Source: a virus (Duplodnaviria; Caudoviricetes). From it: a DNA stretch of 64,000 bases. Below the pieces are notes generated by a model. It was given only the letters and a program-made list of their open reading frames with translations, had not been told where the DNA came from and did no database searches. A program made the position numbers and the translations under genes. The stretch covers positions 1 through 64,000 of the IMG/VR virus record IMGVR_UViG_3300025986_000001; one strand, given 5' to 3'. How positions within the stretch are numbered: position 1 is the stretch's first letter; the number at the start of each line of letters is the position of its first letter. This document shows positions 1-64,000 of this stretch, one piece after another.

Positions 1-1
1 C

Positions 2-295
2 GACCAGGCGTTCGCGGAAGGACTGGCCAGCGCCCGGCTGGCATCCAATGCCTCGGACACCCCCGACCAGCGGTACGGCATCCACTACGACGTCGGCGAC
101 ATCGTCAGCATCGAACTGGCGCCGGGCCAGTACGAGATCGCGCCGGTGCAGACCGTCAGCCTGCAGGCGTCGCCCGGCTCGGGGGAGGTCGTCGGGATCA
201 CCATCGGCGACCAGTCGGCGCGCTACGACAGCCCGTTCATCGCCCGGTTTCGGGAACTCGACCGGCGCCTGGCGTCGGTCGAACGCAGAGCCTGA
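2..295 (+). CDS. minor tail protein (Gp37-like), C-terminal part, 5' truncated
   Basis: Own translation: DQAFAEG...DTPDQRYGIHYDVGDIVSIE...RELDRRLASVERRA*; YGxxYxxGDxV tail motif; followed by tail genes. Confidence 0.65.
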   Translation, partial: DQAFAEGLASARLASNASDTPDQRYGIHYDVGDIVSIELAPGQYEIAPVQTVSLQASPGSGEVVGITIGDQSARYDSPFIARFRELDRRLASVERRA

Positions 296-317
296 CCGGG
301 GAGGGGCGCACAAAGCA

Positions 318-350
318 CACAAGACCTGCGCTGAAAGCGCAGGTCTTGTG
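318..350. terminator. perfect 15-bp inverted repeat, terminator of the antisense moron
   Basis: CACAAGACCTGCGCT-GAA-AGCGCAGGTCTTGTG. Confidence 0.65.
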
Positions 351-394
351 GCAGTGCGGTCAGCTGCTGGAAACCTTCCGCGAACAGCAGCGTA

Positions 395-502
395 TCACAG
401 CTCTACGACAGTGGGTCTCGCGTCAGCTCGTGAGACGATCCGCTCTACCTCGCCGGGCGCGAACTGGTGGGTCATGTTGTGGTTCCAGCAGTAGAGCAGC
501 AT
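395..502 (-). CDS. small hypothetical protein (35 aa)
   Basis: MLLYCWNHNMTHQF...VVEL*; TGATG coupling to the upstream ORF; below the ORF-track cut-off. Confidence 0.45.
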   Translation of the reverse strand: MLLYCWNHNMTHQFAPGEVERIVSRADARPTVVEL

Positions 503-684
503 CAGGCGCTCGCCTCGGCCAGCCGGACCGCCCGCTGCCTGCGGTAGTAAGTGGCGAACTCCGATTCCGGTTCCTCCAGCGTGCGGACGGCGTCCATCAG
601 CTCGTTGTGGGCGTCAGCACTGTCGCCGCTGGTCTGGTAGTAGGCCCTTGCTGCTTCGACGACGGCAGTCTCGTCGGGGGTCAT
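502..684 (-). CDS. small hypothetical protein
   Basis: MTPDETAVVEAARAYY...; TGATG-coupled to 684..845. Confidence 0.6.
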   Translation of the reverse strand: MTPDETAVVEAARAYYQTSGDSADAHNELMDAVRTLEEPESEFATYYRRQRAVRLAEASA

Positions 685-845
685 CAGTCGTTCTCCTCGG
701 TCTCGGTGGCCGCGACCAGATGCGCGGTGGTGAAGCCGACGGGTGGCACCTCGGTCTCCTCGTCGAAGAACGGCGCGTGGGCGAACCCCACCGCCGGCTT
801 CTCGTCGTGGTCGTCCGGGCCGTAGCCCGTCACCGGGTCTGCCAT
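684..845 (-). CDS. small acidic hypothetical protein
   Basis: MADPVTGYGPDD...; AAGGAG/AGGA SD upstream. Confidence 0.55.
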   Translation of the reverse strand: MADPVTGYGPDDHDEKPAVGFAHAPFFDEETEVPPVGFTTAHLVAATETEEND

Positions 846-933
846 TTTCCTGACTCCTTTCACGTGACCAGCGGGTCTCGCTGAGCAGCGTAGCACTCCA
901 TCGCGACATCCAATTGCAGAGAGGGGTCCGCCG

Positions 934-1890
934 GTGGCGGAGACGTCCTTCCCGGTAGCCGGCGGCGCCGGTGTCACCGACGCGACCTACGAGCGGCTCC
1001 TCGGCCCGGTCACCGGCAGCGGCCGGTACGGCATGGGCCTGACCGCCGGCCAGCTGGCCACCCCCTTGATCTTCGCGGACAACTCCGGCCGGCAGGTCAA
1101 GGCCTACGCCGGGCAGGCGGCGGTCGTGCGGGGTTTCCGCTGGGAGTCCGGCACGACCCCGCCGGTGGTGGCGCTGGATGCGAACACCTCGGGTAACCCG
1201 CGGCTGGACCTGATCGTGCTGCGGTTGAGCCGCAACGACTTCACGGTCCGGCTCAACAAGATCAATGGCACTCCCTCGACGGTGCCGGCCGCGCCCAGCC
1301 CCGTGCAGGACACCGGCTCCACCGGCGTCTGGGACCTGCCGCTGGCCGCCGTGCGGGTCGCCAGCTCTGGGGTCACCGGCCAGCCGTTCATCCAGTCCAC
1401 CGACGTGACGCCGGTGGACTGGTGGCTGACCGGCCCCGGCGTCACCCTGCGCAACGGCACCTCCATCCCGGTCACCTCGCCCGGCACACCGGCCTGGCGG
1501 CTGGACAACGGGCGCAGCTACATCAGCACCGGCACCGGCTACACGCTGCTCGGGGAATCCGGTGCCTGGACGAAACTGACTGCGGCCGGTGGCTGGACGT
1601 CCGATGCGCTCTACGTGCAGCGTGTCAACGGCTGGACATATCTGCAGGGCACGCTGGTGCTCAACGCCGCCGACAAGGCGCCCAGCACCGACCTGGCCGT
1701 GTGCGTGCTGCCGGACAGCTTCCGCCCGGCGCACGACATGTGGTTCCAGGCGACCCTGCAGCCCGGGCAGGCCGCGTTCGGGTTCATCACCGCGGCCACC
1801 GGCTCGGTCGCGATCACCGCGTACGCGTCGACCTTCCCCAACGGTGGCCGCGCGGTGCTCGGTCCGATCACCTACCCGAGCGCGGGCTGA
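934..1890 (+). CDS. minor tail protein
   Basis: NPRLDLIVLRL and WDLPLAAVRV motifs typical of actinophage minor tail proteins; C-terminal LPxxFRP beta domain. Confidence 0.8.
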   Translation: MAETSFPVAGGAGVTDATYERLLGPVTGSGRYGMGLTAGQLATPLIFADNSGRQVKAYAGQAAVVRGFRWESGTTPPVVALDANTSGNPRLDLIVLRLSRNDFTVRLNKINGTPSTVPAAPSPVQDTGSTGVWDLPLAAVRVASSGVTGQPFIQSTDVTPVDWWLTGPGVTLRNGTSIPVTSPGTPAWRLDNGRSYISTGTGYTLLGESGAWTKLTAAGGWTSDALYVQRVNGWTYLQGTLVLNAADKAPSTDLAVCVLPDSFRPAHDMWFQATLQPGQAAFGFITAATGSVAITAYASTFPNGGRAVLGPITYPSAG

Positions 1891-1900
1891 GGGGGCGGCG

Positions 1901-2962
1901 ATGACACGCATGCAGTTCGGCGGCGGGCCCGAGGACGTCTACCTGGTCAGCGACAGCGAGAACGACCTGCAGCCCGGCGGCGGCGCCACGGTGCTGTTCT
2001 TCAGCGCGGAGACCGGCAACAACCCGATCACGGACCTGCTGGACACCAACTTCTCCCCGATCACCAGCATCATCACCAGCACCGGCACCGACGGGCGCGC
2101 CGCCGGGCAAATCAAACCTTTCTACGGCCCCGACGGGGTGTTCGAGATGTGGGCCAGCGCCAACGGATCACCCCGGTTCCTCATGCAGGCCTCCGACCTC
2201 GGCTCCTACATGGGCCCCGTCAAGGACCAGTTCGATCAGCACGCCGCGCAGTCCAACGGCCACGGCACCAAGCTGCAGGACCTGATCGGCGTCTCCAGCG
2301 CGGTGGCCACCGCCACCGACGGGCAGGCTCTGCTCTACAGCTCCGGTTCCGGACTGTGGGTGGCCGGCACCGTGGCCGGCGGCGGCGGGAGCGGCGACGT
2401 CACCACCAACACCGCGCAGACGATCAGCGCGACCAAGACCTTCACCACGGTGCAGAACTTCAACGCCGGGCAGCTGTCCAAGCCGGCCAGCACCACCGGT
2501 CAGGGCCGGATCCTGCAGGCGCTGGCCAGCCAGAGCGGCAACGTCGAGGAGTGGCGCGACTCCACCGGCGCCGCGAAGGCGTGGATGACCAGCGCCTTCG
2601 CGCTGAATGCGCCGAACCTGGGCCGCTCAGTCACCTTCGTCAAGTCGGGCACGGTCGCCACCGGCACCGGCACCTACCGCTGGTACAACGATCTCGGTGT
2701 CACCCTGACCATCCGGTCGGTGCGTATCTCGCTGGGTACCGCGTCCACCTCCGGCACGCCGACGGTGGACGTGAACAAGAACGGCACGACCATTTACGGA
2801 ACCCAGGGCAACCGGCCCACTATCGCGGTCAGCGGCCTGACCTCCGGCAAGAACACCGGTTTCTCGGTGTCCACGCTGGCCGACGGCGACTACCTGACCG
2901 CCGACGTCGATGTGGCCGGCACCGGCGCCGCCGACCTCGTCGTGCAGATCGAAGTGGTCTAG
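1901..2962 (+). CDS. minor tail / tail fibre protein
   Basis: Start reassigned to MTRMQFGGG; G/S/T-rich; GDYLTADVDVAG C-terminal domain. Confidence 0.7.
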   Translation: MTRMQFGGGPEDVYLVSDSENDLQPGGGATVLFFSAETGNNPITDLLDTNFSPITSIITSTGTDGRAAGQIKPFYGPDGVFEMWASANGSPRFLMQASDLGSYMGPVKDQFDQHAAQSNGHGTKLQDLIGVSSAVATATDGQALLYSSGSGLWVAGTVAGGGGSGDVTTNTAQTISATKTFTTVQNFNAGQLSKPASTTGQGRILQALASQSGNVEEWRDSTGAAKAWMTSAFALNAPNLGRSVTFVKSGTVATGTGTYRWYNDLGVTLTIRSVRISLGTASTSGTPTVDVNKNGTTIYGTQGNRPTIAVSGLTSGKNTGFSVSTLADGDYLTADVDVAGTGAADLVVQIEVV

Positions 2963-2964
2963 GG

Positions 2965-3675
2965 ATGCCGATCGCGTACGTCGGCGCCGCCTCGGTGCTC
3001 AACTCCACCTCGGGCTCAAGCACCGCGGTGCCGATGCCGGCCGGCCTCGCCGTCGACCACATGATCTACGTGATGGTGGCCAACGTCGGCAACTCGCCGG
3101 TGCCGTCCGGGCCGTCCGGCTGGACGCTGGTCGGCAGTTACAGCCCCGGCACCACGCTGACCACCTACCTGTACCGCAAGGTCGCCGTCAGCGGCGACGT
3201 CGGCGCCACCCACACCTGGACCTGGTCGTCCAGCGGCCGCAACCTCGGCGCGGCGGTGGCGTACTCGGGGGTCGACGCCACCGTCACCACCAACGCCGCG
3301 CAGGTGTGGACGCATGACGTGGCCAACGCGCCGATCACCGCGGCGAGCCTGGCCGCGGTGGCCGGCGACTGGCTGGTGACCGTCGGCCTGGGCCGGGAGA
3401 ACCCCGGCACCGCCACCACCAAGGACTGGAGCATCGAGACCGCTACCGACTCGCAGCGGCTGGACATCGCAACCGGCGGCGCCAGCACCGACGTGAAGCT
3501 CAGCCTCGGCTGGTTCGACTCCAACGGCACCAGCATTACCGGCTCCACCAGCCGCATCGTCGACGTCACGCCGGTGCAGCAGCAGAGCCACGTCTGGTCG
3601 ATCCTGCTCAACCGGCCGGCCAGCGAATCTGCCGGCGGTAACCCGTGGACCCACATGGGCCTGCCGCAGCGGTGA
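2965..3675 (+). CDS. minor tail / virion beta-sandwich protein
   Basis: Start reassigned to MPIAYVGA; PSGWT...LYRK motif; tail context. Confidence 0.6.
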   Translation: MPIAYVGAASVLNSTSGSSTAVPMPAGLAVDHMIYVMVANVGNSPVPSGPSGWTLVGSYSPGTTLTTYLYRKVAVSGDVGATHTWTWSSSGRNLGAAVAYSGVDATVTTNAAQVWTHDVANAPITAASLAAVAGDWLVTVGLGRENPGTATTKDWSIETATDSQRLDIATGGASTDVKLSLGWFDSNGTSITGSTSRIVDVTPVQQQSHVWSILLNRPASESAGGNPWTHMGLPQR

Positions 3676-3790
3676 TGCGGGGCGCGATCGCGCCGGTAGT
3701 CGATCGGCTCACGCCCCGCACCCGCACCGCCCAGCCCTGGGCACTGACAGGCCAAACACTGCTGACACTACGCCGGACGAACCGTCTTCC

Positions 3791-3850
3791 ACAGCGTTCC
3801 TAAACACCTTGGAACGCCTCGGAACGCTGCGAAACAACGCGGAACAACTC
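3791..3850 (+). repeat. five 10-bp-phased GGAAC-like units plus one inverted copy upstream of the lysis cassette
   Basis: TAAAC/GGAAC/GGAAC/GAAAC/GGAAC at 3801, 3811, 3821, 3831, 3841; ACAGCGTTCC at 3791. Confidence 0.5.
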
Positions 3851-3864
3851 CCCAAGGAGCACTC

Positions 3865-4194
3865 ATGCATCAGGGCGTGTGCGTCGGCGGGCCGATGGCC
3901 GGCCAGACGCTGACCATCAACAGCAACCGGGGGTTCGTGGCCGTCGACGCAGCCGGCTTCGCCGCCTGGATCTACTACATCAACTCCGGTGACGGCAGCT
4001 TCGGGCTGGACACCTCCCCCGACCCGTCGCTGCTGGACGAGGACGGCACCCGGGCGCTGGACCGGAACCGGGCGCTGGCGGCCGCGGCCGCCAAGGACCT
4101 GGACGTCATCGCCCTGCCCGGCGAGGACGAGGAAGAGCCGGCCGAACCGCCGGTGATCGACGACAGTTCCGGTGAACGGGGTGGTGATTTCTGA
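3865..4194 (+). CDS. hypothetical protein
   Basis: AAGGAG SD; TGATG coupling to the endolysin. Confidence 0.65.
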   Translation: MHQGVCVGGPMAGQTLTINSNRGFVAVDAAGFAAWIYYINSGDGSFGLDTSPDPSLLDEDGTRALDRNRALAAAAAKDLDVIALPGEDEEEPAEPPVIDDSSGERGGDF

Positions 4195-5018
4195 TGGCGA
4201 CCCTGGTCAGCGCACCTATGCGGCTGCTCGCGGACGGTTACGCCAACAACGCCGGGTTCCTCTCGGCTGTGCTGTCCGGGATCGCGCCGGACACCCGGCA
4301 CCTGGACAACGGCGGCTACCACTGCTCGGTGGAGGACCTGCGCAAGCACGGCAACAGCCGGGACTACTCCAATGTGCGGCCCGACGACAAGGACTTCAAC
4401 CCGAAGTACGGTGCGGCGCTGGATGTCACCATGAGCCGCGCCGACATGATCCGGCACTTCAAGCGGGTCTGGCCGGTCTTCAAGGATCACGACGACCCGC
4501 GGCGTAAGTACTTCAACGCGGTCAACACGTGGCCGGGCGCCGGCGACGCGGTCCGGCTGGATTTCGTCACCGGCAAGGTGGGGCGCGCCAGCGACGACCA
4601 TAAGTGGCATGTGCACGACGAGCTGAAGCGGCGCTACCTGCTCGACGCCAAGGCGGCCCGAGCCAAGCTCAGCGTGGTCACCGGCGAAAGCAAGGCGGCC
4701 TGGATCGCCCGGGAGGAAATGCCGGCCAAAAGCGGATCCAGCGCGCCGAAGCCACCAGCCAAGCCGGCGCCGGTGATCCGGCATGTGCCGGGCTCCCGGG
4801 TGCTGCAGTATGTGCCCGGCCGGACGGTGCTCTCCGGTGAGGATGTCGCCTTCGTGCAGCGCTACATCGGCGCGAGTAAGGCCGGTCCGGCCGACGGGGT
4901 GGCCGGGGCGAAGTTCCGGGCCGCGGTGATCTGGTATCAGAAGCTGCGCGGCCTGACCGCCGATGGTCAGGTAGGGCACAACACCTGGGCATCGATGGGG
5001 GTGCAGAGCAAGGTCTGA
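4194..5018 (+). CDS. endolysin (putative Zn-peptidase domain, Pro-rich linker, PG_binding_1-like domain)
   Basis: GGYH...AALD...HKWHVH His/Asp/His set; C-terminal YQKLRGLTADGQVGHNTW peptidoglycan-binding motif; position before holins. Confidence 0.75.
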   Translation: MATLVSAPMRLLADGYANNAGFLSAVLSGIAPDTRHLDNGGYHCSVEDLRKHGNSRDYSNVRPDDKDFNPKYGAALDVTMSRADMIRHFKRVWPVFKDHDDPRRKYFNAVNTWPGAGDAVRLDFVTGKVGRASDDHKWHVHDELKRRYLLDAKAARAKLSVVTGESKAAWIAREEMPAKSGSSAPKPPAKPAPVIRHVPGSRVLQYVPGRTVLSGEDVAFVQRYIGASKAGPADGVAGAKFRAAVIWYQKLRGLTADGQVGHNTWASMGVQSKV

Positions 5019-5066
5019 CTCCGGCGCCTCTCCTCACGTGGCAGAAACCAGGGAGGGGGCCGCGCG

Positions 5067-5396
5067 ATGGGGCTGCTTACTCAGTTGGTGCTGGCGGCTG
5101 CCGCGGCCGGCGAGGGACCGGACTACTCGGTGCTTGCCCAGTACGGCGTGCTGGGCGTTTTCGCGACGCTGCTGGTGTGGTTCGCCAAATTCATGATCAG
5201 TCGAGAGACTGCCCGAGCCGACCGGCTCGAGTCGGAAGTAGTCCGGCTCAACAGCGTGATCCAGGAGAAGGTCATCCCCGCGTTGATGAGCGCCACCGGT
5301 GCGGTCGAGGAATCGACCGAGATGCTGCGTGACCTGCAGCGGGATCTGCGCGACGGCTATCCCCGCCGCCGGGCTAACCCGGATGAAAGTCGATGA
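5067..5396 (+). CDS. membrane protein of the lysis cassette (holin-like)
   Basis: QYGVLGVFATLLVWF transmembrane segment followed by coiled coil. Confidence 0.6.
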   Translation: MGLLTQLVLAAAAAGEGPDYSVLAQYGVLGVFATLLVWFAKFMISRETARADRLESEVVRLNSVIQEKVIPALMSATGAVEESTEMLRDLQRDLRDGYPRRRANPDESR

Positions 5397-5581
5397 TCAT
5401 GGCTGTCACCAACGGCGGAGTCAGCAACCTCGAAGATCGTCTGAGTCTGATTTCGCGAATGCTCGAAGATGCCGTCGAGATACTGCGCAGCACCATGTCC
5501 GAGGTGCGCGAAGAAGCGAAAGGAGAGCCTCGTGACGGATCCGGACGACCTGAAGACGGACCCGGCCGGCGACCGGGCTGA
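5393..5581 (+). CDS. small coiled-coil hypothetical protein
   Basis: ATGA overlap with the previous ORF. Confidence 0.45.
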   Translation: MIMAVTNGGVSNLEDRLSLISRMLEDAVEILRSTMSEVREEAKGEPRDGSGRPEDGPGRRPG

Positions 5582-5659
5582 CGTCGCCACCCGGCTGGCG
5601 TTGGTAGGGCCCAATGGCGATGTCATGAGGGCTCGACGCGCCTCGGTGAGGAGAGATCG

Positions 5660-6166
5660 ATGACTGACGAAGGATTCATGCGCGCCGTGGCGGCGCTCAG
5701 CGAGCTGTCCGACAGCGTGGCCGCACTGCGTTCCGAGGTGGAGCAGAGCGAAGTCCTGCGCACCGAGAAGATCAAAATGATTCACCGGCTGCTGTACGTC
5801 CTGGTGCCGACCATGATCCTGATGGTTGCGATGGTGGTCGGCAACTTCGTTCTGCTGACACGGATCAACACGACCGCCGAGGCTGCGGAGAGCACCAACA
5901 GCCTGCTGCTGGGGTGCTTTCAGCTGGACAGCAAGTGCGCCCAGGAGAACGTGAAGTCGACCGCGGCCGTGATGGAGCAGATCCGTCAGACCCAGTTCGC
6001 TATCGCGTTGTGCCAGCGGCAGAACCCACTTGAGCGTGACCCCGAAGGCTCAGGGCTCGTGCGCTGCGTCCAGCAGTACTACCCCGGATTCGTTCTGCCG
6101 CCGAAAGGCAGCCCCAGCCCCGAGCCGTCCGCCACCCGAAGGAGCAGCCGTGAGCAACCTCGCTGA
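5660..6166 (+). CDS. single-TM membrane protein (lysis accessory)
   Basis: TM segment LLYVLVPTMILMVAMVVGNFVLL; Cys pairs in the extracytoplasmic part. Confidence 0.6.
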   Translation: MTDEGFMRAVAALSELSDSVAALRSEVEQSEVLRTEKIKMIHRLLYVLVPTMILMVAMVVGNFVLLTRINTTAEAAESTNSLLLGCFQLDSKCAQENVKSTAAVMEQIRQTQFAIALCQRQNPLERDPEGSGLVRCVQQYYPGFVLPPKGSPSPEPSATRRSSREQPR

Positions 6167-6419
6167 GGTTCCCCCGTCCGCCGGGCCTGTCGAGGAGAAG
6201 ACCAAGGCCGGCGCGATCGCCGCGTACGTCGGCGCGTTCACCCTGTTCGCGATCCTGACCAGCACGGAAACGGACCTGACGGTCCTGCCCGACTGGCTGG
6301 AGACGATCATCTACCCGCTGCTGCCGGCCCTGGTCGGCTTCCTCGGTTCCTACCTCAAGAGCCACAAACCCGGACGGATGAGTCTGTCCGGCCAGCGCGC
6401 CGCCCGGCGTAGTATCTGA
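6150..6419 (+). CDS. holin
   Basis: GTG after AAGGAG; PVEEKTKA...two TMs...GYxxxH-like end (GSYLKSH), as in Streptomyces phage holins. Confidence 0.75.
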   Translation: MSNLAEVPPSAGPVEEKTKAGAIAAYVGAFTLFAILTSTETDLTVLPDWLETIIYPLLPALVGFLGSYLKSHKPGRMSLSGQRAARRSI

Positions 6420-6451
6420 CCCGGTTCCTCTAGCAAAGACCAGCTCACCGG

Positions 6452-6490
6452 AAAACGCCCGGCCTCCTTCATCGGAGGCCGGGCGTTTTT
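6452..6490. terminator. bidirectional intrinsic terminator
   Basis: AAAACGCCCGGCCTCC-TTCATC-GGAGGCCGGGCGTTTT between convergent modules. Confidence 0.85.
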
Positions 6491-6689
6491 GTGGTTTCAA
6501 ACCAGGCTTCAGAGGTCCTCCACGACACCCTCCCACCCTTCGGGAACAACATCACTATAGATGCACCAAAGGCCCACCGTGGGCGGGAATTGATCCGCCT
6601 GGGTGAGCCTCTGATACTCGTCGTCTACCCTCGGGTCCATGCAACCCAAGAGGAAGAACAACAACCCCGCAAACAATGTACTACATCGA

Positions 6690-7466
6690 TCACCCGTGTG
6701 CTACATCCTGCTGCCGGCGGTGGGCGTCGACCAGATCACGTAGGTGCTGCAGGTACTCCTCGCGCGACAGCAGCAGCCCGCAGTTACCGCATTCGCGCCG
6801 GTGATCCGGGTTGTCCGGGTCCAGCTTCAGCTGGCTGATCAGTTTGCAGGACGGGCAGGCGATCCCCCACATGATCACCGGGCGGGGGGCGGACTCCCCG
6901 AGCACTGCGCGCAGGGTGCCCCGGATGGTGCGCATCTCCTCGGCGAACTCGGCGATCGCCGGCTCATGGTGCACGGCGTACATCAGCCGGACCCCGAGAA
7001 TCCAGTTGATCAACGTGATCGCATCGGTCTGCGGGTACGTTTCGCAGGAGAACCAGCGGTCGTGCCACTCAGCGACCCACTCGTTGAGGATCGCGGCGAC
7101 CGGAATCAGGCCGCGCTGGTCGCCGTACGGGTCGGTGACGTAGCCCGGCACCACCGGCAGCAGCAGATCCGCTCTGTTGATGTTGATCGGCAGGCGCGGC
7201 TCGGGGCTGCCGGAGACGTGCGGCTGGCTGGTCACCGGGGCGACCGGGGCGACCGGCAACCGGCGGCTGACCGGATCGTTCGCGCCCGCCTCAGTCTGCT
7301 CCTGCTCGCCGAGGCGGGCGAACGACGACCGGATGTTCAGCAACTCGTGCTCGAGCCGGCGCAGGCCGGCGTCGCAGGTCTGCCGCCCGGGCTGGCTCAT
7401 GTCGGGTAGATGCGGTTTTGTCTGCGGGTAGTAGAACGCACACAGGATGCAGGTGGGCTGACTCAT
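6690..7466 (-). CDS. Zn-ribbon protein, conserved actinophage late-regulator-like
   Basis: CxxC at the N-terminus; CPSC...CGNCG at the C-terminus; AAGGAG before MSQPTC. Confidence 0.55.
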   Translation of the reverse strand: MSQPTCILCAFYYPQTKPHLPDMSQPGRQTCDAGLRRLEHELLNIRSSFARLGEQEQTEAGANDPVSRRLPVAPVAPVTSQPHVSGSPEPRLPININRADLLLPVVPGYVTDPYGDQRGLIPVAAILNEWVAEWHDRWFSCETYPQTDAITLINWILGVRLMYAVHHEPAIAEFAEEMRTIRGTLRAVLGESAPRPVIMWGIACPSCKLISQLKLDPDNPDHRRECGNCGLLLSREEYLQHLRDLVDAHRRQQDVAHG

Positions 7467-7719
7467 CCGCGGCTCCTTGCCATCGACCATGACGATCTGT
7501 AACATGCTGCGCCGCGGTCATTCTGTGCGGGGAGTAGATGGCCGGAGGTACGCAGGCAGGCCACGGGGCGATCTCAGGGGGCGATCGAACCCGTGTCCTG
7601 CCTGCTTAAACGGTCGGATGCTCGTCAGGTGTCGGCTCGAACAGATGTCCGTTGCGATAGCGGAGTGTCACGAGGTCGGGCAGAACACTCCGTAATCGAC
7701 TGATCTCTATACTGCCCGG

Positions 7720-9108
7720 CTAGACCACAGCCATCGATACCAGCCGGGACATGTGCAGTTGCGCCGCCAGAGTGACCACTCCGGTCGGCCCTCCCCGGTT
7801 CTTGGCGACGATGAAATCGATCTCCCCCGCGTTCGGGGACTCCGGGTCGTAGTAGTCGTCGCGGTGCAGCAGGATCACGATGTCCGCGTCCTGCTCCAGG
7901 CTGCCCGACTCGCGCAGGTCCGAGAGCTGGGGGCGTTTGTCGGCCCGGCCTTCCGGCCCGCGGTTGAGCTGACTGAGCACCACCGCCACCGTGTTGCGCT
8001 TCTTGGCCAGCAGCTTGTGGCCGCGGCTCATCGCCGAGACCTCCTCCTGCCGGTTGCCGTGGCCTCGCTCGCTGCCCAGCTGCAGATAGTCGAAGAAGTA
8101 GCCGGCCGGGTCCTCGCCGTACTGCCGGGCCAGATCCCCCAGCGTCCGGTCGACGTACGCCAGGTTCATCCCGGGCGTGTCGTCGACGACGAGCTTCGCG
8201 TCGGCGGTCTTGGCGACGTAGCGGGCCGCTCGGATCCAGTCGTCGTCGCTCATCGTGCCGTGCTTGATGTCGTCGGAGCGAATCTTCGCGCCGTTCGCCA
8301 TCAAGCACAGGCCGATCTCCATCCGACTCATCTCCAGCGAGAACACCGGCGCCAGGCGCTGCCGGCGCATCCCGAGATGCAGCGCGATGTCTCTCATCGC
8401 GCAGCTTTTCGCCATTCCCGGGCGCCCGGCAATGATGATCATCGCGCCGGGTGCCACCGGGCCGAGGAGCCGGTTGAGATCCGGCCACGGCGTGGAGAAC
8501 GCCGTGTCCGCCTCGGGATCCTCGCGGGCGGCGAGCGCTGCCAGGCGCTCCATCTCGTCCAGCGTTTCCGGGCCGATCACCGACCACGGCACCATCGCCC
8601 CCCGCCGGCCCGGCGGGGCGAGCGCGTTCAGCCGCGCCTGGGCCACCTCCAGCACCTCGGTGGCGTCGTTGAGTGCCGTCACCGCGGCCGCCTGCGCCTG
8701 CGCGGCGGCGGCGTCGCCGATCTGGCGCAGCAGGGTCGCGTTGGCCAGGTTGCGGGCGTACCAGGTGCCGCTGGCCGGTGTCGGGCAGGCCTGCGCCAGG
8801 TCGCTGAGGTAGGCGCCGTTGTTGAGCAGCCGCAGCTGTTCGACGGGGATGGCCGCGGCGACCGCATTCAGGTCGTGCGGCTCGCCGGCGTTCATCAGCG
8901 CGATGATCGTGCGCCAGGCCAGTTTGTGGCCGGGCAGGCTGAAGTGGTGTTCGCCGACCCCTTCCTGGCCGTCGGCGGGTTCCAGTAGCCCCCGCACCTG
9001 CGCCGGGACGGTGCTGTGCGGCGCGGCCTGCATCATCGCGCCCAGCACCGCCATCTCGTCGATACGGGTGTGGCGTTGCTGGGCCTGATCGATGGCGGGG
9101 GCGCTCAC
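7720..9108 (-). CDS. dnaB: replicative DNA helicase
   Basis: GRPGMAKS Walker A variant, FSLEMS, DYLQL, LSQLNR, DLRESGSLEQDAD, KNRGGP. Confidence 0.95.
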   Translation of the reverse strand: MSAPAIDQAQQRHTRIDEMAVLGAMMQAAPHSTVPAQVRGLLEPADGQEGVGEHHFSLPGHKLAWRTIIALMNAGEPHDLNAVAAAIPVEQLRLLNNGAYLSDLAQACPTPASGTWYARNLANATLLRQIGDAAAAQAQAAAVTALNDATEVLEVAQARLNALAPPGRRGAMVPWSVIGPETLDEMERLAALAAREDPEADTAFSTPWPDLNRLLGPVAPGAMIIIAGRPGMAKSCAMRDIALHLGMRRQRLAPVFSLEMSRMEIGLCLMANGAKIRSDDIKHGTMSDDDWIRAARYVAKTADAKLVVDDTPGMNLAYVDRTLGDLARQYGEDPAGYFFDYLQLGSERGHGNRQEEVSAMSRGHKLLAKKRNTVAVVLSQLNRGPEGRADKRPQLSDLRESGSLEQDADIVILLHRDDYYDPESPNAGEIDFIVAKNRGGPTGVVTLAAQLHMSRLVSMAVV

Positions 9109-9911
9109 GGCCCCAGCCTCCGGCCCTGCCGGGCCCGGTAGTCGACTTCAGGCATGGTGACGACCCAGCCGGCCTGCAGCCGGGAAATAGCCCGGCCGTC
9201 GAGGGTGTCAGCGAGCACGGCGATGCGCTGACCCAGCTCCTCTTCCCGCTCCTTGACCTTCTCAGCGCGCACGAACGGCAGGTTGCTGCTGGTGGCCAGT
9301 GGCAGCCGGTGGTGTGCGCGATGGTTGATCAGCCGGCTGGTGGCGTCGGCGGCCCGGCCGAAGTCCTGGGTGTTGTAGTCGCCCAGGTCGTCGAGCACCA
9401 CCAGGTCGGCGTGCAGCAGCCGGTGCATCAGCGCATCCGGGTCCCGGCCGCTGCCGGGCTGCATCGCGGCCGCGAAGTTGCGGTTGGTGATGAAGTACCA
9501 GCGGAAGTGCCGGGCCAGGTGAGCGTGGTGCAGCACCAGCTCGCGCAGCAGCACGATCAGCTGGCTGGTCTTGCCGCAGCCGATCGTGCCGCGCAGCATC
9601 AGCATCGGGTCGGCGCTCGGGTCGGCCTTCTGGCTGTCCGCCCACTCCTGGACGTAGCGGTAGGTCTGCGGCAGCCGGTCGAAGTCGAACTCGCCGTCGG
9701 CGTAGATGCTCAGCGCGCGCAGAGCATGCCCGGTCAGGTGCCGGACCGCTTCGTCCCGGTTGTACCAGACGTTGCCGCGCGGGTCGAGGATCTCGTCGTC
9801 GGTGGTGTCCATGAGCGCCGGATCCATGCCGCGGGCGCGCAGCCGGGCCGCCATGATGTCGCGGAAGACGTCCCCGCCGGCGGCCTTCTCGGATACGGCC
9901 TCGCCGCTCAT
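9105..9911 (-). CDS. DnaC/IstB-like helicase loader ATPase
   Basis: GTIGCGKT, LVVLDDLG, SSNL, ISRL; start MSGEAV by ATGA overlap. Confidence 0.85.
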   Translation of the reverse strand: MSGEAVSEKAAGGDVFRDIMAARLRARGMDPALMDTTDDEILDPRGNVWYNRDEAVRHLTGHALRALSIYADGEFDFDRLPQTYRYVQEWADSQKADPSADPMLMLRGTIGCGKTSQLIVLLRELVLHHAHLARHFRWYFITNRNFAAAMQPGSGRDPDALMHRLLHADLVVLDDLGDYNTQDFGRAADATSRLINHRAHHRLPLATSSNLPFVRAEKVKEREEELGQRIAVLADTLDGRAISRLQAGWVVTMPEVDYRARQGRRLGP

Positions 9912-10948
9912 CGCTGTGCTCCAGGGATGTTGTCGTCGTCGTAGAGGGCGTTCATGCCCGGCACCGCCACCGCGGCCGGCGCGTCGCCGGGGCGCCGGGC
10001 AGGGGCGCGGCCCAGCAGGCGCTGCTTCTCCTCGTGCGCCCGGGCGCTGAGAGTCGCGTACTTGGTGCGCAACGTCGGCATGCTCTTGATGTTGGCGTGC
10101 CAGAAGCTGTCCTTCTGGCACCACAGGATCGCCTTGCGGATCTTCTCGGGCTCCCGGCCATCCTTCTCGATCATCAGCCGGCACTGGTTGCGCCAGGTGT
10201 CGGTGACGTTCGGGCGCACCCCGTCGGGGTCGTTACCTGCGATCTGATCGGCGAGCAGGTCGCACAGCTCGACCACGATCGGGTCGAACACCCTCGGCTC
10301 GGTCCGCCGTGGCCGCCCACGGCGCGCTCGCGCCCGGGCTTCAGCGGGATGCTGCGCCACCGGCGGCGTCTCGCCCGGTTCGACCGCGACCAGTGCCACA
10401 CCCGCATGCGGGTCAGCCGGCGGGTTCTTGCGCGGGCGTCCCGGTGGCCGGGCGGGCTTCTTCTCCGGCTTCTGGTGGCCGTCCCAGCGGGTGGCCAGCC
10501 CCTTGGCGCCGCTACCGCGCCGCTGCTCGGCGATGCGCCGCTCCTGCTCGGCGGTGCGGTTGTGGTTGAGGATGTCGTGCAGGTAGACGTGCAGGTAGCG
10601 CGGCTGCGGGCAGCGCGGGCAGCCGTGGTCGGCCTGGTGCCAGAGACCGTCGGTCATCAGGGTCTTGGCGAACTGCGGTGGCAGGCCGGTGGCTTCGAGC
10701 ACCGTCTCGGGCACGATGTGCCCGTCGGTGCCCAACTCACGGGACATCCCGATGGCCGCGGCATGCAGAGCCAGCGTGGCCATCCGTTCGACGGGATCGG
10801 CGACGTGCGTGAGCTTGCCGGGCTCGGTGAAGAATCCGGCGGTCATACGTACGTGCGGTCGCGGGTCGGTAGCTGTCCGACGTCCGCGGGTCGGGTCGTT
10901 CGAATCCGCCTGCGGTACGAGCGCAGCAGGCATCGAAGAGACCGTCAC
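9908..10948 (-). CDS. phage replication initiator / replisome organiser
   Basis: C-terminal RLMIEKDGR...DSFWHANIKSMPTLRTKY domain; directly upstream of loader and helicase; AAGGAG before GTG 10948. Confidence 0.75.
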   Translation of the reverse strand: MTVSSMPAALVPQADSNDPTRGRRTATDPRPHVRMTAGFFTEPGKLTHVADPVERMATLALHAAAIGMSRELGTDGHIVPETVLEATGLPPQFAKTLMTDGLWHQADHGCPRCPQPRYLHVYLHDILNHNRTAEQERRIAEQRRGSGAKGLATRWDGHQKPEKKPARPPGRPRKNPPADPHAGVALVAVEPGETPPVAQHPAEARARARRGRPRRTEPRVFDPIVVELCDLLADQIAGNDPDGVRPNVTDTWRNQCRLMIEKDGREPEKIRKAILWCQKDSFWHANIKSMPTLRTKYATLSARAHEEKQRLLGRAPARRPGDAPAAVAVPGMNALYDDDNIPGAQR

Positions 10949-11154
10949 GGTGGGCTCCTTGGGGTCGTTGCTCTTGTGACGATCGCGCTGGCTTGAGGCC
11001 GCGCGTAAATACAAAACCTAATGTCAAAATGTCCGAATGGCAAGTGCAACATCGGGGTTTTCGGAAAAACCCCGATCGGGGGATCCAGCAGGCACTTCTT
11101 CCGAATTCTGCCACGACGTTGGCGGGCGTCCATCGTGATCTATACGATGGCGCC

Positions 11155-11508
11155 ATGGCCGACACCAACCATCGCTCACTGCGGCTGCCGTCGTGGCTGT
11201 GGCAGCAGTACGGCAAGGTCGTCGGTGACATCGGCCGCGCCAGTGACCTGAAGGTCTTCATGGACTGGCGCATCGACCATACGGATGCCGTGCTCGGCGA
11301 TGACGTCGCCGCGCCGCACGATTTCCTGACGACTCTGCGCGTCGAAGAGCCGCGCTGGGAAATGTTCATGGCAACGGTCGGGGACAGTGAATGCTCGGCG
11401 GAGATGCGCCGCTACATCTGGTGGCGCATTCAGCACCCCCAGGATCCGCTGCCCGGCCGGCGGTTGGGCCCGCTGCGCCGGCAGAGCCGCGCCGCTGCGC
11501 TGGTCTGA
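11155..11508 (+). CDS. tandem ribbon-helix-helix DNA-binding protein
   Basis: Two repeats, RSLRLPSWLW..VG...DLKVFMDWRI and TTLRVEEPRW..VG...EMRRYIWWRI; TACGAT -10 six nt before ATG (leaderless). Confidence 0.6.
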   Translation: MADTNHRSLRLPSWLWQQYGKVVGDIGRASDLKVFMDWRIDHTDAVLGDDVAAPHDFLTTLRVEEPRWEMFMATVGDSECSAEMRRYIWWRIQHPQDPLPGRRLGPLRRQSRAAALV

Positions 11509-11515
11509 ACAAAGT

Positions 11516-11550
11516 CCGGCCCCCACCCAGTGAACCGAGGTGGGGGCCGG
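11516..11550. terminator. inverted repeat between convergent genes
   Basis: CCGGCCCCCACC...GGTGGGGGCCGG. Confidence 0.7.
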
Positions 11551-11556
11551 GCTTGT

Positions 11557-12156
11557 TCAGGTCGCTTTTGCGTCCGAACGTGTCGGCAGTGTGGCGTGCC
11601 GTGCTTCGCGCCGGGTGGCGTGCCGCGGGCGGATCAGCAGTTCGAACTGCGCGGCCTCGACGATCTGGAGCAGCCCGCGCAACCGAATGTCGTCGTAAGG
11701 CCCCGAGTTCTTGGCGAGTGCGACCAGCGAAGCGCCGCCGAGCTTGGCTTTCTTGTTCAAGCCGGTGACGGTCAGCGCGTTGGCGGCGGCCATGGTGTTC
11801 AGCAGCACGGCCACGTCGGACAGTGCGCCGATCGGAACCTCGATGCGAGCACCGTCCGGCGCGGTGATCAGGAGCTCGACGGCTCCCTCCGGGTAGATCA
11901 CGATGCCGCGCGGGTCGCGGACCCGGCCGGCCATCTCCCAGTTGACCGCCCGCAGCAGCCGCAGCAGCGGGACGAGACTCATATCCTTGGTCTTCCTGCT
12001 GCCGGTGCCGATGCCGATCAACGATCCGTTCTGCACGCCGCCTGCCTCGACCATCTTCGTCAGGCTCAGCTTCAACCGGCCGGCCATCAGCCGCATCGCT
12101 GTGCCGACGTCGGCCATCTCGGCGATACGGACCTCAAGGAGGTTGGACGTGCTCAC
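11557..12156 (-). CDS. protein with two Xre-like HTH repeats
   Basis: Internal duplication EVRIAEMADV..LLRLLRAVNWEM / EVPIGALSDV..LLQIVEAAQFEL; GTGA overlap. Confidence 0.55.
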   Translation of the reverse strand: MSTSNLLEVRIAEMADVGTAMRLMAGRLKLSLTKMVEAGGVQNGSLIGIGTGSRKTKDMSLVPLLRLLRAVNWEMAGRVRDPRGIVIYPEGAVELLITAPDGARIEVPIGALSDVAVLLNTMAAANALTVTGLNKKAKLGGASLVALAKNSGPYDDIRLRGLLQIVEAAQFELLIRPRHATRREARHATLPTRSDAKAT

Positions 12157-13208
12157 GCGGTCACCCCGCCCAGCGGTTCCCAGCCGGTCGGACGGTCGGC
12201 GGCATGCGGGTCGATCGGCCGCGCGACGTGGGAGTACCGGGCGTGCGGCGGGGTCTTCAGCGCGCCCATCGTCGCGCCCTGATACCACTTGTTCCAGGTG
12301 TGGAAGAAGAAGTGGATCCACACCCAGTCCGGGGCCGCCGTCTCGGCCGGCGACAGGTGCCTCTTGAGACGCTCGCGCAGCACGAAGATGGGGTACTCGG
12401 GGCCGACCTGTGCGGGGCCGACCTGCAGCTCGTGGAAGAACATCTCGCAGCGTTCCAGGTCGATGCGCGAGAGCACGAGATACACGAAGGCGACCACAGC
12501 CGGCGCGGCGGTCTTCGGGGCGAACAGGGTTCGCACCCCGGCGCCGCGGCGAGAGGCGGCCTGGATCTCCGGCTTGAGCTCGCTGAAGGTCTGCAGCAGC
12601 ATGCTGGGGCTGGCGGAAATGCCCAGGAACGGGGGGTTCGGGATGCGGCCGATGTTGGCCACACCGTAGTTGCCCCGGCGCCAGTAGAAAACCCTGCGGG
12701 TAACACCGGCGTTCATGGACACGTTGCTGATACCCATGCTGGTCAGCACGTCGGTGAACGACCGTGCACGGCCGGTGTCGAACACCGAGAAGGTGTCCGG
12801 CAGCAGGCCGCGGATGACGACCATGAACTCGGGTAGACCTGAGAGCGTCACCGCTTTGAGCCGGTGCTGGCCGTCGATCAGCTCGCCGAGGGTGTTGAAG
12901 CGCACCGGGTCACCCGTGAAGGGCCAGTTCTCGCTGCGCATGTCCTCGGCATAGCGGTCGACCAGCGAATCCGAGATGGAGCGCTGTTTGATGGCCGAGG
13001 TGGCACTGGGCCGCTTCGACAGGTAGTGCTCGGCCAGCTCCGGGGTGATCAGTTCCAGCGTGATCTCGACGTCCGGCAGTTGCGGGTGGGTCAGGATCGA
13101 GACCGGCTGCTGAAGCACGCTGACCGCTGCGGATTTGGTGCGCGCCCGGGCAACCGCGGCGATCTTCGCGGCCGGTGTTTCGGTCGAGTAGGAGGGAGTG
13201 GGACTCAT
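12153..13208 (-). CDS. ParB-like N-terminal domain (DGQHR) protein
   Basis: ITPELAEHYL...YAEDM...LIDGQHRLKAV. Confidence 0.75.
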   Translation of the reverse strand: MSPTPSYSTETPAAKIAAVARARTKSAAVSVLQQPVSILTHPQLPDVEITLELITPELAEHYLSKRPSATSAIKQRSISDSLVDRYAEDMRSENWPFTGDPVRFNTLGELIDGQHRLKAVTLSGLPEFMVVIRGLLPDTFSVFDTGRARSFTDVLTSMGISNVSMNAGVTRRVFYWRRGNYGVANIGRIPNPPFLGISASPSMLLQTFSELKPEIQAASRRGAGVRTLFAPKTAAPAVVAFVYLVLSRIDLERCEMFFHELQVGPAQVGPEYPIFVLRERLKRHLSPAETAAPDWVWIHFFFHTWNKWYQGATMGALKTPPHARYSHVARPIDPHAADRPTGWEPLGGVTA

Positions 13209-13293
13209 GAGGTGCCTTCCTGGAGGGAGGGTGTCCAGCAGAACCGCTTAGCTGCTGACCATTAGAACAGAGGATGACGTACGAAGTCACGTT

Positions 13294-13935
13294 TCAATCT
13301 ACATTTACCTCCCTGTGGGTCTGCTGCTGCGGCGTCCCCCGCTTCCAGGCAACGTGCTTACAGGCACAGTTTTCCCAGCTCTCCCCGTGTCTGGCATGGC
13401 GGGACTTGGCGGCCAGGGTGCCGCATTCTTTCACCGCGCGCTTGCCTCTTCTGGGGGAGGTCCGTGCCTTCTCCTGCCATCGATAGCAGGCGCCGGCCAC
13501 CCCCGACTTGCTCAGGCGCAACTGGTCCGCCACCTGCTGATACGTCCAGCCGGCCGCGATCATTTCAAGAATCTGATCACGGTAATCGCGGTAGGCCAGC
13601 GGGGTTTCCGGGTCGCATGCCTGGCACCGGTCTGTCGCATGACTGACAGGAACGCAGATCAGACCGCATTCCGCGCACGGAGCCGGGGTCCGCCGCAGGC
13701 CGGCCCATGTGTTGCGTTCCTGCAGTGTCAGGCCGGCCCAGACACCCTGTGGATTGTCGTGCCCGTAGGCGGCGCTCAGGTCTTCGGCATCTGCGTAGCA
13801 CCGCATCTGCACAGGGCAGCCGGCGCAGACCTTCTTGGCCAGCAGGACTGCCTGACGGCCGTCGGGAACCATGTCCTGACGGCCGTCGGCGCAGGCGGCG
13901 CGGCGGCGCCAATCGGGCGTGTCAACAGGCCTCGT
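13294..13935 (-). CDS. whiB: WhiB-family regulator with additional Zn-finger and HTH
   Basis: W....AC..., AKKVCAGCPVQMRC, GVWAGLTLQER; start uncertain (ACG at 13935 or ATG at 13872). Confidence 0.8.
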   Translation of the reverse strand, partial: TRPVDTPDWRRRAACADGRQDMVPDGRQAVLLAKKVCAGCPVQMRCYADAEDLSAAYGHDNPQGVWAGLTLQERNTWAGLRRTPAPCAECGLICVPVSHATDRCQACDPETPLAYRDYRDQILEMIAAGWTYQQVADQLRLSKSGVAGACYRWQEKARTSPRRGKRAVKECGTLAAKSRHARHGESWENCACKHVAWKRGTPQQQTHREVNVD

Positions 13936-14605
13936 CGAGGGCCCCCTTAGCTACGTCCTCCCAGGTCAGCGGCGCGTTGGGAGTGCCTGCGGCACAACGT
14001 GCGTAGAAGCCTTTCGGCCGGACCCCGGCCAGCGCCGCCATCTCCTGGTCGATCAGGCCCGACAGCAGGCAGCAGGGATACCACACGGCGACATCTTGCC
14101 CGGCCTCCTGCAGGCTGAGCAGGTGCTGCTTCTGCCCGCGTTTCCATTCCGGGCGCATCGCCTTGAGCTCCCTGATGATCAGTTTCGGACCGAAGCGCCC
14201 CCAGTAGATGTCATCGGGGAATCCGTCGCCGCTGTGCAGCTCGATCGGATTGTGCCGGTATCCGATCTTGTAGACCTTCAAGGCCATGTCCTTGACCACG
14301 GCCCGCAGATACGGTTTACGGCCGCGGGACTTCTCCTCGGTCCACCGCCAGGCCGGCTCGGCGTTGACCCCCGACTTGGGCAGCGCCTTGCCGCCCGGGC
14401 CGACCTGCGGCACGTAGCCGCAGTCGCAGGTCTCCCAGGCGATACCGTTCGGGTCCCCGACCACCGGAGCCACAGCAACCGGCTCGAGCAGCTTCAGCTT
14501 GGCAGCCGCGCGCTGGGTCGCACGCTGCTGCGGGGTCATCGCGGCCAGCTTCGCCGCACGCACCTCGTTGTGACGGTCGTAGATGCCGACCCGGCCCCGG
14601 CTCAC
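13922..14605 (-). CDS. VRR-NUC (PD-(D/E)xK) nuclease
   Basis: GFPD...RELK...Q..HL..L..AG..V.VW.P; GTGA overlap. Confidence 0.7.
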   Translation of the reverse strand: MSRGRVGIYDRHNEVRAAKLAAMTPQQRATQRAAAKLKLLEPVAVAPVVGDPNGIAWETCDCGYVPQVGPGGKALPKSGVNAEPAWRWTEEKSRGRKPYLRAVVKDMALKVYKIGYRHNPIELHSGDGFPDDIYWGRFGPKLIIRELKAMRPEWKRGQKQHLLSLQEAGQDVAVWYPCCLLSGLIDQEMAALAGVRPKGFYARCAAGTPNAPLTWEDVAKGALDEAC

Positions 14606-15123
14606 CGGTGCATCACCGCCAGCTCGGCGCGCGGGAACGCCCGCGCCTGGTCCGCGGCGCGGTTCATCGTGACGGCCCGGATCTGCATCTCCCAGCGATC
14701 TTCGGCCGAGCCGCTGAAGCCCCTGCCCGAGGCCATCTCGGCCGCCGCACGATCCATGGCCTCGGCGTAGTCGTCCAGAGCCTGGCGGCCCAGGGCGGAG
14801 AAGCGGGGCGGCAGCAGACCTTCGGTGGCCAGCACGTCCAGCCCCTGCCCGACGTGCGCGATGCGGTGCCGGGCGTGCACCAGCCAGCCTTTGCCGGCGG
14901 CCAGCCGGGTGCGAATCTCCAGGACCTGCTCCACGCGGTTGACCAGGATCCAGAACGTCAAGGTCTCGATCTCGAAGAAGAAGCCGTTGGACAGATGCGC
15001 CTGCCAGTGGCCCCGCTCGACGGCCCACCGTGCGGCAGCCCGGGCCAGCCCGACGTCACGCTCGTCGGCCACCTGCCCGCCGGCGACCTCCAACAGCATC
15101 TGGACGAAGGTGTCCTCAGCCAT
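14602..15123 (-). CDS. hypothetical protein
   Basis: GGGGAG SD before MAEDTF; coupled to neighbours. Confidence 0.55.
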   Translation of the reverse strand: MAEDTFVQMLLEVAGGQVADERDVGLARAAARWAVERGHWQAHLSNGFFFEIETLTFWILVNRVEQVLEIRTRLAAGKGWLVHARHRIAHVGQGLDVLATEGLLPPRFSALGRQALDDYAEAMDRAAAEMASGRGFSGSAEDRWEMQIRAVTMNRAADQARAFPRAELAVMHR

Positions 15124-15421
15124 CGCGATCTCCCCGTTTGTCGTCATATTCCTGAGCATGCTGTGCGCACAACTCCAGCGTCGAGCCGTCCCTCTTGGTA
15201 ATCAGAACGGCGGCGAAGGCCGTCACGATGTCGTCGCGGGTCACCCACTGCGGGATGTAGGCGGGATTGCGGTGCCAGCGTTCCCGGTTCATCGTGCAAT
15301 GCGCGCACGGCCGTGACTCCCCGACGACCCGCCGACGGTGTTCCCGGCGGCGATACACGACCGCCGGTAGCAGCCTCGGCGGGCCGGCCGCGAAACCGGC
15401 CAGCGACAGCAGATCCTCCAA
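15116..15421 (-). CDS. hypothetical Cys/His Zn-binding protein
   Basis: CAHC...LCAQH; fills the operon gap. Confidence 0.5.
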   Translation of the reverse strand: MEDLLSLAGFAAGPPRLLPAVVYRRREHRRRVVGESRPCAHCTMNRERWHRNPAYIPQWVTRDDIVTAFAAVLITKRDGSTLELCAQHAQEYDDKRGDRDG

Positions 15422-15424
15422 GGC

Positions 15425-15685
15425 TCAGCGCTCGTTCGCCGCACGCAGCTGGTCGAGCATCTGCAGCTTCTCGGCCTCGAGCCGGTCCCGGTCGATGCCG
15501 GCCCATTCGGCGAGCAGGTCGAGCCAGCTTTCGCAGGTCAGGTAGATCCCGTCGGTGTCGACTCTGGCCAGCTGGATGTCTTTCTCGTAGCCCAGCCAGT
15601 CGAGGAACTCGCCGATGGCCTGCGTCTTGTCCTTGACCAGGTCGAGTTTGTCGCGCTCGGGGTACTGCGTTGCGTCGTTGCTCAT
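15425..15685 (-). CDS. phage hypothetical protein
   Basis: QAIGEFLDWL...GIDRDRLEAEK pattern; GAGGAG SD. Confidence 0.6.
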   Translation of the reverse strand: MSNDATQYPERDKLDLVKDKTQAIGEFLDWLGYEKDIQLARVDTDGIYLTCESWLDLLAEWAGIDRDRLEAEKLQMLDQLRAANER

Positions 15686-15778
15686 GTGATCATGCTCCTC
15701 GGGGTTGAGGTTCTTGCTACGAGAAAGAGACACCAGGCCCGGCACGAACGAGGGGCACCGCGGCGAAGCGTTCATCCC

Positions 15779-16237
15779 TTAAGTCACCGGGCCTGGGTCT
15801 CCTCCACCGGGTGTCGCCTCCCGGTAGCTTTCGTCCAACTGAACGCGGAGGCGTTCCAGCTGGTTATGGGTGAGATAGCGCATTCGTCCGAAGGCGATGT
15901 GTGTCAGTCGCTCGGCGCGGACGATCCGGCGCAGCTCAGCTTCACCGATCTTCAGGTGTGCCGCGGCGCCGGCGAACGGGATCAGCTCCGGCAGCCCGTC
16001 CGGTCCGAGGTGGGTACGGTCGGGCAGGGGAATCTGCAGCCAGGCCAGGTAGGCCTGGCGATCGACCCGCCACTGCCCGCCCCGGCCGACCCCCTCGCCG
16101 CGGATCTTCTGTCCGTGCAACCGGTGCGGTTGACGATCGGCCAGCTGCAGCTCTCGGGTCACGTTCCAGACCTTGACGTGCAGGTGCGCGGCGATCTGTG
16201 CCGGGGTCAGTGGGGCACCCTCGCCGTTTCTCAGCAC
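15779..16237 (-). CDS. double HTH_17 / excisionase-like DNA-binding protein
   Basis: LTPAQIAAHLHV...GQWRV and FAGAAAHLKI...HIAFGRMRY. Confidence 0.7.
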   Translation of the reverse strand: MLRNGEGAPLTPAQIAAHLHVKVWNVTRELQLADRQPHRLHGQKIRGEGVGRGGQWRVDRQAYLAWLQIPLPDRTHLGPDGLPELIPFAGAAAHLKIGEAELRRIVRAERLTHIAFGRMRYLTHNQLERLRVQLDESYREATPGGGDPGPVT

Positions 16238-16362
16238 CGTAGAACACCTCGGAATCTGGATATAAGTGTGACACGTTCAGGCTACGGGATCGCCCGCGAC
16301 AGGGCAAGCATCAGCGCGACGGGTCAGTCGGGCAGGAACGAGCGGGGTGCGCCCCGCGCCGG

Positions 16363-17202
16363 TCAGCGGACAGGCGCGGTGTAACAGCTCAGCGCCGCGG
16401 TGGCGATCCGCAGCGCGGTGGCGGCGACCTCGTCACGGTCCAGCTGATCGGTGGTCCAGATCCGGGCGAGCCGGGAAAGCCGGTCGGCGGCCTCGTTCAG
16501 CGGATGCCCCGAGTGTCCCTGCACCCATTCGATCCGGATCCGGTCCTGGTCCTCGCGGACGCGACGGGCCAGTCTGGCCAGGGTGGATTCGCGGCCGCCG
16601 GCACGCTGCAGGTTGTAGCCGGCCGGCCAGACCTGGTATCCGTCGCGCCACAGATTCACGAACCCGATGGCGTCGCGGCTGTCGCTGAGGATGACCACAG
16701 GGGTGCCGGGTTCGATGACGGTCAGGGCGTTGGCGACGGCGCGCAGCTCGGCCTGCAAGGTCCGCTCGGGGTCGGAGCCGTTGGGCTGCGCCCGGCCGCC
16801 GACGACCTTGCCTGATGAAAGCGAGGTGCCGAGGCCGTAGAGGCCGCTGGTGGTCAGGTACGCCCAGGACATCGGCTTCATCACGCGCTCAGCGGCGGTC
16901 AGGGTGAGTTTGTAGCTGCCGTCGACACCGACGGTGACCGGTACGTCGCCCGCCGTCGGCAGGTCGTCGACCGTGCCGCGCAGGACATGCCTGTCGCCGC
17001 CGGGCGTTTTGATCCGGGCCATCCCGAACCGGGATTCCGAGCCGGACGGGGGCCGCCCGGGCGCGGCGGTATCACAGACGCTGCGGGAGAACTTCTCCGC
17101 GAACTCAGGCACATGCTGCCAGGTTGAGGAGAAGTCGCCGGGGGTTTCGACGGGTCGCACCAGCACGCGGCAGTTCGCGCAGATGCGCACGGCGGACTCC
17201 AT
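16363..17202 (-). CDS. ribonuclease H-like protein
   Basis: VDGS, AELRA, SDSR, WVQGHSGHPLNEAADRLS catalytic set. Confidence 0.85.
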   Translation of the reverse strand: MESAVRICANCRVLVRPVETPGDFSSTWQHVPEFAEKFSRSVCDTAAPGRPPSGSESRFGMARIKTPGGDRHVLRGTVDDLPTAGDVPVTVGVDGSYKLTLTAAERVMKPMSWAYLTTSGLYGLGTSLSSGKVVGGRAQPNGSDPERTLQAELRAVANALTVIEPGTPVVILSDSRDAIGFVNLWRDGYQVWPAGYNLQRAGGRESTLARLARRVREDQDRIRIEWVQGHSGHPLNEAADRLSRLARIWTTDQLDRDEVAATALRIATAALSCYTAPVR

Positions 17203-17310
17203 CGCTTCTCCTCTCCCGCGGCGGTGTCGTGATCCTACTCTACGATCTTCCGGCGGCGTCGCGCCTACATGAAGAAGATCATAAAAGTGGATGCTCTCGG
17301 ACGACCCGGA

Positions 17311-17889
17311 TCACGTCGGCCAGGTGCAGAAGTCCCAGTGTGCGCGGCTAGGCACCGGCCCGCGGGTCTGCATCTGGTAGCGCGAGCCGTAGACCTGATG
17401 ACCGTACGGATGCTCGCTCGGGCAGCTGAGCTGGAAGATGCACAGCTGCCCGATCCTCATCCCCGGCCACAGCTTGATCGGCAGCCCGGCGGCGTTGGCC
17501 AACTCCAGCGTGATGTGGCCGCTGAAGCCGGGGTCGATGAACCCGGCGGTGGAGTGCACCATCAGACCGAGTCGGCCGAGGCTGCTCTTGCCCTCGATGC
17601 GGGCGGCCAGCGAATCGCTGACGCTGACGCGCTCCAGGGTGGCGCCGAGCGCGAACTCGCCGGGGTGCAGGACGAAGGACTCGCCGTCGGCGACCTCGAT
17701 CTGCTCGGTCAACCCTGCCTGCTCGATCGCCGGGTCGATCGCGGTGTGCCGATGGCCGGCGAAGACCCGGAAGAACCGGTCCAGTCGTACATCGATGCTT
17801 GCCGGTTGCAGCAGCTGCGGATCGTAGGGGTCGAGCCGAAGCTGCTTGTCCGTCAGCAACATCGCGATCGTCGTATCGGACGCCAGCAC
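17311..17889 (-). CDS. dcd: dCTP deaminase
   Basis: [36 protein letters not shown]. Confidence 0.95.
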
Positions 17890-18132
17890 GCAACCCCCTC
17901 ATGGTGATCTTCGAGCGAACTTTGTAGTCAGGCTCGTCGTCCTCGGCTACAGTGTCGGTACCTTCGGTCTTCTGGAGGCTGTTGGGATTCTGGGAAGGGC
18001 GTCCGGGGGCAATCCGGGTGTCCTTCTTTTCTGTTTCGGCCGAACCAGTCTCGGCCGGCTTATCCGCCATCGGGTTCTCGATCTGGTCGAAGTCGGTCAG
18101 CAGGCAAGATAGCAACCGCCGCCCGGGCCGGC

Positions 18133-18351
18133 TCAGGGCGGATCCTCGATCAAGGCCACCTGGTGCGCTTCCCAGCGTTGCTGCGCCTGGTCGCTCGACA
18201 GCGGCTCGGTGGACAACACCAACTCGTAGGAGTCGCTGTGGGAGTCGACCGCCGTGGCATAGACCGGGCCGCCGTGGAACTGCCCGATGACGGCCGCCAG
18301 GGCCTCGGCGGTGACGCCCTCGCGGAAGTCCCAGCTCAAGAACCTGATCAT
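18133..18351 (-). CDS. hypothetical protein
   Basis: MIRFLSWDFRE...; ATGA overlap. Confidence 0.55.
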   Translation of the reverse strand: MIRFLSWDFREGVTAEALAAVIGQFHGGPVYATAVDSHSDSYELVLSTEPLSSDQAQQRWEAHQVALIEDPP

Positions 18352-19196
18352 GAGTTGGCCTCTGCCGGCTCGTGATCGGCGGCCAGCAGGTGCTGTAGCG
18401 CGCCGTAGCGTACCCGCACATCGCGGGAGCTCATCGTCCGGGCCAGGTTCGCCAAGGTGAATTCCGCCTCGAGGTACTCGCGCAGCTTCGTGGCCAGCGC
18501 CGACCGGGCGCCCCGCTTTTTCTCGGCATACGCCTGCCAGAGCGCGCGCAGTTCGGCGCGCTGCTCGCGGGTGACCCGTGGGACGCCCTGGCCCGGGTCG
18601 CCGATCTTGCGGCCGGAGTAGACGCCGGAGGCAGTGCCGGCCACCGATGGGCACGGCGTGCGCATCCCGTGCCGCTCCAGCCGGCTGGTGACCGCCCGGT
18701 GGCTGATGCCCAGCACGGCGGCCAGGTAGTAGGCGCTGAAGCCTTCGACGGTGGTGAGCCGGTACAGCTCGGCGGAGAAGGCCTCGCTGGTCCGGCGGTT
18801 GCCGCGCCCGGCCGACACCCCGCCGTTGACCTTACTGGCGATCTGCTGGGACCGCCGCAGTGCGGCGATGGCCTCCGGCGACAGCCGCCTGCCGTCGATC
18901 ATGGCGTGGACGAGGACCGGCTCCGGCACGACGTACCCGGCCGCGGCCGCCAGCGCTTCGACGTCCTCATCCCCGGCCCGGGCCCGGGCCCGCTCGATCC
19001 GCTTACTGACCGCCGACGGGTTCATCCCCAGCGCCGCCGCCAGCACCGGCGTCCGCCAGCGCTTGCTGCGGGCCGCCGCCAGCACCACGTTGAGCGCCGG
19101 ATCGCCGGGCGCCGCCGCGTTCAGCTCGCGCAGGGTCCGCGCGAAATCGTCGGGGATCTCCTGGTAGGCGCCGCCGCGGGTCGAATCCATCGTCAT
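18348..19196 (-). CDS. multi-HTH DNA-binding protein
   Basis: LAAALGMNPSAVSKRI and LAAVLGISHRAVTSRL helices. Confidence 0.65.
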   Translation of the reverse strand: MTMDSTRGGAYQEIPDDFARTLRELNAAAPGDPALNVVLAAARSKRWRTPVLAAALGMNPSAVSKRIERARARAGDEDVEALAAAAGYVVPEPVLVHAMIDGRRLSPEAIAALRRSQQIASKVNGGVSAGRGNRRTSEAFSAELYRLTTVEGFSAYYLAAVLGISHRAVTSRLERHGMRTPCPSVAGTASGVYSGRKIGDPGQGVPRVTREQRAELRALWQAYAEKKRGARSALATKLREYLEAEFTLANLARTMSSRDVRVRYGALQHLLAADHEPAEANS

Positions 19197-19305
19197 CTCC
19201 TGGGCCGTGCGGACAGGCTGAGGCCGCCCGCGGATCCGCGGGCGGCCTCATCATCATCTCACAACAGCGAACTATACCGCTGCGACAGTTGCACCACTAC
19301 GACGA

Positions 19306-20223
19306 TCAGAGCACCCCGCCGGCCACGGCCACGGTGCGCAGCCCGCGCATCGGTGGCACGTCGGCCGCGGCCGGCGGAATCGCGGGCCGGCAATCGCCGG
19401 GAACCGCGGGCGGCGTGGTCGGCAGCGGGGTGTCCCACGGCATCGGCCCGGTCCGGACCACGTGCAGGCCGTCGCGGATCGCCCGGTCGTACTGCTGGAT
19501 GCCCCAGGCGATCGCGTTCAGGCACCAGAGGAAGTGGGAGTCCCAGTCGCGCAGGTCCCACTCCCAGGTGTCGCTGACCAGACCGATCTTTTCCAGCTCG
19601 CGCAGCAGATCGCGGGCGCCTTCCTCGAAGCGGAGCGAGTCATCGGCGTCGTAGTCGCGGATCAGCTCCTCGGCCTGCTCGACGAGCTCGCGCGCCTTGA
19701 TCAGCTCGGGCCAGTCCTCGGCCCGCTCGGGGGTCGGTGCCGGGTACTCGGGGTCGCCGAACTCGACCCCCTCAGCCTTGAGATCCTCGAGAAATTCGAG
19801 CAGCTGTCGGCTGTTCTCCTCATCCAGTTCGGCCTGGATGGCGTCGCGGTGCCGGATCGCCTCCTGCAGGTGGTCGTCGACGAGCCGGCGCAGCAGATCC
19901 TCGTCGTAGGCCTTGACGGAGGCACCGTGGTCGTGGGTCTTCTCCGCCCAGTAGCCCGGGTTGATCCGGTGCGGCCGGTCGGGGTTGCTGCGGAAGAACC
20001 GGAACATGTCGGTGTCGCGGCGGAAGCTGTGGGTGCCGTGGTCGCCGGCGATGGTCAGCATGCCCGGCGTGGAGATCAGCTCGAACCAGTCGCACCAGGA
20101 GTGCTCGCGCTGCGTGAACAGCAGATGCCGGTAGAGCCCCTGATCGTGTTTGACGATCAGGCGGTGGCGCTCGACGTCGCTCGCGAACATCGCAGCAACG
20201 GCCGCCTCATCGCCGCCCCTCAT
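19306..20223 (-). CDS. conserved phage hypothetical protein
   Basis: DQGLYRHL...GDHG...DMFRFFR...INPGYWAEK...WGIQQYD pattern. Confidence 0.65.
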   Translation of the reverse strand: MRGGDEAAVAAMFASDVERHRLIVKHDQGLYRHLLFTQREHSWCDWFELISTPGMLTIAGDHGTHSFRRDTDMFRFFRSNPDRPHRINPGYWAEKTHDHGASVKAYDEDLLRRLVDDHLQEAIRHRDAIQAELDEENSRQLLEFLEDLKAEGVEFGDPEYPAPTPERAEDWPELIKARELVEQAEELIRDYDADDSLRFEEGARDLLRELEKIGLVSDTWEWDLRDWDSHFLWCLNAIAWGIQQYDRAIRDGLHVVRTGPMPWDTPLPTTPPAVPGDCRPAIPPAAADVPPMRGLRTVAVAGGVL

Positions 20224-20423
20224 CGGATGGCCTCGTTCGCGGCGGGCAGGACCGTGTCCTGGGTAAGGGTGACGCCGGCCAGCTCGTCCAATTCGTCGAG
20301 CTCCCCGAGGATGTCGGCGTTGCGCGCGTCGGTGCCGTAGGAGACGTGGCCGGTGTGGATGTCGTGCCTGGCCTCCTCGACCAGCTCGCGCAGCAGGCGC
20401 GCGGCAGCACAGCTGAGATTCAT
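20220..20423 (-). CDS. hypothetical protein
   Basis: GGAG SD; ATGA overlap. Confidence 0.5.
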   Translation of the reverse strand: MNLSCAAARLLRELVEEARHDIHTGHVSYGTDARNADILGELDELDELAGVTLTQDTVLPAANEAIR

Positions 20424-20544
20424 GATTCTCCGATCACGGCGGGGTTGTTGATGCGAGGAGCCTAGCATAGCTATGCGACATGTCTAGCCAAACATGACGC
20501 CCGCCGCGGGCCGACCACGACGGGCGTCATGCGAACGGGTGCAC

Positions 20545-21543
20545 TCAGCGCAGCACGAGCAGGTCCGTGCCGCCGATCAACTTGCGGTTAGGACTGGTGG
20601 ACTGCACGAACACGTCATATTCAGGGTTGTAGCCCGGCTTGTCCCGGATGTCCTGCAACTGCAGGCCGAGCAGATCCCGGGCACGCTGGCCGCCGTAGAA
20701 CCGGCCGGTCTTCTTCTCTCGCACGATCACCTGCTTGTTGGCTTGGATGGTTTCACGCTTGGTGAACTGGTAGTAGTTCCGGCCCTGCTGGAACACCACC
20801 GGCTGGCCGGCGAAGAACGCCTTGATGTCGGTGTCCCGCGGTACCGGCAGCACCCAGTAGGTGTCCGGGTCGAGCAGGTCCAGCGTCGAGCGCACGGTGG
20901 TCGCGTTGACCGCGTCGAGGCCGGTGGAGAACAGCGATCGGGTGGCGACCTTGCCCTTGGCGCGGTTGTCCAGGAAGCCGTCGACGGCTTCCTGGAGGAC
21001 CCCGCCGGCCTCTTCGAGGCCGTTGCGGCCGGCCGGGTTCCACACCGCGATGTTGTCCGGGGCGAACCCGTACGCCATCGCGGTGTCCCTGCCGAACGCG
21101 TTGGGCACCAGGCAGGCGACCGTCTCGTTCGTAGCCAGCTGGCTGAGCTTGGCCCGCAGGTCGGCGGGCCGTCGGCGGCTGCAGTTCTCCTCGCCGTCGG
21201 TCAGCACGATGGTCAGGAAGGCGTGCTCGCCGTGGATCTGGGCGGTCTGCGCCAGTTCCTGCATGCTCTGCAGGGTGGCGTCGATCAGCGCGGTGTTGCC
21301 GCGCGGCTGGTAGAGCGCGGCGATCGACGGCAGGCGCAGCACGTCACGGTCGTAGATCAGGCAGCGGACGTCGTCGGCGAAGTCGTAGACCGAGATGTGG
21401 ATGTCCTGCTCGAGGTCACGTGACCGCGCGGCGAGGTGCGCGATGTGATCGTCGACCACCTTGATCAGGTTCTTGGCGTGGTCCTCCATCGAGTAGGAGG
21501 CGTCCAGCACCAGGTTGACGTGGGTAATGCGGTTCATGGTCAT
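20545..21543 (-). CDS. vWA (MIDAS) domain protein
   Basis: LVLDASYSM, GNTALIDA, IVLTDGEEN. Confidence 0.85.
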   Translation of the reverse strand: MTMNRITHVNLVLDASYSMEDHAKNLIKVVDDHIAHLAARSRDLEQDIHISVYDFADDVRCLIYDRDVLRLPSIAALYQPRGNTALIDATLQSMQELAQTAQIHGEHAFLTIVLTDGEENCSRRRPADLRAKLSQLATNETVACLVPNAFGRDTAMAYGFAPDNIAVWNPAGRNGLEEAGGVLQEAVDGFLDNRAKGKVATRSLFSTGLDAVNATTVRSTLDLLDPDTYWVLPVPRDTDIKAFFAGQPVVFQQGRNYYQFTKRETIQANKQVIVREKKTGRFYGGQRARDLLGLQLQDIRDKPGYNPEYDVFVQSTSPNRKLIGGTDLLVLR

Positions 21544-21616
21544 GGATTTCCCGTCCGCGGGTGGGGCTGCTGTGACAAAAACAGCCTACAGGGAGGGTAT
21601 GACATTTCCAGGCCGG

Positions 21617-22351
21617 CTAGACGGCGCCCGTCAGGGCGCGCTGGCGGGTCGCACGCAGCCAGGCATCGATCCGCTCACGGTCCGGTTGCGGCGGCAGCAC
21701 CGTCGGGGTGTCGGTGAACAGCTGCTCGTAGTTGCCGATCAGATCCTCTGCGGCGAGCAGGTCTCCGCCGGCGACCTGCTCGCCGAAGTCGAGGAACCAT
21801 TGCGGGTCGTCCAGGCGCACCCGCAGATGCCCCGTCGACCACAGGCCGAACCCGCTGACCAGCAGCCGGGCCAGGTGCCGGGCGTTCTTGGCGGTGGACT
21901 GATGCAGATCGGCCGGCAGCGGGTCGCCGAGCCGGGCCTTGAGCTTGCCGAGCTGGCTGGTCGCGTAGCCGAGGAACGCGCTGCGGCAGTAGGGGGCGCT
22001 CAGGAAGGCGCTGCGCAGCTCGATCAGTTCCTGTCCGACCGGTGTGCAGATCTCATGATCGGTTACCCACAGCATCTCGGTGACCGACGGGTTGACCTTC
22101 AACAGCAGCCGGCACATCTTGCCCAGCTCGTGCAGCACCTCGTCGGCCCACGGGTTCTTCGCCGTCTCGCGAACATCGTCGAGGGCGAAGAAGGCGTCGC
22201 TGGGGGCCAGGAACACCCCGAGCCGGTCCTCGTCCGACTCCTCGTGATCCAGCCCGTACGCGCGGCTGCCCAGGACGGCCTCGAGCACGACACCCTCGGG
22301 CCGTTCGGTCCAGGGCTTCGACTGCCGCTCCTTGAGGTCTGCGAAGTCCAT
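21617..22351 (-). CDS. DNA polymerase beta-superfamily nucleotidyltransferase (RlaP-like)
   Basis: GSRAYGL....SDED..GVF, NPSVTEML, FLGYA.SQ. Confidence 0.8.
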   Translation of the reverse strand: MDFADLKERQSKPWTERPEGVVLEAVLGSRAYGLDHEESDEDRLGVFLAPSDAFFALDDVRETAKNPWADEVLHELGKMCRLLLKVNPSVTEMLWVTDHEICTPVGQELIELRSAFLSAPYCRSAFLGYATSQLGKLKARLGDPLPADLHQSTAKNARHLARLLVSGFGLWSTGHLRVRLDDPQWFLDFGEQVAGGDLLAAEDLIGNYEQLFTDTPTVLPPQPDRERIDAWLRATRQRALTGAV

Positions 22352-22534
22352 CGGTTCCTTCCCCGCGGTCAGCCTGTGCGGCGACCGCGGCCCCGCCGGG
22401 AAACCGGCAGGGCCGTGGTGGTCAGCTGATCATCACGACCAGCTCTTGCACCAGCTCAACGAGCAGGCCGGCTCGGAGGTCGTACATGCATCACCTGGCC
22501 GCCGCACGTCTTCAGCCGGAAGTGACAGGGTCGG

Positions 22535-22843
22535 TCAGCTGCGACGGGTGTTGCGCCTGCGCGCCCGGGCGGGTTGCGCCATCCCGGTGCTGCGCGCGCA
22601 GATCGGGCAGGCTTCGCCCGGCCAGTGCGGCGCGCCCTGCGGCCCGTGGTAGACCCGCCCGTCCCGGCAGCCTCTACCTTCCACGCAGCACGGGACTTTC
22701 GTGCCGCCGTTCGGCAGGTGCCCGGCCAGGACCGTGGTGGCGGTGGCCCGGCCGCGCCCGCAGATGTAGCAGTGCGGTCCTGGTTGTGCTGCCCGGACGG
22801 CCCATACGGGCTGGTCGGCTTCGTCTGCTCTTGACTGGCTCAT
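22535..22843 (-). CDS. Cys-rich hypothetical protein
   Basis: CYIC, CC, CPIC; GGAG SD. Confidence 0.5.
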   Translation of the reverse strand: MSQSRADEADQPVWAVRAAQPGPHCYICGRGRATATTVLAGHLPNGGTKVPCCVEGRGCRDGRVYHGPQGAPHWPGEACPICARSTGMAQPARARRRNTRRS

Positions 22844-22868
22844 GGCTGTCTCCACACCTGAAGGTGAT

Positions 22869-23492
22869 TCAGTCATGAAGCAGACTACAGGCATCCAGCG
22901 ACACGGACACCAGGTGCGGCCTGCGCGAATCCCCATCGATCACCGGATCGGCGTAGCAGGGCTCTCCTGATCTCTTGCTGCGATACATCGCCAGGTCCGC
23001 GGCGTGCAGCACGCCGCGCGGGTCGGTGTTCACGCACGTGTAGGCGATACCCAGGGCAGCGGTCAGGCTCACCGGTTCGGGTGACCCGGGCAGCATCGTC
23101 GGAGCGGCGATTACCTGCCGCAGGGTCGCCACCACGGTGATGCTGGGCCGGCCGGCGCCGAGCACCACGAACTCGTCGCCGCCGATGCGGGCAACGAGCC
23201 GGCCGGGCAGCTGCTCGGTCAGGCGCCGGCCGAGCCGGGCCAGCAGCTGGTCGCCGGCGCGGTGCCCGAAGGTGTCGTTGATCGGCTTGAATCCGTTGAG
23301 GTCGATCAGGTAGAGGGTGTAGGGCCGGCCGCGGTACAGCTGCAGCTGCTGTGTCAGGCCGTGCCGGTTGAGCAGGCCGGTGAGGGCGTCGGTGCTAGCC
23401 TCGCGGCGAGCCGCGGTGAGCTGGGGCTGGCGGGTCAGCCACCCCAGGGCGTAGGCGACGCCGGCGGCAGTGGCGACTGCGGCCAGTTTCAT
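22869..23492 (-). CDS. membrane-anchored diguanylate cyclase (GGDEF)
   Basis: TDALTGLLNR, DLNGFKPINDTFGH, ARIGGDEF, AADLAMY; N-terminal hydrophobic helix. Confidence 0.9.
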   Translation of the reverse strand: MKLAAVATAAGVAYALGWLTRQPQLTAARREASTDALTGLLNRHGLTQQLQLYRGRPYTLYLIDLNGFKPINDTFGHRAGDQLLARLGRRLTEQLPGRLVARIGGDEFVVLGAGRPSITVVATLRQVIAAPTMLPGSPEPVSLTAALGIAYTCVNTDPRGVLHAADLAMYRSKRSGEPCYADPVIDGDSRRPHLVSVSLDACSLLHD

Positions 23493-23737
23493 GGCGTACT
23501 CCTGGTGGCTCGAGAGGAGTGCGGCGCAGGTGGGGGCCTGCGCCGCACTCGGATGGTCGCCGGGCGATCACCGGGCACCCTGATAGCCGGATGTCCGGGC
23601 GTAGCACGATGATGATCAGCGTCAGAAAACCCGTGGCCAGCACTGCTACCGCTGTGTAGATAACTGCTGAACGCACCGTAACTACCGGTGTGCGATGGTG
23701 TCGGCCGCGTTGCCCGGTTTTCCATCGCACGGGTGTA

Positions 23738-24061
23738 TCAGTCCTCGCCGTCGGCCAGCAGCTCCTCGAGCTGCTCAACGTCGTCGACCACGACGAGGTA
23801 ACAAGCCCGCCTGCCTTGGATGGCCACCGGCCGGCCGGTGGCCATCTCGTGCAGCTGCTCCTCGGCCAGCCACAGCACGTCGCTCGTCCGTTGCATCCAC
23901 TCGGCGAACGCAGCGTCTCTCTCCCGGGCGCCGTCGCCCCAGATCAAGCCGACGGCCCAGCCCTGCCCCAGGTGGGCGATGGCCTGCAGGTAGCCGCGGT
24001 ACAGGTCGGCCAGTTCCGGTGCGCTCATCTCGATAAGTCGTTGCGTGGGGGTTGTCGTCAT
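23738..24061 (-). CDS. hypothetical protein
   Basis: ORF divergent from 24123. Confidence 0.5.
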   Translation of the reverse strand: MTTTPTQRLIEMSAPELADLYRGYLQAIAHLGQGWAVGLIWGDGARERDAAFAEWMQRTSDVLWLAEEQLHEMATGRPVAIQGRRACYLVVVDDVEQLEELLADGED

Positions 24062-24122
24062 GTCCAAACCCTAGTGTAGGCTGTTCCAAAGTCACAACAA
24101 CCCCACTCTCCGGAGGAGAACC

Positions 24123-24428
24123 ATGTCCGACAACGAGACGCCTGAGAACAAGAGCGGGCGGCCCTGGGCCGAGGAAGGCCTGCCGCGCTGGGCGGTGCGC
24201 GAGGCGTACGAACTGGGCCTGCCCAACGGTGCCCACGACGTCCTGGTGGTGGCGCTGTTCCTGTCTACGGTGATCGCCATCTACAGCACGATGGGACCGC
24301 AGATGTGGGTGATCGCGCGGGCCGGCTACGCATCGGTCATCGCGTTGCACGGCGCGCTGCTGATGGGCTACCTGACGCACTACGCCGGCCAGGGCGCCCG
24401 GGCGCTGCGCCGTAAAGTTGGCGCATGA
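24123..24428 (+). CDS. small membrane protein
   Basis: GGAGGAG SD; two hydrophobic segments. Confidence 0.6.
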   Translation: MSDNETPENKSGRPWAEEGLPRWAVREAYELGLPNGAHDVLVVALFLSTVIAIYSTMGPQMWVIARAGYASVIALHGALLMGYLTHYAGQGARALRRKVGA

Positions 24429-24817
24429 GCGCGACCTGCCCGCGGGAGGGCTGCGGCAACACCCTGTCCGCCGGACAGATCGTATGCAGCGGGGACTTCA
24501 CCGCGCTGGCCGGAATGTGCCGGGGCAAGAACCGCCTCGGCCAGCCGGTCGCAGACATGATCGAGAGTAACGGCGGCGGTATCGCCTATCGATGCCCGCT
24601 GTGCCTGCAGTACCACAACGGCTCGAAGGTCCGGCTCCGGATGGAGATGATCGCGGCGGCCCGCGCCACGGTGCGGGCCTTCCGGGCCGACCCGAGGGTC
24701 GGAGCCCGGGGAGTGCTGCGGCTGGCCGACGCCTGGGAATCGCGGCGCGTGAATCGTTCACGCTGGGCCGAGGGTCTTGACCAGCGGGAGGCCTTGGCCG
24801 CATCCTGGCATCAGTAA
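24425..24817 (+). CDS. Zn-binding hypothetical protein
   Basis: CRGKNR...YRCPLCLQYH; ATGA overlap. Confidence 0.55.
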   Translation: MSATCPREGCGNTLSAGQIVCSGDFTALAGMCRGKNRLGQPVADMIESNGGGIAYRCPLCLQYHNGSKVRLRMEMIAAARATVRAFRADPRVGARGVLRLADAWESRRVNRSRWAEGLDQREALAASWHQ

Positions 24818-24851
24818 CCTCCTAACGGGTCGTCCCCACCCCCGAAAAAAA

Positions 24852-24889
24852 ATTCGCCCCTGAACCGTTGCCGCGGTCAGGGGCGAATC
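24852..24889. terminator. bidirectional terminator
   Basis: ATTCGCCCCTGA...TCAGGGGCGAAT flanked by A and T runs. Confidence 0.75.
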
Positions 24890-24894
24890 TCTTT

Positions 24895-25815
24895 TCAACG
24901 CCGGCGGCGTCGCTTGCGATGGTTCTTGCGGGCAGTCGCCGCGGTCAGAACAACCCCGGCGGCCGCACCGGCCGGACCGGCGACCTGAGCCGGCCAGCCT
25001 GCGGACAGCAGTCCCACTGCAACAGTCGGGCCGGCCAGTGACCCGGCTACCACGGCCAGTCCCGCCCGGCGCGCCACCGGGCGGGACCATATCCAGCGCC
25101 CGGCGGCGGCCAGCGCCCGGCCGAGGACACTCAGCGGATACCGCGGCTCCCGGCCGTCCAGGCCGGCCCCGACCACGTCGAGCTCAGCGGCACGCAACGC
25201 CAGCGCGGTGCGCTGCGGCAGCGGGATCCAGCGCGCTCGTTTCAGCGCGTCGTCGCGGGCGTGCCGCATCTGCACCTGCCGCCAGATCTCGATCCGATCC
25301 CGGTTGTTCTCGTTGTACTCCTTGTTGAACCGCGGTCGCATCCCGGTGATCGCAGCGATCTCCCGCCGGTCGCGTTCCGCCTTGTCCCACTCGCCCTCAG
25401 CGATCACTATCGCGCGACCGGCACGGATGTCTGCCCAGCATTTCTCCTCGACGTGCTCGGCTTCGCGGACCTCCAGCGCCCGGATCGTCTGCCCGACGTA
25501 GTCGTAGACGATCCGGGGCCGGGCGTCCGGCCGGGCCAGGTCGGCGTGCGCCACCTGGCCCGCCGGGATCGGCTCGCCGGCCCGGTTCAGAACCAGCTCA
25601 CCAGTGACCGGGTTCGTCCGGTACAGCAGGATCAGGCCGGTCTTGCTGCTGATCTCCCACACCGGGAAGGCGTAGATGATCCCGTGACAGATCAGCGTCT
25701 CGTCGTCGCACGCCCGCGGTGGGCGGTAGGCCGGCGGCAGGTCCGGGGTCAGGTCGCGAACGACCTGCAACCCCAGGCCGTTACGGCGAGCGTTCAGCAC
25801 CATGCTCGGCTCCAC
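24895..25815 (-). CDS. GIY-YIG-like nuclease with C-terminal TM helices
   Basis: GIIY...YVGQT..R..EH...E...PRFN; hydrophobic C-terminus ending in a basic tail. Confidence 0.6.
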   Translation of the reverse strand: MEPSMVLNARRNGLGLQVVRDLTPDLPPAYRPPRACDDETLICHGIIYAFPVWEISSKTGLILLYRTNPVTGELVLNRAGEPIPAGQVAHADLARPDARPRIVYDYVGQTIRALEVREAEHVEEKCWADIRAGRAIVIAEGEWDKAERDRREIAAITGMRPRFNKEYNENNRDRIEIWRQVQMRHARDDALKRARWIPLPQRTALALRAAELDVVGAGLDGREPRYPLSVLGRALAAAGRWIWSRPVARRAGLAVVAGSLAGPTVAVGLLSAGWPAQVAGPAGAAAGVVLTAATARKNHRKRRRRR

Positions 25816-26053
25816 GCAGCTCGTCGATCAGGCCGAACACCGCCGCCGGTTCCGCGTCGGCCAGCCGCTGCAGAGCAGCAACCGCACGCTGGGCAACTTC
25901 GAAAGCGCCGCCGGCGGAGTTCCACCGGACAGCATGATCCAGTCCGTCCCGCAAGGCGGCAACCGACGGCAGCGACTCAGTCACGGCGAAATTCCTCCTC
26001 GACCTTCGCCAAAGCCATCGCGGCCGGGGTGCCAGAGACCTGGCCCAGCGGCT

Positions 26054-26305
26054 TCACGACGGCCGCTCCCGGCCGGGAAGCACCGTGAACTCGGCAACCG
26101 AAAGGTCGGGTGGCCAGTCAATCGAGTCGACACACGCCCAGCAGTAGCCCTCACCAGCCGCGCCGCAGTACGAGCAGCCCAGCGTGATGTACACGTCCAT
26201 CTCCGGCGCACCGCATCCGCAGCAACCCCAGTCGGCCTGCGGCACCTCGTTCGGCTGGCAGAAGACACCGTGGACCCGGCGAGCAATGAACTCCTTGAGG
26301 CTCAC
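26054..26305 (-). CDS. Cys-rich hypothetical protein
   Basis: CCGC, CSYC, CWAC; GTGA overlap. Confidence 0.5.
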   Translation of the reverse strand: MSLKEFIARRVHGVFCQPNEVPQADWGCCGCGAPEMDVYITLGCSYCGAAGEGYCWACVDSIDWPPDLSVAEFTVLPGRERPS

Positions 26306-26559
26306 CGCGGATCCCCGATCAGCGACCAGACCGCATCGTCGAACGTCGGGTAGTGCGGGTTCTGGGCCGCGATGGACCTGACAGTCTCCATGTCACCTCG
26401 GGCCTCCGCAGCCCGTAGCTCGGTGCTCGTGAAGCTGGGTGTAACCACCCAGTCGTCAGTGCCCGCTGCTGCGTAGATGTACCTAGGCCCGTCAGGGCTG
26501 GACACGTACGCCTCGAACACGCCTATCTCCACACGCGGGTCGTGCTTGTAGGCGCTCAC
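26302..26559 (-). CDS. small paralogue family A (DPRV...SLIGDP)
   Basis: SAYKHDPRV...DDAVWSLIGDPR. Confidence 0.6.
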   Translation of the reverse strand: MSAYKHDPRVEIGVFEAYVSSPDGPRYIYAAAGTDDWVVTPSFTSTELRAAEARGDMETVRSIAAQNPHYPTFDDAVWSLIGDPR

Positions 26560-26756
26560 TGCGGGTCCCCGATCAGCGACCGGATCGCCTCGTCGTCGGT
26601 GGCGAACTCTGCACCAAAGCGCCCCGCCGGCTCGGTCACGAGAGCCCAGACATCCCCCCAACGGCAGACCGACACCCGGCCGTCTGTCGTATCGACCTCA
26701 TACAAGCTGCCGTCGTTGTAGCAAGCGACCCGCGGGTCCACGTCGTAGGCGCTCAC
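26556..26756 (-). CDS. small paralogue family A
   Basis: SAYDVDPRV...DEAIRSLIGDPQ. Confidence 0.6.
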   Translation of the reverse strand: MSAYDVDPRVACYNDGSLYEVDTTDGRVSVCRWGDVWALVTEPAGRFGAEFATDDEAIRSLIGDPQ

Positions 26757-26968
26757 CGCTGCACCACCTGGACATTCTCGGCGAACCTGCGAATGGCGAA
26801 CGGGAGAACCTCACCATCCCGGTAGGCGCCCAGCACCTCGTGGCTGCTGATGACTTCCCAGCGCATCCACTCGAGGGCGGCAGCGTCGTCGGGCAGGTCA
26901 CGCTTCTGGACGTCCCGGGGAGCAAACGGATTTGCCAGCTCTGCCCTGATGAAGGTGTAGACGTTCAT
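26753..26968 (-). CDS. hypothetical protein
   Basis: MNVYTFIRAEL; coupled overlaps. Confidence 0.5.
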   Translation of the reverse strand: MNVYTFIRAELANPFAPRDVQKRDLPDDAAALEWMRWEVISSHEVLGAYRDGEVLPFAIRRFAENVQVVQR

Positions 26969-27180
26969 ACCTCGACCCACTCCCCCTCGATGCCACATTT
27001 GTCGGCGTGCGGACGCAGGGCCATCAGGCCCGGTGCCATGCCCGACATGAACTCGTACGTGCCGCACTTGGTGCAGCGCAGGTGCTGGTGTCCGCCGGCG
27101 TCCTGCTCCAGCCACACCTGGCCGGTCGCCGGCTTGCCGAGCACCTTCGACACGATCATCGGAAGCGGCTGGTCGCTCAT
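26965..27180 (-). CDS. Zn-finger hypothetical protein
   Basis: CTKC...HADKC. Confidence 0.5.
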   Translation of the reverse strand: MSDQPLPMIVSKVLGKPATGQVWLEQDAGGHQHLRCTKCGTYEFMSGMAPGLMALRPHADKCGIEGEWVEV

Positions 27181-27208
27181 CTGCTCTCCTTCGCGCGGGT
27201 GCAGCCGG

Positions 27209-27532
27209 TCATCGGGCATCCAGGCCGGCAAGCACAGCGCCCACGGCATCCTCCGCGGACGAGTAGACCGCCTTGGCGTCGACGCCGCCGGTCTCAGCCA
27301 GCTGTGGGCGCATCTTGACGTGCGGGTGGTCGGGGCGGATACCGAGCCAGACGGAGTAACCATTCATCACAACCCAGCCGCCCGGCAGGTCGCCGTTCCA
27401 GCCCGCGTCGACGAACTTGATGCGGTAGCCGATGACGGGGCCATCGATCAGGTAGTCCTGCGCGTCGGGGTTGGTGGACGCGCTGCGGGCAGGGACGGCC
27501 TGCACGCGAGGGTCTTCGAGTACGGAGGTCAT
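27209..27532 (-). CDS. paralogue family A, divergent member
   Basis: TSVLEDPRV...AEDAVGAVL; GAAAGGA SD. Confidence 0.5.
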   Translation of the reverse strand: MTSVLEDPRVQAVPARSASTNPDAQDYLIDGPVIGYRIKFVDAGWNGDLPGGWVVMNGYSVWLGIRPDHPHVKMRPQLAETGGVDAKAVYSSAEDAVGAVLAGLDAR

Positions 27533-27623
27533 GAGATTCCTTTCGTTGTGGATCAGGCCCGCGGTGGCGGGTCTTGCTTTCAGCGGCTGACAACAGCCTA
27601 GGGTATTACTGCGACGAGAGCGA

Positions 27624-30545
27624 CTACGCCTGCCGGCTCGCCATCGCCGCCTCGTCGGCAAGCACCCGCGCCAGCTCGGCGGCCCGCAGCGCGGCCATCT
27701 CGGCCAGCTGCGTTGCCGAGACGCCCTGCTCCGGGGTGTGCGTCTCGGTCATACCGGCGGGCCGCTGGATGAGCCGGGCCGCTGCACGCCGGCCGGCCTC
27801 GACGCCGTCCGGGGTCAGCGTCCAGCTACCGCTGGCCGGGCCGCGGTCGATCTTCTGTACCCGGTCGGACGGCAACGGCTTGCTCCCGCCGACGGTGGGG
27901 TCGAGCTGGTCGGCGGCACGGGTGATGGTCGATTCCACCGGCGGCTTGCCCCAGCCGGGCGCCCGGCCCCACGCCTCGTGGGTGTCGATCTCCTTGCGGC
28001 TGATGCCGGGGTTCTCGTGCAGGATCGCCAGGACCACGTCGCGGGCGGCCATCTTGCCCTGCGGCTGCGCCGGGTCGGCCGGCTGCACAGCCTTGGGCCG
28101 CATGGCGGCCAGCGCGGCGCCCATCGTCATCGCCGCTTCGTCGTCCTCCTCGTCCTCCTGGGCGTCGGCGAGCAGCCGGCCGATGTTCGGCCGGAAGCTG
28201 CCGTCGGGCTGGTAGTCGCGGGCCAGCATCCACATGTCCCAGACCCCGGTGTCCTTCATGATCTCGACCGTTTCCTGCGAGATCCAGGTCAGCGGGTCGT
28301 CGATCTGCAGCGCCGGCTCGGCGCCCTTGCCCCACAGCGTGGTGTACACGGTGTCCTCGGCCGCCGGGTCGCGGCTGACGAACGCGGCGCGCAGCGGGAT
28401 CTGCGGCGCGCCGGGGGCCTGCCGCAGGCACATGCCGGGCAGCAGCGGCAGGTCGGCGGTCGAGTAGTTCTGGTTGCGCCCGCCGGCCAGCCGGCTGGAC
28501 AGGTCGCCGGTGCGGTACATCGTCAGCGACGTCAGGTTGATCAGGTCGCGCAGTGTCGAGTCGCCGAAGTCGGCCAGGCCGCCGCCCTGGCTCAGCAGCT
28601 TCGCGCCCATCGCGGCGGCGCGCTGGAACCGCACCATGTTGACGAAGTCCACCAGGAAGCCCTGATCTTTGGCCTGGTCGTGGAACTCGTCCCAGATGTG
28701 GGCGATCGGCTGGCCGTAGACGCCGATCTTCCCGGTCTGCGGGTCGTGGGTGTTCCACTTGCTTTCGCCGGCCACCTTCGCGCCGTACCGGTTGGTCTTC
28801 GGCGCGGCCGCCAGCTTCGTCTCGCGGCGCTGCCGCTCGGCGTGCAGGAAGGCCAGGATCATGCGCCGGTGCCGCCGGGTGAACCCGATCGGGAAGATCC
28901 CGGCGAAGTCGGCGTAGTCGACCAGCCGCTTCGGGTCCACCAGGATCGGGAAGATGCAGGCCATCAGCAGGTTGCACAGGTAGCGGGTGGCGTCGGCGCC
29001 CTTGCCGCCGCCGGTGGTGCCCACGACACCGCCGCCGAACGGCTGACCCGGCTTGTACAGCACCTCCTGCAGGTCGTCGCCGGTCAGCGCGCGTCCCAGG
29101 TAGCCGTGGCGGGTGCCGTCGGCGTCGACCTGCACCGCCGTCTCGGCGCGCCACGGCACGGCGTCGCCCAGCCGGGCCCGGTCGGTAATCATGATCATGA
29201 AAGTGTTCTGCCGGCCGCCGGGGTTGTCGACCAGCGAGATGGCCGCCGCGTCGTGCTTGCCGTCGAACAGCACGGCCACCAGCCAGTCCTTGGCCGCCTG
29301 CAGCGGCGAGACCATGCCGCCGCGGCCGACCAGCGCGCCCGGCTCGGCGGTGCCCAGGTACTCCCAGCCGATCCGCACCCGCTCGCCGGTCGTCGGGTCC
29401 GGCGCGGTGATCTCCCGCGTCTGCGCCGGGGCGATCTTCGTCCGGGTGATCTGCAGGAAGTTCTCCCGGGCCGTCTCGAGCCGGCCGATGCGCTCCCACT
29501 CGATGCGCATCCGCTCACCCTGGTGCTCCGGGTTGTCCTCGTCGTACGCGCCGACATCGGCCATCTGCTGGCGCAGCGCCGCCTCCGCCAGCATCGCCTG
29601 CGCCTCGACCTCGGCCTGCCGGGCCCTGGCCTCCGCCGCCCGGCGGGCGTTGTCGATCGCCAGCTGGCGGATCCGCTGCCGTTCGGCCCACAGCCGCTCC
29701 CAGTGCGCCCGGTTGGTCCACCAGGCCAGCCCCAGCCCGAGCAGGGTCAGCACCGCCCACTGCACGCCGCTGGCCGCGTCCAGACCGGCCAGCGCATCCA
29801 GGGCGCCGGTGGCCGCCAGGAAGACGCCGGTGCTGGCGGCCGCCCGGGTCACCCACAGGCCCCGCTCGCGGGCCTTCTTCGCGGCCCGGCCCTCCAGGCC
29901 CTGCTTGCGCAGCCGGGCCCGGATCTTCTCGACGTAGACGGCCAGCAGGTAGCCAGCGACCACACCGGCCACCGTGACCACGCTGGCCAGCGCCGCGGTC
30001 TGCAGTGCGCCGGTCATGTCGACGGTGTAGACGACGCCGACCTCGACGGCCACGCTCGCGGCCAGGCTGGGCAGGTGACCCTTACCGTCCTCGGCCAGCT
30101 GGGCCAGCTTGGCCGGCGCGCCGGCCCGGGTGTCACGGACCGCCGTCATCGCCGCCGAGGCCCGGATCCTCTCGGCGTACTGCATCTTCTTCTGCGCCCA
30201 CAGGTTGGCGACCCAGGCCAGCTGCCGCTGCCGGCCGACGGCGATTGGGTCGTCGTCGGTGTCGTCCAGCGGCACCAGCGCCAGCAGCTGCCCGTCGACC
30301 GGGCAGTGCTTGGCCTTCGGTTCGGTCCGCGGCGCGATCACCCACTCCGCAGTGGTGCAGGCGGCGGTGATGCACGCGTACAGCTTCCCGTTGACCTGGT
30401 AGGTCTGCTTGTCAACGGGAAGCTCGACGGCGTGCTGCTCCAGATTGCCGTTCTTGTCGCGCCAGACGTCGGACTTGTTCGCGTTGCCGGGAATCGGGGG
30501 CAAGGGCCGCTCGGTGCGGGGCATCGTCGCGGTCGACATGATCAT
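27624..30545 (-). CDS. traB: TraB-like FtsK/SpoIIIE conjugal DNA translocase
   Basis: N-terminal TMs and coiled coil; GTTGGGKG Walker A variant; IWDEFH Walker B; C-terminal wHTH-like domain. Confidence 0.75.
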   Translation of the reverse strand: MIMSTATMPRTERPLPPIPGNANKSDVWRDKNGNLEQHAVELPVDKQTYQVNGKLYACITAACTTAEWVIAPRTEPKAKHCPVDGQLLALVPLDDTDDDPIAVGRQRQLAWVANLWAQKKMQYAERIRASAAMTAVRDTRAGAPAKLAQLAEDGKGHLPSLAASVAVEVGVVYTVDMTGALQTAALASVVTVAGVVAGYLLAVYVEKIRARLRKQGLEGRAAKKARERGLWVTRAAASTGVFLAATGALDALAGLDAASGVQWAVLTLLGLGLAWWTNRAHWERLWAERQRIRQLAIDNARRAAEARARQAEVEAQAMLAEAALRQQMADVGAYDEDNPEHQGERMRIEWERIGRLETARENFLQITRTKIAPAQTREITAPDPTTGERVRIGWEYLGTAEPGALVGRGGMVSPLQAAKDWLVAVLFDGKHDAAAISLVDNPGGRQNTFMIMITDRARLGDAVPWRAETAVQVDADGTRHGYLGRALTGDDLQEVLYKPGQPFGGGVVGTTGGGKGADATRYLCNLLMACIFPILVDPKRLVDYADFAGIFPIGFTRRHRRMILAFLHAERQRRETKLAAAPKTNRYGAKVAGESKWNTHDPQTGKIGVYGQPIAHIWDEFHDQAKDQGFLVDFVNMVRFQRAAAMGAKLLSQGGGLADFGDSTLRDLINLTSLTMYRTGDLSSRLAGGRNQNYSTADLPLLPGMCLRQAPGAPQIPLRAAFVSRDPAAEDTVYTTLWGKGAEPALQIDDPLTWISQETVEIMKDTGVWDMWMLARDYQPDGSFRPNIGRLLADAQEDEEDDEAAMTMGAALAAMRPKAVQPADPAQPQGKMAARDVVLAILHENPGISRKEIDTHEAWGRAPGWGKPPVESTITRAADQLDPTVGGSKPLPSDRVQKIDRGPASGSWTLTPDGVEAGRRAAARLIQRPAGMTETHTPEQGVSATQLAEMAALRAAELARVLADEAAMASRQA

Positions 30546-30638
30546 TCTCCTTGGGTGTTGGTTCTCAGTCGGCGGGATCGAACCGGCGGCTGCGGCACCG
30601 CCCGCCCTCGCGGGGCGGGCGGCACCGTAACGGCCGGG

Positions 30639-31166
30639 TCAGCGGCGCCCTGCGTCGCGCAGCAGCGCCGGGCCGGCGCCGGTGGCGCGCTCCGCGTCCT
30701 GCACGTCACGCATGGTGGCCAGCGCCTGGAACGCGGCGGCGTTCAGCGCCTGCACCAGCACGGAGTGCTCGTGCACCGCGACCACCAGGTCGGCGGTGTG
30801 CGAGGCGACCGCGCTGGCCGCGTCGGTGGCGACCAGAGTCGCCGTCGGCGCCTGGTAGAGGTTGCTGACCTCGTCGAGGTTGCTCACCAGAGCGTCGAGC
30901 GCGTCGGCCGTCTTGCTCAGTGGGATCAGCTGCTCCCCCAGCGTGGCCAGGTCGGTGTTCAGGTTCGCCATTTCCAGGCCGATGAGATCGAGAACGCTGA
31001 AGGCCGCCTGGCTCGCCGGCACCTGCCGGGCGAGCGGGCGAGCCGGCAGCTGACCGGTGGCCCCCGCCGTCGACCCGCCGGCGGCGGGTCGAGCCGGGGC
31101 GAGGGCGGTCGGCCCCGGCGTAACCACGGGGGCGTTGTCGATGCGGGGAACGACGTCAGTGCTCAT
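30639..31166 (-). CDS. transfer-region helical protein
   Basis: Ala-rich helical ORF directly upstream of traB. Confidence 0.55.
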   Translation of the reverse strand: MSTDVVPRIDNAPVVTPGPTALAPARPAAGGSTAGATGQLPARPLARQVPASQAAFSVLDLIGLEMANLNTDLATLGEQLIPLSKTADALDALVSNLDEVSNLYQAPTATLVATDAASAVASHTADLVVAVHEHSVLVQALNAAAFQALATMRDVQDAERATGAGPALLRDAGRR

Positions 31167-31180
31167 GATCTTCTCCTTCC

Positions 31181-32461
31181 TCAGGCCCCGGCCTCGGCAG
31201 CGTTGGCGAAGACCTCGCCGCTGGCACCTTCGCGGTGCACCTGCTGCAGATGTTCCTGGGCCGGCTGCAGCGACACGAGCGCCTGCTCGCCCAGCTGGAT
31301 CGCCGTGGCGTTGTTCTCCCCGACCAGCCGCAGCCCCCTCTGCAGGACCTGCGCCATCCGGCCGGCTTCAGCCAGCAGCTCCCAGACCACCATCGGCACC
31401 GGGTAGATACCGGCCAGGCTGCGAATGCGGTGCAGCCGGCGCGCGACCACCCGCTGTGAGCCCTGCAGATCCGGCAACTGCCGTTCGACGCTGGCCAGCA
31501 GCGGCGGGATCGGCGCGAACAGCTGCAGGATGAAGTCCAGGTTGGTCTCGCCCTGCGGGCCCCGCCGTGGCGGGGTCTCACCGGACGGCAGCACCGTGGT
31601 GCCGTCTGCGGTCATGACATCTCCTTCGATGATTCGCTCGCCCGGGCCGGCAGGTCCAAGCGGCAGGGCCTCGTCGGCGTCGAGTACAGCCGCCGCCGGC
31701 CCACCGGTCACAACGGGATCCGCCAGGGGTGACCCGGCAGCGCCCGGCTCGTACACGAAGTCCGGCTCCGGGCCGTCCAGCGCCTCGGCCGCGAAGTCCT
31801 CGGTACCGCGCTCGTCCGGCTCGGGGCTCTGTTCGTCCGGCTGGGCGCTGCGCTTGCCCGGCCGCTGTTGTTCCTGCCACTGCCGCCAGCCGGCGCGGGC
31901 GCCTTCGGCGAAGCCGGTCAGGAAGTTCCAGAGGTCCCGGAAGAACGCACCGATCGCCGGGTAGGTACCGGTGATCTTCTCGTTCGCGCGGGCCATCTTA
32001 TCGTCGAAGAGCCTATACCCCGCCTTGGACTTCGCGACGGTGTCTTTCAGGAACTCCCACGGGTTTCGGACGGAACCGTCCGGCCGGTCCGGCTTGTCCC
32101 CGTCACGGTTGTTGTCGATCCAGTCCCGCAGCCGCTGCCGGTGCTCCTCCAGCAGCGCCGAGCGGGCCTGCGCCCGCTGCTTGAGGTCCGCCAGCACCTG
32201 CGCCGCGTCGGCGGCCAGCTGCTGGCGGCGTTCGGCCAGCTGCTCGGCGGTCAGCCGCGGCCGGCCCTCGAACCAGCCGGGCTTGTCCCAGCCGGACTTG
32301 ATGAACGCCTGCTCGATGCCGACCGCCAGGGCGGCGATGATCCCGATCACCGGGCCGCCCAGCAGGAAACCCGCGCCGATCGTCAGCGCGGCCGCCTTCT
32401 TCTCCTCGGGGGCCATCCCCGGCGAGCTGGTGCTCGCCGGGGGCGGCGCGGTAACGGTCAT
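31181..32461 (-). CDS. transfer-region membrane / coiled-coil protein
   Basis: N-terminal TM, coiled coil, acidic linker. Confidence 0.6.
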   Translation of the reverse strand: MTVTAPPPASTSSPGMAPEEKKAAALTIGAGFLLGGPVIGIIAALAVGIEQAFIKSGWDKPGWFEGRPRLTAEQLAERRQQLAADAAQVLADLKQRAQARSALLEEHRQRLRDWIDNNRDGDKPDRPDGSVRNPWEFLKDTVAKSKAGYRLFDDKMARANEKITGTYPAIGAFFRDLWNFLTGFAEGARAGWRQWQEQQRPGKRSAQPDEQSPEPDERGTEDFAAEALDGPEPDFVYEPGAAGSPLADPVVTGGPAAAVLDADEALPLGPAGPGERIIEGDVMTADGTTVLPSGETPPRRGPQGETNLDFILQLFAPIPPLLASVERQLPDLQGSQRVVARRLHRIRSLAGIYPVPMVVWELLAEAGRMAQVLQRGLRLVGENNATAIQLGEQALVSLQPAQEHLQQVHREGASGEVFANAAEAGA

Positions 32462-32465
32462 GGGA

Positions 32466-33317
32466 TCAGAACACTCCGTTCAGGACGTCGGCGCCGTCGG
32501 CGGTGGCGCCGGTGATCGCCGCCAGCGCGATTCCGCCGAAGATGAACACGGCGCCGATGCCGAAGATCGCCGCGGTGCGGGCCAGCTTGTCCGGCACCTT
32601 GTCGACCCAGATGTCGTAGGCGCCGGCGACGATGGCGCCCAGGCCGGCCACCCCGATGCCGGTCCGCACGATGGCGCGGATGCCCGAGGGCAGCTGGGAG
32701 ATCAGCGCCGTGTCGGCGTAGGCGATCAGCGGGATGATCACCAGACCGGCCAGCAGCAGCACGCCGAACGAGAACCAGTTCCACTTGTTCTTGTGGTTGG
32801 TCGCCGCGTCCGCCCGCTTGACGATCATGAAGGCGTAGATCAGGGTGACGATGCCCATCGCCGCGGCGGTCAGCCCCTGGCCGATGCCCTGCGGGTTCTG
32901 CAGCAGGCCGACCACGGCGGTGCCGCCGATCGGCAGCAGCGTCGGCGTCCACAGCGCGGCGGTGCGCGCCTCGTGGTCGGGCTGCTTGTCCGCCAGGTCA
33001 CGGATCATGCTGATCAGCAGGGCGACACCGTGCCAGCCCAGCGCCAGCGTGACCACCGCGGTCAGGTTGCCGACGAGCGCGCCGACACCGGCGCGGCCGC
33101 CCAGGCCGATCAGCCAGTGGATGAAGGGGATCATCGCGACGGTCAGCGCGAGGCCACCGATCGCGTAGAGCACGAACGCGCCCCAGCGGGCGTGTGAGCC
33201 GCGGTCCTTGTCCCGCATCTTCGGCAGGATCTTCTTGGCGGTCGTGACGCAGAAGATCGCGATCAGCAACGCGATCAGTCCGGTCTGGTGGGCGTTGATC
33301 CAGCCCAGGATGTTCAT
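32466..33317 (-). CDS. polytopic membrane protein (spread/transfer-like)
   Basis: About 8 hydrophobic segments; internal repeat DKQPDHEAR / DKVPDKLAR. Confidence 0.7.
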   Translation of the reverse strand: MNILGWINAHQTGLIALLIAIFCVTTAKKILPKMRDKDRGSHARWGAFVLYAIGGLALTVAMIPFIHWLIGLGGRAGVGALVGNLTAVVTLALGWHGVALLISMIRDLADKQPDHEARTAALWTPTLLPIGGTAVVGLLQNPQGIGQGLTAAAMGIVTLIYAFMIVKRADAATNHKNKWNWFSFGVLLLAGLVIIPLIAYADTALISQLPSGIRAIVRTGIGVAGLGAIVAGAYDIWVDKVPDKLARTAAIFGIGAVFIFGGIALAAITGATADGADVLNGVF

Positions 33318-33376
33318 GATCAGACTCTTTTCCTTGATGGTTCAGGGGTTGGGGTTGTTCTTGCGACGCACGAAAC

Positions 33377-33895
33377 TCAGGCGCTGTGCCCGGCCAGGTA
33401 GGCCATGCCCAGCGCGATCAGCAGGACGCCGGTCGCGACGCCGGCCTTGATGCGGGTGTCGGTGCCCTTGACGATCAGGTAGCCGGCGCTGTTCCACAAC
33501 GCCCGGCACAGCCCGGCCGCGGTCATCACCGTCCAGATGATCCAGTTGGCGGCCTCGCCCTTGCCCGGCGCGAGCCGGGTCCAGGCCAGCACCGGCGTCA
33601 TCGCCTCGACCGCCCAGTCGCTGCCGGCCGCCGAAGCGGCCGCCTGCACCTGCGCGGCCCGCAGCTCCTCGGCCAGCGCCGCACCCAGCCCGCCTCGCGG
33701 CGGCGGGGGCGGCGCGTACGGCTCCGGATTCGGCGCCGTACCTTGATCTACGAGCCTCAGATGTGGTACTCGCGCGCCCGCGGGTGCCCCCGGGCACGCG
33801 GATTCCGCCCCTTTTCGGGCCTCGAATCCGTGTTCCCGGGCAAGATCTGGGCGATGCACATGCGCACGCACATCGTCAAAGGGCTGCGCGCTCAT
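33377..33895 (-). CDS. membrane protein, transfer operon
   Basis: Two C-terminal TMs. Confidence 0.55.
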   Translation of the reverse strand: MSAQPFDDVRAHVHRPDLAREHGFEARKGAESACPGAPAGARVPHLRLVDQGTAPNPEPYAPPPPPRGGLGAALAEELRAAQVQAAASAAGSDWAVEAMTPVLAWTRLAPGKGEAANWIIWTVMTAAGLCRALWNSAGYLIVKGTDTRIKAGVATGVLLIALGMAYLAGHSA

Positions 33896-34109
33896 CGGTC
33901 ACACCTGCCTCTCGGTCGGTCAGTTCGATCAGTTCCCGGGCCACCCGCTCGACCGTGTTGTCGTCCGCGCGGGCGAAGGTGGCGCGGTAGTAGCGGGCCA
34001 CCGCGGCGAGGATTTCGCGGCCGTTGCCGGCCTCCTCCAGGTCCTTGAGCAGCCGGGCCTGCCGGCCCCGCCGGCGGGACGCGGCCCCGCCGGCGGGGCG
34101 CTTGGTCAT
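33876..34109 (-). CDS. small hypothetical protein
   Basis: MTKRPAGG; ATGA overlap. Confidence 0.5.
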   Translation of the reverse strand: MTKRPAGGAASRRRGRQARLLKDLEEAGNGREILAAVARYYRATFARADDNTVERVARELIELTDREAGVTDERAAL

Positions 34110-34513
34110 TTCCGTTGCCACGCGTACTTCTCCTCGTGGTCGTCGTAGGCGACCGGAACCCACAGGAACGAACGTTTCCGCAGGTCAGGCCAGTCGTCGG
34201 GGATGTAGGGGGTACGGCCACCGGTGATCTGCTCATCCTGCTGCGCAGGTAGCGGAGTGACTAGCAGCGCGTGGTCGTCGATGTCGGTGCGGCGGATCCG
34301 GTAGGCCCGGATCAGCCAGTCGAAGGTCCTGGCCAGGCGGGCCGAGGTGGGCCGAGAGAACTCCCCGCCGCGCAGATCCAGGTGCATCAGCGCGGGGGTG
34401 ATGGTGCTCGGTGTCACGTTCGGGGCTGTCAGCGGCGCCCCGTCGATGCGGGCCAGCTGCACCAGATACGGCAGCGGCCGGTCCTCGTCGTATAGATGGT
34501 TTTCTCGGCGCAT
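34106..34513 (-). CDS. hypothetical protein
   Basis: GGAGAG SD before MRRENHLY. Confidence 0.55.
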   Translation of the reverse strand: MRRENHLYDEDRPLPYLVQLARIDGAPLTAPNVTPSTITPALMHLDLRGGEFSRPTSARLARTFDWLIRAYRIRRTDIDDHALLVTPLPAQQDEQITGGRTPYIPDDWPDLRKRSFLWVPVAYDDHEEKYAWQRK

Positions 34514-34541
34514 CCTTGGCTCTCCTCGACGTTTCCCCAGG

Positions 34542-34916
34542 TCAGGCCGCCTGGGGCAGTTCGGGTGTGCGACGCGTGTGCGTGCGCACATCGGGCAGCT
34601 GGGGCTGCTGTACATCGACGACTACGCCCTCGAGCACCGGGTCGACCACGTAAGTGGAGATGGCCGCGGCGGTGGCCAGAACGGCTACCGCGCCGCCGAG
34701 AACGATCAGGAAGACCGGGCTCATCTGCAGATTCGGGACGTGTTGGGCCTGAAAGTAGAGGCCGGCCAGCGCCGTAAGGACTCCCTGTAGCAGGGCGCCG
34801 TACACAGCGTGACGGACTCGGGTCAGGCGACGGATCAGCGACTTCATGGAGTTGTCTCGCAATCTTGGGGTTGTTGCACGGGGTTGTTGCTCTGGAGGGT
34901 GGGACCGGCGGGTCAT
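34542..34916 (-). CDS. two-TM membrane protein with C-terminal C..C..H..C
   Basis: Hydrophobic segments; start may be 34847. Confidence 0.5.
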   Translation of the reverse strand: MTRRSHPPEQQPRATTPRLRDNSMKSLIRRLTRVRHAVYGALLQGVLTALAGLYFQAQHVPNLQMSPVFLIVLGGAVAVLATAAAISTYVVDPVLEGVVVDVQQPQLPDVRTHTRRTPELPQAA

Positions 34917-34936
34917 GACTCCCGCCGGCCGGTGGG

Positions 34937-36256
34937 TCAGTTGGCGACCTGATCCGTCTCGTCGTCTCCGGGACGGATCAGGTTCTGGATACCGGCCTCG
35001 ACGCCGAGACGGCCGGCGTGCGCCTTGCTGATGCCGAGACGCTTACCGATCTCCGCGTAGGAGACGGGAGACGTCCCGGACCGCAGAGACGCGACCTGGT
35101 GCAGGAGACGGGCGTCTCCCGCTCCCGTCTCATTCGTCGTCTCTGCCAGCGGCCCAGGAGACGGGAGCCGGCGAGACGGAGACGGAGACGCGGTCAGTGC
35201 GGCCGTCTCGGAGGAGACGAGGGACGGGACGACGTGCAGGCGCTGCTGCACGCGAGGCGTCTCCGTCTCCAGCAGTTCGGCCTCGACCGTCTCCACTGCC
35301 GGCCAGACCTTCGGCTTGCCGGACATCTTCCAGAGACGACGATCCTCGACCGCCAGAATCGGAGACGAGAGACGGTAGCGGGTGGCGTGCTTGAGCGAGC
35401 ACCAGGTGTCCCACGGGCACAGGATCCAGCTCATCGCCGAAAACTTCGGTGCCCGGGCGTCGACCAGGCCCTTCTCCCGCAGCCGCGCACGGTGCTTGTA
35501 GGCGGCCTGCTTGCCCCAGATCAGCACGCCCATGGTGCTCATCAGGGCCACGATCATCGCTGGTGCCCACTTGGCCACCATGGCGGCGTCCACCTCGACG
35601 GTGTCCGTGCGGGCCAGGTCCTGCGTCAGCTCGAAGATCGAGTGAGAGAGGATGAAAGCCGCGTTGAGCAGGATCAACGCGGCCAGCAGGAGCCGATGGC
35701 CGGCGGTGGAGTCACCCTCGATGCGGGTCTTCTCGTAGAGGGTTGCGGTCTTCCAGATACCGCCCTCGAAGGCCAGGGCCAGGGCCAGGGCGACTCCGTC
35801 GGGCAGGCTCAACGGCTCAGCGACGCCCGACTTGATCGTGAAGATGGCAGACACGACCAGCGGCGCGGCCAGCGGCAGGGCGCCGAAGGTGCGGTTGAAC
35901 CAGACCCCGGCGACTCGCAGCCACATGGGCAACGGGGCGATGACGTCATCGCCGGGTTCCGTCTCCAAACCGCGAGACGAGCTGCGGCGCTTGGTCGCGG
36001 CGGCCTGAGACGCCCGCTCCTGCGTCTCACGCTGCTCCTGCTCTCGGCGGAGACGGACGAGACGCTCCTGCTCGGCGCGCGTCTCGGCGGAGACGACGCG
36101 TGCGCGCCGCCAGGCAGAGAGACGAGACGCCGTCCGTCCCATAGGAGACGGCGTTGCGTCTCCGGGGGACGCCATCGGCGTCTCCGACGAAGCGCTCGGA
36201 GAGACGCCGAGCGTCTCCTCGTCTCCGTCTCGGTCTTGGGTGGGGGCGTTGTTCAT
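34937..36256 (-). CDS. Spd-like / DUF2637-like membrane protein with C-terminal HTH
   Basis: Coiled coil, four TMs, SYAEIGKRLGISKAHAGRL HTH; first gene of the transfer operon. Confidence 0.7.
   Translation of the reverse strand: MNNAPTQDRDGDEETLGVSPSASSETPMASPGDATPSPMGRTASRLSAWRRARVVSAETRAEQERLVRLRREQEQRETQERASQAAATKRRSSSRGLETEPGDDVIAPLPMWLRVAGVWFNRTFGALPLAAPLVVSAIFTIKSGVAEPLSLPDGVALALALAFEGGIWKTATLYEKTRIEGDSTAGHRLLLAALILLNAAFILSHSIFELTQDLARTDTVEVDAAMVAKWAPAMIVALMSTMGVLIWGKQAAYKHRARLREKGLVDARAPKFSAMSWILCPWDTWCSLKHATRYRLSSPILAVEDRRLWKMSGKPKVWPAVETVEAELLETETPRVQQRLHVVPSLVSSETAALTASPSPSRRLPSPGPLAETTNETGAGDARLLHQVASLRSGTSPVSYAEIGKRLGISKAHAGRLGVEAGIQNLIRPGDDETDQVAN
34955..35374. repeat. GAGACG/CGTCTC hexamer cluster A (23 copies by hand count)
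   Basis: Both orientations, inside the 3' part of the CDS. Confidence 0.9.
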
Positions 36257-36436
36257 GAGACGACCGTACAACACCGCCGAGAAAGTTTCTAGCAGGAGTC
36301 ACAAATTGCTCAACATTTCTGAGACGATGAGACGGGAGACGACGCCGTCTCATGAGACGGCCGAGGAGACGCCTTGCGTAGCATCACCGATCTACCCCAC
36401 TCGCCCTACCGACTCTGAGACGCCGGAACTCGTCTC
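35960..36436. repeat. GAGACG/CGTCTC hexamer cluster B (26 copies by hand count)
   Basis: Both orientations, in the 5' part of the CDS and its promoter region. Confidence 0.9.
36257..36291 (-). promoter_or_regulatory. putative leaderless promoter TAGAAA-N17-TACGGT
   Basis: -10 element separated from the ATG by exactly one CGTCTC hexamer. Confidence 0.45.
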
Positions 36437-36444
36437 CTCTACTC

Positions 36445-36511
36445 GCCTGACCCACGGCACACGAAAGCCCCCGGCTACCAACCGGGGGCTTTCGTGTGCC
36501 GTGGGTCAGGC
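36445..36511. terminator. perfect 30-bp inverted repeat
   Basis: GCCTGACCCACGGCACACGAAAGCCCCCGG-N7-complement; overlaps the stop codon of 36506. Confidence 0.8.
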
Positions 36512-37066
36512 AGCGCGGCGGGCGGTCGGCCGCGCCTGGGTCGCCAGCTCGTGGACCCAGTTCCACCATGAGACGCCGGCGAGCACGTCGGGGAGGCTGT
36601 CGTCGTATTCGACCTTGACGCGGTGGCCGGCGTCGTCCATGTGCATGATCACCAGTCGAGCATTGTCGATCATCCACCAGTCGGCGCGCGGCCCGAACGG
36701 GGCCTCCCCCAGGATGTTCAGCGCCGGCCGGGGGAGCGTGACGATCTGCTCGCCGGCGGCACGGTTCCACCGGTCGTTCCACTGCACGAACTTCTGGTAC
36801 TGCGTCGGAGGCTCGTCGACGACGCGGACCCGCTCGACGCGCACCCCGCGGGCGGTGAGCGCACGCACATTGGCGTACCACCGGACCAGCCAGGGCGAGT
36901 CGGTGGCCGGCCGCGGGGTGCCGGCGCAGAAGGCGGCGTACAGCAGGTCTTCTGCGCCGACGGCGTAGCCGGGCTGCTGTTCCCACCGCCAGGCGGTGGC
37001 GGTGGCGGCGGTGATCTGTTCGTCGAGGACGGTGCCGACGTCGTCGTCGGCCAGTTCGTAGCGCAC
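36506..37066 (-). CDS. DUF6879-like protein
   Basis: AWRWE.Q..Y, VERVRVVDEPPTQYQ, GEQI, DWWMID. Confidence 0.75.
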   Translation of the reverse strand: MRYELADDDVGTVLDEQITAATATAWRWEQQPGYAVGAEDLLYAAFCAGTPRPATDSPWLVRWYANVRALTARGVRVERVRVVDEPPTQYQKFVQWNDRWNRAAGEQIVTLPRPALNILGEAPFGPRADWWMIDNARLVIMHMDDAGHRVKVEYDDSLPDVLAGVSWWNWVHELATQARPTARRAA

Positions 37067-37083
37067 GATGACCTCCGGTTGGG

Positions 37084-37941
37084 CTAGTGGGGCACGGCGC
37101 GGCGGGCCGCGCCGATCAGTTCTGCGGCCGCGGTCCCGGTGACCGCATCGTTCCAGAGCCTGTCGGTGAGCAGGTGGTACTGGGCGACCCGGTCGTCCTG
37201 CAGTTCTTCGACGTCGCCGACGTGCAGCTCGATGTAGATCCGGTCGTCGACGATTTCGTAGGCATTCGCGGCGAAGGTATCCAGGAAGCGGTCCTGGGGC
37301 AGGATGCCGAGCCGGATGTTGGGAAGATCGATGACCGACTCCAGGCGGCTGAGCTGCCCGCGCATGATCTCAGGACTGAATCGCCAGGTCCGCAGCACCG
37401 CCTCGTCGAGCAGAACCTCGAACTGCCGGTGGGTGTCGTAGACCAGCAGGCCGCTGGACTGGCGTTCGGCCACGGCCGCGGCCAGGTCGATGCGGTACTG
37501 CTCGGTGTCCTGGTCGATGTCGGGGGTCGTGAGCGCGTCCATGTGCCGCAGCATCGCCGCGGAGTATGCCGGGGTCTGCAGGAAGCGCGGGACGAACACC
37601 TTCTCGTAGAAGCGGTAGCGGGTCGCGCTCGCCAGGACCTGGGTGTAGGACTTCTGCTGCTGCACGCGGCCGGAGAGCAGGTCGTCGTGGTAGCTGCGGC
37701 GCAGCGCGCGTGCCTGCTCGAGCATGGCCGTCCACTGCTGCAGAGACCCCGGCGGGGCGTCGACGATGCGCGCCCAGTCCCGCAGGTCGTCCTCGGTGGG
37801 CAGTTGCCGGCCGGTCTCGATCTTGCTGACCTTCGAGGGCGGCCAGCCGGCGTCGGCGGCCAGGCTCTTGCTCAGCATCGCGCCGCGCGCCGCGCGCAGC
37901 CGGTCGCCGAGTGGGTTGGCAGGGTTCGGGGTTGTCGTCAT
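37084..37941 (-). CDS. Xre HTH regulator with DUF5753 domain
   Basis: SKVSKIETGRQ, VPRFLQTPAYS, LDEAVLR, RGQLSRL. Confidence 0.85.
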   Translation of the reverse strand: MTTTPNPANPLGDRLRAARGAMLSKSLAADAGWPPSKVSKIETGRQLPTEDDLRDWARIVDAPPGSLQQWTAMLEQARALRRSYHDDLLSGRVQQQKSYTQVLASATRYRFYEKVFVPRFLQTPAYSAAMLRHMDALTTPDIDQDTEQYRIDLAAAVAERQSSGLLVYDTHRQFEVLLDEAVLRTWRFSPEIMRGQLSRLESVIDLPNIRLGILPQDRFLDTFAANAYEIVDDRIYIELHVGDVEELQDDRVAQYHLLTDRLWNDAVTGTAAAELIGAARRAVPH

Positions 37942-38074
37942 CGGATGCTTTCTGTTCCTCGGGTTGATGGGTTGGTCGGCCAGGTCGCAGCCCGAGGGAG
38001 GGGTTTGGCTACGAAATGCGACCCGGCCGGTCTGCGCGCAGGGGCAGATCCGGCCGGGCGGTCGGTGCGGGCGC

Positions 38075-38290
38075 TCAGATCAGGCCGCGGCGCTGCGCCC
38101 ACCGCTGGCCGATGTAGTCCTCGACGTCGCGGGGGACCTCAACGACACCTTCACCGCCGGGCAGGTCGATGCCCGCGTTGCCGGGCATCAGCCAGCCCTG
38201 CACCGCAAGGGTGTCGCGGTCGGTGTCGTAGACGGCGGGGCAGCCGTTGCCCGAGCAGGTCGGGGTGACGTACAGCTGAGTGAGGTTCAC
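38075..38290 (-). CDS. small CxxxxCP partner protein of the DUF6879/DUF5753 locus
   Basis: CSGNGCPAVY...VQGW...GEGVVEVP. Confidence 0.7.
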   Translation of the reverse strand: MNLTQLYVTPTCSGNGCPAVYDTDRDTLAVQGWLMPGNAGIDLPGGEGVVEVPRDVEDYIGQRWAQRRGLI

Positions 38291-38731
38291 GGAGAGGCGC
38301 CTTTCTCATCTGGGTTGAGCAATTGCTCCGATCGTCCCACCTGATTGCGCCTTTGCCCAGCCCAGGCGTCCGCTTTCCTGGCCCGGGCCGGGCAAAGGCG
38401 CACGGGGCGGCGACCTGGCCGGGACACAGCGTAGCAGTCTTTCTCGACGTTTCTCGATGTGAGATCAAGTTTCTTGACGAAATTTCTCGGCCCGGCTAGG
38501 GTTGTCCGCAGATGCCCGGCCGGGGTGGGATGCGGAGAGGCGCCCACTGCGGCCGGGACTCGAAAACTTCCGCCGCGTGCGGTAAGTGCAACAACCCCAC
38601 AAAGAACGGCCCACCCTCGATGCCCAGGGCGGGTCGTTCTTTGTGTGTGTGTGTGTTGGGGGGGGGCAGCCTGCGCAACGGTGTGATGAGCGTTTCGTTG
38701 GGCACGGCAGAGAGAGCAGCGATCCTTAGGG

Positions 38732-38785
38732 GATGAAAATCAGCAGGCCCGGACCGTAAGTGGTCCGGGCCTGCTGATTTTCATC
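38732..38785. terminator. perfect 24-bp inverted repeat ending the early region
   Basis: GATGAAAATCAGCAGGCCCGGACC-GTAAGT-complement. Confidence 0.8.
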
Positions 38786-38810
38786 ATGTAGCCCCAGCGC
38801 AGGGGCGGGC

Positions 38811-39191
38811 TCAGGCCGAACGCTGCCGATCGCGGCGCAGCCGATCCAGATTCTCCTGGCCCATCCGGACGGTGGCCACGGCGAAATCCATCGCCGAGCC
38901 GTCCAGATCCGGACGGGAGTCCGGCTGGCTGATCAACCAGACCGATCCGTCCGGGCCCACGTAGTACAGCCCGTGCGGCAGTCGGCCCATCGAGCCGCCG
39001 GCGCGCCACGCTGGCATCGGGGGGATACTGTTCCGGTACGACATGGTCACCGAACTGCGGCCGCACATGCCACTGATGGCCTCCAGCTCCACCTCCGTCA
39101 GGTGGCCGGGAACCTCCAGCAGCTGGTTGAGGCCGATAGCCGTGCCGCCGTCGCGCGGCACGTAGTAGACGTCCTCGGCCACCCCTCTCAT
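38811..39191 (-). CDS. hypothetical protein
   Basis: ATGA-coupled ORF. Confidence 0.5.
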   Translation of the reverse strand: MRGVAEDVYYVPRDGGTAIGLNQLLEVPGHLTEVELEAISGMCGRSSVTMSYRNSIPPMPAWRAGGSMGRLPHGLYYVGPDGSVWLISQPDSRPDLDGSAMDFAVATVRMGQENLDRLRRDRQRSA

Positions 39192-39511
39192 CCGTGCACC
39201 TGCACGTTCAGCGCGAGGATGTCTTTCAGGGTGACGTCGATGAAGAAGCCGACCTCCCCGATCTCGTAGCCCTGCATCAGCTGGATGCTGAAGTCAGGAC
39301 CACGACGGTGCGCCTGCTCCAGCAGAGCGATCAGGCTTTCTCGTTCGTTGTTGTTCAGCGGCCGCCAGCCGCTGACCTTGACACCGAAGTAGGTATCCCA
39401 GGTCAGCCAGATCTCCGACGGCACCGGTGCAGCCCGCAGCCGCTCGGCCTGCGCGGTCAGGTCACGAGCCACGGGGCTGACAATCTCGAATTCGTCGATC
39501 ACGTTGCTCAT
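39188..39511 (-). CDS. hypothetical protein
   Basis: AAGGAGG SD. Confidence 0.6.
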   Translation of the reverse strand: MSNVIDEFEIVSPVARDLTAQAERLRAAPVPSEIWLTWDTYFGVKVSGWRPLNNNERESLIALLEQAHRRGPDFSIQLMQGYEIGEVGFFIDVTLKDILALNVQVHG

Positions 39512-39523
39512 ATCGGGCCTCCT

Positions 39524-39739
39524 TCAGATCACGGTGACGAGGCAGCGGATCAGCAGCATCAGCTCGGCGTCACTCTCGCAGGCCATGGCGGCCTGCGAGA
39601 ACGCCTCCGCGATCAGCGGGTGCCCGGCCCGGTCGAGGGCGCCGGTCACCGTCTCGACCACGGCCAGCGCGTCGGGCTGGTTGTCCAAGTACACCTGCAC
39701 ATCGGGGTACTCGGGCTCGATGTCGACGACGTTGCTCAT
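39524..39739 (-). CDS. small conserved phage protein
   Basis: YPDVQV...ALDRAG...F...A pattern. Confidence 0.55.
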   Translation of the reverse strand: MSNVVDIEPEYPDVQVYLDNQPDALAVVETVTGALDRAGHPLIAEAFSQAAMACESDAELMLLIRCLVTVI

Positions 39740-39972
39740 GCCGGCAGCCACTCGAGCGTGCACGTGCTGTCGTGCTGGTGGTTGTTGTCGCAGGTCACGT
39801 GCCGCAGCAGGCCGGCCTTCTCCAGGTGTGTCACGGCGACGCCGATCCAGCGCGGGTCGCCGTCGTCGGTCAGTCGCCACGCGTCGGCAATCAGTGCATC
39901 GATCGTCACCGGCTCGCCGGCTGCGGCCAGTCGCCGGGCCACCTGCTGCCTGGCATATTCGCTCACGAGCAT
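39736..39972 (-). CDS. small wHTH-like protein
   Basis: GAAAGGA SD; VAVTHLEKAGLL. Confidence 0.5.
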   Translation of the reverse strand: MLVSEYARQQVARRLAAAGEPVTIDALIADAWRLTDDGDPRWIGVAVTHLEKAGLLRHVTCDNNHQHDSTCTLEWLPA

Positions 39973-40022
39973 CGGGGGTTCCTTTCGTGGTTCTCGCCCC
40001 GGGCCGGTTGGCCTGGGGAGTC

Positions 40023-40532
40023 TCAGCCGCGCGCGATGGTCCGCGTCGGTGCCGGCAGGGTCTTCGCGCCGCTGCCGGCCAGGATGTGCCGGGTGTGCAT
40101 CCGCCGGATCTCGTCCTCGCCGACCTGGTCGAGCACGTCGCGCTGGGCGTCGCGGGCCACGCACACCTCGACGTCGACGTCGCGCAGGTCGTAGACCTCG
40201 AAGTCGGCGTCCATCTCCGCGGCCACCCGGCTCCAGGCGTTGACGTCGCTCTCGCGCAGGTTGGTGTCGTCGACGAACACGCTGGTGCCGTTGGCCAGCG
40301 CGGTGCGCACGCCGGCGCCCTGCAGGCCGGAGACGATCGCCTCCTGCGCGCCGGTGCCCAGGTGGCTGCCGTGGCCCATCTCGCGCAGGTCCCGCCGGGT
40401 GATCCGCACCCGCCAGTCGGGGTCGGCGCGGACCCAGCTGAGCGCGACGACGTGCAGGCCGCAGCCGGGCAGGCCGCGCCCGGCGACCAGGACGGGCCGG
40501 TGCTTGCGGTGGGGGTTGACGGTGATGCTCAT
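40023..40532 (-). CDS. polynucleotide-kinase-like (AAA_33) protein with degenerate P-loop
   Basis: RGLPGCG(LH), RDLREM, VFVDDTNL, CVARDAQR, VGEDEIRRM. Confidence 0.75.
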   Translation of the reverse strand: MSITVNPHRKHRPVLVAGRGLPGCGLHVVALSWVRADPDWRVRITRRDLREMGHGSHLGTGAQEAIVSGLQGAGVRTALANGTSVFVDDTNLRESDVNAWSRVAAEMDADFEVYDLRDVDVEVCVARDAQRDVLDQVGEDEIRRMHTRHILAGSGAKTLPAPTRTIARG

Positions 40533-40559
40533 GATCCCTCCTTGGATCTCGGCCCGGGC

Positions 40560-40943
40560 TCAGGCCCGGGAGTTCTGCGGCGGCCGTACCAGCTGGACCT
40601 GCAGGCCGTAGGCCCGGCCCAGCTCCAGCAGCGCGGCCAGCTGGTCAGGCGCCAGGCCGTGGTCGGCGCGCAGGTACTGCACGTGCGCGACCGGCGCGGT
40701 CACACGGTCGTCGTCGGCCAGCTGCAGCAGCCGGACCACCTCGATCAGCTCGCCGCCGGTCAGCGGTTCGCTCGCGTCCGGCTCGACGGCGAGCAGCTGG
40801 CCCGGTTCGACGTGACGCACCCCGATCTTCTTACGCCGCTCAGGGTCCATCAAGGCGAACTGCGCGCAGCAGTTGCCGTGCACGGTGCGTTCGGTGCGCC
40901 GGCCGAAGGTGACCGTCCCCGGGCAGCGGTAGACGACGCCCAT
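40560..40943 (-). CDS. hypothetical protein
   Basis: TGATG coupling. Confidence 0.5.
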   Translation of the reverse strand: MGVVYRCPGTVTFGRRTERTVHGNCCAQFALMDPERRKKIGVRHVEPGQLLAVEPDASEPLTGGELIEVVRLLQLADDDRVTAPVAHVQYLRADHGLAPDQLAALLELGRAYGLQVQLVRPPQNSRA

Positions 40944-41296
40944 CAGCCGTTCACCTCGATCATGTGCTGCGGGCAGAGCACCGCCTCGAAGTCGATCCGG
41001 CGCAGATGGCAGCCGCACGGCAGCACCGTGCCCGGCAGCGGATCGAAGGTGGGCTGCTCGTAGGTGGTGTCGAACCAGGCCGGTGCCACCTGCGCCGGGT
41101 TGTTGATCGCCCGGGTCAGGTCGCGGCACAGCACGGTACTGGTGCCGAGCCGGCCGCCGGGGATGACGTTGCGGATGATGGCGTCATTGGGGAACTGCAG
41201 ACGCTCCACCTGGAACAGCTCGTCACACCAGCTGCGGAACCACACGTAGTCGCCGGAGTGCAGCGCCTCGCCGAGGCTGTCGAAGTAGCCGCTCAC
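40943..41296 (-). CDS. hypothetical protein
   Basis: GTGA coupling. Confidence 0.5.
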   Translation of the reverse strand: MSGYFDSLGEALHSGDYVWFRSWCDELFQVERLQFPNDAIIRNVIPGGRLGTSTVLCRDLTRAINNPAQVAPAWFDTTYEQPTFDPLPGTVLPCGCHLRRIDFEAVLCPQHMIEVNG

Positions 41297-41676
41297 TCGT
41301 AGATCACCTGCCCGAACAGGCCGATCTGCACGATCTTCGCGCACATCACCGGCTCGAAGTCGTAAGGGCTGGCCGCTTGATGACCGAGCAGCTGGTCGAC
41401 CTGGTCGAGGAACTGTTCGGTGATGTTGAGTTGGTCCAGCGTGGCCGAACTCTGCAGGATGCGAATCGCGTTCGTCACCGTTTCGTCGGTCAGTCTTCGG
41501 GTGCCAGGGCTGTAGTCGATCGTCTGTGGGACGATCACCCAGCCGAAGGTCTCGCCGGGGATCTTCCGGTCGACGGCGGCCCACATGTCGACGCCACCGG
41601 GCTGCATGGCCCGTTCAAGGATGTGGGAACACAAAACGCGCTGTAACACCTTGTCCAGCTGGCTGTAGGTGGTCAT
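41293..41676 (-). CDS. paralogue family B (C-terminal QxGLFGxVxY)
   Basis: Ends IVQIGLFGQVIYE. Confidence 0.6.
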   Translation of the reverse strand: MTTYSQLDKVLQRVLCSHILERAMQPGGVDMWAAVDRKIPGETFGWVIVPQTIDYSPGTRRLTDETVTNAIRILQSSATLDQLNITEQFLDQVDQLLGHQAASPYDFEPVMCAKIVQIGLFGQVIYE

Positions 41677-41873
41677 CGCACGCACACCCCGCCGGGGCAC
41701 TCGGTGCACGGCACCACGGCGCCTGTCGCCTCGTAGTCGTGGGAGTCCATGTGGTGGCAGCAGGCAGGGTAGCCGCAGAACTCCTCCTCCAGTGCGTCGG
41801 CGTGCTCCGGTCTGGTCCGGGCCGGAGCCCAGCCGGCGAACAATTCGTCGAGCGGGGTACGGGGCTCGTTCAT
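41673..41873 (-). CDS. small Zn-finger protein
   Basis: C...CCH...H...C..C....C. Confidence 0.5.
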   Translation of the reverse strand: MNEPRTPLDELFAGWAPARTRPEHADALEEEFCGYPACCHHMDSHDYEATGAVVPCTECPGGVCVR

Positions 41874-42157
41874 CGGCCGTCCACCTCCTTGGTGGCCAGT
41901 TCCAGCTGGGTTCGGAAGAAAAGCTTCTCCTCTTCGGGGAGATCTGTGGTTCCGGCGTTCTTGGCCAGCCAGGCGTTGATGCGCTGGCCGTCGCCGGGGC
42001 GCACCCGGGTGACACGCGCGACCATCATCCTGCTGAGCGCCCGCAGGATCTCGGCCTGGCGGTACTGCGCGCCACGCTCGTCGTCGGCGAAAACCTCACC
42101 AGCGGCGACCAGCACCGAGTAGCCGCCCGCGGCAGCGACAGCGACCAGTTCGATCAT
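41870..42157 (-). CDS. small membrane protein
   Basis: N-terminal hydrophobic segment. Confidence 0.45.
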   Translation of the reverse strand: MIELVAVAAAGGYSVLVAAGEVFADDERGAQYRQAEILRALSRMMVARVTRVRPGDGQRINAWLAKNAGTTDLPEEEKLFFRTQLELATKEVDGR

Positions 42158-42325
42158 CGGGCCACCACCGCCGGCAGGGATTCCAGGACGCGCTGCTTGT
42201 CGTTGGGCCACCAGGCCGGCGGTCTCGGGTAGTTGTCGGGCATGGGGTTGCCGTTCTGTGTGAGTCCAGGTCGCCGGTTGGCGACCTCCGCAACGTCCAG
42301 GTCCACCTGGGCGCCACGGGGGTCG

Positions 42326-42793
42326 TCAGCTCAGTTGCCTCCACAGCGCGCGCAGGTTGGTGCCGCTGGCGATGCCACCGGTTGCCGGGTCGTACAGATT
42401 CTCCACCGCGGGTACGACAATGCGTCCGGCTGCACGGTACTGGCGTATTTTGGCCCTGGTCCGCGTGCCGTCGACGGCGAACGGCTCCGCGCGGACCTGG
42501 TCGCCATCCTTGATCAAGCTCAGGTAGTGCGTGGGGCCGTAGCGTTGCAGCCACTGACTGGTGCCTTGAAACGCCCGGTCGGCCTGCCGGCCGATCTCGC
42601 GCAGCGAGACACCGTCGAGATAGTGCAGGTCGGCGACCGCGGCGGCGCGCCACTGCATGACGAACCGCTGCGGCACCCTCTCGATCTCTTCGAGCAGGTC
42701 GCAGGCCTCCCGCACGCGCTGCAGCGGCGGCATTTCCCGGGTCAGTTCGTAGAGCCGGTCCATGAAGTTGTAGATGTCGTCGGTCGTGAGCAT
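42326..42793 (-). CDS. HTH DNA-binding protein
   Basis: GVSLREIGRQADRAFQGTSQWL; AAGGTG SD. Confidence 0.6.
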   Translation of the reverse strand: MLTTDDIYNFMDRLYELTREMPPLQRVREACDLLEEIERVPQRFVMQWRAAAVADLHYLDGVSLREIGRQADRAFQGTSQWLQRYGPTHYLSLIKDGDQVRAEPFAVDGTRTRAKIRQYRAAGRIVVPAVENLYDPATGGIASGTNLRALWRQLS

Positions 42794-42933
42794 GGTGTGA
42801 TCACCTTCTTCCGTCAGGGTGCGGGAACAGCCCCGCCCCGCCGATCGAGATAGGCGTCTCGACCGGCGGGGCGGGTTCCCAGGAAAAACACTGCATGAGT
42901 CCGTCGCAGCCTACGACCCGACGAGCGTTTTGT

Positions 42934-43560
42934 CTAGCTTGACTTGACGTCCGGGTCCGGCCGGGCCGGCAACCGCCGGCGCCAGTCGGGCAACTTCACC
43001 CGGATGCCGTAAGTGCCCTCGGCCTCGGCGGTCAAGCCGTGCGCGCGCAGCACCGCAAGCACCCGCTCGGCGTTGGCCCGGTCCGCCTCGGCCTCACCGG
43101 GCGAGCCGCGAGGCACGAACGAGCCGTGCGCCATGACGATCTCGCCTTCGTCGAGGATCCGCTCGGCCGTCTGCGAGTTGAAGTACACGTACCCGGACAG
43201 CTGCGGCCGATTCGGCAGCTCGTTCTTCCACAGCGCCCAGCTGGCGCAGCTACCGCAGCACCAGAAGTTCATCCGAGCCAGCACCCCGGCCGCGTCCAGC
43301 TCCGCGAACGCGGCCTCCAACCGGTCGGCGTCACTGCGCCCGGTCCAGGTCTGCTGCTCGGCGACCCGCTCGTCCCAGACCCGCGCGGCGGCGGCCCGGA
43401 TTCCCCGCTCGCTGATCGCGTCGGGGTTGTCGAACGACTCCCAGGACCACATGACGAACTTCTCGTACTCGAGCAGGCCGAGCTGCAGCTGGTTGCCCAT
43501 CTGCGCGCGGATGCCGTCGGCCAGTTCGTCCTGGTCCAGCCGGGGCAGGTTGGCTTTCAC
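42934..43560 (-). CDS. DUF6891-like protein
   Basis: AFAELDAAGVLARMNFWCCGSC...YVYF.SQ. Confidence 0.7.
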   Translation of the reverse strand: MKANLPRLDQDELADGIRAQMGNQLQLGLLEYEKFVMWSWESFDNPDAISERGIRAAAARVWDERVAEQQTWTGRSDADRLEAAFAELDAAGVLARMNFWCCGSCASWALWKNELPNRPQLSGYVYFNSQTAERILDEGEIVMAHGSFVPRGSPGEAEADRANAERVLAVLRAHGLTAEAEGTYGIRVKLPDWRRRLPARPDPDVKSS

Positions 43561-43874
43561 ATGTTCTCCAGTCGGATCGTGACGTCGCCGCGGTCCGCGC
43601 CGGCGCGCCAGTCGATGGCGTACAGGTTGGTTGCCTCGTCAGCCGGTGCGTAATCGACGTGCGCGAAGTCCTGCTCGCGTTCCAGCACGCACCAGTCGAT
43701 GCCGGTGATGTCCCGGAACCCGTACCGCTGGCGCAGCATCGCCATCACAGCCTGGACGACCCCGCTGGGGGCATGCACGCTCAGGTGCATCCATTCAGAA
43801 CCGGTACTCAGCTCCGGCAGTTCGGCAGCGAGCTCGTCGAGCCGGCGCGTCTTGTCGTTCCCGACAGTTTCCAT
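43557..43874 (-). CDS. hypothetical protein
   Basis: GGAG SD; coupled. Confidence 0.55.
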   Translation of the reverse strand: METVGNDKTRRLDELAAELPELSTGSEWMHLSVHAPSGVVQAVMAMLRQRYGFRDITGIDWCVLEREQDFAHVDYAPADEATNLYAIDWRAGADRGDVTIRLENM

Positions 43875-43876
43875 GA

Positions 43877-44140
43877 TCAGTTCTCCTCGGTGTCTCGGAT
43901 GCCGGCGCCGGCAGGCAGCGACACGATGTTCTCGGCCAGGTGCAGCCGTCCGGCGCCGGCGAGGCGGCGCACCGCGGCCCGGACCACGCCGGGGGTTTCG
44001 ATCTCCAGGTGGTCGGCGAGCACCCGGACCAGTTCGCTCAGCGGCGCCGCGCCGAACTTCAGGTAGACGGCCGCGGCTGCGGCCGTCCGGTCGTCCTGCT
44101 CGGCCAGCGTCTCGATCACGCCGACGGTGGTTCCGATCAT
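43877..44140 (-). CDS. small wHTH-like protein
   Basis: VVRAAVRRLAGAGRL. Confidence 0.5.
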   Translation of the reverse strand: MIGTTVGVIETLAEQDDRTAAAAAVYLKFGAAPLSELVRVLADHLEIETPGVVRAAVRRLAGAGRLHLAENIVSLPAGAGIRDTEEN

Positions 44141-44156
44141 TCTCTCTCCTCGATCA

Positions 44157-44585
44157 TCAGGGCATGCCGCTGGTGATGTCCCAGCAGCCCACCGTGGTAA
44201 CGACCCAGACCTGCGGATAGCGCCGGGTCAGGTCCAGCCCGGTTTCGTGGGCAAGCGTGGCGTCGGAGAACACACGCTCGTTCGGCAGCAGCTCGTCCAG
44301 CGGGCGCTCCAGCGGGCCGCCGTCGCCGTGACCGATCCACAGGTAGAACCGTCCGGAACGCAGATCGCCGCAGCGCAGCTGCCGGGCCACCTCGCGCCAC
44401 ATTTCCCGGCCCTGCTGCTCGAACGCGGCGACCGGGTTCTCGATGGTGAAGAACCCGGCGTCGCGGCGCAGTTCCAGCATGCAACGGGGGCAGTTGTCCG
44501 GCGCGGTGATCGCCGCGTACCGGCCGCAGTCGCGGCACTTGCCGTCGCTGAGCCGGTGCGGCAGCACCTTCCATCGATTGATCAC
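44157..44585 (-). CDS. Zn-ribbon hypothetical protein
   Basis: CRDC...CPRC. Confidence 0.5.
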   Translation of the reverse strand: MINRWKVLPHRLSDGKCRDCGRYAAITAPDNCPRCMLELRRDAGFFTIENPVAAFEQQGREMWREVARQLRCGDLRSGRFYLWIGHGDGGPLERPLDELLPNERVFSDATLAHETGLDLTRRYPQVWVVTTVGCWDITSGMP

Positions 44586-44812
44586 TGCTCGCCTCGCGGT
44601 CGCAGCGAGCAGTCGACCTGGGTCTTGTTGTCGACGAGCAGCACCCACTCGTGGGCCAGGTACGCGTACGAGCACCGCCGGCACATCACACCCTCATACA
44701 TCGATGTCATCGGTTGCACGTTCGGCACGCCGAGATACCGCGTCGGCAACGGTTGATCGCGGGGGATGCGCTCCAGGTTGAGCAGCAGGTTCAACGTCTG
44801 ATTCAGGCTCAC
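44582..44812 (-). CDS. hypothetical protein
   Basis: GTGA overlaps on both sides. Confidence 0.5.
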   Translation of the reverse strand: MSLNQTLNLLLNLERIPRDQPLPTRYLGVPNVQPMTSMYEGVMCRRCSYAYLAHEWVLLVDNKTQVDCSLRPRGEQ

Positions 44813-45186
44813 GGGTACAGCACCTCTCCGAACAGGCCGACTTGAATGACATGGTCCACGTCGCGGACGCTCAGACCGGCGACGGGCGCGCCGGTCAGCA
44901 CGGCCAGCAACGCCAGCTGGGTCGCGGCCGGCACACCGATCTCGGCGAGCCGGCCGTGCTGGGTCAACGCGACCTTGATCATGCCCTTGTGGGCCACGTA
45001 CGAGCTGACGCAGTAGCCGATGCCGGCGATCTCCCCCCGGTCACGCGGCCACAGCCTCGGGTCCCGGTCGGCCCCGCCGACGGCGTGCTTGACGTGTGCC
45101 CACGTGTCACAGGCGCCGGGCTCGCCGGCACGCTGCGCAATCTCGTACGCCAGCTGCGCCGTCGCGTCGATCTTCAAATCCGTCAT
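44809..45186 (-). CDS. paralogue family B
   Basis: Ends VIQVGLFGEVLYP. Confidence 0.6.
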   Translation of the reverse strand: MTDLKIDATAQLAYEIAQRAGEPGACDTWAHVKHAVGGADRDPRLWPRDRGEIAGIGYCVSSYVAHKGMIKVALTQHGRLAEIGVPAATQLALLAVLTGAPVAGLSVRDVDHVIQVGLFGEVLYP

Positions 45187-45287
45187 GGTCTCTCCATCTC
45201 CGCGCGGTACACAACGGTGGGATGAGGCCGAACGCCCGTTCGGCCTCATCCATCGATGGTCCACCACAGGTACGACAGAAACGCAGC

Positions 45288-45530
45288 TCAGGAGGCCAGC
45301 GGCAACAAGCGCAGGTTCCCGATTGCCAGGACCTGGAAGGCCCGGCCGTGCGGGCAGTCGACGGACGCGCCGTTCGGGCACTCGTTGCAGAAGGTCACCG
45401 TGTGGTTGGGGTCGGACGTGGTCTGCACCAACGTCTGCAACCGTTCGGCGTCGGCTCGGGTCATCTCCACCGAGTATTCGGTGAAGTCGGGGGCGACGTC
45501 GAAGGTCACCAGGGTGTCCAGCTTGCTCAT
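45288..45530 (-). CDS. hypothetical protein
   Basis: GAGGAG SD before MSKLDT. Confidence 0.5.
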   Translation of the reverse strand: MSKLDTLVTFDVAPDFTEYSVEMTRADAERLQTLVQTTSDPNHTVTFCNECPNGASVDCPHGRAFQVLAIGNLRLLPLAS

Positions 45531-45547
45531 GATCTTTCTCCTCGTCT

Positions 45548-45616
45548 CCGCGGGCAGGTCGCCCGGCGGCGGCACAGGACCGGCGGCATGTCCGGTCCCG
45601 ACCGTCACCCGGGCGG
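45548..45616 (-). repeat. divergent copy of the intergenic hairpin element
   Basis: GTGACGGT-[stem]-GCCGCCG core between a stop codon and an RBS. Confidence 0.5.
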
Positions 45617-45617
45617 C

Positions 45618-45959
45618 TCACAGCCGGTCGACCTCGCCCGACCAGCGCAACAGCGTGGTGCCGATCTGGATGATGTCGCCGGGCATCAGCGTGATGAAGA
45701 TGCCCGGCCCGCATTTGAGTTTCAGGGCGCGCCGATGCACCCGGGTGCCGTTGGTCGAACCCAGGTCGGACAGTTCCGAGATGCCGGGGCACCCGTTGAC
45801 CGGGTTGCGCTGGACCGCGCGGACCACCTTGGCGTGCCGGCTAGATACGCAGGGGTCGCCGGTGATCTGGATGTCGCAGTCGTCGGCCGTCCCGATGACC
45901 ACCTCGTTGCGCGGGCGGTCGGACATGCGGGCCTGCACGCTGATGGACGCGGTTGTCAT
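45618..45959 (-). CDS. FHA domain protein
   Basis: IGT...CDI...VSSRHA...DLGSTNGT...LMPGDIIQIG. Confidence 0.85.
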   Translation of the reverse strand: MTTASISVQARMSDRPRNEVVIGTADDCDIQITGDPCVSSRHAKVVRAVQRNPVNGCPGISELSDLGSTNGTRVHRRALKLKCGPGIFITLMPGDIIQIGTTLLRWSGEVDRL

Positions 45960-46189
45960 GCTCGCTCCTTGATTTTTCCTGAGTGCCCCGGCAAGGGATC
46001 ACTGCGTACTTCGTCGTTGCACCTGACCTCGATGGCGCCGCGGATCACGTGCAGCGGGATCAAGTCACGGCTGGCTTGGCCGTAGTCGACGACCAGCACC
46101 TCACCGTGGACGGCGGCGCTCTGGCACGGTTTCCAGTCAGTCCAGGCCGAAAATTCCATCCAGCGAACCATCAGTGGAAAATCGTTCAT
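45956..46189 (-). CDS. hypothetical protein
   Basis: ATGA overlaps. Confidence 0.5.
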   Translation of the reverse strand: MNDFPLMVRWMEFSAWTDWKPCQSAAVHGEVLVVDYGQASRDLIPLHVIRGAIEVRCNDEVRSDPLPGHSGKIKERA

Positions 46190-46434
46190 CGCCCAAACCC
46201 GTACGTCTTCGGGTCGCAGGCGCGCTGCAACGCCTCCTCGGCCCCCGGGTTGGCGTCGCAGTAGCGCCGCCACGCAGCGGCACTCTCCTCGTCGGCCCAG
46301 GCGTCGTTGCACTGCACCTCGTCGTTGAGGAACCGCTCGTGGCAGCGCAGGGTGCACGGGTCGGCCAGCGGGCAACCGCGGACCTCGGCGCACGCGACGG
46401 CCGGGTCGAACGGTTCGGGCTCGATCATTGTCAT
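46186..46434 (-). CDS. Cys-rich hypothetical protein
   Basis: AAAGGA SD. Confidence 0.5.
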   Translation of the reverse strand: MTMIEPEPFDPAVACAEVRGCPLADPCTLRCHERFLNDEVQCNDAWADEESAAAWRRYCDANPGAEEALQRACDPKTYGFGR

Positions 46435-46447
46435 GAGGGATCCTTTC

Positions 46448-46972
46448 TCAGCCGGCTCGGCCGAGCCGGTGTGCGTTCAGACTGACTACGTTGCTGACCA
46501 ACTGGCCGGTCATCTCATACCGGGTCCAGGCTCTCCGCGTCATCTGGTCATGCCACCGGATGTCGTCGCTGCTCAGCGCGTTCAGCGCCACCAGGTCGGG
46601 GTCGGACACATTGCCGAACCAGCGTGCATATGCCATCAGCGTGCGCTCGCCCTGCTCCTTGGGAGCGCGGCCGTTGGAGGTCATCCGAATGCCGTAGAAG
46701 CGGCGCTCCTTCAGCTCCTTCAGCGCTCGTTTGATCCGGACCTCGCCGTAGGGCCGATAGCCCGAGCTGGTGCGCGCTTCAACGTCGCGGTGAAACTGCA
46801 GCAGCTCGTTGAGGCCCGGTACCTGGAACTCGGGGAAGGTCAGCGCGAGGTCAAGGACGGTGCGCGCCTCCTTGCTGAGCGGCCGAGGGCCGGCTACATC
46901 GCTGAGCGCGGTGGCGAACCAGGGTTCGCCCTGGGGAACGCGAAATTGACCTACCCCTCGGGTGGTCTTCAT
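46448..46972 (-). CDS. RepA-like winged-helix replication initiator (putative)
   Basis: LSKEARTVL...GEVRIKRALKELKERRFY resembles actinobacterial wHTH Rep N-termini; adjacent to an ori-like region. Confidence 0.55.
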   Translation of the reverse strand: MKTTRGVGQFRVPQGEPWFATALSDVAGPRPLSKEARTVLDLALTFPEFQVPGLNELLQFHRDVEARTSSGYRPYGEVRIKRALKELKERRFYGIRMTSNGRAPKEQGERTLMAYARWFGNVSDPDLVALNALSSDDIRWHDQMTRRAWTRYEMTGQLVSNVVSLNAHRLGRAG

Positions 46973-47090
46973 GACGCCACCGTGTTACAGAAGTGGAACA
47001 CGGCCATGATCTCCGGTAGCATGGGGGCTCGATTCGTTTGCCGCAGTCGTAAGAACAAGCTTCCAACTCTTGGCGTGAGCAGGAGCTTTC

Positions 47091-47128
47091 AGAAAACCCG
47101 GGCTGGCAGGCCCGGGTTTTCTGTTTTC
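47091..47128. terminator. intrinsic terminator hairpin
   Basis: AGAAAACCCGGGC-TGGCAG-GCCCGGGTTTTCT followed by GTTTT. Confidence 0.75.
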
Positions 47129-47132
47129 CGAG

Positions 47133-47384
47133 CTAGGCAGCCCGGGACGTATGTGGATCTTGCTGGCGTAGCTCTTGCCGCCTCAACGCCTGGGCTCGAC
47201 GGTTGGTGACGGTCGACGGGATGACGCTGAGGCGCTCCGCGATTGTCGCGATGGGGCCGCCGGTAGAGACCGCGATGTACAGCTCGTCGATCTCGACGTC
47301 GAGACGATCTCGCTCTTCCTGCAGAGCGATCAGGCGCTCAACATTCTCGTCGAAGCCCTCGGGCTTGGGTCGTCGCAATGCCAT
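47133..47384 (-). CDS. small HTH protein
   Basis: PIATIAERLSVIPSTVTNRR. Confidence 0.6.
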   Translation of the reverse strand: MALRRPKPEGFDENVERLIALQEERDRLDVEIDELYIAVSTGGPIATIAERLSVIPSTVTNRRAQALRRQELRQQDPHTSRAA

Positions 47385-47489
47385 GCGAAGGACGATAGCA
47401 GGTCCTACGAGTAGCTCGTAGCGGCTCAAGAAACTCGGCGCGTTGAGCCCGACGTCCGAGCGGCGAATTTCCGCTCGGACAGAAGAGAC

Positions 47490-47970
47490 GAAGTCTCTTA
47501 GGGTTTTGATTTTAAGTTCTTATATAAGTACTTCTTTCTAGTAGGTAGTTGTGGGGATCCGTGCGATACCTTCAATCTGACCTGCGGAAACTCCGTGTTT
47601 GCCCAGGTCAGATTGAAGGTATCGCGACAGCACCTTCCGACCCCTCTGGGTAGGTCTCTACGAGGGACCAGACTTGATCACGTTCCGTCGATGCCAACAG
47701 CTGTCTCACCTGCAGAGATAGATCGTTGAGGGGTTCCGCGAAAAATCCTGGAAAACCACGTGATGGCACTTGCCATCCACCTAGTTTCTAAAAAATCTTG
47801 GGATGGCAAGTGCCATCACGTGGTTTTGCGGAATTACCGAACAACCACTGACCTGCGAAGATGTAATAAACGGAAAACCCCAGCGATGGCAATTGCCATC
47901 CAATAGTTTTCCGTTTTGTCCGATTTAACCCAGCTATGGCAAACGCCATGCAGGGGGTTTTCCGTTTATT
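47490..47970. other. putative plasmid-type replication origin
   Basis: AT-rich tract 47500-47545; inverted repeats of 22, 27 and 17 bp; four ATGGCA-N2-YGCCAT palindromes. Confidence 0.55.
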
Positions 47971-48103
47971 CGTGCGGACGGGCCGGCTGGCGGAGAAACG
48001 TGATGCAGTCCACACTTCGAGTGCTTATTTCTGGGCAGATGCGAGCGCCGTTCATTGATGTACTGGGCGCAGCGACAACCCCACCTAGACGCTCTTGGAG
48101 TCC

Positions 48104-48574
48104 ATGATGAATGCCGCCCTGTCCCGCTTCCTGCTCGTCTCCGCCGCCCTGACCGCTATGCACGAGGTCGGCGACCACTGGGTGCAGACCGACCGCCAGG
48201 CCTGCACGAAGGGCGCACCGGGCTGGCCCGGCCGGCTGGCCTGCGCCGCGCACGTCGCGACCTACACCGCCACCGGCGCGCTCGCGGTGACGGCGGCCTC
48301 GCGGCGGCTGCGAGTGCCGATGTCCGGCGGCTGGCTGGCCGCCGGACTGGCGCTGAACGCGGCGAGCCACTACGTCGCGGACCGCCGCACGCCGCTGCGG
48401 CAGCTGGCCCGCCTGACCGGCCGAGCCGGCTACCTGCAGCACGCCACGGTGGTGCGCCGCCCGGACGGCGCGGCGCAGGACACCGGCCCGGGTACGGGCC
48501 TGTTCCACCTCGACCAGAGCTGGCACTACGGCTGGATCTTCGTCTCCGCGCTGCTGGCCGCCGGCCGCGACTGA
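48104..48574 (+). CDS. DUF3307-like membrane protein
   Basis: HEVGDHWVQT, HVATY, SHYVADRR, LDQSWH. Confidence 0.75.
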   Translation: MMNAALSRFLLVSAALTAMHEVGDHWVQTDRQACTKGAPGWPGRLACAAHVATYTATGALAVTAASRRLRVPMSGGWLAAGLALNAASHYVADRRTPLRQLARLTGRAGYLQHATVVRRPDGAAQDTGPGTGLFHLDQSWHYGWIFVSALLAAGRD

Positions 48575-48756
48575 TCCGCCTCGCCGGGCAACCGTCTGTG
48601 CTCGTCGAGGCCGAGCCGCTCGTAGAGCTGGCGCAGCCGCGCCTCGACGCCGCCGGTGCGCGCCAGGTACGCGTCCACCGCGGCGAGCAGTTCGTCGTTG
48701 AAGACGCTGAGCTCCGCGTCCAGTTCCTCGTCGGTCATCTCAGGCTCGTCGGTCAT
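48526..48756 (-). CDS. small acidic protein
   Basis: AAGGAGG SD. Confidence 0.5.
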   Translation of the reverse strand: MTDEPEMTDEELDAELSVFNDELLAAVDAYLARTGGVEARLRQLYERLGLDEHRRLPGEADQSRPAASSAETKIQP

Positions 48757-49128
48757 GATCTCCTCCTTCGGGTTGGTCCCTCATCAGGTAGGGGCCGTCG
48801 GAGGGGCAAGCCGTGAAGTCGTTCAGCCGTGCAAAACTATGACGCGCGTCACATATATACGAAGGTCACTGGTTTTGGCCGGAAATCAAAACGCGTTCTG
48901 GGGAAAAAGGGAAATTTCAAAAGTTGAGGTGTGACCTGCGTCACATCTTCGCGCAGGCCGGGGGATGGGCGGGTTCATCGCACCTAGGGGATGGCATCAG
49001 AACAAGGACCCGCCGCAGACGGCGCTGAGAGCGTCCAGGACGACACGACAGGCGCTCCTGGTAGCTCGGTATACCCCAGGGTGCCGTCAGGAGCTCAGCG
49101 GGCCAGGTGGGGGCGTCCGGAAATACGG

Positions 49129-49166
49129 GCGGCCCCGTACCGGGGGCATGTCCGGTACGGGGCCGC
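49129..49166. terminator. 15-bp inverted repeat
   Basis: GCGGCCCCGTACCGG-N8-CCGGTACGGGGCCGC. Confidence 0.6.
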
Positions 49167-49252
49167 TGATCGGGCAGGTTACGGGGTCAGTCGCCGGCGA
49201 TGTGTCTCGTGGCGCAGTAGCGCCGCGGTGATTGCAGGGGCCTGTGTGTCGT

Positions 49253-49993
49253 TCAGCGCGGGTAGAGCACGTCGCCGTTGTAGGTCTTCGGGCGCAGCCG
49301 CACGTTGTCGTCGAGGACGCTGATGTCGCCGTTGTAGGTTTCGGCCCATACCTGCGGGCGGGCATCACCGACGGCACCGACGGCGATGTTGCCGTTGTAG
49401 CTTTTGAGCTTGGATTCTTCGCCTACACCCAGCGCGCGGACATCGCCGTTGTAACTCTTCAGCCGTACCTGCGTGACGCCGACGCTGTGCACGTCGCCGT
49501 TGTAGCTTTTGCCCTTCGCGCTGCTGCCGGGCGGCAGGATGGCCCGCAGATGGATGACGGCGGGAGGGTCGCCGGCCGCGGCGCCGTTGTCGTCGCCCTC
49601 GACCAGTTTGCCGTTGATGTAGGTCTTACCGCCGCGGACCTGGATCCGTTTGCCGTTGATCATCATGTCGGCGTCACCTCGGCCGATCGCGATGGTCCCG
49701 CCGGACACCACGACGCCGCTGCTGATGTTCATGACGGAGGTGCCGCCGAAACTGCTGATCATGGTGCCACCGGTGGCCTCGGCCGGGAGGACGAGTTCGA
49801 CGCCTTCGCTGGATTCGCGCAGCGCCAGCCGGTCGATCGCTTCGACGGTGGGGCCGGAGTTGACCTCGGCGTATGCCTCGATCTGCGCCCGGCGGCAGCG
49901 GGAGTCGACCTCGAACGTGATGTTGGAGTTGTAACCCTCCAGGGTCAGGTGGATCGCCCCACCGCCGCGGGGCTCGAGAATCCGCGAGTACAT
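49253..49993 (-). CDS. DUF4097-like beta-strand repeat protein
   Basis: Five C-terminal (K/E)(S/T)YNG(D/N)(V/I) repeats. Confidence 0.7.
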   Translation of the reverse strand: MYSRILEPRGGGAIHLTLEGYNSNITFEVDSRCRRAQIEAYAEVNSGPTVEAIDRLALRESSEGVELVLPAEATGGTMISSFGGTSVMNISSGVVVSGGTIAIGRGDADMMINGKRIQVRGGKTYINGKLVEGDDNGAAAGDPPAVIHLRAILPPGSSAKGKSYNGDVHSVGVTQVRLKSYNGDVRALGVGEESKLKSYNGNIAVGAVGDARPQVWAETYNGDISVLDDNVRLRPKTYNGDVLYPR

Positions 49994-50082
49994 GATTTGT
50001 TCCTTTCTTCATCGCGCGAACCGCCCTGCTGGCGGCCGCCGCGGACGCCCGGCCGTCGTCGGGCCGGGCGTCACGGGAGCCG

Positions 50083-50355
50083 TCAGCGACCGGCGCCGGC
50101 CTGCTGCATCACCAGCTCGGTCACCGCAACGGCAGCGGTGAGCTGGCCCGGCTGGTCCAGGTCTAGGCCCAGGCTCTGGCCGATGTTCAGGACGGTGGCC
50201 GCCCACACCTCGTCCGGGTCGCCGGGGCCGGCCAGCACCGCCCGCGCGGCGGCGACGGTGAACTCGATGACGGCCTGTACCGCCGGGCGTAGCTCGTCGG
50301 CGACCGCGCGCACCGTTTCGGTCTGCTCGGCGCGCTGAGCTTCCTGCTGATCCAT
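50083..50355 (-). CDS. hypothetical protein
   Basis: GGGAG SD. Confidence 0.55.
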   Translation of the reverse strand: MDQQEAQRAEQTETVRAVADELRPAVQAVIEFTVAAARAVLAGPGDPDEVWAATVLNIGQSLGLDLDQPGQLTAAVAVTELVMQQAGAGR

Positions 50356-50429
50356 GTCTCTCCCTTCACGTCTGCCGCTCTGGCAGCCGCCGCGCCCGGC
50401 CGGTACCTGCCCGGCCGGCACGGCGGCGG

Positions 50430-50870
50430 TCAGGTGAAGACGACCTGCCCGAAGATCGCCACCTGCAGCACGAGGTCAGCGTCGGTCGTCAGCAGTTCGT
50501 CGGCGTTGACGTGCTGCTCGGCCAGGCGAAGCCGGCGACGAACCGCCTCATCGCCGACATGGCCGCGCATCAGTGCCGGACCGTCGGCGCGCAGGATCGA
50601 CGCGTACGCGGCCTCCAGGCGCCGGGTGGTCGGCACCCAGCCGGGCAGCTGCACCGCACCGGCGTGTTCAGGCTGTTCCGGCAGGACCGGCCAGGCCATC
50701 AGTTGCCGTGGCGTCAGCAGCAGCTGAGGGCTCGGGACCAGGGCGATGACACCGGCCGGGCCGAGATGCTGCTCGGTGACCTCGTACCAGCGCCGGCCCT
50801 CGATGGCCAGCGCGCGTTGCCAGATCCTGTGGTAGAAGGTGCCGCGCACCTCGGAGGTGTACAGGGACAC
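50430..50870 (-). CDS. paralogue family B
   Basis: Ends DADLVLQVAIFGQVVFT. Confidence 0.6.
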   Translation of the reverse strand: MSLYTSEVRGTFYHRIWQRALAIEGRRWYEVTEQHLGPAGVIALVPSPQLLLTPRQLMAWPVLPEQPEHAGAVQLPGWVPTTRRLEAAYASILRADGPALMRGHVGDEAVRRRLRLAEQHVNADELLTTDADLVLQVAIFGQVVFT

Positions 50871-51019
50871 GGTGGGGTTGTCCTCTCGTCACGATGCCGC
50901 ATCAGCATAGAGGCGCCGTGCGACTTCGCCGGTCTGAGCTGGACATTCGTCGTGTCCAGACAGAAAGGCCACGCGCCCCGGGCGAGTACCTGGGGCGCGT
51001 CGGCAGCGACCTGCGGGGC

Positions 51020-51298
51020 TCAGCCCTGCATCTGGTAGTACGAGATGATTGCCGCCGCGGCCATCCCGCCGGCCTTGTCGAGATCCAGCTCCAACGCCTC
51101 GGCGTTGGCCAGGACGATGGCTGCCCAGATCTCGGCCTCGGGCATCCCCATCTCCCGGCACATCCGGGCGGGAATCGCCAGCTTCCGCGCCAGCTCGGCG
51201 AACTCGGCGGCGCCTTCGGTGTACGCCTCGGCCAGCGCCGCCGTCTTCTCGGCCTTGGTCATGGCGGCGAAGTTCGGGTTCTTCAGGTTCTTGTGCAC
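51020..51298 (-). CDS. hypothetical protein
   Basis: AAAGGTG SD. Confidence 0.55.
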   Translation of the reverse strand: MHKNLKNPNFAAMTKAEKTAALAEAYTEGAAEFAELARKLAIPARMCREMGMPEAEIWAAIVLANAEALELDLDKAGGMAAAAIISYYQMQG

Positions 51299-51374
51299 GA
51301 TCACCTTTCCTGACGTCCGCCCTGGACGCCACCGCACCGCACCGGCCTTGCGGGCCGGTACGGCACGGAAGTGT

Positions 51375-51563
51375 TCAGGCGGGGGAGGTGCCGTCCGTGC
51401 GCGGCACGAAGGCCGCGGGACCGTCGGTTCGCAGCGTACGTGCCGCGCGCGAGGCTCGGGCGAAGGCGCCGCGGCGGGTGTTGCGCTGCGGCGGGGCCTC
51501 GTGGTAGGCCACGATGGCGGCCCTGATCAGTTCCGGATCGGTCTCCTTGCGGTACGTGAACAT
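51375..51563 (-). CDS. small basic protein
   Basis: AGGAG SD before MFTYRK. Confidence 0.5.
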   Translation of the reverse strand: MFTYRKETDPELIRAAIVAYHEAPPQRNTRRGAFARASRAARTLRTDGPAAFVPRTDGTSPA

Positions 51564-51687
51564 GGTGGACTCCTGAGGGGTTGTTGTCCGTGCTGTTTCC
51601 TGGCCGGGCGGCCACCGCACACGTCCGGATCCGGGGAGCCGGACGCGACGGCTGGTTGCCAGTCCAACGCGCAAGTTGCACCTCAGG

Positions 51688-52137
51688 TCAGCCCAGTGGT
51701 CCGTATTCCTGCCTGAGGGTGAAGATCAGCTGACCGGCGGCGGAATCCAGCACGTGGCGCAGGTCGTCGGCGCCGGCGCCGAACGCCGCGGACCGGTGAG
51801 CGCTGTAGAACAGGCCCAGGTCGACGAAGGCCTGCGCCACCTGCGACCCTGTCGCCTGACGGCGATGCCACGTCGCCTGCCCGGCGAGTTCATCGATCTC
51901 AGGGTCGGTGGGGAACCGGCCCTCGCGGGTCAGGAAGCGGGTGAAGTCCTGCGCGACCGCGCGCAGAAACTGCTCGCCGAACGAGCAGGCCAGCGGCACG
52001 GCCGCCTCGTCGTCGTACTCATGCGCGGCCAGCCGGGCCAGCTCCTCGACCGGCAGCATGCCGATCCGCTGGCCGGCCACCTCGATCAGTTCAGTTGACC
52101 CATCGTGCCGCGGCACATGAAGATCCTGGTCCTGCAT
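51688..52137 (-). CDS. hypothetical early protein
   Basis: AAGGAG SD. Confidence 0.55.
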   Translation of the reverse strand: MQDQDLHVPRHDGSTELIEVAGQRIGMLPVEELARLAAHEYDDEAAVPLACSFGEQFLRAVAQDFTRFLTREGRFPTDPEIDELAGQATWHRRQATGSQVAQAFVDLGLFYSAHRSAAFGAGADDLRHVLDSAAGQLIFTLRQEYGPLG

Positions 52138-52154
52138 GATGCAATCTCCTTCTC

Positions 52155-52406
52155 TTATGGCACGCGAAGCAGGCCGGCGCGATGCAGGACGTTGAGCAGT
52201 TCGTCGGCGGAGAGCTCCGTCACCAGATCGTGGGGCGAAGACTTCTGGTCGCCCGGCTTGCGCAGGAACGCATCGAGCGCGTCCTCGACCTTGTCGATCG
52301 CGGCTTCCCTGGCCGCGACCGCGACCAGGTGATCTTCGTATGCCTCTTGCGTTCCGGTGTAACCTTCCATCCAGTCCGGCTCGATGGTGGTGTAGTCGTC
52401 AGCCAT
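52155..52406 (-). CDS. small acidic protein
   Basis: GGAGGG SD. Confidence 0.5.
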   Translation of the reverse strand: MADDYTTIEPDWMEGYTGTQEAYEDHLVAVAAREAAIDKVEDALDAFLRKPGDQKSSPHDLVTELSADELLNVLHRAGLLRVP

Positions 52407-52442
52407 CAGGTTGCCCTCCCTCGGGTCCATGACGTCGTTGCG

Positions 52443-52814
52443 TCAACAGTCTTCGTCTGTGTGCCAACCGTCCGGGCAGTCATCGAAAAGCTTGACCGCG
52501 CGATTGTCGGATCCGCAGACGCCGCAATTGCCGGGCCATCGGCCGTGCTGGTTGGCGTGGTCCTCGGCGTCGTCGTGGCCGCCGGGCAGGATGCAGTCCC
52601 GGCCCTGCTCGTCGCGGGCGGTGCACTGCGGGTTCCCGGCATACCAGGGGAGCTGCGGTGCACCGTTCCTCATGCCGGGAAGGAGTGACGCGATGCGGTG
52701 CTGGCCGCTTCCGGTTACGCCGTCGATTCGCAGCACGTCGTCGCCGTCGAACAGGAAGGGGCCGGCAGCCATTTCCTTGCTGTACCGATCAACGGTTGAC
52801 TCGTTCTCAGTCAT
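52443..52814 (-). CDS. Cys/His-rich protein
   Basis: C...C...GH...H, CGVC. Confidence 0.5.
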   Translation of the reverse strand: MTENESTVDRYSKEMAAGPFLFDGDDVLRIDGVTGSGQHRIASLLPGMRNGAPQLPWYAGNPQCTARDEQGRDCILPGGHDDAEDHANQHGRWPGNCGVCGSDNRAVKLFDDCPDGWHTDEDC

Positions 52815-52848
52815 GATCATCTCTCCTCGATCTTGATGTCGGCTTGCC

Positions 52849-53430
52849 TCAGCAGTCCTCGTCAACCGGGATGACCGGCTGCCCGGCGGGCAGCCGGTCG
52901 ATCTCCCCGATCCCGGTGACCAAGCTGATGCTCTCCTGGTCACCGCGGATCATCACCGACAGGCGGCGCACCCGGGCCGCCACGCACCCGGCGCCGTCCC
53001 GGTCGGCGATGTGCCAGGCCCCGGCACTGCGGACCGCCGCGTTACGCACGTCGCAGGTCAGCAGCACCAGCTCGCCGAGCTCCACCTCGTCCGCGCGGAT
53101 CTTGCTGATGACCGGCTGCGCCGACAGCCGCCCGGGCCGCCGCCGGCTGTTCCCGCGGCTCAACCCCCGATCGGCGATCGAGGCGCGGTACAGCGCCGGC
53201 GTGACCACGGCGTCGGGGGTTTCGCGATGCCACGCGCCGTTGCGGATGTTCGCCCACACCAGCAGCCGCCAGTCGTCACTGACCGGCGACGGGTGATGGT
53301 CGAACATCCATTCCGCACCGGCTACGACCGGGCTGTCTGCCCGGTCGTAGCCGGTGACGACCTCCGGCAGCCCGCGGTCGGTCCAGTCGCCGTCGCGGCC
53401 TACCTGCATCAGCACCAGGATGGTGTCCAC
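52849..53430 (-). CDS. hypothetical protein
   Basis: ORF fills the operon. Confidence 0.55.
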   Translation of the reverse strand: MDTILVLMQVGRDGDWTDRGLPEVVTGYDRADSPVVAGAEWMFDHHPSPVSDDWRLLVWANIRNGAWHRETPDAVVTPALYRASIADRGLSRGNSRRRPGRLSAQPVISKIRADEVELGELVLLTCDVRNAAVRSAGAWHIADRDGAGCVAARVRRLSVMIRGDQESISLVTGIGEIDRLPAGQPVIPVDEDC

Positions 53431-53454
53431 CAGGGATATTTCCTTCCAGCTCGG

Positions 53455-53727
53455 TTACTGCGTCTCCGCGGCGTCGTGGAGCTCGATGAATCCACGGTCG
53501 CTGATCGGGTAGAAGTACAGGGTCTGTGGGTCCTTCCAGACCCATTCGCCGACGCCAGCGTCGGATCGGTGGTAGGCGCAGGTGAAGGTGACCACCGGCC
53601 CGCGGTCGGAGGAATAGACCATCCCGGCGGGAACCCAGGCCGCCACCTCAACAGCATTCTCGGCGGTGACCTGCACCGCTTCGATGGTCACGCCGGTCAG
53701 GCGCTGCCGAAACAGGCCGGGCTTCAT
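53455..53727 (-). CDS. phage hypothetical protein (IEAVQ...GEWV family)
   Basis: TIEAVQVT...VGEWVWK...FYP...F. Confidence 0.6.
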   Translation of the reverse strand: MKPGLFRQRLTGVTIEAVQVTAENAVEVAAWVPAGMVYSSDRGPVVTFTCAYHRSDAGVGEWVWKDPQTLYFYPISDRGFIELHDAAETQ

Positions 53728-54041
53728 CGCGTACTGGCCTGCATCGAGCGGTCGACGAGGGCCAGGGCGTCGCCGGGCTCCAGCCCGCACATCCGGTTGA
53801 TCTGCTCGACCCGCAGTTCGGCCACCGCTAGCAGCGAGCCGAAGTGCTGCGACACCTGCTCGCGCTGCGAGTCGGGGATCGGGTCGTAGCCACCGCGCTC
53901 CACCGCGATCACCGGCAGGAAGCGCACGACACCGTCCGCTCCCGTGCAGGTCATCTCGTCCTGCACGTACAGCGCCACGGCGCAGCCGGTGTGCTGTGCG
54001 ACCGCCGCCATCACGCCGACGATCAGGTCCTGAATGCTCAT
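53724..54041 (-). CDS. hypothetical protein
   Basis: GGGAG SD at the foot of a hairpin element. Confidence 0.55.
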   Translation of the reverse strand: MSIQDLIVGVMAAVAQHTGCAVALYVQDEMTCTGADGVVRFLPVIAVERGGYDPIPDSQREQVSQHFGSLLAVAELRVEQINRMCGLEPGDALALVDRSMQASTR

Positions 54042-54057
54042 GATCTCTCCCGTTTCT

Positions 54058-54120
54058 CCGTCGCCCGTGTGACGGTGGCGACCAGCCGGGTGGACCCCCG
54101 GCCGGTACCATCACTCACGC
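54058..54120 (-). repeat. divergent hairpin element copy
   Basis: CGTGAGTGATGGTA-[stem]-GCCACCG...CACACGG; contains the TGA of the upstream ORF. Confidence 0.7.
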
Positions 54121-54411
54121 GTTCAACGCGGTAACCGCCGCGGCCGCTTCGGCCTTGCAGCCGTGGTCGCTGACCGGATCCCAGAAACCCAGCCGGCAGT
54201 CACCCACCGTCCACAACCCCGGCTCGGATTGCAGGTACGTGTAGCGGAACTCGATGCCATTCAGCTCCCACGCCCGTCGCTTGGCGTCACGCTCGATGTC
54301 GTGGTCACTCTCCGGGACCCACCGGCCGTCGCCGGGGTGGTCGAAGCCGACCGTCCACAGGCGGTCCTCGCCAGCACAGCGGCGCACGTAGAAGCCGTGG
54401 AACTCGGGCAT
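54115..54411 (-). CDS. protein with duplicated LWTVG...W.P.SDH unit
   Basis: LWTVGF..WVPESDH / LWTVGD..WDPVSDH. Confidence 0.6.
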   Translation of the reverse strand: MPEFHGFYVRRCAGEDRLWTVGFDHPGDGRWVPESDHDIERDAKRRAWELNGIEFRYTYLQSEPGLWTVGDCRLGFWDPVSDHGCKAEAAAAVTALNA

Positions 54412-54413
54412 GA

Positions 54414-54788
54414 TCAGCTGGCCCCCGTCTGGTCCTGGAAGAAGTCGTGCGCCTGGAATGCCAGGTAGGTGCCGTCGTCGCGGTAACTGCCCAGCGGCCC
54501 CTCGTAGTCGTAGGGGTGGTTGCCGGCCCGCATGGACAACCCGAATCCGTGCGACTCGCTGCGCCAGCCCAGTTCGGGGTCGTCGTAGCTGAGCGCCAGG
54601 CACTGCCCGACGCTTTCCGGGTGGTAGTGCCGCAGCACCGGGAAGAATCGCCGGATGAACGGCTCGATCAGCTCCTGGGACTGCTCGAAGAGCACAGCGT
54701 GGTCACCGTTGTCGCCCTTGTGCCGGTGGCTGCTGCTCCTGAACTGCTCCACCACCCGGCCGATGTAGTGGTTGCTCGGCTCATCCAT
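54414..54788 (-). CDS. hypothetical protein
   Basis: First gene after the promoter at 54882-54910. Confidence 0.55.
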   Translation of the reverse strand: MDEPSNHYIGRVVEQFRSSSHRHKGDNGDHAVLFEQSQELIEPFIRRFFPVLRHYHPESVGQCLALSYDDPELGWRSESHGFGLSMRAGNHPYDYEGPLGSYRDDGTYLAFQAHDFFQDQTGAS

Positions 54789-54807
54789 GGGGATGTTCTC
54801 GCTCTCT

Positions 54808-54874
54808 CCGGTGCTCGACTCGTGCGCCGGCGGCAGCAACCGGGAACCCCCGGGCATTCCCGTCGCGCGCACGG
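54808..54874 (-). repeat. divergent hairpin element copy at a transcript 5' end
   Basis: 3' arm GCCGCCGGCGCACGA conserved. Confidence 0.5.
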
Positions 54875-54881
54875 TTTCGGC

Positions 54882-54910
54882 AGCGTAACAGCGAGTATGC
54901 GACGCGTCAA
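54882..54910 (-). promoter_or_regulatory. housekeeping-sigma promoter
   Basis: TTGACG-N17-TACGCT. Confidence 0.7.
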
Positions 54911-54918
54911 TCTAGGAT

Positions 54919-54963
54919 AGACACGTAGGGGGCCAGGATTAGGTCCTGGCCCCCTACGTGTCT
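54919..54963. terminator. perfect 20-bp inverted repeat
   Basis: AGACACGTAGGGGGCCAGGA-TTAGG-complement. Confidence 0.8.
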
Positions 54964-55143
54964 GTGCCAACAGTAAATCAGTAGTCGGGATCTCCGGGCC
55001 GCGCCTGATGCCAGCCGCGGTCGATCGGATCGCCCCGTCGCCGGGCGCGCCAGTCCCCGAACAGCGTCCCCGCCACGGCGCCGGACCACATCAGCAGGCC
55101 CATCGCGCTGCCCCACAACAGGTTCGCGATCACCTGTGTCACG

Positions 55144-55545
55144 CTAGCCGATCGCGTCCCGGACCGCCCGGGGCAGCGGGTCCAGCCAGATGTGCCGGTT
55201 GTGGTTCAGCCGGCGGTGCCCCTGGTGCGAGATCGGTTCCTGGTGATGCTCGTGCGAGACCACTTTGAACCCGGAACACAGCGCCGGCACGATCCCCGAT
55301 CCGTCCCACGAGCCGTTGTCGGCGACCCAGCGGATCCGATGCACCTTGTCCATGATCGTGTCTAGCAGGCTGGAGCCGCGCAACACCCGCACCGTCCAGA
55401 TGTCGGCGATCTGCTCGTCGTAGAAGCCGCCCAGGTAGACGGCGATCGACGCGCCTCCGGCCTCCGGCCGGACCCACGCGGCCGCGGACCCGTAGTCGAG
55501 AACCCGGATCCAGTCACTGCTGCCCGGACTCCACCGCCCGCTCAT
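55144..55545 (-). CDS. hypothetical protein
   Basis: ATGA overlap. Confidence 0.5.
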   Translation of the reverse strand: MSGRWSPGSSDWIRVLDYGSAAAWVRPEAGGASIAVYLGGFYDEQIADIWTVRVLRGSSLLDTIMDKVHRIRWVADNGSWDGSGIVPALCSGFKVVSHEHHQEPISHQGHRRLNHNRHIWLDPLPRAVRDAIG

Positions 55546-55805
55546 CGGGCGTTCAGTTTCGCCAGGACCTGCTGGGCGCTCAGCGCCCGCACGTAGTACT
55601 CACGCACCGGTGCGACGCAGTTGTTGACGTAGCGCACCCAGACGATGCCGGTGTCGGAGAAGGAATGCTCGGCCGGCGGCTCGACCACCACGGCGAAGAC
55701 GAACGCCGAGCCCATCTGGACCTCAACGAACGTGCCGGCATCGGGAAGCCCACTCATCGGTTGCTCACCTGTGACCCTTTCTAGCACTTTTACCCGATAC
55801 CGCAC
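55542..55805 (-). CDS. hypothetical protein
   Basis: ORF track; start uncertain. Confidence 0.45.
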   Translation of the reverse strand: MRYRVKVLERVTGEQPMSGLPDAGTFVEVQMGSAFVFAVVVEPPAEHSFSDTGIVWVRYVNNCVAPVREYYVRALSAQQVLAKLNAR

Positions 55806-56086
55806 GGACCGATAAACCCATCCTGCAATCGGGCCGCAGCCGCATCGTCGCGCGCCGCGGACAACTCGTCACCGTCGGCCTCGTCGAGCAGCATGTGGAC
55901 CATCTGGTCGCAGGGCGGCCGCTCGACGCCACGGACCAGGTACCACGACCACACCAGGGCCGGGTCCTGGAAGAAGTCGCCGGCCTGCACGTCGGCGGCG
56001 ATCACCGGATTGTCGAAGCCGATGACGTTCAACCCCTGCTCGGGGTGGAACCGCGCGCAGTCGTCGTCAGCATGATGGGTGCTCAT
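55790..56086 (-). CDS. hypothetical protein
   Basis: MSTHHADD; ATGA overlap. Confidence 0.5.
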   Translation of the reverse strand: MSTHHADDDCARFHPEQGLNVIGFDNPVIAADVQAGDFFQDPALVWSWYLVRGVERPPCDQMVHMLLDEADGDELSAARDDAAAARLQDGFIGPCGIG

Positions 56087-56634
56087 CGGCTGCCCACCCG
56101 CCCGTCCCACTCGATGTCGGCGGCCGTGAACTGCTCGGCCCACTTGCGCACCCCGGCCGTGGTGGGTTCCGGGTCGTAATTCTTCTCGAAATCGTCGGCC
56201 CACCACTCGTTACGGTCCAGGTCGTAAGGGTCGGCGAGGATCAGGTACTCGATCTGCTGCTCGACGACCTGCGCCACGGTGTCACCGGTGACCTCCACGC
56301 CCTCGGCGATGCCGTACCAGGAGTACGTGACCACCGCCCAGGTGCCGTCCGGCAGCACCTGCATGAACCGCCGGCCGTACGCCTCGGTCACCTGCACGTC
56401 GCCGCCGCAGGTGCCGTGCGGTTGCGCACCGACCGGCGCCACCTCCCGCCACCGGCCGTCGGCCAGCGTGACCGCTGGGTGCGCGCTCAACTGCGTCGAC
56501 TCCGCCGGTCGCTCATCGGCGAACCAGCGGCCCCGGCCGCCGTCGGCCAGCGTGACCGCGTGGATAATGCTGCCCGCCTCGACTGTGCCGTAGAAGACCT
56601 CGGCCTTCGGGTCGGTGATTACCCAGGTATCCAT
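56083..56634 (-). CDS. acidic hypothetical protein
   Basis: SD at hairpin foot; internal AVTLADG repeat. Confidence 0.6.
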   Translation of the reverse strand: MDTWVITDPKAEVFYGTVEAGSIIHAVTLADGGRGRWFADERPAESTQLSAHPAVTLADGRWREVAPVGAQPHGTCGGDVQVTEAYGRRFMQVLPDGTWAVVTYSWYGIAEGVEVTGDTVAQVVEQQIEYLILADPYDLDRNEWWADDFEKNYDPEPTTAGVRKWAEQFTAADIEWDGRVGSR

Positions 56635-56649
56635 GTCCCATCCTTCTCT

Positions 56650-56715
56650 CCGTACGCTCCGTGCGCCGGTGGCTGCCCGCCCGGCCGAGCCGGGCGGGCA
56701 CCATCACGCTCACGG
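56650..56715 (-). repeat. intergenic hairpin element
   Basis: CCGTGAGCGTGATGGTG-CCCGCCCGGC TCG GCCGGGCGGG-CAGCCACCGGCGCACGGAGCGTACGG. Confidence 0.9.
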
Positions 56716-56717
56716 CG

Positions 56718-57056
56718 TCAGAAGATGTGCACCTTCTCGACTTTGCGCAGGTCCAGACGTAGGTAGCCGCCGTCAGCCGCGGATGTCTCCCAATCCACGG
56801 TTTCGCCGTGGATCGCGCCCAGCCCGACACCACGCACCCTGATCAGATCGCCCTCACCGGTACCGGGCTCGTCGGCGCGGTCCAGCAGCTCCACCACCCA
56901 GCCGCCCTGGGCGGCCTCATGCAGGATCTCCAGCGCCGCCTCGTCGGCCTCCGGCTGAATCAGCACCGTGTTGATGTCGACCTCACTGATGCCGGCGTTC
57001 TCCAGCAGCCGGTTCATCAGGTGCCCGGCGTCCGTCCCGAAACTCATGTACTGCAT
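56718..57056 (-). CDS. hypothetical protein (single-gene cassette)
   Basis: Flanked by two elements. Confidence 0.65.
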   Translation of the reverse strand: MQYMSFGTDAGHLMNRLLENAGISEVDINTVLIQPEADEAALEILHEAAQGGWVVELLDRADEPGTGEGDLIRVRGVGLGAIHGETVDWETSAADGGYLRLDLRKVEKVHIF

Positions 57057-57075
57057 GATCTTTTCTCCCTCATCT

Positions 57076-57146
57076 CCGTGCGCCGCACTCGTGCGCCGGC
57101 GGCCACGACCGAAGAGTGCCTCTTCGGTCGCACCGTCACGCTCACG
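57076..57146 (-). repeat. intergenic hairpin element with unrelated apical stem
   Basis: CGTGAGCGTGACGGTG-CGACCGAAGAG GCA CTCTTCGGTCG-TGGCCGCCGGCGCACG. Confidence 0.9.
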
Positions 57147-57399
57147 AACGATGCTGCGCCAGTATCTGTCTGCCCAGCCTGGTCGGCTCGCACAGCCGGC
57201 TGGGCGGCACCCGCGACCAGCCGCTGACGTCGACCAGCCGGACGAGCTGCTTGGTGCGCAACAACTGCACCGCCATACTGACGTCCGGGCTGCCGGGCTG
57301 CAGCTTCTTGAACTTCCCCCGGGTGTGCAGGATCTTTCCCGCGGCCACCTCGCGCAGCAACTGCAGCTCCTCGGGTGTCAGTTCCCATTCGTCCGGCAT
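57142..57399 (-). CDS. small wHTH-like protein
   Basis: LTPEELQLL...EPTRLGRQIL; stop codon lies inside the element. Confidence 0.55.
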   Translation of the reverse strand: MPDEWELTPEELQLLREVAAGKILHTRGKFKKLQPGSPDVSMAVQLLRTKQLVRLVDVSGWSRVPPSRLCEPTRLGRQILAQHRS

Positions 57400-57409
57400 G
57401 TCCCCCCCC

Positions 57410-57652
57410 TCAGTGGTTGCAGACGTGCTGGCGATAGCGGGGCGCACCCGACGGGATGCCGGACGCGGCGTCGCCGTCATCGGCAACGCCGTACAGCGCC
57501 AGCACGAACTCACCGACGGGAATGTCCAGCGGATCCCCGCGCAGCACCAGCTCGCCATCGTCGCACGGCAGCGGGTCGATCCGGATCGGATTCCCGTCGA
57601 GCTCGTACACCAGAACGGACGGTTGTCCGCAGGTTACGCAGGTATCACTCAT
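57410..57652 (-). CDS. Zn-finger protein
   Basis: CVTCG...YRQHVC. Confidence 0.55.
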   Translation of the reverse strand: MSDTCVTCGQPSVLVYELDGNPIRIDPLPCDDGELVLRGDPLDIPVGEFVLALYGVADDGDAASGIPSGAPRYRQHVCNH

Positions 57653-57939
57653 CGGTCACCCCCGGCACTTTCCAGCGCCTGCGATTCACTGATCTCGGTG
57701 ATGTGTCGCGGAGACGCCCAGCCGCCGCCGGTCAGGAACAGCCACCTGCCCCAGCCGGCGTAGCGCGTGCCGATCTCGTACTTCGAGCGCAAGAGGTCCG
57801 TGCCCGTGATCCGGGCGACGTACGGCGGTTTCGGCTTGCGATAGGCGTTCGCCGACCAGGTCTTCGACTCGTCCACGATCACGTAGGTGCCCACGGCCAG
57901 CATCGGGCTGCCGTCACTCATCGTCTCCATGCTCACCAC
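57649..57939 (-). CDS. hypothetical protein
   Basis: Coupled ORF. Confidence 0.5.
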   Translation of the reverse strand: MVSMETMSDGSPMLAVGTYVIVDESKTWSANAYRKPKPPYVARITGTDLLRSKYEIGTRYAGWGRWLFLTGGGWASPRHITEISESQALESAGGDR

Positions 57940-58253
57940 GCCCGCCCGCGACCCATGATTCCCAGGACGATCATTCGCGCGTCGACCGTGGAGACGCCCA
58001 GGTGTTCGTTGACCTGATCGACGCGCACCTGCGCCTTGGTGTAAGCCGGGCCGAAGAACGCGGCCACCTCCCGGCGCGCCGACTCCGGGAACCGGTAGAA
58101 ACCGTTGTCGCCTTCGACGTTCATCACCGGCAGGTAGTTCTCGCCGTACAGCATCGTCGGATCGACATGCAGCACGACCCGGTTGTCGCCGTTGAACTGC
58201 GACAGCAGCCCGACGGCGGTCAGCAGCTCAACGGGGATCTGCTCGTTCATCAC
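57933..58253 (-). CDS. hypothetical protein
   Basis: SD at hairpin foot. Confidence 0.55.
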   Translation of the reverse strand: MMNEQIPVELLTAVGLLSQFNGDNRVVLHVDPTMLYGENYLPVMNVEGDNGFYRFPESARREVAAFFGPAYTKAQVRVDQVNEHLGVSTVDARMIVLGIMGRGRAW

Positions 58254-58265
58254 TCATCCTCATCT

Positions 58266-58332
58266 CCGCACGCACCGTGCGCCGGCGGCCACCGGCCGGA
58301 GCTCGCCCCGGCCGGCACCGTCACGCTCACGG
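58266..58332 (-). repeat. intergenic hairpin element
   Basis: Near-identical to the 59495 copy. Confidence 0.9.
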
Positions 58333-58333
58333 T

Positions 58334-58669
58334 TCAGTCGCCCCAGTTGATCGACCCGAGGGCCGTGATCTTCGCGATGTCGGCGTGGACGGTCACCGTC
58401 AGCTCCGATCCCGCGATTGCGCGATGTTTCTCTGGATCCTGCTGGACGGCCAGCAGCGCGCACCGGACACACTCCATCGCGTAGAAGCGCCCCATCCGGC
58501 GCTGGGAATTGTCCCCCAGATTCGGCGTGTCGTCGCTGCACTTGCCGGGCCATCCGCCGGTGTGCTCGGCGAACATCGACTCCAGCAGCCCGCGCTCCAG
58601 CGCCTGCGCCACCGTCATCGTCCACGCGATCCTCGCCCCGACGCCAGGGTGATCGACGTGCGCGCTCAT
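58334..58669 (-). CDS. hypothetical protein
   Basis: EH..CSD...C.RC.LL pattern; ATGA overlap. Confidence 0.55.
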   Translation of the reverse strand: MSAHVDHPGVGARIAWTMTVAQALERGLLESMFAEHTGGWPGKCSDDTPNLGDNSQRRMGRFYAMECVRCALLAVQQDPEKHRAIAGSELTVTVHADIAKITALGSINWGD

Positions 58670-59010
58670 CGCCGCACCACCGCGTACGCAACGCCAGGGT
58701 CATGCACCTGGTCGTCCCAGGCGTGATCACCCACGCCGGGCGTCGCTCCGACGATCACGCCGGTGCCGTCGGAGTTCAGCGGCCAGTCCTCGTGCGGGTT
58801 GCCGAACTCGCACTCGGTGGCCGCGTACTCCAGGTAGTCGACCGTCTCGGTGGCTTCCCCGATCGTCCACTCCGGGTGCCGCTCCTCCTGCTGCCAGCGG
58901 GCCAGCTTCAGCCATGCCCACGCCTGCCGGGCGTCGCCGAAGCTCGGTTCGTCGCCGCGCACAGCCGGCTGCGGCCGGTCGTTGGGGTAGACCAAGGCGA
59001 AGAACGTCAC
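58666..59010 (-). CDS. hypothetical protein
   Basis: GTGA overlap. Confidence 0.55.
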   Translation of the reverse strand: MTFFALVYPNDRPQPAVRGDEPSFGDARQAWAWLKLARWQQEERHPEWTIGEATETVDYLEYAATECEFGNPHEDWPLNSDGTGVIVGATPGVGDHAWDDQVHDPGVAYAVVRR

Positions 59011-59480
59011 TTGCTGATCCCCCTCAACGCGATCCACTCGGCCGCCGTCGCGTTCAACGCGTACGCATGCTTCCAGACCTCGGCCTCGCCGGGCGTGCCT
59101 ACGGAGTCCGGCCGTGCGGCCAGCATCCTGCGCGCCCAGTCCAGGTCTTTGTCGTCGGGTTCGGTGAGCACCAGGCTGTAGCAGATCTGCGCCCAGTCGA
59201 TGCTGTCCTCGTCGAGGGTGAAGTTCTGGAAGAGGCCGTAGACCGCGGCGGCGGCGCTGCCGGGACGGTTGTGCCAGTCGTCGGCCAGGATGTGCAGCAG
59301 CCGCAGCGCCAGCCGTTCCGGGCCGTTATGGACCGCGTAGTGCCGCGCCATCTTGATGTACTCGGCGTCGTTGTTGATCCACAGCCCGATCTGCATCGTC
59401 GCCGCGTTGTTGTAGCCGTCGAAATCGCCGGTCAGCTCCAGCGGCACACCGTCACAGCCGCCGCGAAGATTGATCTCCAT
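59007..59480 (-). CDS. conserved phage early protein
   Basis: GYNN.AT....LWINND..Y ... IDW.QI pattern. Confidence 0.6.
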   Translation of the reverse strand: MEINLRGGCDGVPLELTGDFDGYNNAATMQIGLWINNDAEYIKMARHYAVHNGPERLALRLLHILADDWHNRPGSAAAAVYGLFQNFTLDEDSIDWAQICYSLVLTEPDDKDLDWARRMLAARPDSVGTPGEAEVWKHAYALNATAAEWIALRGISK

Positions 59481-59494
59481 GGTTTTGCCTTTCC

Positions 59495-59560
59495 CCGCAC
59501 GCACCGTGCGCCGGCGGCCACCGGCCGGGGCTCGCCCCGGCCGGCACCGTCACGCTCACG
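59495..59560 (-). repeat. intergenic hairpin element
   Basis: CGTGAGCGTGACGGTG-CCGGCCGGGG CGAG CCCCGGCCGG-TGGCCGCCGGCGCACGGTGCGTGCGG. Confidence 0.9.
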
Positions 59561-59822
59561 CCGCCACTTGCACCATCACAAGATCTTTCTCGTGATACAG
59601 CAGGAAGGTAGGCCCTTCGACGGGGGACATCACCTCCACTCGGACTCCCCCGGCGTAACTGGCCGGCTTCGCGGGCTCCTCGACCAGGAATGGGTAGCGC
59701 CACAGGCGAATCTCGTCATTCTCGATCCTTCCCCACACCAGCATTCCGTCGATCAGATTCCTTGCCACCACCGCGATCAGCGGCGGTAGCCGATCGCCGG
59801 CCTTCTCGACCTGATCCATCAC
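59556..59822 (-). CDS. hypothetical protein
   Basis: Stop codon lies inside the element. Confidence 0.55.
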   Translation of the reverse strand: MMDQVEKAGDRLPPLIAVVARNLIDGMLVWGRIENDEIRLWRYPFLVEEPAKPASYAGGVRVEVMSPVEGPTFLLYHEKDLVMVQVAA

Positions 59823-60148
59823 GCCGCCCCATCGATGCGGTAGTAGGCGAACTCCTCGTGCCCGTCCGGGAACGTGACGGTCACCTTCGGGTGCGCGAAG
59901 TAGTTCTCGTCGTACTCGCGGGCACCCTCCACCCGGAAGGTGCAGTCGGCCAGCCTGCCGTTCGGGCCGATCGCCTGAACCTGATCGATCTCGATCTCGA
60001 CCCCGCCGTAGCTGCGCTGCTCCAGCAGCGTGGCCAGGCGGACTACCGTGTCGGTGTCCGGGATGACACGGCCGTCGTAGCGGACCACCATGACCAGTTC
60101 GGTCGGCCCGTCGACCGCCGGGTCGTACTCCCGCGCCGTCGCCTTCAC
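59819..60148 (-). CDS. hypothetical protein
   Basis: GAGGAG SD; GTG at 60148. Confidence 0.6.
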   Translation of the reverse strand: MKATAREYDPAVDGPTELVMVVRYDGRVIPDTDTVVRLATLLEQRSYGGVEIEIDQVQAIGPNGRLADCTFRVEGAREYDENYFAHPKVTVTFPDGHEEFAYYRIDGAA

Positions 60149-60163
60149 GATCTCCTCATCTCT

Positions 60164-60227
60164 CCGTACGCCTCGTGCGCCGGTGGCCGGCCGCCGGGCG
60201 AACCCGGCGGCCACCATCACGCTCACG
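60164..60227 (-). repeat. intergenic hairpin element (UUCG loop)
   Basis: CGTGAGCGTGATGGTG-GCCGCCGGG TTCG CCCGGCGGC-CGGCCACCGGCGCACGAGGCGTACGG. Confidence 0.9.
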
Positions 60228-60506
60228 ACTCGATTCGGGTCTCAGAGCTGCCAGTGGTGACGCTGCTGCGCCACCTGACGGTTGTAGGTCAAGCTTCCCG
60301 GCCGCAGGTAGTCAGCCTGCCGCCGCCTGCGGCCGATGTCTGCACTTCTGCGGGAATCGGCCACCCATATCAGCGGATACACGACCAGAATGTCGCGTAG
60401 CCGCAGCCTCCTGCGCATCCGCACCCTCCCGTTCCGCCCGGATCCGGAGCCCGAGCATGGATGCCGGTCGACCGGCGGCGGCGCATCGAGGACTTACAGG
60501 CGATCA

Positions 60507-60821
60507 TCATCGGTTCAGATACAGCTGCCCGTCCGCGGTGAACTCCCGCTCGTTGGCCAGCGCATCAGCTTCGGCCCGCTCTGGGCTGGTCAGATACGCC
60601 AGCCGGGCACGCCCGCACCCGCGCGCCACGTCGATGGCTGCCAGCACGGCGCTCCGGATGGCGGCGACCGCGGGCAGCAGTACCGGTGCGTCCTCGGTGG
60701 TCTCCGCCTCGACGGAGGTCTGCTTGTGCCACCGGCTGGCGTGCAGCTCCACTTCCGGCGGTAGCTCGTCGCCCAGCCGGTAGGTCCTGCTTTCCATCAT
60801 GCCCAGCCCCCTTTGTCTCAC
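60507..60821 (-). CDS. hypothetical protein
   Basis: Coupled ORF; start may be near 60800. Confidence 0.5.
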   Translation of the reverse strand: MRQRGLGMMESRTYRLGDELPPEVELHASRWHKQTSVEAETTEDAPVLLPAVAAIRSAVLAAIDVARGCGRARLAYLTSPERAEADALANEREFTADGQLYLNR

Positions 60822-61225
60822 CAGTCGCGGCGGATCCGGATCGTGCAGTTGTCGAGCACCACACCGGCCCAGTCGCCGCGCAGGTCGCCCGCGTAGCGTG
60901 TCCAGTCGACGTAGTCGCCGACGTTGTCCGGCCCGATGCCGTGCTCCTGCTCGGCCTCGTAGCGGACGAACCGCTCGAAGTTGTCCTCGGCCACGAAGGT
61001 CAGACTGTCGTCGCAGCAGTCGAACCCCCGGTTCACATCGGCGACGAACGCGCGCAGCAGGCGCAGCTCCAGTGCCAGGTCGGCCTCCAGGTCACGGCCG
61101 TCGGCCTCGTACTCGTCGCGCCGCTCCAGCAGTTCGTCGATGCGCTCCAGCAGTTCGTCGATCTTCAGACGCCCCGTGTCCTCGTCGGCGTAGCTGTCGA
61201 GGTCGACCGTCGTCGTCATCGGCAT
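60818..61225 (-). CDS. ArdA-like acidic anti-restriction protein
   Basis: FERFVRYEAE...DYVDWTRYAGDLRGDW; very acidic. Confidence 0.55.
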   Translation of the reverse strand: MPMTTTVDLDSYADEDTGRLKIDELLERIDELLERRDEYEADGRDLEADLALELRLLRAFVADVNRGFDCCDDSLTFVAEDNFERFVRYEAEQEHGIGPDNVGDYVDWTRYAGDLRGDWAGVVLDNCTIRIRRDW

Positions 61226-61242
61226 GGTCTTGACTCCGTTCC

Positions 61243-61308
61243 CCGTACGCACCGTGCGCCGGTGGCCGGCCGCCGGGGCGAACCCGGCGGCCACCATCAC
61301 ACTCACGG
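61243..61308 (-). repeat. intergenic hairpin element (UUCG loop)
   Basis: Closest to the 60164 copy. Confidence 0.9.
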
Positions 61309-61311
61309 AAC

Positions 61312-61470
61312 TCAGTACTCCAGCTCGGCCAGCACGGCGCCGTCGGCCAGGATCTGACGGGTGCATTCCTCGCAGGTCACCTTGCTGGTATCCCGGCTGG
61401 ACGGACCAGCCTGGGCGCACCAGTTCCCGTGGTCCTCGGGCCGCTTGAAGTGCACATCGGCTGCGCTCAC
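61312..61470 (-). CDS. small Zn-finger protein (52 aa)
   Basis: Own translation: VHF...WC...VTCEEC; GTGA overlap. Confidence 0.5.
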   Translation of the reverse strand: MSAADVHFKRPEDHGNWCAQAGPSSRDTSKVTCEECTRQILADGAVLAELEY

Positions 61471-61649
61471 CCGATCGCCACCGCCTCACTCTCGTCGGTG
61501 CCTTCGACGGCGAAGACATACCCGCCGCCGCTGGCGTCACTGTCCGCGCCGTTGATGTTGCCACTTTCGAAGCTGCGCCGGATCTCGTCCAGCGCGCACT
61601 CCAGGTCCAGTATCGTGCGGCCCTCGATCCGTACCCGCATGTTCAGCAT
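61467..61649 (-). CDS. small acidic protein
   Basis: AGGAG SD. Confidence 0.55.
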   Translation of the reverse strand: MLNMRVRIEGRTILDLECALDEIRRSFESGNINGADSDASGGGYVFAVEGTDESEAVAIG

Positions 61650-61668
61650 GATCTTCTCCTGGTTCCCA

Positions 61669-61730
61669 GCGCCTCGTGCGCCGGCGGCAGCTCGCCCGAC
61701 CGTAGCCGGGCAAGCACCGTCGGCGCACGA
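61669..61730 (-). repeat. divergent hairpin element (cUACGg loop)
   Basis: TCGTGCGCCGACGGTG-CTTGCCCGGC TACG GTCGGGCGAG-CTGCCGCCGGCGCACGAGGCGC. Confidence 0.8.
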
Positions 61731-61731
61731 C

Positions 61732-62124
61732 TCAGGCCCGAACCCAGACCAGGTCGTCGCCGAAGTCGAGTCGGCGGTAGTCCGCCTTCAGGCTGTCCGC
61801 GAACTTGTCCCACTTGACGAACGGAACCAGGAAGTTGATGTCGGCCAGCGCCGCCTCCTCGGCGTATTCACGGGCGTAGTCCTCGAACTGCTCGTCCGGC
61901 ACGATCGTGGCCGTGTCGAAGTCGGCGCCGGTGGCCTGCTCGACCTCGGCGCGGAACGCGATCAGCTCGTCATACTCCTGAACGTCCTCGTCGAACGGTT
62001 CGTCACCGTCCTGCTGGGCTTCCCGGATCGTTTTCTTCAGGTACTCGATCCGCTCGTTGACGTCGGCCGGGAAGATCCCGGTCTGGCCGGTGGTGGTGAA
62101 GTCGTCGGCGGCGATGTACGCCAT
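61732..62124 (-). CDS. ArdA-like acidic anti-restriction protein
   Basis: FEDYAREYAEE...FVKWDKFADSLKADY..LDFG. Confidence 0.6.
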   Translation of the reverse strand: MAYIAADDFTTTGQTGIFPADVNERIEYLKKTIREAQQDGDEPFDEDVQEYDELIAFRAEVEQATGADFDTATIVPDEQFEDYAREYAEEAALADINFLVPFVKWDKFADSLKADYRRLDFGDDLVWVRA

Positions 62125-62224
62125 GATGATCTCGCTTTCAGGTGGGGTTGTTGCCCTGCTCAAGGCAACGTATCAGTCAGGTACGACAGCCTGGCACGCC
62201 GGGCTAGACACTATCGGGGCGGGC

Positions 62225-62434
62225 TTAGTTGCTCCAGGCCCGTTCGTAGCCGAACAGCTTGGCAACGCGGTCGGCCTGAGCAACGAGAATCTCGTGGAAC
62301 TGCTCATCGGTCAGGCCGAGTTCCTCGGCAACGCGGCCGTCCTGCTCCGACCAGTAGCCGAGCACGTTGCCCAAGCCGTGCATGAGCATCTCCTGCGCTT
62401 TCTGTTTCGCCTCGACCTTAGCCATCGAGGCCAC
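62225..62434 (-). CDS. small hypothetical protein
   Basis: QADRVAKLFGY; overlaps the upstream stop. Confidence 0.55.
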   Translation of the reverse strand: MASMAKVEAKQKAQEMLMHGLGNVLGYWSEQDGRVAEELGLTDEQFHEILVAQADRVAKLFGYERAWSN

Positions 62435-62804
62435 CCAGAAGCTCTCGGAGGGCGGCAGTGTTTTCCTGGCACTGGTCGAACAGATCCGGCAGCACCGCAG
62501 TGGCTAGGTAGCGAGCCTCAGTGTCCGGCTCATTCAGACCTGACTCGACCGCCCATAGCTCGGTTGTGGCGTTGCTTTGGTTGTTGCCCACGGTCATCCG
62601 CAGGCCGATGTAACGCCAGTCGCGCGCCTCGAACCCGGCGATGTCCGCCGGCCCGTAGCAGTCGAAATCCCCCGGGACGGTTACGTGGTCGGGCAGCACT
62701 TCCAGGCCGATCGCGACGTTACCCACCTGCGCGGTGAGCACCCGATGCCCGTCGACCACACCCCTGGCCAACTGGCTGAGTGCAGCCCCCAGTTTTTCAT
62801 TCAC
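62418..62804 (-). CDS. hypothetical protein
   Basis: DWRYIG...LWAVE; SD at hairpin foot. Confidence 0.6.
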   Translation of the reverse strand: MNEKLGAALSQLARGVVDGHRVLTAQVGNVAIGLEVLPDHVTVPGDFDCYGPADIAGFEARDWRYIGLRMTVGNNQSNATTELWAVESGLNEPDTEARYLATAVLPDLFDQCQENTAALRELLGGLDG

Positions 62805-62821
62805 GATGATCTCCCTATTCT

Positions 62822-62885
62822 CCGTGCGCACCGTGCGCCGGTGGCGTCCCGCCGGGCGTACCCGGCGAGCACCATCACGCTCACG
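62822..62885 (-). repeat. intergenic hairpin element (UACG loop)
   Basis: CGTGAGCGTGATGGTGCTCGCCGGG TACG CCCGGCGGGACGCCACCGGCGCACGGTGCGCACGG. Confidence 0.92.
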
Positions 62886-63141
62886 ACCTGCGCAGAGGTT
62901 CGATAAGCATCTGTCGCTCGTCGAACGACAGGACGCCGTCGCCGTGGTGCTTCTCCTGCATGTGCTGCACCCACCGGTAAATCAAGGCGTCGTGGGCCTC
63001 GGCCGATCCGTCGCGGCTGCGCTCCAGTTCCTGATGCTCCGAACACAGCAGGATCCAGATGTCCTGTCGGCTGTCGTAGTCCAGACAGCCGATCACATCA
63101 TCGTCCTCGACCTCTTCGGTCGGGTCGTACTCGATACCCAT
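62881..63141 (-). CDS. hypothetical protein (single-gene cassette)
   Basis: MGIEYDP; stop codon lies inside the element. Confidence 0.6.
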   Translation of the reverse strand: MGIEYDPTEEVEDDDVIGCLDYDSRQDIWILLCSEHQELERSRDGSAEAHDALIYRWVQHMQEKHHGDGVLSFDERQMLIEPLRRS

Positions 63142-63156
63142 TGCCTGTCCCTCTCC

Positions 63157-63221
63157 CCGTGCGCACCGTGCGCCGGTGGCGTCCCGCCGGGCGTACCCGG
63201 CGAGCACCATCACGCCCACGG
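63157..63221 (-). repeat. intergenic hairpin element (UACG loop)
   Basis: One substitution relative to the 62822 copy. Confidence 0.92.
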
Positions 63222-63223
63222 TC

Positions 63224-63520
63224 TCAGTACTGCTCGCCTATCTGCTCCAAGGCGGCCGTCAGCTTCAGCACCAGCCAGTCTCCCTCGACGTCGGCCGGGA
63301 CGACCTGAACCAGCAGCCGTACCGCTTCGCTCAGCTCGTCCCAGCGGGGGATCTGGGTGCTCACACCAGGCCCAGCGCTCCAGATGGCGCGCTTGCCTCG
63401 CAGCACCTGCCACAGGACGGTGTCACCGTCCGATCCGCTGCGGTGACCGTAGCGGATCCCGTCCGCCGTGGGGAATCGTCGCCGGACCAGCGCGGCAAGC
63501 TTGCTTGCCGCCGACATCAT
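63224..63520 (-). CDS. hypothetical protein
   Basis: ATGA overlap. Confidence 0.5.
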   Translation of the reverse strand: MMSAASKLAALVRRRFPTADGIRYGHRSGSDGDTVLWQVLRGKRAIWSAGPGVSTQIPRWDELSEAVRLLVQVVPADVEGDWLVLKLTAALEQIGEQY

Positions 63521-63969
63521 GCGTTCACCCACTCGCGCTTGCGGCAGAAGTCCCCGCAGTCCTCGTGACCCTGCGGGTCGTCCGGGTTGCAGCCGGCCCC
63601 CCACAGGGCGTGCCGAGTCTGGGCGCGCTCGAAGATTTCCCGCGCCTCGCCGACACTGCCGACCTTGCTGACCGAGACCTGCCCGGTGCTGGCTGTCCAG
63701 ACCAGGTAGTTACCCGCCGGGACGATCACCTCGCGCTCGTCGGCCTCGTCGGTCTGCCCGAGCCCGAAGACCTCGTCGGCGTAGACGATCACCACCGTAA
63801 GGTGGCCCTCGAAGTCGGTGTCACCGCACGAGTCCTCCGTTTGGTCGAGACTCCACGTGTACAGCGCCTCGTCGACGCAGCTGCCGAACTTGCCCAGGTG
63901 CCCCGGGCATTCGTACGGTTGCTCGTCGTCGCCGCGCTGCACGAACCGGCTGTTGCACTTCGGCAACAT
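63517..63969 (-). CDS. acidic hypothetical protein
   Basis: AGGAG SD. Confidence 0.6.
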   Translation of the reverse strand: MLPKCNSRFVQRGDDEQPYECPGHLGKFGSCVDEALYTWSLDQTEDSCGDTDFEGHLTVVIVYADEVFGLGQTDEADEREVIVPAGNYLVWTASTGQVSVSKVGSVGEAREIFERAQTRHALWGAGCNPDDPQGHEDCGDFCRKREWVNA

Positions 63970-63985
63970 GATCACTCCTACTTCT

Positions 63986-64000
63986 CCGTACGCACCGTGC
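63986..64000 (-). repeat. hairpin element truncated by the window end
   Basis: CCGTACGCACCGTGC = conserved 3' arm. Confidence 0.75.

What the first reader, a model, noticed from the sequence alone, without database searches (positions are those of the whole stretch)
34937..36436. Membrane-anchored HTH protein whose own gene and promoter carry about 49 GAGACG hexamers
Seen: 23 copies in 34955-35374 and 26 in 35960-36436, with none in the ~585 bp encoding the TM helices. About 1 copy is expected by chance in 1.5 kb at ~70% GC. Copies occur in both orientations and several reading frames (ET, RD/GD, VS, RL, SP) and continue into upstream non-coding DNA, so selection is on the DNA rather than the peptide. 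One copy sits exactly between the putative -10 and the ATG. The protein has a coiled coil, four TMs and a C-terminal HTH, and heads the traB operon. Inference: a one-gene tether in which the protein binds a centromere-like array written into its own CDS and anchors the replicon to the membrane (segregation or intramycelial spread), with autoregulation. Alternatively the array is the cis-acting transfer locus for TraB, although described TraB sites are 8-bp direct repeats.
Basis: partly seen in the sequence, partly recalled or inferred. Interest (0 to 1): 0.86.

Follow-up and report, generated by a model that had tools for sequence, protein, structure and literature searches.

The report
Binding-site array inside phage spread gene
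A large soil phage of Streptomyces-like bacteria has written about 50 copies of the six-letter word GAGACG into and just upstream of the gene for a membrane protein with a DNA-binding tail; related phages and plasmids carry other words that change with that tail, so the gene most likely holds the protein's own docking sites and fixes the phage DNA to the membrane beside a plasmid-type DNA pump.

Summary
There are 49 GAGACG/CGTCTC copies in 34955-36436: 23 plus 26, around a 585-bp copy-free stretch. About 1-2 are expected.

Selection acts on the DNA. Arg-Leu is encoded as CGTCTC in 8 of 12 cases, against 1 of 216 elsewhere in the record.

The array is conserved. Ten homologous genes at 42-68% protein identity carry 43-64 copies of the same word, with heavy turnover of individual sites. 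Homologues with a different C-terminal domain carry other words: GCAGGAC, CGGAAC, CGGCAC and GAGACC. Cultured phages carry GTGACA (Karimac, Coruscant) or CGGACAC (Kromp).

The protein is a divergent SpdB2/DUF2637 spread protein (hhalign 97.7%). The 973-aa gene downstream is a divergent TraB/FtsK-like pump (hhalign 95.6%). The record is a tailed phage, not a plasmid, and has no ParA or ParB.

Best reading (about 0.5): the protein's own helix-turn-helix (HTH) binds the array and docks phage DNA at a membrane Spd/TraB complex, with autoregulation. Main rival: the sites are read by the TraB-like protein, as at a plasmid transfer locus (clt).

Earlier AI notes of this scan describe the same phenomenon on other DNA. 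I found no published description. I class it as a new variant of a known kind.

The parts
36444..36512 (-). Perfect 33-bp hairpin between the stop of the upstream DUF6879 gene and the array. It is a probable terminator that isolates the transcription unit.
   Evidence: -74 kcal/mol, z = -12.6, 0 of 200 shuffles fold as well.
36321..36436 (.). Upstream non-coding part of the array: 8 GAGACG/CGTCTC copies.
   Evidence: Homologous loci have 8-13 copies in the same place.
36263..36320 (-). Hexamer-free promoter gap. It contains conserved TAGAAA (36291-36286), a 17-bp spacer and TACGGT (36268-36263).
   Evidence: Alignment of six homologous upstream regions. The generic consensus scan found no sigma-70 match.
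36257..36262 (-). One hexamer (CGTCTC on the sense strand) lying exactly between the -10-like TACGGT and the ATG. It is a candidate operator, and the mRNA is probably leaderless.
   Evidence: conserved in all six aligned loci.
34937..36256 (-). Gene for the 439-aa SpdB2/DUF2637-like membrane protein (P0002; the longest ORF from a GTG at 36274 gives 445 aa).
   Evidence: hhalign against DUF2637 proteins gives Prob 97.7%, E 1.4e-12 over residues 107-299. Four hydrophobic peaks at 123-141, 145-163, 189-207 and 230-248.
35960..36231 (.). 5' coding array: 17 hexamers in the region encoding the disordered N-terminus and the charged helix (residues 9-99).
35375..35959 (-). Hexamer-free 585 bp encoding the four-helix membrane domain and the juxtamembrane segment.
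34955..35374 (.). 3' coding array: 23 hexamers in the conserved RYRLSSP...RRLW segment, the Pro/Ser/Thr/Glu-rich linker and the HTH itself.
   Evidence: RL is encoded as CGTCTC in 8 of 12 cases against 1 of 216.
34982..35074 (-). C-terminal HTH-like domain (about residues 395-425, VSYAEIGKRLGISKAHAGRLG). It is the candidate reader of the hexamer.
   Evidence: Conserved in all GAGACG carriers and replaced in carriers of other words. Sub-threshold Pfam hits to Sigma70_r4_2, HTH_23 and HTH_24. The Atlas model of residues 372-439 matches HTH clusters at TM 0.6-0.7.
33377..34848 (-). Four small conserved genes of the module (about 100, 135, 80 and 172 aa). Two of them have one hydrophobic helix.
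   Evidence: Synteny in L001-L008; hydropathy. No family match.
32466..33317 (-). 283-aa polytopic membrane protein.
   Evidence: at least 6 hydrophobic segments. Conserved at 281-284 aa in most homologous loci.
30639..32461 (-). A 426-aa protein with one N-terminal membrane helix, and a 175-aa protein.
   Evidence: synteny.
27624..30545 (-). 973-aa divergent TraB/FtsK-like DNA translocase. It has N-terminal Cys motifs, membrane helices at about 180-280, a Walker A motif GTTGGGKG at about 507, a DEFHD motif at about 617, and a wHTH-like C-terminus at about 835-880.
   Evidence: hhalign against the FtsK/TraB-like proteins of Karimac, a Streptomyces plasmid and L025: Prob 95.6%, E 1.2e-8 over 503-720. 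Atlas feature hits to FtsK_SpoIIIE and 'plasmid transfer protein TraB' clusters. K513, E618 and H620 are invariant. Pfam, BLAST and PDB sequence searches were negative.
36506..37941 (-). Conserved upstream pair: an Xre-type regulator (HTH_31 + DUF5753, 37084-37941) and a DUF6879 protein (36506-37066).
   Evidence: conserved in L001-L003 and L005-L008. The Xre HTH is conserved even where the word differs.

Best explanation
The gene encodes a phage version of the SpdB2 'spread' protein of Streptomyces conjugative plasmids. It has an N-terminal charged helix, four membrane helices, a long flexible linker and a small C-terminal helix-turn-helix (HTH). About 50 copies of the HTH's recognition word, GAGACG, are written into the two compositionally tolerant ends of its own gene and into its promoter region.

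Inferred mechanism. The protein is inserted into the membrane next to the DNA that encodes it. Its HTH tails, several per oligomer on flexible linkers, bind the irregularly spaced sites by avidity. The phage genome thereby becomes docked at the membrane, at the complex formed by the co-transcribed membrane proteins and the TraB/FtsK-like double-stranded-DNA pump. The sites flanking the promoter and abutting the start codon would also give negative autoregulation.

The most likely use of the docking is the one this module has in plasmids: moving double-stranded DNA across hyphal cross-walls. Here that would spread phage genomes through a mycelium. Anchoring for replication is the alternative use.

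Shown here: the array, selection on the DNA, conservation of the array, co-variation of the word with the C-terminal domain, and family membership at profile level. Inferred: binding, docking, autoregulation and spread.
For: 1. Array and DNA-level selection. There are 49 copies against about 1-2 expected. RL is CGTCTC in 8 of 12 cases against 1 of 216; ET is GAGACG in 12 of 12 against 24 of 73; Ser is TCT in 15 of 38 against 32 of 1596.

2. Conservation with turnover. Ten further loci from independent samples, at 42-68% protein identity, keep 43-64 copies in the gene and its immediate flanks, with 0-14 in the rest of each locus. Of 110 aligned site positions in seven genes, 47 are unique to one gene and only 6 are shared by all. 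The number and density of sites are maintained, not particular sites.

3. Co-variation. All GAGACG carriers share the C-terminal SYAxIAxRLGxSKAHAGRLG motif. P0016, P0017, P0019 and L020-L023 have another C-terminal domain and other words: GCAGGAC, CGG(A/G/T)AC(R), CGGAAC x56-58 and GAGACC. Within that second class the putative recognition helix and the word change together. Cultured phages show the same design: Karimac cGTGACA x24, Coruscant aGTGACA x19 and Kromp CGGACAC x22. So does plasmid NZ_CP108353, with GAGCGC x34.

4. Rival readers do not co-vary. The neighbouring Xre HTH is conserved between the window and L008. The wHTH helix of the TraB-like protein in L008 falls within the variation seen among GAGACG carriers.

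5. Family. hhalign to DUF2637 proteins gives 97.7%. The protein has four membrane helices. [quoted passage not shown]

6. A TraB/FtsK-like pump lies downstream in conserved synteny.

7. Site spacing is irregular and both orientations occur (239 to 288). This fits flexible, multivalent monomer-type HTH binding.

8. The hexamer between the -10-like element and the ATG is conserved.
Against: No binding experiment or protein-DNA model exists.

The HTH assignment rests on sub-threshold Pfam hits and on a low-confidence Atlas model (whole-protein pLDDT 0.55). My own fold could not be made.

pSVH1 SpdB2 is reported to bind DNA non-specifically (PMC4447253).

All the words share a G-N-N-A-C frame even where the C-terminal domains look unrelated. 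They also resemble published TraB/TraA-bound clt repeats: pWTY27 TGACACC and pJV1 CCGCACA (PMC3583192). Both points leave room for another, conserved reader.

Karimac and Coruscant have a second array of the same word about 2.5 kb downstream of their FtsK-like gene.

The test against the TraB-like reader rests on only one informative lineage, L008.

Some family members have no array: BillNye, plasmid NZ_CP109008 (L031) and pIJ101 SpdB.

No phage is known to spread without virions.
Confidence: 0.5

Rival explanations
1. The array is a clt-type loading site read by the C-terminal winged helix of the TraB/FtsK-like pump. The SpdB2-like gene merely hosts it, much as part of the pWTY27 clt lies inside its traA gene.
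For: TraB proteins recognise short repeated words through a wHTH (PMC4447253; PMC3583192). Published clt words (TGACACC, CCGCACA) resemble the words found here in relatives: GTGACA, CGGCAC(A) and CGGACAC. Karimac and Coruscant carry a second array of the same word about 2.5 kb downstream of their FtsK-like gene. The 973-aa protein ends in a wHTH-like segment.
Against: The putative recognition helix of the TraB-like protein in L008 (word GCAGGAC) is nearly that of L006 (word GAGACG), while helices within the GAGACG group differ more. Known clt sites are 3-9 direct repeats in 50-175 bp. This array has about 50 copies in both orientations over 1.5 kb. The main array always sits in the SpdB2-like gene, 5.4 kb from the pump gene in this record and about 60 kb from it in Karimac.
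Confidence: 0.2
2. The sites are only regulatory. They form an operator field through which the protein, or another phage repressor, shuts off or times the toxic spd/traB operon in a kil-kor-like way, with no DNA-tethering role.
For: Sites flank the conserved promoter and one abuts the ATG. Streptomyces tra/spd operons are tightly repressed because unregulated traB expression is toxic (PMC4447253).
Against: Forty of the 49 copies lie inside the coding sequence, up to 1.3 kb from the promoter, and are kept at a cost of rare codons. Operators need a few sites, not 50. BE-cluster phages have a second array about 63 kb away, partly in an intergenic gap.
Confidence: 0.12
3. The array is a replication origin, a packaging (pac) site or a partition centromere embedded in a gene. 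Precedents are the lambda origin inside gene O and the P1 pac hexamers inside pacA.
For: Short repeats inside the gene of the protein that binds them are typical of such sites (own knowledge). The bipartite layout around a spacer resembles pac sites.
Against: The record has no ParA or ParB. The gene product is an integral membrane protein of the SpdB2 family, not an initiator or a small terminase. The terminase lies about 90 kb away. A separate origin-like palindrome field lies at 47.5-48.0 kb (note). There is no AT-rich unwinding element between the two arrays.
Confidence: 0.08
4. The sites are read by a host factor or an enzyme: a regulator being titrated, or a methylase or nuclease. CGTCTC is the Esp3I/BsmBI restriction-enzyme recognition word.
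For: It is a pure hexamer without flanking information, as for enzyme sites.
Against: The word is not avoided elsewhere in the genome (71 observed against 61-80 expected). The word changes with the phage protein's own C-terminal domain among closely syntenic phages. Fifty cleavable sites would be suicidal for the phage.
Confidence: 0.05

Closest known systems
SpdB2 of Streptomyces venezuelae plasmid pSVH1 (the DUF2637/PF10935 family is inferred here; no SpdB2 sequence was scanned)
   Same: About 410-440 aa with an N-terminal coiled-coil-like helix, four membrane helices and a C-terminal cytoplasmic domain. Encoded together with a TraB-type pump and other small membrane proteins. It binds DNA. 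Phage homologues were already noted and proposed to help spread phage DNA (PMC4447253). The window's protein matches DUF2637 proteins at hhalign 97.7%.
   Different: SpdB2 is reported to bind double-stranded DNA non-specifically, and no site array in its gene has been described. Here a lineage-specific 5-7-bp word is written 20-60 times into the gene and co-varies with the C-terminal domain. Pfam's DUF2637 model does not reach this protein directly. pIJ101 SpdB has no array.
clt loci with TraB recognition repeats (pSVH1 8-bp repeats; pJV1 CCGCACA(C/G)(C/G); pWTY27 TGACACC)
   Same: Short words repeated in cis on a mobile element that also encodes an FtsK-like pump. They can overlap a coding region, and the words are similar in style.
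   Different: clt sites have 3-9 direct repeats in at most 175 bp next to or inside traB and are read by the TraB wHTH. Here there are about 50 copies in both orientations over 1.5 kb in the spdB2-like gene, and the TraB-like wHTH does not co-vary with the word.
SpdA2 and its sps palindromes on pIJ101 (Thoma et al. 2014, PMC4170104; title and abstract seen, paper not read)
   Same: A Spd-operon protein that recognises a short specific DNA motif on its own plasmid.
   Different: SpdA2 is a small soluble protein that reads a palindrome. It is not a membrane protein with an intragenic array of about 50 copies.
Binding sites inside the binder's own gene: the lambda origin in gene O, and the P1 pac hexamers in pacA (own knowledge)
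   Same: The cis site is embedded in the coding sequence of the protein that reads it, which gives cis preference.
   Different: Those proteins are soluble replication or packaging proteins with 4-7 sites. There is no membrane anchor and no pump module.
Membrane or pole tethers with dispersed site sets: RacA with ram sites and Noc with NBS sites in Bacillus subtilis (own knowledge)
   Same: Many copies of a short site recruit DNA to the membrane or pole through one DNA-binding protein.
   Different: Those are chromosomal, with about 25-70 longer sites spread over hundreds of kilobases and peripheral membrane association. Here the protein is an integral membrane protein and all sites lie within 1.5 kb of its own gene.

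Membership tests
SpdB2 / DUF2637 (PF10935) spread proteins | Sequence or profile homology to DUF2637 | tested here: met
   hhalign of A1 against 8 DUF2637 proteins (7 confirmed by a Pfam scan or by their record's annotation; Peebs by 67% identity to Karimac gp33): Prob 97.7%, E 1.4e-12, residues 107-299. tblastn hits to the DUF2637 proteins of Karimac and Wofford, E 3e-4. Pfam does not hit the window's protein directly.
SpdB2 / DUF2637 (PF10935) spread proteins | Four transmembrane helices, with an N-terminal coiled-coil and a C-terminal cytoplasmic domain | tested here: met
   Four hydropathy peaks at 123-141, 145-163, 189-207 and 230-248. Residues 45-100 are 43% charged and helix-like. No dedicated topology or coiled-coil predictor was available.
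SpdB2 / DUF2637 (PF10935) spread proteins | Encoded with a TraB-type translocase and other Spd membrane proteins | tested here: met
   Conserved same-strand module ending in the TraB/FtsK-like gene.
SpdB2 / DUF2637 (PF10935) spread proteins | Oligomeric, pore-forming, binds dsDNA and TraB; required for intramycelial spread | not testable with these tools
   These are biochemical and genetic properties (PMC4447253).
TraB / FtsK-SpoIIIE DNA translocases | FtsK_SpoIIIE ATPase domain (PF01580) above threshold | tested here: not met
   No Pfam hit for the 973-aa protein or anywhere in the record. No BLAST or PDB sequence match.
TraB / FtsK-SpoIIIE DNA translocases | Profile-level homology of the motor domain, including the Walker A lysine and the Walker B acidic pair | tested here: met
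   hhalign of A2 against A4 (Karimac FtsK-like gp110, a plasmid TraB-like protein, and the L025 786-aa protein with GATGSGKS): Prob 95.6%, E 1.2e-8, residues 503-720. K513, E618 and H620 are invariant. Atlas feature hits to FtsK_SpoIIIE and TraB clusters at 0.92-0.95.
TraB / FtsK-SpoIIIE DNA translocases | N-terminal membrane anchor and C-terminal winged-helix DNA-recognition domain | tested here: inconclusive
   Hydrophobic segments at about 180-280. The C-terminal segment ARDVVLAILHENPGISRKEI...STITRAADQLD looks wHTH-like by eye only. No fold was available.
[quoted passage not shown] | A few 5-9-bp direct repeats in at most about 175 bp, next to or overlapping traB | tested here: not met
   About 50 copies, both orientations, over 1.5 kb, 5.4 kb from the pump gene. 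No other repeat cluster lies near 27.6-30.5 kb.
[quoted passage not shown] | Bound by TraB and required in cis for transfer | not testable with these tools
   Needs EMSA and mating or spread assays.
Plasmid partition centromere (parS/parC type) | A partner NTPase (ParA/ParM/TubZ) and a centromere-binding adaptor encoded on the replicon | tested here: not met
   No AAA_31 (ParA-type) or ParB_N match in the 130.8-kb record. ParM and TubZ were not searched. The record is estimated to be 93% complete.
Helix-turn-helix DNA-binding domain (C-terminus of the window's protein) | Recognisable HTH fold or profile | tested here: inconclusive
   Sub-threshold Pfam hits in family members: Sigma70_r4_2 in 3, HTH_23 in 2, HTH_24 in 2, HTH_IclR in 1. 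The Atlas's own model of residues 372-439 aligns to HTH_24/MarR/Sigma70_r4 clusters at TM 0.60-0.70, but whole-protein pLDDT is 0.55.

The most novel reading that the evidence does not exclude
SpdB2-type membrane proteins of Streptomyces phages and plasmids are sequence-specific. Each lineage reads its own 5-7-bp word (frame G-N-N-A-C) that is written 20-60 times into the protein's own gene. This forms a self-addressed docking locus that hands the element's double-stranded DNA to a TraB/FtsK-type pump. Large lytic and temperate actinophages would then be able to move naked genomes across hyphal cross-walls, which would be virion-independent spread of a virus inside a multicellular bacterium.
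Probability: 0.25. Interest if true: 0.9.

Novelty: new variant of a known kind. Interest (0 to 1): 0.74.

Why it matters
How Spd proteins recognise and hand over DNA during intramycelial spreading has been open since these proteins were described. SpdB2 is thought to bind DNA non-specifically, and only TraB is known to read a cis site.

A lineage-specific word, kept at 20-60 copies inside spdB2-like genes and changing with the protein's tail, would give SpdB2-type proteins a specific cis site. It would also explain why large Streptomyces phages carry conjugation-type pump modules.

The design occurs in cultured phages with tractable hosts, such as Coruscant on S. venezuelae and Karimac on S. 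griseus. The question of whether phage DNA is docked at membranes or moved between hyphal compartments is therefore directly testable.

The arrays are also a caution for annotation. The low-complexity ET/RL/SP/VS peptide stretches and the rare codons in these genes are by-products of a DNA signal.

Tried and rejected
No fold search could be run on either protein.
- Pfam, NCBIfam and PHROGs scans of the gene and its seven downstream genes gave only a weak PHROG 10376 hit.
- PDB sequence and profile searches of both families gave nothing significant.
- tblastn of the 971-aa pump against the phage and plasmid collections found no match.
- A viral-contig scan with A1 found no relatives.
- A search of the contigs behind L004, L020 and L023 failed because those records are not held.
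- Literature searches for GAGACG with Streptomyces and phage, for DUF2637, and for 'TraB recognition sequence' found no description of such arrays.
- Restriction avoidance or a decoy was rejected: the word is not depleted outside the array.
- The neighbouring Xre regulator as reader was rejected: its HTH is conserved where the word differs.
- A second clt-like cluster near the pump gene was sought and none was found.
- The array is not universal in the family: none in BillNye, in plasmid NZ_CP109008 (L031) or in pIJ101 spdB, and only a weak one in pNO33.
- Complex prediction was not used. It takes no DNA, and the two membrane proteins exceed its size limit without a known interface.
Full report
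**Observation.** A pattern search finds 84 GAGACG/CGTCTC copies in the 64-kb window. Forty-nine of them lie in 34955-36436: 23 in 34955-35374 and 26 in 35960-36436, with none in the 585 bp between. In the whole 130,757-bp record, only the 500-bp bins at 35.0-35.5 and 36.0-36.5 kb hold four or more copies. The rate elsewhere is 0.55 per kb. The Poisson probability of 49 copies against an expectation of 1.6 is about 1e-53. Aligning the oriented copies shows a pure hexamer with almost no flanking information.

**Selection is on the DNA.** The gene is 34937-36256 on the minus strand and encodes 439 aa; all homologues start MNNAPT. It contains 40 copies in five of the six frame/orientation classes. 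I compared it with 132 other ORFs of the record:
- Arg-Leu is encoded as CGTCTC in 8 of 12 cases against 1 of 216.
- Glu-Thr is encoded as GAGACG in 12 of 12 cases against 24 of 73.
- The rare Ser codon TCT makes up 15 of 38 Ser codons against 32 of 1596.

These counts are; Fisher P values are 3e-11, 1e-5 and 7e-15. Some copies sit in conserved protein segments (RYRLSSP, RRLW, and the HTH itself), where only codon choice creates them. The word is not avoided elsewhere: 71 observed against 61-80 expected from Markov orders 2-4. This is therefore not a restriction-avoidance pattern.

**What the replicon is.** The record is an IMG/VR virus record, estimated 93% complete. It encodes:
- a DnaE-type polymerase, DnaB, a tyrosine recombinase and pectate-lyase-type tail spikes;
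- a large terminase and a minor tail protein.

It is a tailed phage, not a plasmid. It has no ParA-type or ParB_N protein.

**What the gene is.** Pfam and NCBIfam give nothing. However, tblastn touches the DUF2637 proteins of the cultured Streptomyces phages Karimac and Wofford. A profile of 15 homologues matches a profile of eight DUF2637 proteins from cultured phages and plasmids at hhalign probability 97.7%, E 1.4e-12, over residues 107-299. Hydropathy shows four helices. The N-terminus is a charged helix and the C-terminus is HTH-like, though the evidence for that is weak: sub-threshold Pfam hits and a match of the Atlas model of residues 372-439 to HTH clusters at TM 0.6-0.7. This is the architecture reported for SpdB2 of pSVH1. 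[quoted passage not shown]

**The module.** The gene follows a perfect 33-bp hairpin (-74 kcal/mol). It has a conserved TAGAAA-N17-TACGGT element, followed directly by one hexamer and then the ATG. The downstream genes lie on the same strand and their order is conserved in most of the homologous loci fetched:
- four small proteins;
- a 283-aa polytopic membrane protein;
- a 426-aa single-pass protein;
- a 175-aa protein;
- a 973-aa protein.

The 973-aa protein has membrane helices, an invariant Walker A lysine (GTTGGGKG), an invariant DEFH motif and a wHTH-like end. Pfam, BLAST and PDB sequence searches are negative. Three other lines do link it to the TraB/FtsK family:
- Atlas features point to FtsK_SpoIIIE and 'plasmid transfer protein TraB' clusters.
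- The syntenic gene in L025 has GATGSGKS and a weak FtsK_SpoIIIE hit.
- A profile comparison with the Karimac FtsK-like protein, a plasmid TraB-like protein and the L025 protein gives 95.6%, E 1.2e-8, over the motor core.

**Conservation and co-variation.** Ten further loci from independent metagenomes and sequencing runs, at 42-68% protein identity, carry the same word. Each has 43-64 copies in the gene and its immediate flanks, against 0-14 in the rest of the locus. All have the same bipartite layout around the membrane domain and the same promoter gap. Individual sites turn over: of 110 aligned positions in seven genes, 47 are unique to one gene and 6 are common to all. All these proteins share the C-terminal motif SYAxIAxRLGxSKAHAGRLG.

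Homologues with a different, longer C-terminal domain carry other words in the same layout:
- L008: GCAGGAC / CRGGAC, 40 in the gene region against 20 in the flanks.
- L004, L021 and L023: CGG(A/G/T)AC(R).
- L020: CGGAAC, 56-58 copies.
- L022 (a third kind of tail): GAGACC.
- L024: CGGCAC.

Within the second tail class, the putative recognition helix differs where the word differs.

Cultured phages show the same design at 48-72% GC:
- Karimac: cGTGACA, 24 against 2.
- Coruscant: aGTGACA, 19 against 9.
- Peebs: GGACA / GTGACA.
- Kromp: CGGACAC, 22 against 7.

The DUF2637 gene of plasmid NZ_CP108353 does the same with GAGCGC, 34 against 6. BillNye, plasmid NZ_CP109008 (L031) and pIJ101 spdB have no array.

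**Who reads the sites.** There are three DNA-binding candidates nearby.
- The Xre neighbour keeps its HTH between the window and L008, although the word differs.
- The wHTH helix of the pump in L008 (PATVSRAAND) is nearly that of L006 (PATVMRAAKA), which is a GAGACG locus, while helices within the GAGACG group differ more.
- Only the SpdB2-like protein's own tail changes with the word.

This favours self-recognition, but for the pump it rests on a single informative lineage. Three facts keep the clt-like rival alive:
- All the words fit a G-N-N-A-C frame.
- They resemble published TraB/TraA-bound clt repeats: TGACACC in pWTY27 and CCGCACA in pJV1 (PMC3583192).
- Karimac and Coruscant both carry a second array of the same word about 2.5 kb downstream of their FtsK-like gene.

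**Mechanism proposed.** Site spacing is irregular (4-12 bp start to start is common) and orientation is mixed (239 to 288). The HTH sits on a Pro/Ser/Thr/Glu-rich linker of about 70 residues. This fits multivalent binding by an oligomeric membrane protein rather than a fixed dimer operator. Placing the sites in the protein's own gene favours action in cis, because the nascent membrane protein is made next to them. The result would be a phage genome docked at a membrane complex that contains a double-stranded-DNA pump. Copies around the promoter would give feedback control. By analogy with plasmids, the purpose would be to pass DNA across hyphal cross-walls. Nothing here shows that this occurs.

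**Comparison and novelty.** The protein family, its presence in actinophages, TraB pumps and clt repeats are all known. I found three things undescribed in the papers I could search: the dense lineage-specific word array inside spdB2-like genes, its maintenance by selection on synonymous sites, and its co-variation with the protein's tail. Earlier AI notes of this scan report the same phenomenon on other DNA, with TGCA, TGCCAG, TRTGAAR and ACCGCGNNTCC arrays. They agree with this reading but are not independent evidence. I class the finding as a new variant of a known kind.

Noticed in passing
Karimac NC_048724.1 78916-79051 (L014) and Coruscant MT711976.1 77428-78012 (L035): A second array of the same word, GTGACA (about 12-13 copies), lies about 2.5 kb downstream of the FtsK-like translocase gene. 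It is partly in a 333-336-bp intergenic gap after a DUF3307 gene, and is conserved between the two cultured phages.
   Followed up: partly
L030 (plasmid NZ_CP108353.1, record 1949-3193): The DUF2637 gene of a 93-kb circular Streptomyces plasmid carries about 34 GAGCGC/TGAGCGC copies, against 4-6 in 5.4 kb of flank. Own-gene arrays are therefore not confined to phages.
   Followed up: partly
window 49274-49652: A cluster of GCCGTTGTA(G) (5 copies) and CAACGGC (8 copies) lies inside and just upstream of the ORF 49253-49993 (-). It is iteron-like and separate from the GAGACG array.
   Followed up: no
window 47762-47936: GATGGCA palindromes (6-7 copies) lie in the low-GC stretch at 47-48 kb (GC 0.55). 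This is the origin-like field that other first-stage notes also flagged.
   Followed up: no
P0056, P0058 (homologues of the 973-aa pump); record 126424-127794 (L012:2424-3794): Some homologues of the TraB/FtsK-like protein carry LAGLIDADG/Hom_end intein-like inserts. The record's large terminase appears split or interrupted, with a LAGLIDADG_3 domain in the 456-aa piece.
   Followed up: no
whole record outside 34900-36600: Several hexamers are strongly under-represented against an order-3 Markov expectation: ATCGTA/TACGAT (8 against 37), AGGGAC (13 against 35) and the palindrome GGGCCC (50 against 128). This may be restriction avoidance.
   Followed up: no
window 36444-36512: A perfect 33-bp stem with a 3-nt loop (-74 kcal/mol) and no U tract lies between the DUF6879 gene and the array. 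It is unusually long for a terminator.
   Followed up: partly
window 36506-37941 and loci L001-L003, L005-L008: A conserved pair, an Xre regulator (HTH_31 + DUF5753) and a DUF6879 protein, always precedes the module. It is replaced by other genes in L004/L025, where the pump is also of a more canonical type (GATGSGKS).
   Followed up: partly

Follow-up and report, generated by a model that had tools for sequence, protein, structure and literature searches.

A dense GAGACG array in the spdB2-like gene of a putative actinophage and its predicted reader, the C-terminal helix-turn-helix of the same gene

Introduction

Why does a single membrane-protein gene of a tailed phage carry dozens of exact copies of one 6-bp word, and which protein reads them? 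The question arises from a 64,000-nt stretch of DNA (the window), positions 1 to 64,000 of IMG/VR record IMGVR_UViG_3300025986_000001. A preliminary description of the window proposed that the protein, which carries a C-terminal helix-turn-helix (HTH), binds an array written into its own gene and anchors the replicon to the membrane, or alternatively that the array is the transfer locus of a TraB-like protein encoded nearby. The locus bears on a long-open question, namely how Spd proteins move plasmid DNA through the Streptomyces mycelium.

Results

The phage and its hexamer array

The IMG/VR record (130,757 bp, 93% complete) encodes a terminase large subunit, an O-like initiator, DnaB, a tyrosine recombinase, DnaE, and 30 tRNAs, and its nearest DnaE matches are actinophages. 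The 131-kb record is a putative uncultured phage of filamentous actinobacteria. In full-contig coordinates, the 30 tRNA genes lie at 80285–95705 and the tyrosine recombinase at 81779–82867, which fits a temperate or plasmid-like state. Two ORFs make up the terminase large subunit (126424–129381 of the contig; L102:15425–18379), and the first of them ends in a LAGLIDADG-like stretch.

Counted on both strands, GAGACG/CGTCTC occurs 49 times within 34937–36436, with 30 GAGACG and 19 CGTCTC on the plus strand. The earlier count of about 49 is exact: 23 copies lie in 34955–35374 and 26 in 35960–36436, and the intervening 35375–35959 holds none, as had been stated for the membrane-coding stretch. The window contains 84 copies in total, 49 of them in 34955–36436. 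The rest of the 130,757-bp contig contains 72, or 0.84 per 1.5 kb, in agreement with the single chance copy estimated previously. Clustering of 49 copies versus 0.84 expected corresponds to a Poisson log10 p of about −67. In a 6-mer scan, this cluster is the strongest of the contig, and no other 6-mer is comparable.

The coding sequence, whose ATG is at 36256, holds 40 hexamers, and the upstream DNA holds nine. The coding copies fall into five frame/strand classes (12 ET, 5 xD, 8 RL, 11 xSx, and 4 xVS), so the copies do occupy both orientations and several frames and spill into non-coding DNA, as described before. The 3' array of 23 hexamers in both orientations covers the region coding for the linker, the HTH, and the tail (34955–35374). 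The 5' coding array of 17 hexamers covers the region coding for the N-terminus and the coiled coil (35960–36231), and the upstream non-coding array of nine spans 36257–36436. The membrane core (residues 123–248; 35513–35890, minus strand) is hexamer-free; the core peptide would permit only three.

Selection on the DNA

We recoded the gene 5000 times, keeping the peptide and using the phage codon usage. The recoded sequences contain 3.85 hexamers on average and 12 at most, versus 40 present. Synonymous shuffling of the gene's own codons gives 13 hexamers, with a maximum of 23. All 12 ET dipeptides are encoded as GAG ACG, versus 22 of 59 elsewhere. TCT, which makes up 2% of the phage serine codons, is used 15 times in the array gene, and CGT is used 12 times. 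Outside the core, the hexamer is present at 40 of the 49 positions where the peptide permits it. The recoding and shuffling tests bear out the earlier claim that selection acts on the DNA of the array gene, not on the peptide.

Peptide selection and tandem duplication as sources of the array are ruled out by these tests, by the rare codons, by the non-coding copies, and by the flanks of the hexamers, which are random and without consensus. The spacing between copies is not fixed. An RNA-level function is rejected because the hexamers occupy both strands. Between homologues, the sites turn over, with 50 of the 107 aligned sites occurring in one sequence only. What the homologues conserve is how densely exact hexamers are packed; no repeat unit is kept.

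The array gene and its protein

The array gene (34937–36256, minus strand) is spdB2-like and encodes a 439-aa protein (phrog_10376) that matches pSVH1 SpdB2 in HH comparison (prob 92, E 6e-7). The family profile matches pSG5 SpdB2 (prob 97.7), and profile searches return 181 relatives; PF10935 (DUF2637) is matched by 16 of the 88 sampled. A Pfam search of the 439-aa protein finds no family, PF10935 included, but a missing PF10935 match is a weak criterion, because the SpdB2 proteins of pSG5 and pJV1 also lack one. On the strength of these profile comparisons, we assign the product to the known SpdB2/DUF2637 family of spread proteins, an identity absent from the preliminary description.

The protein is predicted to consist of a disordered N-terminus, a coiled coil, three to four membrane helices, a disordered linker, and a C-terminal HTH. 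In the AlphaFold model, a long helix (residues 38–99) is followed by four helices (127–261), the disordered linker, and a three-helix domain (379–423). Hydropathy at a cut-off of 1.5 gives three clear membrane segments (123–146, 184–211, and 227–248); the fourth (about 153–170) falls under the cut-off and rests on the model and homology. The weakness of the fourth helix matters, because the helix is needed to keep both protein ends cytoplasmic. Of the architecture described earlier, the HTH and three membrane helices stand, the putative coiled coil corresponds to the long helix of the model, and the fourth membrane helix is weak by hydropathy. The HTH (residues 379–423; 34988–35122, minus strand; recognition helix SKAHAGRL) is assigned from the structure model and structure comparison. 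It matches the DeoR DNA-binding domain (prob 0.99, TM 0.73 by target) and an HTH_24/MarR-like domain (TM 0.77). Foldseek of the whole model gives nothing at E 0.001, with HTH-level matches only. A two-copy complex prediction for residues 45–325 scores 0.00, which is evidence neither way.

Alignment of homologues suggests a candidate leaderless promoter (36257–36291, minus strand) composed of TAGAAA, a 17-nt spacer, TACGGT, one hexamer, and the ATG. The hexamer at 36257–36262 is indeed positioned between the putative −10 (TACGGT) and the ATG, as first noticed. In all eight aligned GAGACG-type homologues, TAC(G/C)GT lies 6–7 nt before the ATG, and CGTCTC overlaps or abuts it. A promoter consensus scan of the locus found none, and the candidate promoter is below its threshold. 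A perfect, terminator-like 30-bp inverted repeat (36445–36511) separates the locus from the upstream gene. Together with a smaller hairpin directly after the stop codon (34900–34935), it brackets the array gene.

Neighboring genes

Between the array gene and traB lie co-oriented small and membrane genes (30639–34916, minus strand), which are unannotated and Spd/TraA-like by position. The traB-like gene (27624–30545, minus strand) encodes a 973-aa TraB/FtsK-like DNA translocase that contains Walker A/B-like motifs and, at its C-terminus, a winged-helix-like region. It is the only motor recognized in the module. The protein matches the profiles of FtsK, YukB, and EccC (E 0.002–0.009); it has no Pfam or PHROG match and no tblastn match among cultured phages. 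Two profile scans of viral contigs with the family alignments found no relatives, and a scan with TraB found two. The order from array gene to traB is kept in the related loci L002, L003, and L005 (L-numbers denote related loci). The earlier statement that the array gene heads a traB operon holds for this conserved gene order, but for the order only; a hairpin follows the stop codon.

Upstream, an XRE-DUF5753 regulator and a DUF6879 gene (36506–37941, minus strand) are conserved in L001, L002, L003, and L005, and the pair may be the regulator of the module. In L024, a GntR (TraR-like) gene replaces the pair upstream of the array gene.

Arrays across the family

We scored 102 family loci, many of them close kin, by the −log10 p of the best hexamer, and 85% pass a threshold of 10, versus none of 171 neighboring long genes (maximum 6.8). 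Close homologues contain 41–56 GAGACG copies each. Distant homologues use other words, namely CRGGAC (L005), CGGARC (L006), CGGACA (L021), and CGACC (L022), and the words of Streptomyces and Kitasatospora elements are GGWCCG, GAGACC, CGAACC, TGAGAC, and GGAACG. Array copies extend into non-coding DNA. In the Streptomyces clade, the arrays occupy the 3' linker-coding region and the stretch that follows the stop codon.

The plasmids pJV1 (L008:926–1915) and pSN22 (L106:4261–5018) carry GTGAGC arrays in spdB2-type genes, and pWTY27 (L108:3974–5071) carries a CGCGAACA-type array in its spdB2-type gene. The pJV1-type SpdB2 has no detectable homology to the family profile (prob 0.8) and its only link to the family is that its relatives are annotated as DUF2637. 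The hexamer scan found no array in the genes of pSVH1, pSG5, pFP11, pIJ101, and phage Hiyaa, and among 30 further Dactylosporangium-family loci, only six pass a −log10 p of 10. The array trait is common but not universal in the family. Therefore, spreading can work without an array. In a Streptomyces plasmid (L012:478–1674), a second cluster, GCGCACC in about 15–20 copies, lies away from the spdB2-type gene and possibly represents iterons.

The word follows the C-terminal HTH

In 49 loci with both genes, a shared word is predicted by similarity of the HTH (the last 75 residues, including some motif-encoded ones) with an AUC of 0.999, versus 0.868 for the membrane core, 0.745 for TraB, and 0.698 for the TraB C-terminus; the 49 loci are not independent, 24 being close kin that share one word, and the TraB calls of the Streptomyces loci are BLAST-based, so that some may not be the cognate pump. 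Each homologue's own hexamer thus co-varies with its HTH, a relationship that the preliminary description had suggested looking for. The word changes about 11 times on a quick core tree, which left out 17 rows whose core the search pattern missed. The nearest-neighbor HTH gives the right word for 47 of the 49 loci, and the two misses are words seen once. In the out-of-sample Micromonosporaceae-family loci L113, L133, and L141, the word is that of the nearest HTH.

Individual pairs illustrate the pattern. This phage and L002 share GAGACG with TraB proteins only 35% identical; this phage and L005 have TraB proteins 61% identical, yet differ in word and C-terminal domain. The core of L077 is 0.94 similar to the GGWCCG group, but L077 has another HTH and the word GAGACC. 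Homologous HTHs pair with words one step apart (GGACCG/GGAACG and GAGACC/TGAGAC). Linkage contributes to the HTH–word signal, because the array and the HTH adjoin in the Streptomyces clade. In the phage clade, one and the same word, in keeping with the HTH type, is found before and after the core; the promoter of the GAGACG group carries it too. Therefore, the signal is not simple hitch-hiking of a swapped 3' half. Judged from this co-variation, the predicted reader of the word is the C-terminal HTH of the gene's own product rather than TraB.

Against the co-variation counts that L096–L100, whose HTH is a different one, show weak GAGAC(G) enrichment. Within one HTH type of the Dactylosporangium-family loci (L096–L100, L114, L116, L119, L120, and L123), weak GAGAC goes with TNNYGSR, weak CGGGAC with TRDYGRK, and no enrichment with TNDYGRK. 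These loci form a possible fine-scale recognition series.

Discussion

A proposed docking array for the gene's own protein

We propose that the hexamers are binding sites for the HTH encoded by the same gene. Such binding is very probable. Given binding, a role in spread or partition is likely; this purpose is proposed because of the known role of the family and the neighboring pump. As a whole, the reading that we favor, with reasonable but not strong confidence, is that of a cis-encoded docking array for the gene's own protein, which would fasten the element at the membrane so that it can be spread, coupled to TraB, or partitioned. We infer that this protein oligomerizes and tethers DNA to the membrane.

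A 6-bp word is met by chance every 1.8 kb. With a word of such low information, specificity would have to come from the close packing of about 50 sites within 1.5 kb. Single hexamers would be weak and common, and a membrane oligomer would grip firmly only where dozens cluster. Sites placed wherever the peptide tolerates them would form one high-avidity docking patch on the element's own replicon. Because site and reader share one gene, they would be inherited and swapped together as a private tag of each element, and only within the gene would recombination leave the two together. Insertion into the membrane during translation would bring the new protein beside its own gene. The patch would then hold the phage DNA, a circle derived from a prophage or resembling a plasmid, against the membrane or septum near the TraB-like pump. 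In the GAGACG clade, the hexamer on the start point would additionally let the protein repress its own promoter. We see about an even chance that a large part of the SpdB2/DUF2637 family consists of such one-gene self-address modules. Each would be an integral membrane protein with an exchangeable HTH and with tens of copies of the matching word in its coding sequence, and phages and plasmids of filamentous actinobacteria would thereby tether no DNA but their own at the membrane or septal transfer site.

Alternative explanations

Binding of the protein to its own array could instead serve regulation or sequestration, either through autorepression, by promoter occlusion and road-blocking, or because a toxic, pore-forming protein is titrated on its own DNA. 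In the sequestration variant, the array would be a DNA antidote, and loss of the element would free the protein. The hexamer at the −10 in eight of eight GAGACG-type homologues, with 7–15 copies upstream, fits this explanation, as do the pores formed by pSVH1 SpdB2 and the growth-inhibition pocks caused by spd genes (PMC4447253). However, the Streptomyces-clade arrays are 1.5–2.5 kb from the start with no copies upstream, L005 and L006 have one upstream copy each, and fifty sites far exceed the need of a repressor. We consider this explanation unlikely. The autoregulation proposed earlier is consistent with the GAGACG clade. Many arrays of the family lie only at or behind the 3' end; therefore, autorepression is not the general purpose.

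It is improbable that a factor acting in trans, from the host or elsewhere, such as a nucleoid protein or a restriction-modification enzyme, reads the sites, or that they arose incidentally from peptide selection or slippage. BsmBI recognizes GAGACG and BsaI recognizes GAGACC, and the linkers are of low complexity. However, within a single host genus, the words differ in keeping with the HTH encoded in cis, and the by-product variant is contradicted by the recoding and shuffling tests, the use of TCT and CGT, the non-coding copies, and the random flanks. Golden-Gate cloning of the array genes of this phage, L023, L061, and L073 needs recoding that would destroy the array; we take the match to these enzymes as coincidence.

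The array could also be the clt, the loading site of the TraB-like pump, as the preliminary description had allowed. In known clt loci, an HTH recognizes a short motif that is repeated, and we found no separate clt of direct repeats downstream of the traB-like gene (26800–27624), elsewhere in the contig, or in L002, L003, and L005. However, the mapped clt of pJV1 and pWTY27 differ from the arrays in the spdB2-type genes of these plasmids (PMC3583192). Moreover, the copies here occur in either orientation, at least 4.4 kb away from traB. The word does not track TraB: in 206 of the 393 pairs of loci that share a word, the TraB-like proteins are unrelated, and the TraB proteins of L051 and L073 have a similarity of 0.91, but the words differ. 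Since the word tracks the C-terminal HTH and not TraB, this alternative is much weakened, and we regard it as quite improbable.

A replication origin or iteron field inside the gene, as in the linker-coding region of lambda O, is barely plausible despite a mildly AT-rich stretch at 36270–36325, because the phage has a separate O-like initiator (9908–11014, 24 kb from the array) along with DnaB, and pJV1 and pSN22, which are rolling-circle plasmids equipped with rep genes of their own, carry like arrays in spdB2; in addition, the hexamers are irregularly spaced, and a search for iterons inside the initiator gene found none.

Implications

The protein family is already known. The literature searched contains no description of hexamer arrays in spdB2/DUF2637 genes, although an older remark on spdB2 repeats may exist. 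SpdB2 has so far been taken as a nonspecific DNA binder, and the arrays give a sequence-specific, testable handle. The easiest test systems are pJV1, pSN22, and pWTY27, classic laboratory plasmids with arrays apart from the mapped clt. The arrays would account for the marking of a single replicon by a 6-mer of low information, and they are a case in which coding DNA departs from codon bias so as to hold a second code. Recognition rules could readily be studied on the dozen or more HTH/word pairs, which, if the genes are self-address modules, would also form a natural table of helix versus hexamer. An array together with a TraB-like pump in a 131-kb tailed phage points to spread of phage DNA between hyphal compartments. 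If the docking patch works as proposed, the genome of this phage would spread through hyphae without virions.

Comparison with known systems

Sites in the binder's own gene are familiar from lambda, whose ori lies inside gene O, and Noc/NBS, RacA/ram, and p16.7 of phi29 tether DNA to the membrane or the pole. To our knowledge, in none of the systems of lambda O, Noc, RacA, and p16.7 is a binder that is an integral membrane protein paired with a dense array inside the sequence that encodes it.

A known homologue is SpdB2 of pSVH1. This membrane protein forms oligomers and pores, interacts with TraB, is reported to bind dsDNA without sequence specificity, and is required for intramycelial spreading; putative homologues on actinophages have already been noted (PMC4447253). 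The two proteins share a homologous membrane core, a putative N-terminal coiled coil, a length of about 400–440 aa, and a gene position upstream of traB. Unlike the gene described here, pSVH1 spdB2 has no array, and the C-terminal domain of its product is of another type.

The TraB/clt system resembles the present one in its element-specific short repeated words and in a membrane protein with a C-terminal helix-turn-helix encoded in the same module, binding being predicted here. In Streptomyces plasmids (pSVH1, pJV1, and pWTY27), clt is a 50–200-bp region of 4–9 direct repeats of 7–9 bp at the end of traB; that of pJV1 consists of CCGCACA repeats just behind traB, and that of pWTY27 is TGACACC, behind the tra gene (PMC3583192). 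In contrast, the array of this phage is built from a 6-mer over 1.5 kb, in a 30:19 ratio of orientations and without flank consensus, and it lies in another gene, 4.4 kb from traB.

Gbn (SCO1839) is a small actinobacterial HTH protein that reads a 4–6-bp word one site at a time (PMC9239103). It has 8–10 sites in its own promoter region and, unlike this membrane protein, is a soluble, chromosomal, genome-wide binder.

SpdA2 of pIJ101 binds a motif (sps) inside its own gene, and loss of the protein or the site lowers segregational stability (PMC4170104). As in the present locus, the sites of the protein sit in its own gene. However, SpdA2 is a small soluble protein with 1–3 conserved 12-bp palindromes shared between plasmids, whereas here about 50 non-palindromic, element-specific 6-mers accompany a membrane protein.

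What the first reader, a model, noticed from the sequence alone, without database searches (positions are those of the whole stretch)
45548..64000. Array of small early genes punctuated by a conserved, covarying ~65-nt hairpin element
Seen: 8 full copies (56650, 57076, 58266, 59495, 60164, 61243, 62822, 63157), one truncated copy (63986) and 4 divergent copies (45548, 54058, 54808, 61669), all in the mRNA-sense (-) orientation. Consensus: CCGUGAGCGUGAYGGUG-[9-11 bp variable stem + 3-4 nt loop]-NNGCCRCCGGCGCACGRNGCGYRCGG. The outer arms are conserved while the apical stem changes sequence completely yet stays paired (e.g. CGACCGAAGAG/CUCUUCGGUCG versus CCCGCCCGGC/GCCGGGCGGG). Loops are often UACG or UUCG. 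AUGGUG/CACCG and ACGGUG/CGCCG alternate, each keeping one G-U pair, so the (-) strand is the one that folds. The start codon follows 14-20 nt after each copy, with the SD at the hairpin foot, and the central copies delimit cassettes of 1-3 genes. Inference: a structured RNA (or ssDNA) control element that makes each accessory cassette separately processable or translatable. Known analogues are T7 early RNase III sites and plasmid CUP repeats, but I recognise no described motif with this sequence.
Basis: partly seen in the sequence, partly recalled or inferred. Interest (0 to 1): 0.92.

Follow-up and report, generated by a model that had tools for sequence, protein, structure and literature searches.

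The report
Repeated intergenic RNA hairpin bounding phage gene cassettes
An uncultivated high-GC phage puts the same ~80-base, evolutionarily maintained RNA hairpin between nearly all of its small unknown-function genes, and related phages carry the same hairpins around differently ordered genes, so it looks like a new structured RNA that also marks where gene cassettes are swapped.

Summary
All 13 copies in the window are real. The window is the first 64 kb of a 130.8-kb uncultivated virus record, which holds 35 sense-strand copies. Thirty-three of them fill the gaps of a 20-kb gene array at 54.05-74.11 kb. A pattern scan of metagenomes found about 255 more copies on 30 contigs from six metagenome assemblies.

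The fold is strongly supported. Of the paired cells, 95-98% form standard pairs, and 14-15 of 22 pairs show compensatory changes. G·U pairs outnumber A·C by 483 to 6, so the sense strand folds. UNCG and GNRA make up 61% of the tetraloops, which points to RNA. Rfam has no matching family.

Each copy sits as stop codon, hairpin, conserved 9-nt tail, Shine-Dalgarno, start. I found no sigma-70-like promoter, no U-tract terminator, no phage RNase III or T7-type RNA polymerase, and no integron-type integrase.

Between related contigs the genes between hairpins are reordered, inserted and deleted. In the one contig pair examined in detail, the breakpoints lie in or beside the hairpins.

Best reading: an intercistronic RNA element of a polycistronic operon, probably early, that acts in processing, stabilisation or translation insulation in the manner of T7 RNase III sites. 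Its conserved arms also serve as recombination linkers, as PeSLs do in T4-type phages. The function is inferred; no RNA data could be obtained.

The parts
54051..64000 (-). Window part of the cassette array (the whole array is genome 54,051-74,114). Small ORFan genes, each group of 1-3 (rarely up to 5) separated by one hairpin element.
   Evidence: The 30 array proteins tested have no Pfam hit and few are paralogous.
63980..64000 (-). 3' end of a copy cut by the window end (full copy at genome 63980-64062)
   Evidence: (window 14.9 bits truncated; L001:1-62, 37.1 bits)
63151..63228 (-). Full hairpin element
   Evidence: 82.4 bits
62816..62893 (-). Full hairpin element, 97% identical to the neighbouring copy at 63151
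   Evidence: 81.8 bits; family D2
61659..61737 (-). Hairpin element with a variant basal helix and tail
   Evidence: 70.4 bits
61237..61315 (-). Full hairpin element
   Evidence: 79.4 bits
60158..60235 (-). Full hairpin element
   Evidence: 83.9 bits
59489..59568 (-). Full hairpin element, 97% identical to the copy at 58260
   Evidence: 75.2 bits; family D4
58260..58339 (-). Full hairpin element
   Evidence: 86.5 bits; fold -43.4 kcal/mol
57074..57154 (-). Full hairpin element whose apical stem has a completely different sequence (CGACCGAAGAG/CUCUUCGGUCG)
   Evidence: 62.7 bits
56644..56722 (-). Full hairpin element
   Evidence: 84.4 bits; fold -50.8 kcal/mol, z -4.2
54805..54881 (-). Divergent copy
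   Evidence: 47.0 bits
54051..54129 (-). Divergent copy, the last of the dense array
   Evidence: 63.6 bits
45544..45623 (-). Outlying divergent copy 8.4 kb downstream of the array
   Evidence: 36.5 bits, E 4.6e-7

Best explanation
The element is a structured RNA carried in the sense strand of a long polycistronic transcript of small accessory genes. That these genes are early is inferred. It is one irregular hairpin of about 26 stacked positions.

The lower stem is sequence-conserved: CCGUG/CACGG, an A·G mismatch, GC/GC, a bulged G, UG/CG with a fixed U·G, an A·C mismatch, and UGGU/GCCA with a second fixed U·G. A 1x2 internal loop follows. The upper stem is free in sequence but fixed in length (9-12 bp, mode 10) and is usually capped by a UNCG or GNRA tetraloop. 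The upstream gene's UGA lies in or against the 5' foot. After the 3' foot come a conserved tail (GUGCG..CGG), a purine-rich Shine-Dalgarno stretch and the next start codon.

Most likely mechanism (inferred, not shown): a double-strand-specific endoribonuclease, probably host RNase III, cuts once at the irregular middle of the helix, as at the T7 sites. The upstream message would be left with a protective 3' hairpin. The downstream message would get a short defined leader with an open ribosome-binding site, so each cassette is expressed independently of its neighbours.

The same about 45 conserved bases at every junction also serve as portable homology. Recombination between copies inserts, deletes and reorders hairpin-bounded cassettes among related phages.

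The confidence of 0.5 is for this whole statement. That it is a real sense-strand RNA structure I put at about 0.85; the RNase III step alone at about 0.35-0.4.
For: Structure. On a MAFFT alignment of 29 copies, 95.3% of cells are paired and 15 of 22 pairs have double changes; 0 of 500 shuffles reach this, and slid controls pair at 27-58%. On 150 metagenomic copies, 98.0% are paired and 14 of 22 pairs have double changes.

Strand. G·U/U·G outnumber A·C/C·A by 483 to 6, and by 87 to 2 on the unfitted alignment. The model scores 60-87 bits on the sense strand and about 20 on the antisense.

RNA rather than DNA. Of 158 tetraloops, 96 are UNCG or GNRA; composition predicts about 5%.

Coupling to genes. 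The core-to-start distance has a median of 25 nt with a tight mode at 24-28. Upstream stops fall at 0, +1, -6 or -12 nt from the hairpin foot in 165 of 262 cases.

Orientation follows the gene, including the single (+) copy.

Not a transcription unit. The array has no sigma-70-like promoter, and no U-tract terminator on the sense (-) strand; the 5 terminator-like sites lie on (+), against a shuffle mean of 3.

Geometry. The helix length and irregularities fit the about 22-bp RNase III substrate, where loops and mismatches give a single cut and a 3' stabilising hairpin (PMC3867540).

Shuffling. The downstream neighbour across an element is the same in only 19 of 199 ortholog pairs. Between contigs L220 and L225, block ends and extra cassettes coincide with elements; one element in one contig corresponds to element-cassette-element in the other. 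Genes between copies are mostly unrelated, so the repeats are not by-products of gene duplication.
Against: The phage encodes no RNase III or dsRBD, so a host enzyme has to be assumed, and the host is unknown. The lower stem is far more conserved than an RNase III substrate needs: four pairs are invariant in 150 copies and both wobbles hold in 147 of 150. That points at least as much to a sequence-specific binding protein. Folding energy alone does not separate the strands. 'Early' expression is inferred only from position next to a 1.7-kb non-coding region between divergent arms. The recombination role rests on comparative breakpoints. It cannot tell homologous from site-specific exchange, and adjacency without an intervening element is also poorly conserved (16 of 95).
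Confidence: 0.5

Rival explanations
1. The hairpin is the operator for a dedicated RNA-binding protein, phage-encoded or host. The protein recognises the conserved, irregular lower stem and sets translation, timing or shut-off of all array genes together. This would resemble the T4 RegA/RegB regulons or an MS2 coat-protein operator, and needs no RNase III.
For: The lower stem is nearly invariant in sequence, including two fixed wobbles, two fixed mismatches and one bulge, across about 290 copies in several phages, while the upper stem varies freely. The upper-stem length is fixed, as if measured. The distance to the start codon is fixed. A conserved, basic 145-aa protein of unknown family is the first gene ahead of the first element in all four arrays whose head was captured.
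Against: No candidate protein has any recognisable RNA-binding domain. The array and flank proteins tested gave no family with a known function. Conserved sequence could also come from concerted evolution among the repeats. Nothing ties the first-gene protein to the element except its position.
Confidence: 0.25
2. The element is an attC-like recombination site. The sense strand folds as single-stranded DNA on the lagging-strand template, and a tyrosine recombinase exchanges cassettes at a fixed point, making the array a phage-borne integron analogue.
For: The architecture resembles attC: conserved paired boxes with bulged and mismatched bases, a variable terminal stem-loop and strand specificity. 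Cassettes appear promoterless, all point one way downstream of one control region, and the upstream stop codon lies in the first box. Cassette-plus-one-element indels and a different order in every contig are seen. The apical stem travels slightly more often with the upstream gene (9% against a 2.5% background). The genome has one Xer-like tyrosine recombinase. If the origin lies in the 74.6-76.3 kb gap, the sense strand would be the lagging-strand template.
Against: The recombinase scores 50.8 bits on the integron-integrase model, whose cut-off is 265. It scores higher on XerC/D models and lies about 7.7 kb beyond the array head, across the non-coding gap. There are no R-box GTTRRRY motifs. 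The enrichment for UNCG and GNRA loops is an RNA signature. The tight spacing to the Shine-Dalgarno and start has no role in an attC model. In the two junctions inspected, the crossover positions differ, as expected for homologous exchange.
Confidence: 0.08
3. The element is a selfish miniature palindromic repeat of the REP/BIME or MITE type. It spread through permissive intergenic sites and has no function for the phage.
For: Copy number is high. Neighbouring copies are often 97% identical. It is an imperfect palindrome in intergenic DNA and is orientation-specific, as REPs are.
Against: No Y1/RAYT transposase is present. The position relative to stop and start codons is fixed to within a few bases in hundreds of copies. 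Purifying selection acts on pairing through compensatory changes and on RNA-type tetraloops. The copies are confined to one gene array rather than scattered, and no flanking target duplications were seen.
Confidence: 0.05
4. The element is a PeSL-like transcription cassette: a terminator hairpin plus a promoter, so that each cassette is its own transcription unit.
For: It has the same genomic role as PeSLs, flanking ORFans in a hyperplastic region with shuffling at the repeats (PMC2839356).
Against: There is no sigma-70-like promoter and no sense-strand hairpin-plus-U-tract site in the 10-kb array. Only about 24 purine-rich nucleotides separate the hairpin from the start codon. A transcription start inside the element would remove the 5' arm, yet its pairing is maintained by covariation (U-A to C-G, 133:16). 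No T7-type phage RNA polymerase domain was found, although that search's control was silent.
Confidence: 0.03

Closest known systems
T7 RNase III processing sites (R0.3, R0.5, R1, R1.1, R1.3 and others)
   Same: Related hairpins repeated between cistrons of a phage polycistronic transcript. Each has an upper stem, an irregular middle and a lower stem of about two helical turns. The sites are similar to one another in sequence. The expected outcome is a 3' hairpin on the upstream message and a short leader on the downstream one (general features from PMC3867540; T7 details from my own knowledge).
   Different: There are 35 copies per genome instead of about 10. The sequence is unrelated and GC-rich, in an actinophage. 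The lower stem is much more strictly conserved. No cleavage has been shown, and the role as a cassette boundary is not a T7 feature.
PeSL (promoter-early stem-loop) cassettes of T4-type phages RB49 and phi1 (PMC2839356)
   Same: Both are repeats of about 70-100 bp that fill the space from the upstream stop to the downstream start. Both end in a Shine-Dalgarno, flank ORFans in a hyperplastic region and lie at the insertion, deletion and replacement boundaries between related phages.
   Different: PeSLs are a sigma-70 promoter plus a terminator. This element has neither. It is instead a long covarying RNA hairpin that must be transcribed through.
SAS/ESAS (start-associated sequences) of cluster K mycobacteriophages (PMC3203893)
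   Same: Both are asymmetric repeats in actinophages, in one orientation, immediately upstream of the start codons of non-structural genes. The upstream stop is sometimes inside the repeat. ESAS sites are inverted repeats with a variable spacer.
   Different: The SAS consensus is absent here. The authors found no support for RNA pairing of the ESAS arms and favoured DNA binding. Here pairing is strongly supported by covariation, the variable part is itself a stem, and the copy number is higher.
Integron attC sites
   Same: Both are strand-specific folded sites with conserved boxes, unpaired bases and a variable terminal structure at the junctions of apparently promoterless cassettes that all point one way. 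Cassette content and order vary between relatives.
   Different: No IntI-type integrase is present and there is no GTTRRRY box. The loop signature is of RNA type, and the spacing to the translation start is fixed.
REP/BIME extragenic palindromes of bacteria
   Same: Both are abundant intergenic imperfect palindromes, transcribed within operons, that can act as 3' mRNA stabilisers.
   Different: REP elements are chromosomal, about 35 nt long, and linked to RAYT transposases, which are absent here. They have no fixed relation to the next start codon.

Membership tests
Any Rfam family | Covariance-model score at or above the gathering threshold | tested here: not met
   There are 0 hits in the window at gathering thresholds. 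At E<=1 the only hit is a chance microRNA-precursor match, 29 bits against a cut-off of 79.
T7-type RNase III processing site | Irregular hairpin of about two helical turns with an internal loop or mismatches | tested here: met
   13 lower-stem pairs with 2 mismatches and 1 bulge, a 1x2 loop, and a 9-12 bp upper stem
T7-type RNase III processing site | Lies between cistrons of one polycistronic transcript | tested here: inconclusive
   The intercistronic position is shown. No promoter or sense-strand terminator lies within the array. The transcript itself was not observed.
T7-type RNase III processing site | Cleaved by RNase III | not testable with these tools
   This needs an in vitro cleavage assay or end mapping in wild type versus an rnc mutant. 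The phage itself has no RNase III or dsRBD.
PeSL regulatory cassette | Contains a strong sigma-70-like early promoter | tested here: not met
   0 promoter-like sites in 54000-64000
PeSL regulatory cassette | The stem-loop acts as a terminator | tested here: not met
   No sense-strand hairpin-plus-U-run site was found. The hairpin is followed by GUGCG..GGAGA. Terminator function itself was not assayed.
PeSL regulatory cassette | Flanks ORFans and coincides with indel and replacement boundaries between related phages | tested here: met
Integron (attC plus IntI) | Integron-type tyrosine integrase next to the array | tested here: not met
   The only tyrosine recombinase (genome 81779-82867) scores 50.8 bits on TIGR02249, whose cut-off is 265. 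It scores higher on XerC/D models and lies about 7.7 kb beyond the array head.
Integron (attC plus IntI) | R''/R' boxes with the GTTRRRY core | tested here: not met
   The consensus arms are CCGUGAGCGUGAUGGUG and GCCACCGGCGCACGG.
Integron (attC plus IntI) | Folded single strand with extrahelical bases and a variable terminal structure; one-way, apparently promoterless cassettes | tested here: inconclusive
   The shape is analogous, but UNCG and GNRA loops point to RNA. Folding as DNA was not testable.
Cluster K SAS/ESAS | 13-bp SAS GGGATAGGAGCCC 3-7 bp before the start codon | tested here: not met
   0 matches with up to 2 mismatches
REP/RAYT | Associated Y1 (RAYT/TnpA) transposase | tested here: not met
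   PF01797 is absent from the 130.8-kb record. The host genome is unknown.

The most novel reading that the evidence does not exclude
The hairpins are the recombination sites of a phage-borne, integron-like cassette system. The sense strand would fold as single-stranded DNA during replication. A Xer-like recombinase, or an unrecognised enzyme, would then capture, excise and reorder cassettes. The same sequence would double as an RNA expression module.
Probability: 0.08. Interest if true: 0.92.

Novelty: new variant of a known kind. Interest (0 to 1): 0.72.

Why it matters
This would be one of the most abundant structured-RNA motifs known per kilobase in a phage: one copy about every 600 bp over 20 kb, and 40 copies on one 19.9-kb metagenome contig. 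Covariation support comes from about 290 natural variants, and Rfam has no entry for it.

It offers a compact natural 'insulator' that joins a stop codon, a stabilising or processing hairpin and a ribosome-binding site. That is directly testable in actinomycete expression systems.

It also ties an RNA-level expression module to genome plasticity. The same junction that makes a gene independently expressible makes it exchangeable. This would extend the PeSL idea from T4-type coliphages to high-GC actinophages by a different molecular route, and gives a concrete handle on how phage ORFan arrays turn over.

Tried and rejected
- Megablast of 54-64 kb against the phage and plasmid collections found no match.
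- tblastn of the 973-aa protein found no match.
- The nearest isolate by Pol III alpha is Saccharomonospora phage PIS 136 at 51% identity. It lacks the element (best 14 bits) and has no comparable dispersed repeat family.
- Pattern scans of IMG/VR and of one-genome-per-species bacteria gave only single chance hits, scoring at most 33 bits with the model. Close relatives of the record may have been withheld from those collections.
- Protein-based search of viral contigs gave only relatives at 50% identity or less.
- Trans-acting antisense RNA is rejected: every match to the reverse complement of either arm is just the opposite strand of an element.
- A self-cleaving ribozyme is unlikely: the element is a single unbranched hairpin and no ribozyme family hits at E<=1.
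- Origin by gene duplication is rejected, since there are few paralogues.
- The apparent in-frame read-through of the element at 64787-64871 was an artefact of an over-long wrong-frame ORF.
- The conserved head-of-array protein was looked up in the ESM Atlas with no usable lead.
- The 3' arm plus tail can refold as a CACCG-GCGCA-CGGUG mini-hairpin in 181 of 264 copies. The bases are too conserved to test by covariation, so this is kept only as a speculative 5'-end stabiliser after cleavage.
- Near-identical copies of this phage in other samples (99.97-100%) gave no informative microvariation in the elements.

Full report
**What the window is.** The window is bases 1-64000 of a single 130,757-bp virus record with 67.5% G+C. 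IMG/VR classes it as linear, and CheckV estimates it 93% complete. The record encodes DnaB, a DnaE-type Pol III alpha, pectate-lyase-like tail spikes, one Xer-like tyrosine recombinase and an HTH_31/DUF5753 regulator. The nearest isolate by Pol III alpha is Saccharomonospora phage PIS 136, at 51% identity, followed by Streptomyces phages. The host is therefore probably an actinomycete; this is inferred. Genes run leftward from about 74.6 kb and rightward from about 76.3 kb. Between them lies a 1.7-kb AT-rich non-coding gap.

It finds 35 sense-strand copies in the whole record. Thirty-three of these lie between 54,051 and 74,114. One outlier lies at 45.5 kb. One copy lies on the (+) strand at 104.83 kb, immediately upstream of a (+) strand gene. 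The opposite strand of the same sites scores only about 20 bits.

**The fold.** RNAalifold on the unfitted MAFFT alignment gives one long hairpin.
- The lower stem runs CCGUG/CACGG, an A·G mismatch, GC/GC, a bulged G, UG/CG, an A·C mismatch, then UGGU/GCCA.
- A 1x2 internal loop follows.
- The upper stem is 9-12 bp (mode 10) and varies in sequence.

On the 29 genomic copies, 95.3% of cells are paired and 15 of 22 pairs carry changes on both sides. No shuffle out of 500 reaches these values, and sliding the partner by 1-3 columns drops pairing to 27-58%. On 150 metagenomic copies, 98.0% are paired and 14 of 22 pairs show double changes; that alignment is fitted to the model, so it leans towards the structure. 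One lower-stem pair switches U-A to C-G (22:7 in the genome, 133:16 in metagenomes). Two U·G wobbles are kept in 147 of 150 copies.

**Which strand folds, and as what molecule.** G·U/U·G cells outnumber A·C/C·A cells by 483 to 6. The ratio is 154 to 4 in the upper stem alone and 87 to 2 on the unfitted alignment. The sense strand is therefore the one under selection to pair; folding energy alone does not distinguish the strands. Of 158 tetraloops, 51 are UNCG and 45 are GNRA, together 61%. Base composition predicts roughly 5%. These loop classes are stabilising in RNA specifically, so I take the functional form to be RNA. I put this at about 0.85; it is an inference.

**Relation to genes.**
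- Every copy is followed by a purine-rich stretch and a start codon. The distance from the end of the 14-nt core to the start has a median of 25 nt, with most values at 24-28.
- A 9-nt tail after the hairpin (GUGCG..CGG) is itself conserved.
- The upstream stop codon sits at 0, +1, -6 or -12 nt from the first base of the hairpin in 165 of 262 cases. The 5' arm reads UGA-CCG-UGA-GCG-UGA-UGG, so the element supplies in-frame UGAs.
- The intergenic space therefore consists of the element and nothing else.
- The 10-kb array in the window contains no sigma-70-like promoter, and its sense strand has no hairpin-plus-U-run terminator.
- The 30 array proteins tested have no Pfam family, and few are paralogous.

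**The family is not confined to this record.** Scans of IMG/VR and of bacterial genomes gave only chance single hits. A stricter two-part pattern in JGI and NCBI metagenome contigs returned 36 loci from 30 contigs, with up to 12 exact matches each. The contigs come from six assemblies: Ga0307508, Ga0126306, Ga0115847, Ga0070679, WUUC01 and JACCDR01. The model finds 255 copies in these 159 kb, always on a single strand per locus. One 19.9-kb contig carries 40 copies by a separate nhmmer profile search. The phage itself recurs at 99.97-100% identity in at least four further metagenome assemblies: three JGI samples and one ENA assembly. Rfam 15 has no matching family. Full-text searches found no description of it. 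The scan's own index has no look-alike on other DNA.

**Cassette behaviour.** I clustered the ORFs between elements into families. Related contigs share many families, at 65-85% nucleotide identity to the reference, but in different orders.
- Family F4 has a different neighbour on both sides in each of its eight occurrences.
- Across an element, the downstream neighbour is the same in only 19 of 199 ortholog pairs.
- The head of the array (family F28) and the downstream block (F6-F23-F10-F26) are conserved.
- Adjacency without an intervening element is also low (16 of 95). That figure is depressed by spurious ORF calls, so the contrast is modest.

A direct comparison of contigs L220 and L225 is clearer. 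Homology blocks begin and end in or within about 25 nt of elements, and neighbouring blocks overlap by exactly one element. L225 carries extra cassettes where L220 has a single element, which is the pattern element-cassette-element against element. In one junction the hairpin stayed with the upstream gene. In another the junction looks chimeric further 5'. This fits homologous exchange at variable points better than a fixed crossover, but two cases do not settle it. Overall, the apical stem travels slightly more often with the upstream gene (9% against a 2.5% background).

**Mechanism.** Shown: a conserved sense-strand fold at every cistron junction, an RNA-type loop signature, fixed geometry relative to stop and start codons, no promoter or terminator consensus, and cassette breakpoints at the elements. 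Inferred: the array is read through as one transcript from the 74.6-76.3 kb control region, and the hairpin acts on that RNA.

The helix length and its built-in irregularities match what is described for bacterial RNase III substrates. There, loops and mismatches restrict cutting to one strand and leave a 3' stabilising hairpin (PMC3867540). T7 uses such sites in this way (my own knowledge). The phage has no RNase III or dsRBD of its own, so a host enzyme would be needed.

After a cut on the 3' side of the internal loop, the 3' arm plus tail could refold as a small 5'-terminal hairpin, CACCG-GCGCA-CGGUG. This is possible in 181 of 264 copies but is speculative.

The strict conservation of the lower-stem sequence is the main reason to keep a dedicated binding protein as a strong rival. 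The recombination role probably follows from having about 45 conserved bases at each junction, as proposed for PeSLs (PMC2839356).

**Comparison with known systems.**
- It works like T7 RNase III sites and like PeSLs, but it is a member of neither.
- It has no promoter or terminator, no SAS consensus, no IntI-type integrase and no RAYT transposase.
- It resembles cluster K ESAS sites in placement. It differs in having clear pairing covariation, which those authors did not find (PMC3203893).
- An attC-like ssDNA role is not excluded, but the loop signature and the translation-linked spacing make it unlikely.

**Verdict.** This is a real, abundant structured RNA motif that I found described neither in Rfam nor in the papers searched. 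Its most probable roles are of known kinds, so I rate it a new variant of a known kind. The function is still untested.

Noticed in passing
L001:10600-12250 (genome about 74.6-76.3 kb, outside the window): A 1.7-kb AT-rich non-coding gap lies between the leftward array and the rightward arm. It holds two copies of a ~75-nt repeat (GGG.CAGCGTTCAGG..CCCGCCCCCGGAACGGTCCCGCA.GGATCGGCGCTAG.AGATAGCTAGGGGACA) on the (-) strand, near L001 10700-10790 and 11020-11100. This is a candidate control region, promoter pair or origin. The simple scan found no sigma-70 consensus.
   Followed up: partly
L003:832-909 (+) (genome 104,832-104,909): A single copy of the element on the opposite strand, directly after the Pol III alpha gene and before the next (+) gene. 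It shows that orientation follows the gene.
   Followed up: partly
window 47752-47902 (+): Three copies of a 28-nt repeat containing the palindrome GATGGCA.(N)TGCCATC, spaced 40 and 83 bp apart, inside the only lower-GC stretch of the window (46-48 kb, 60% GC). They look like iterons or operators (family D10).
   Followed up: no
window 49269-49514 (+ coordinates; gene on -): Tandem-like 33-41-nt repeats (..TCGCCGTTGTAG..) inside the 246-aa gene at 49253-49993, a family conserved downstream of the array. The protein is probably internally repetitive (families D7, D8, D20).
   Followed up: no
L005:10865-11150 (genome 64,865-65,150): The gene after the element at 65164-65240 starts in one frame (MNNPLPVIIELTADSDDYD...). 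Its homology to relatives (family F31, 65098-64865) continues in another frame. This may be a frameshift or an assembly error.
   Followed up: partly
L247:2332-3019 versus window about 56001: A contig from another sample is 100% identical to the window from 58331 down to 56001. It then has no detectable match anywhere in the record, and the break is inside a gene, not at an element. This could be a strain variant or a chimeric assembly.
   Followed up: no
L001:10113-10592 (-) (genome 74,113-74,592): A basic protein of about 145 aa with no known family is the first gene ahead of the first hairpin in all four arrays whose head was captured (G000, L227, L231, L238). The copies appear roughly 50-60% identical by eye. 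No Pfam scan was run on it; NCBIfam, PHROG and Atlas look-ups gave no lead.
   Followed up: partly
genome 72,005-72,262 and 70,555-70,982: Pairs of elements lie very close together, enclosing only a 30-aa ORF or a 90-aa ORF. These may be near-empty cassettes.
   Followed up: no
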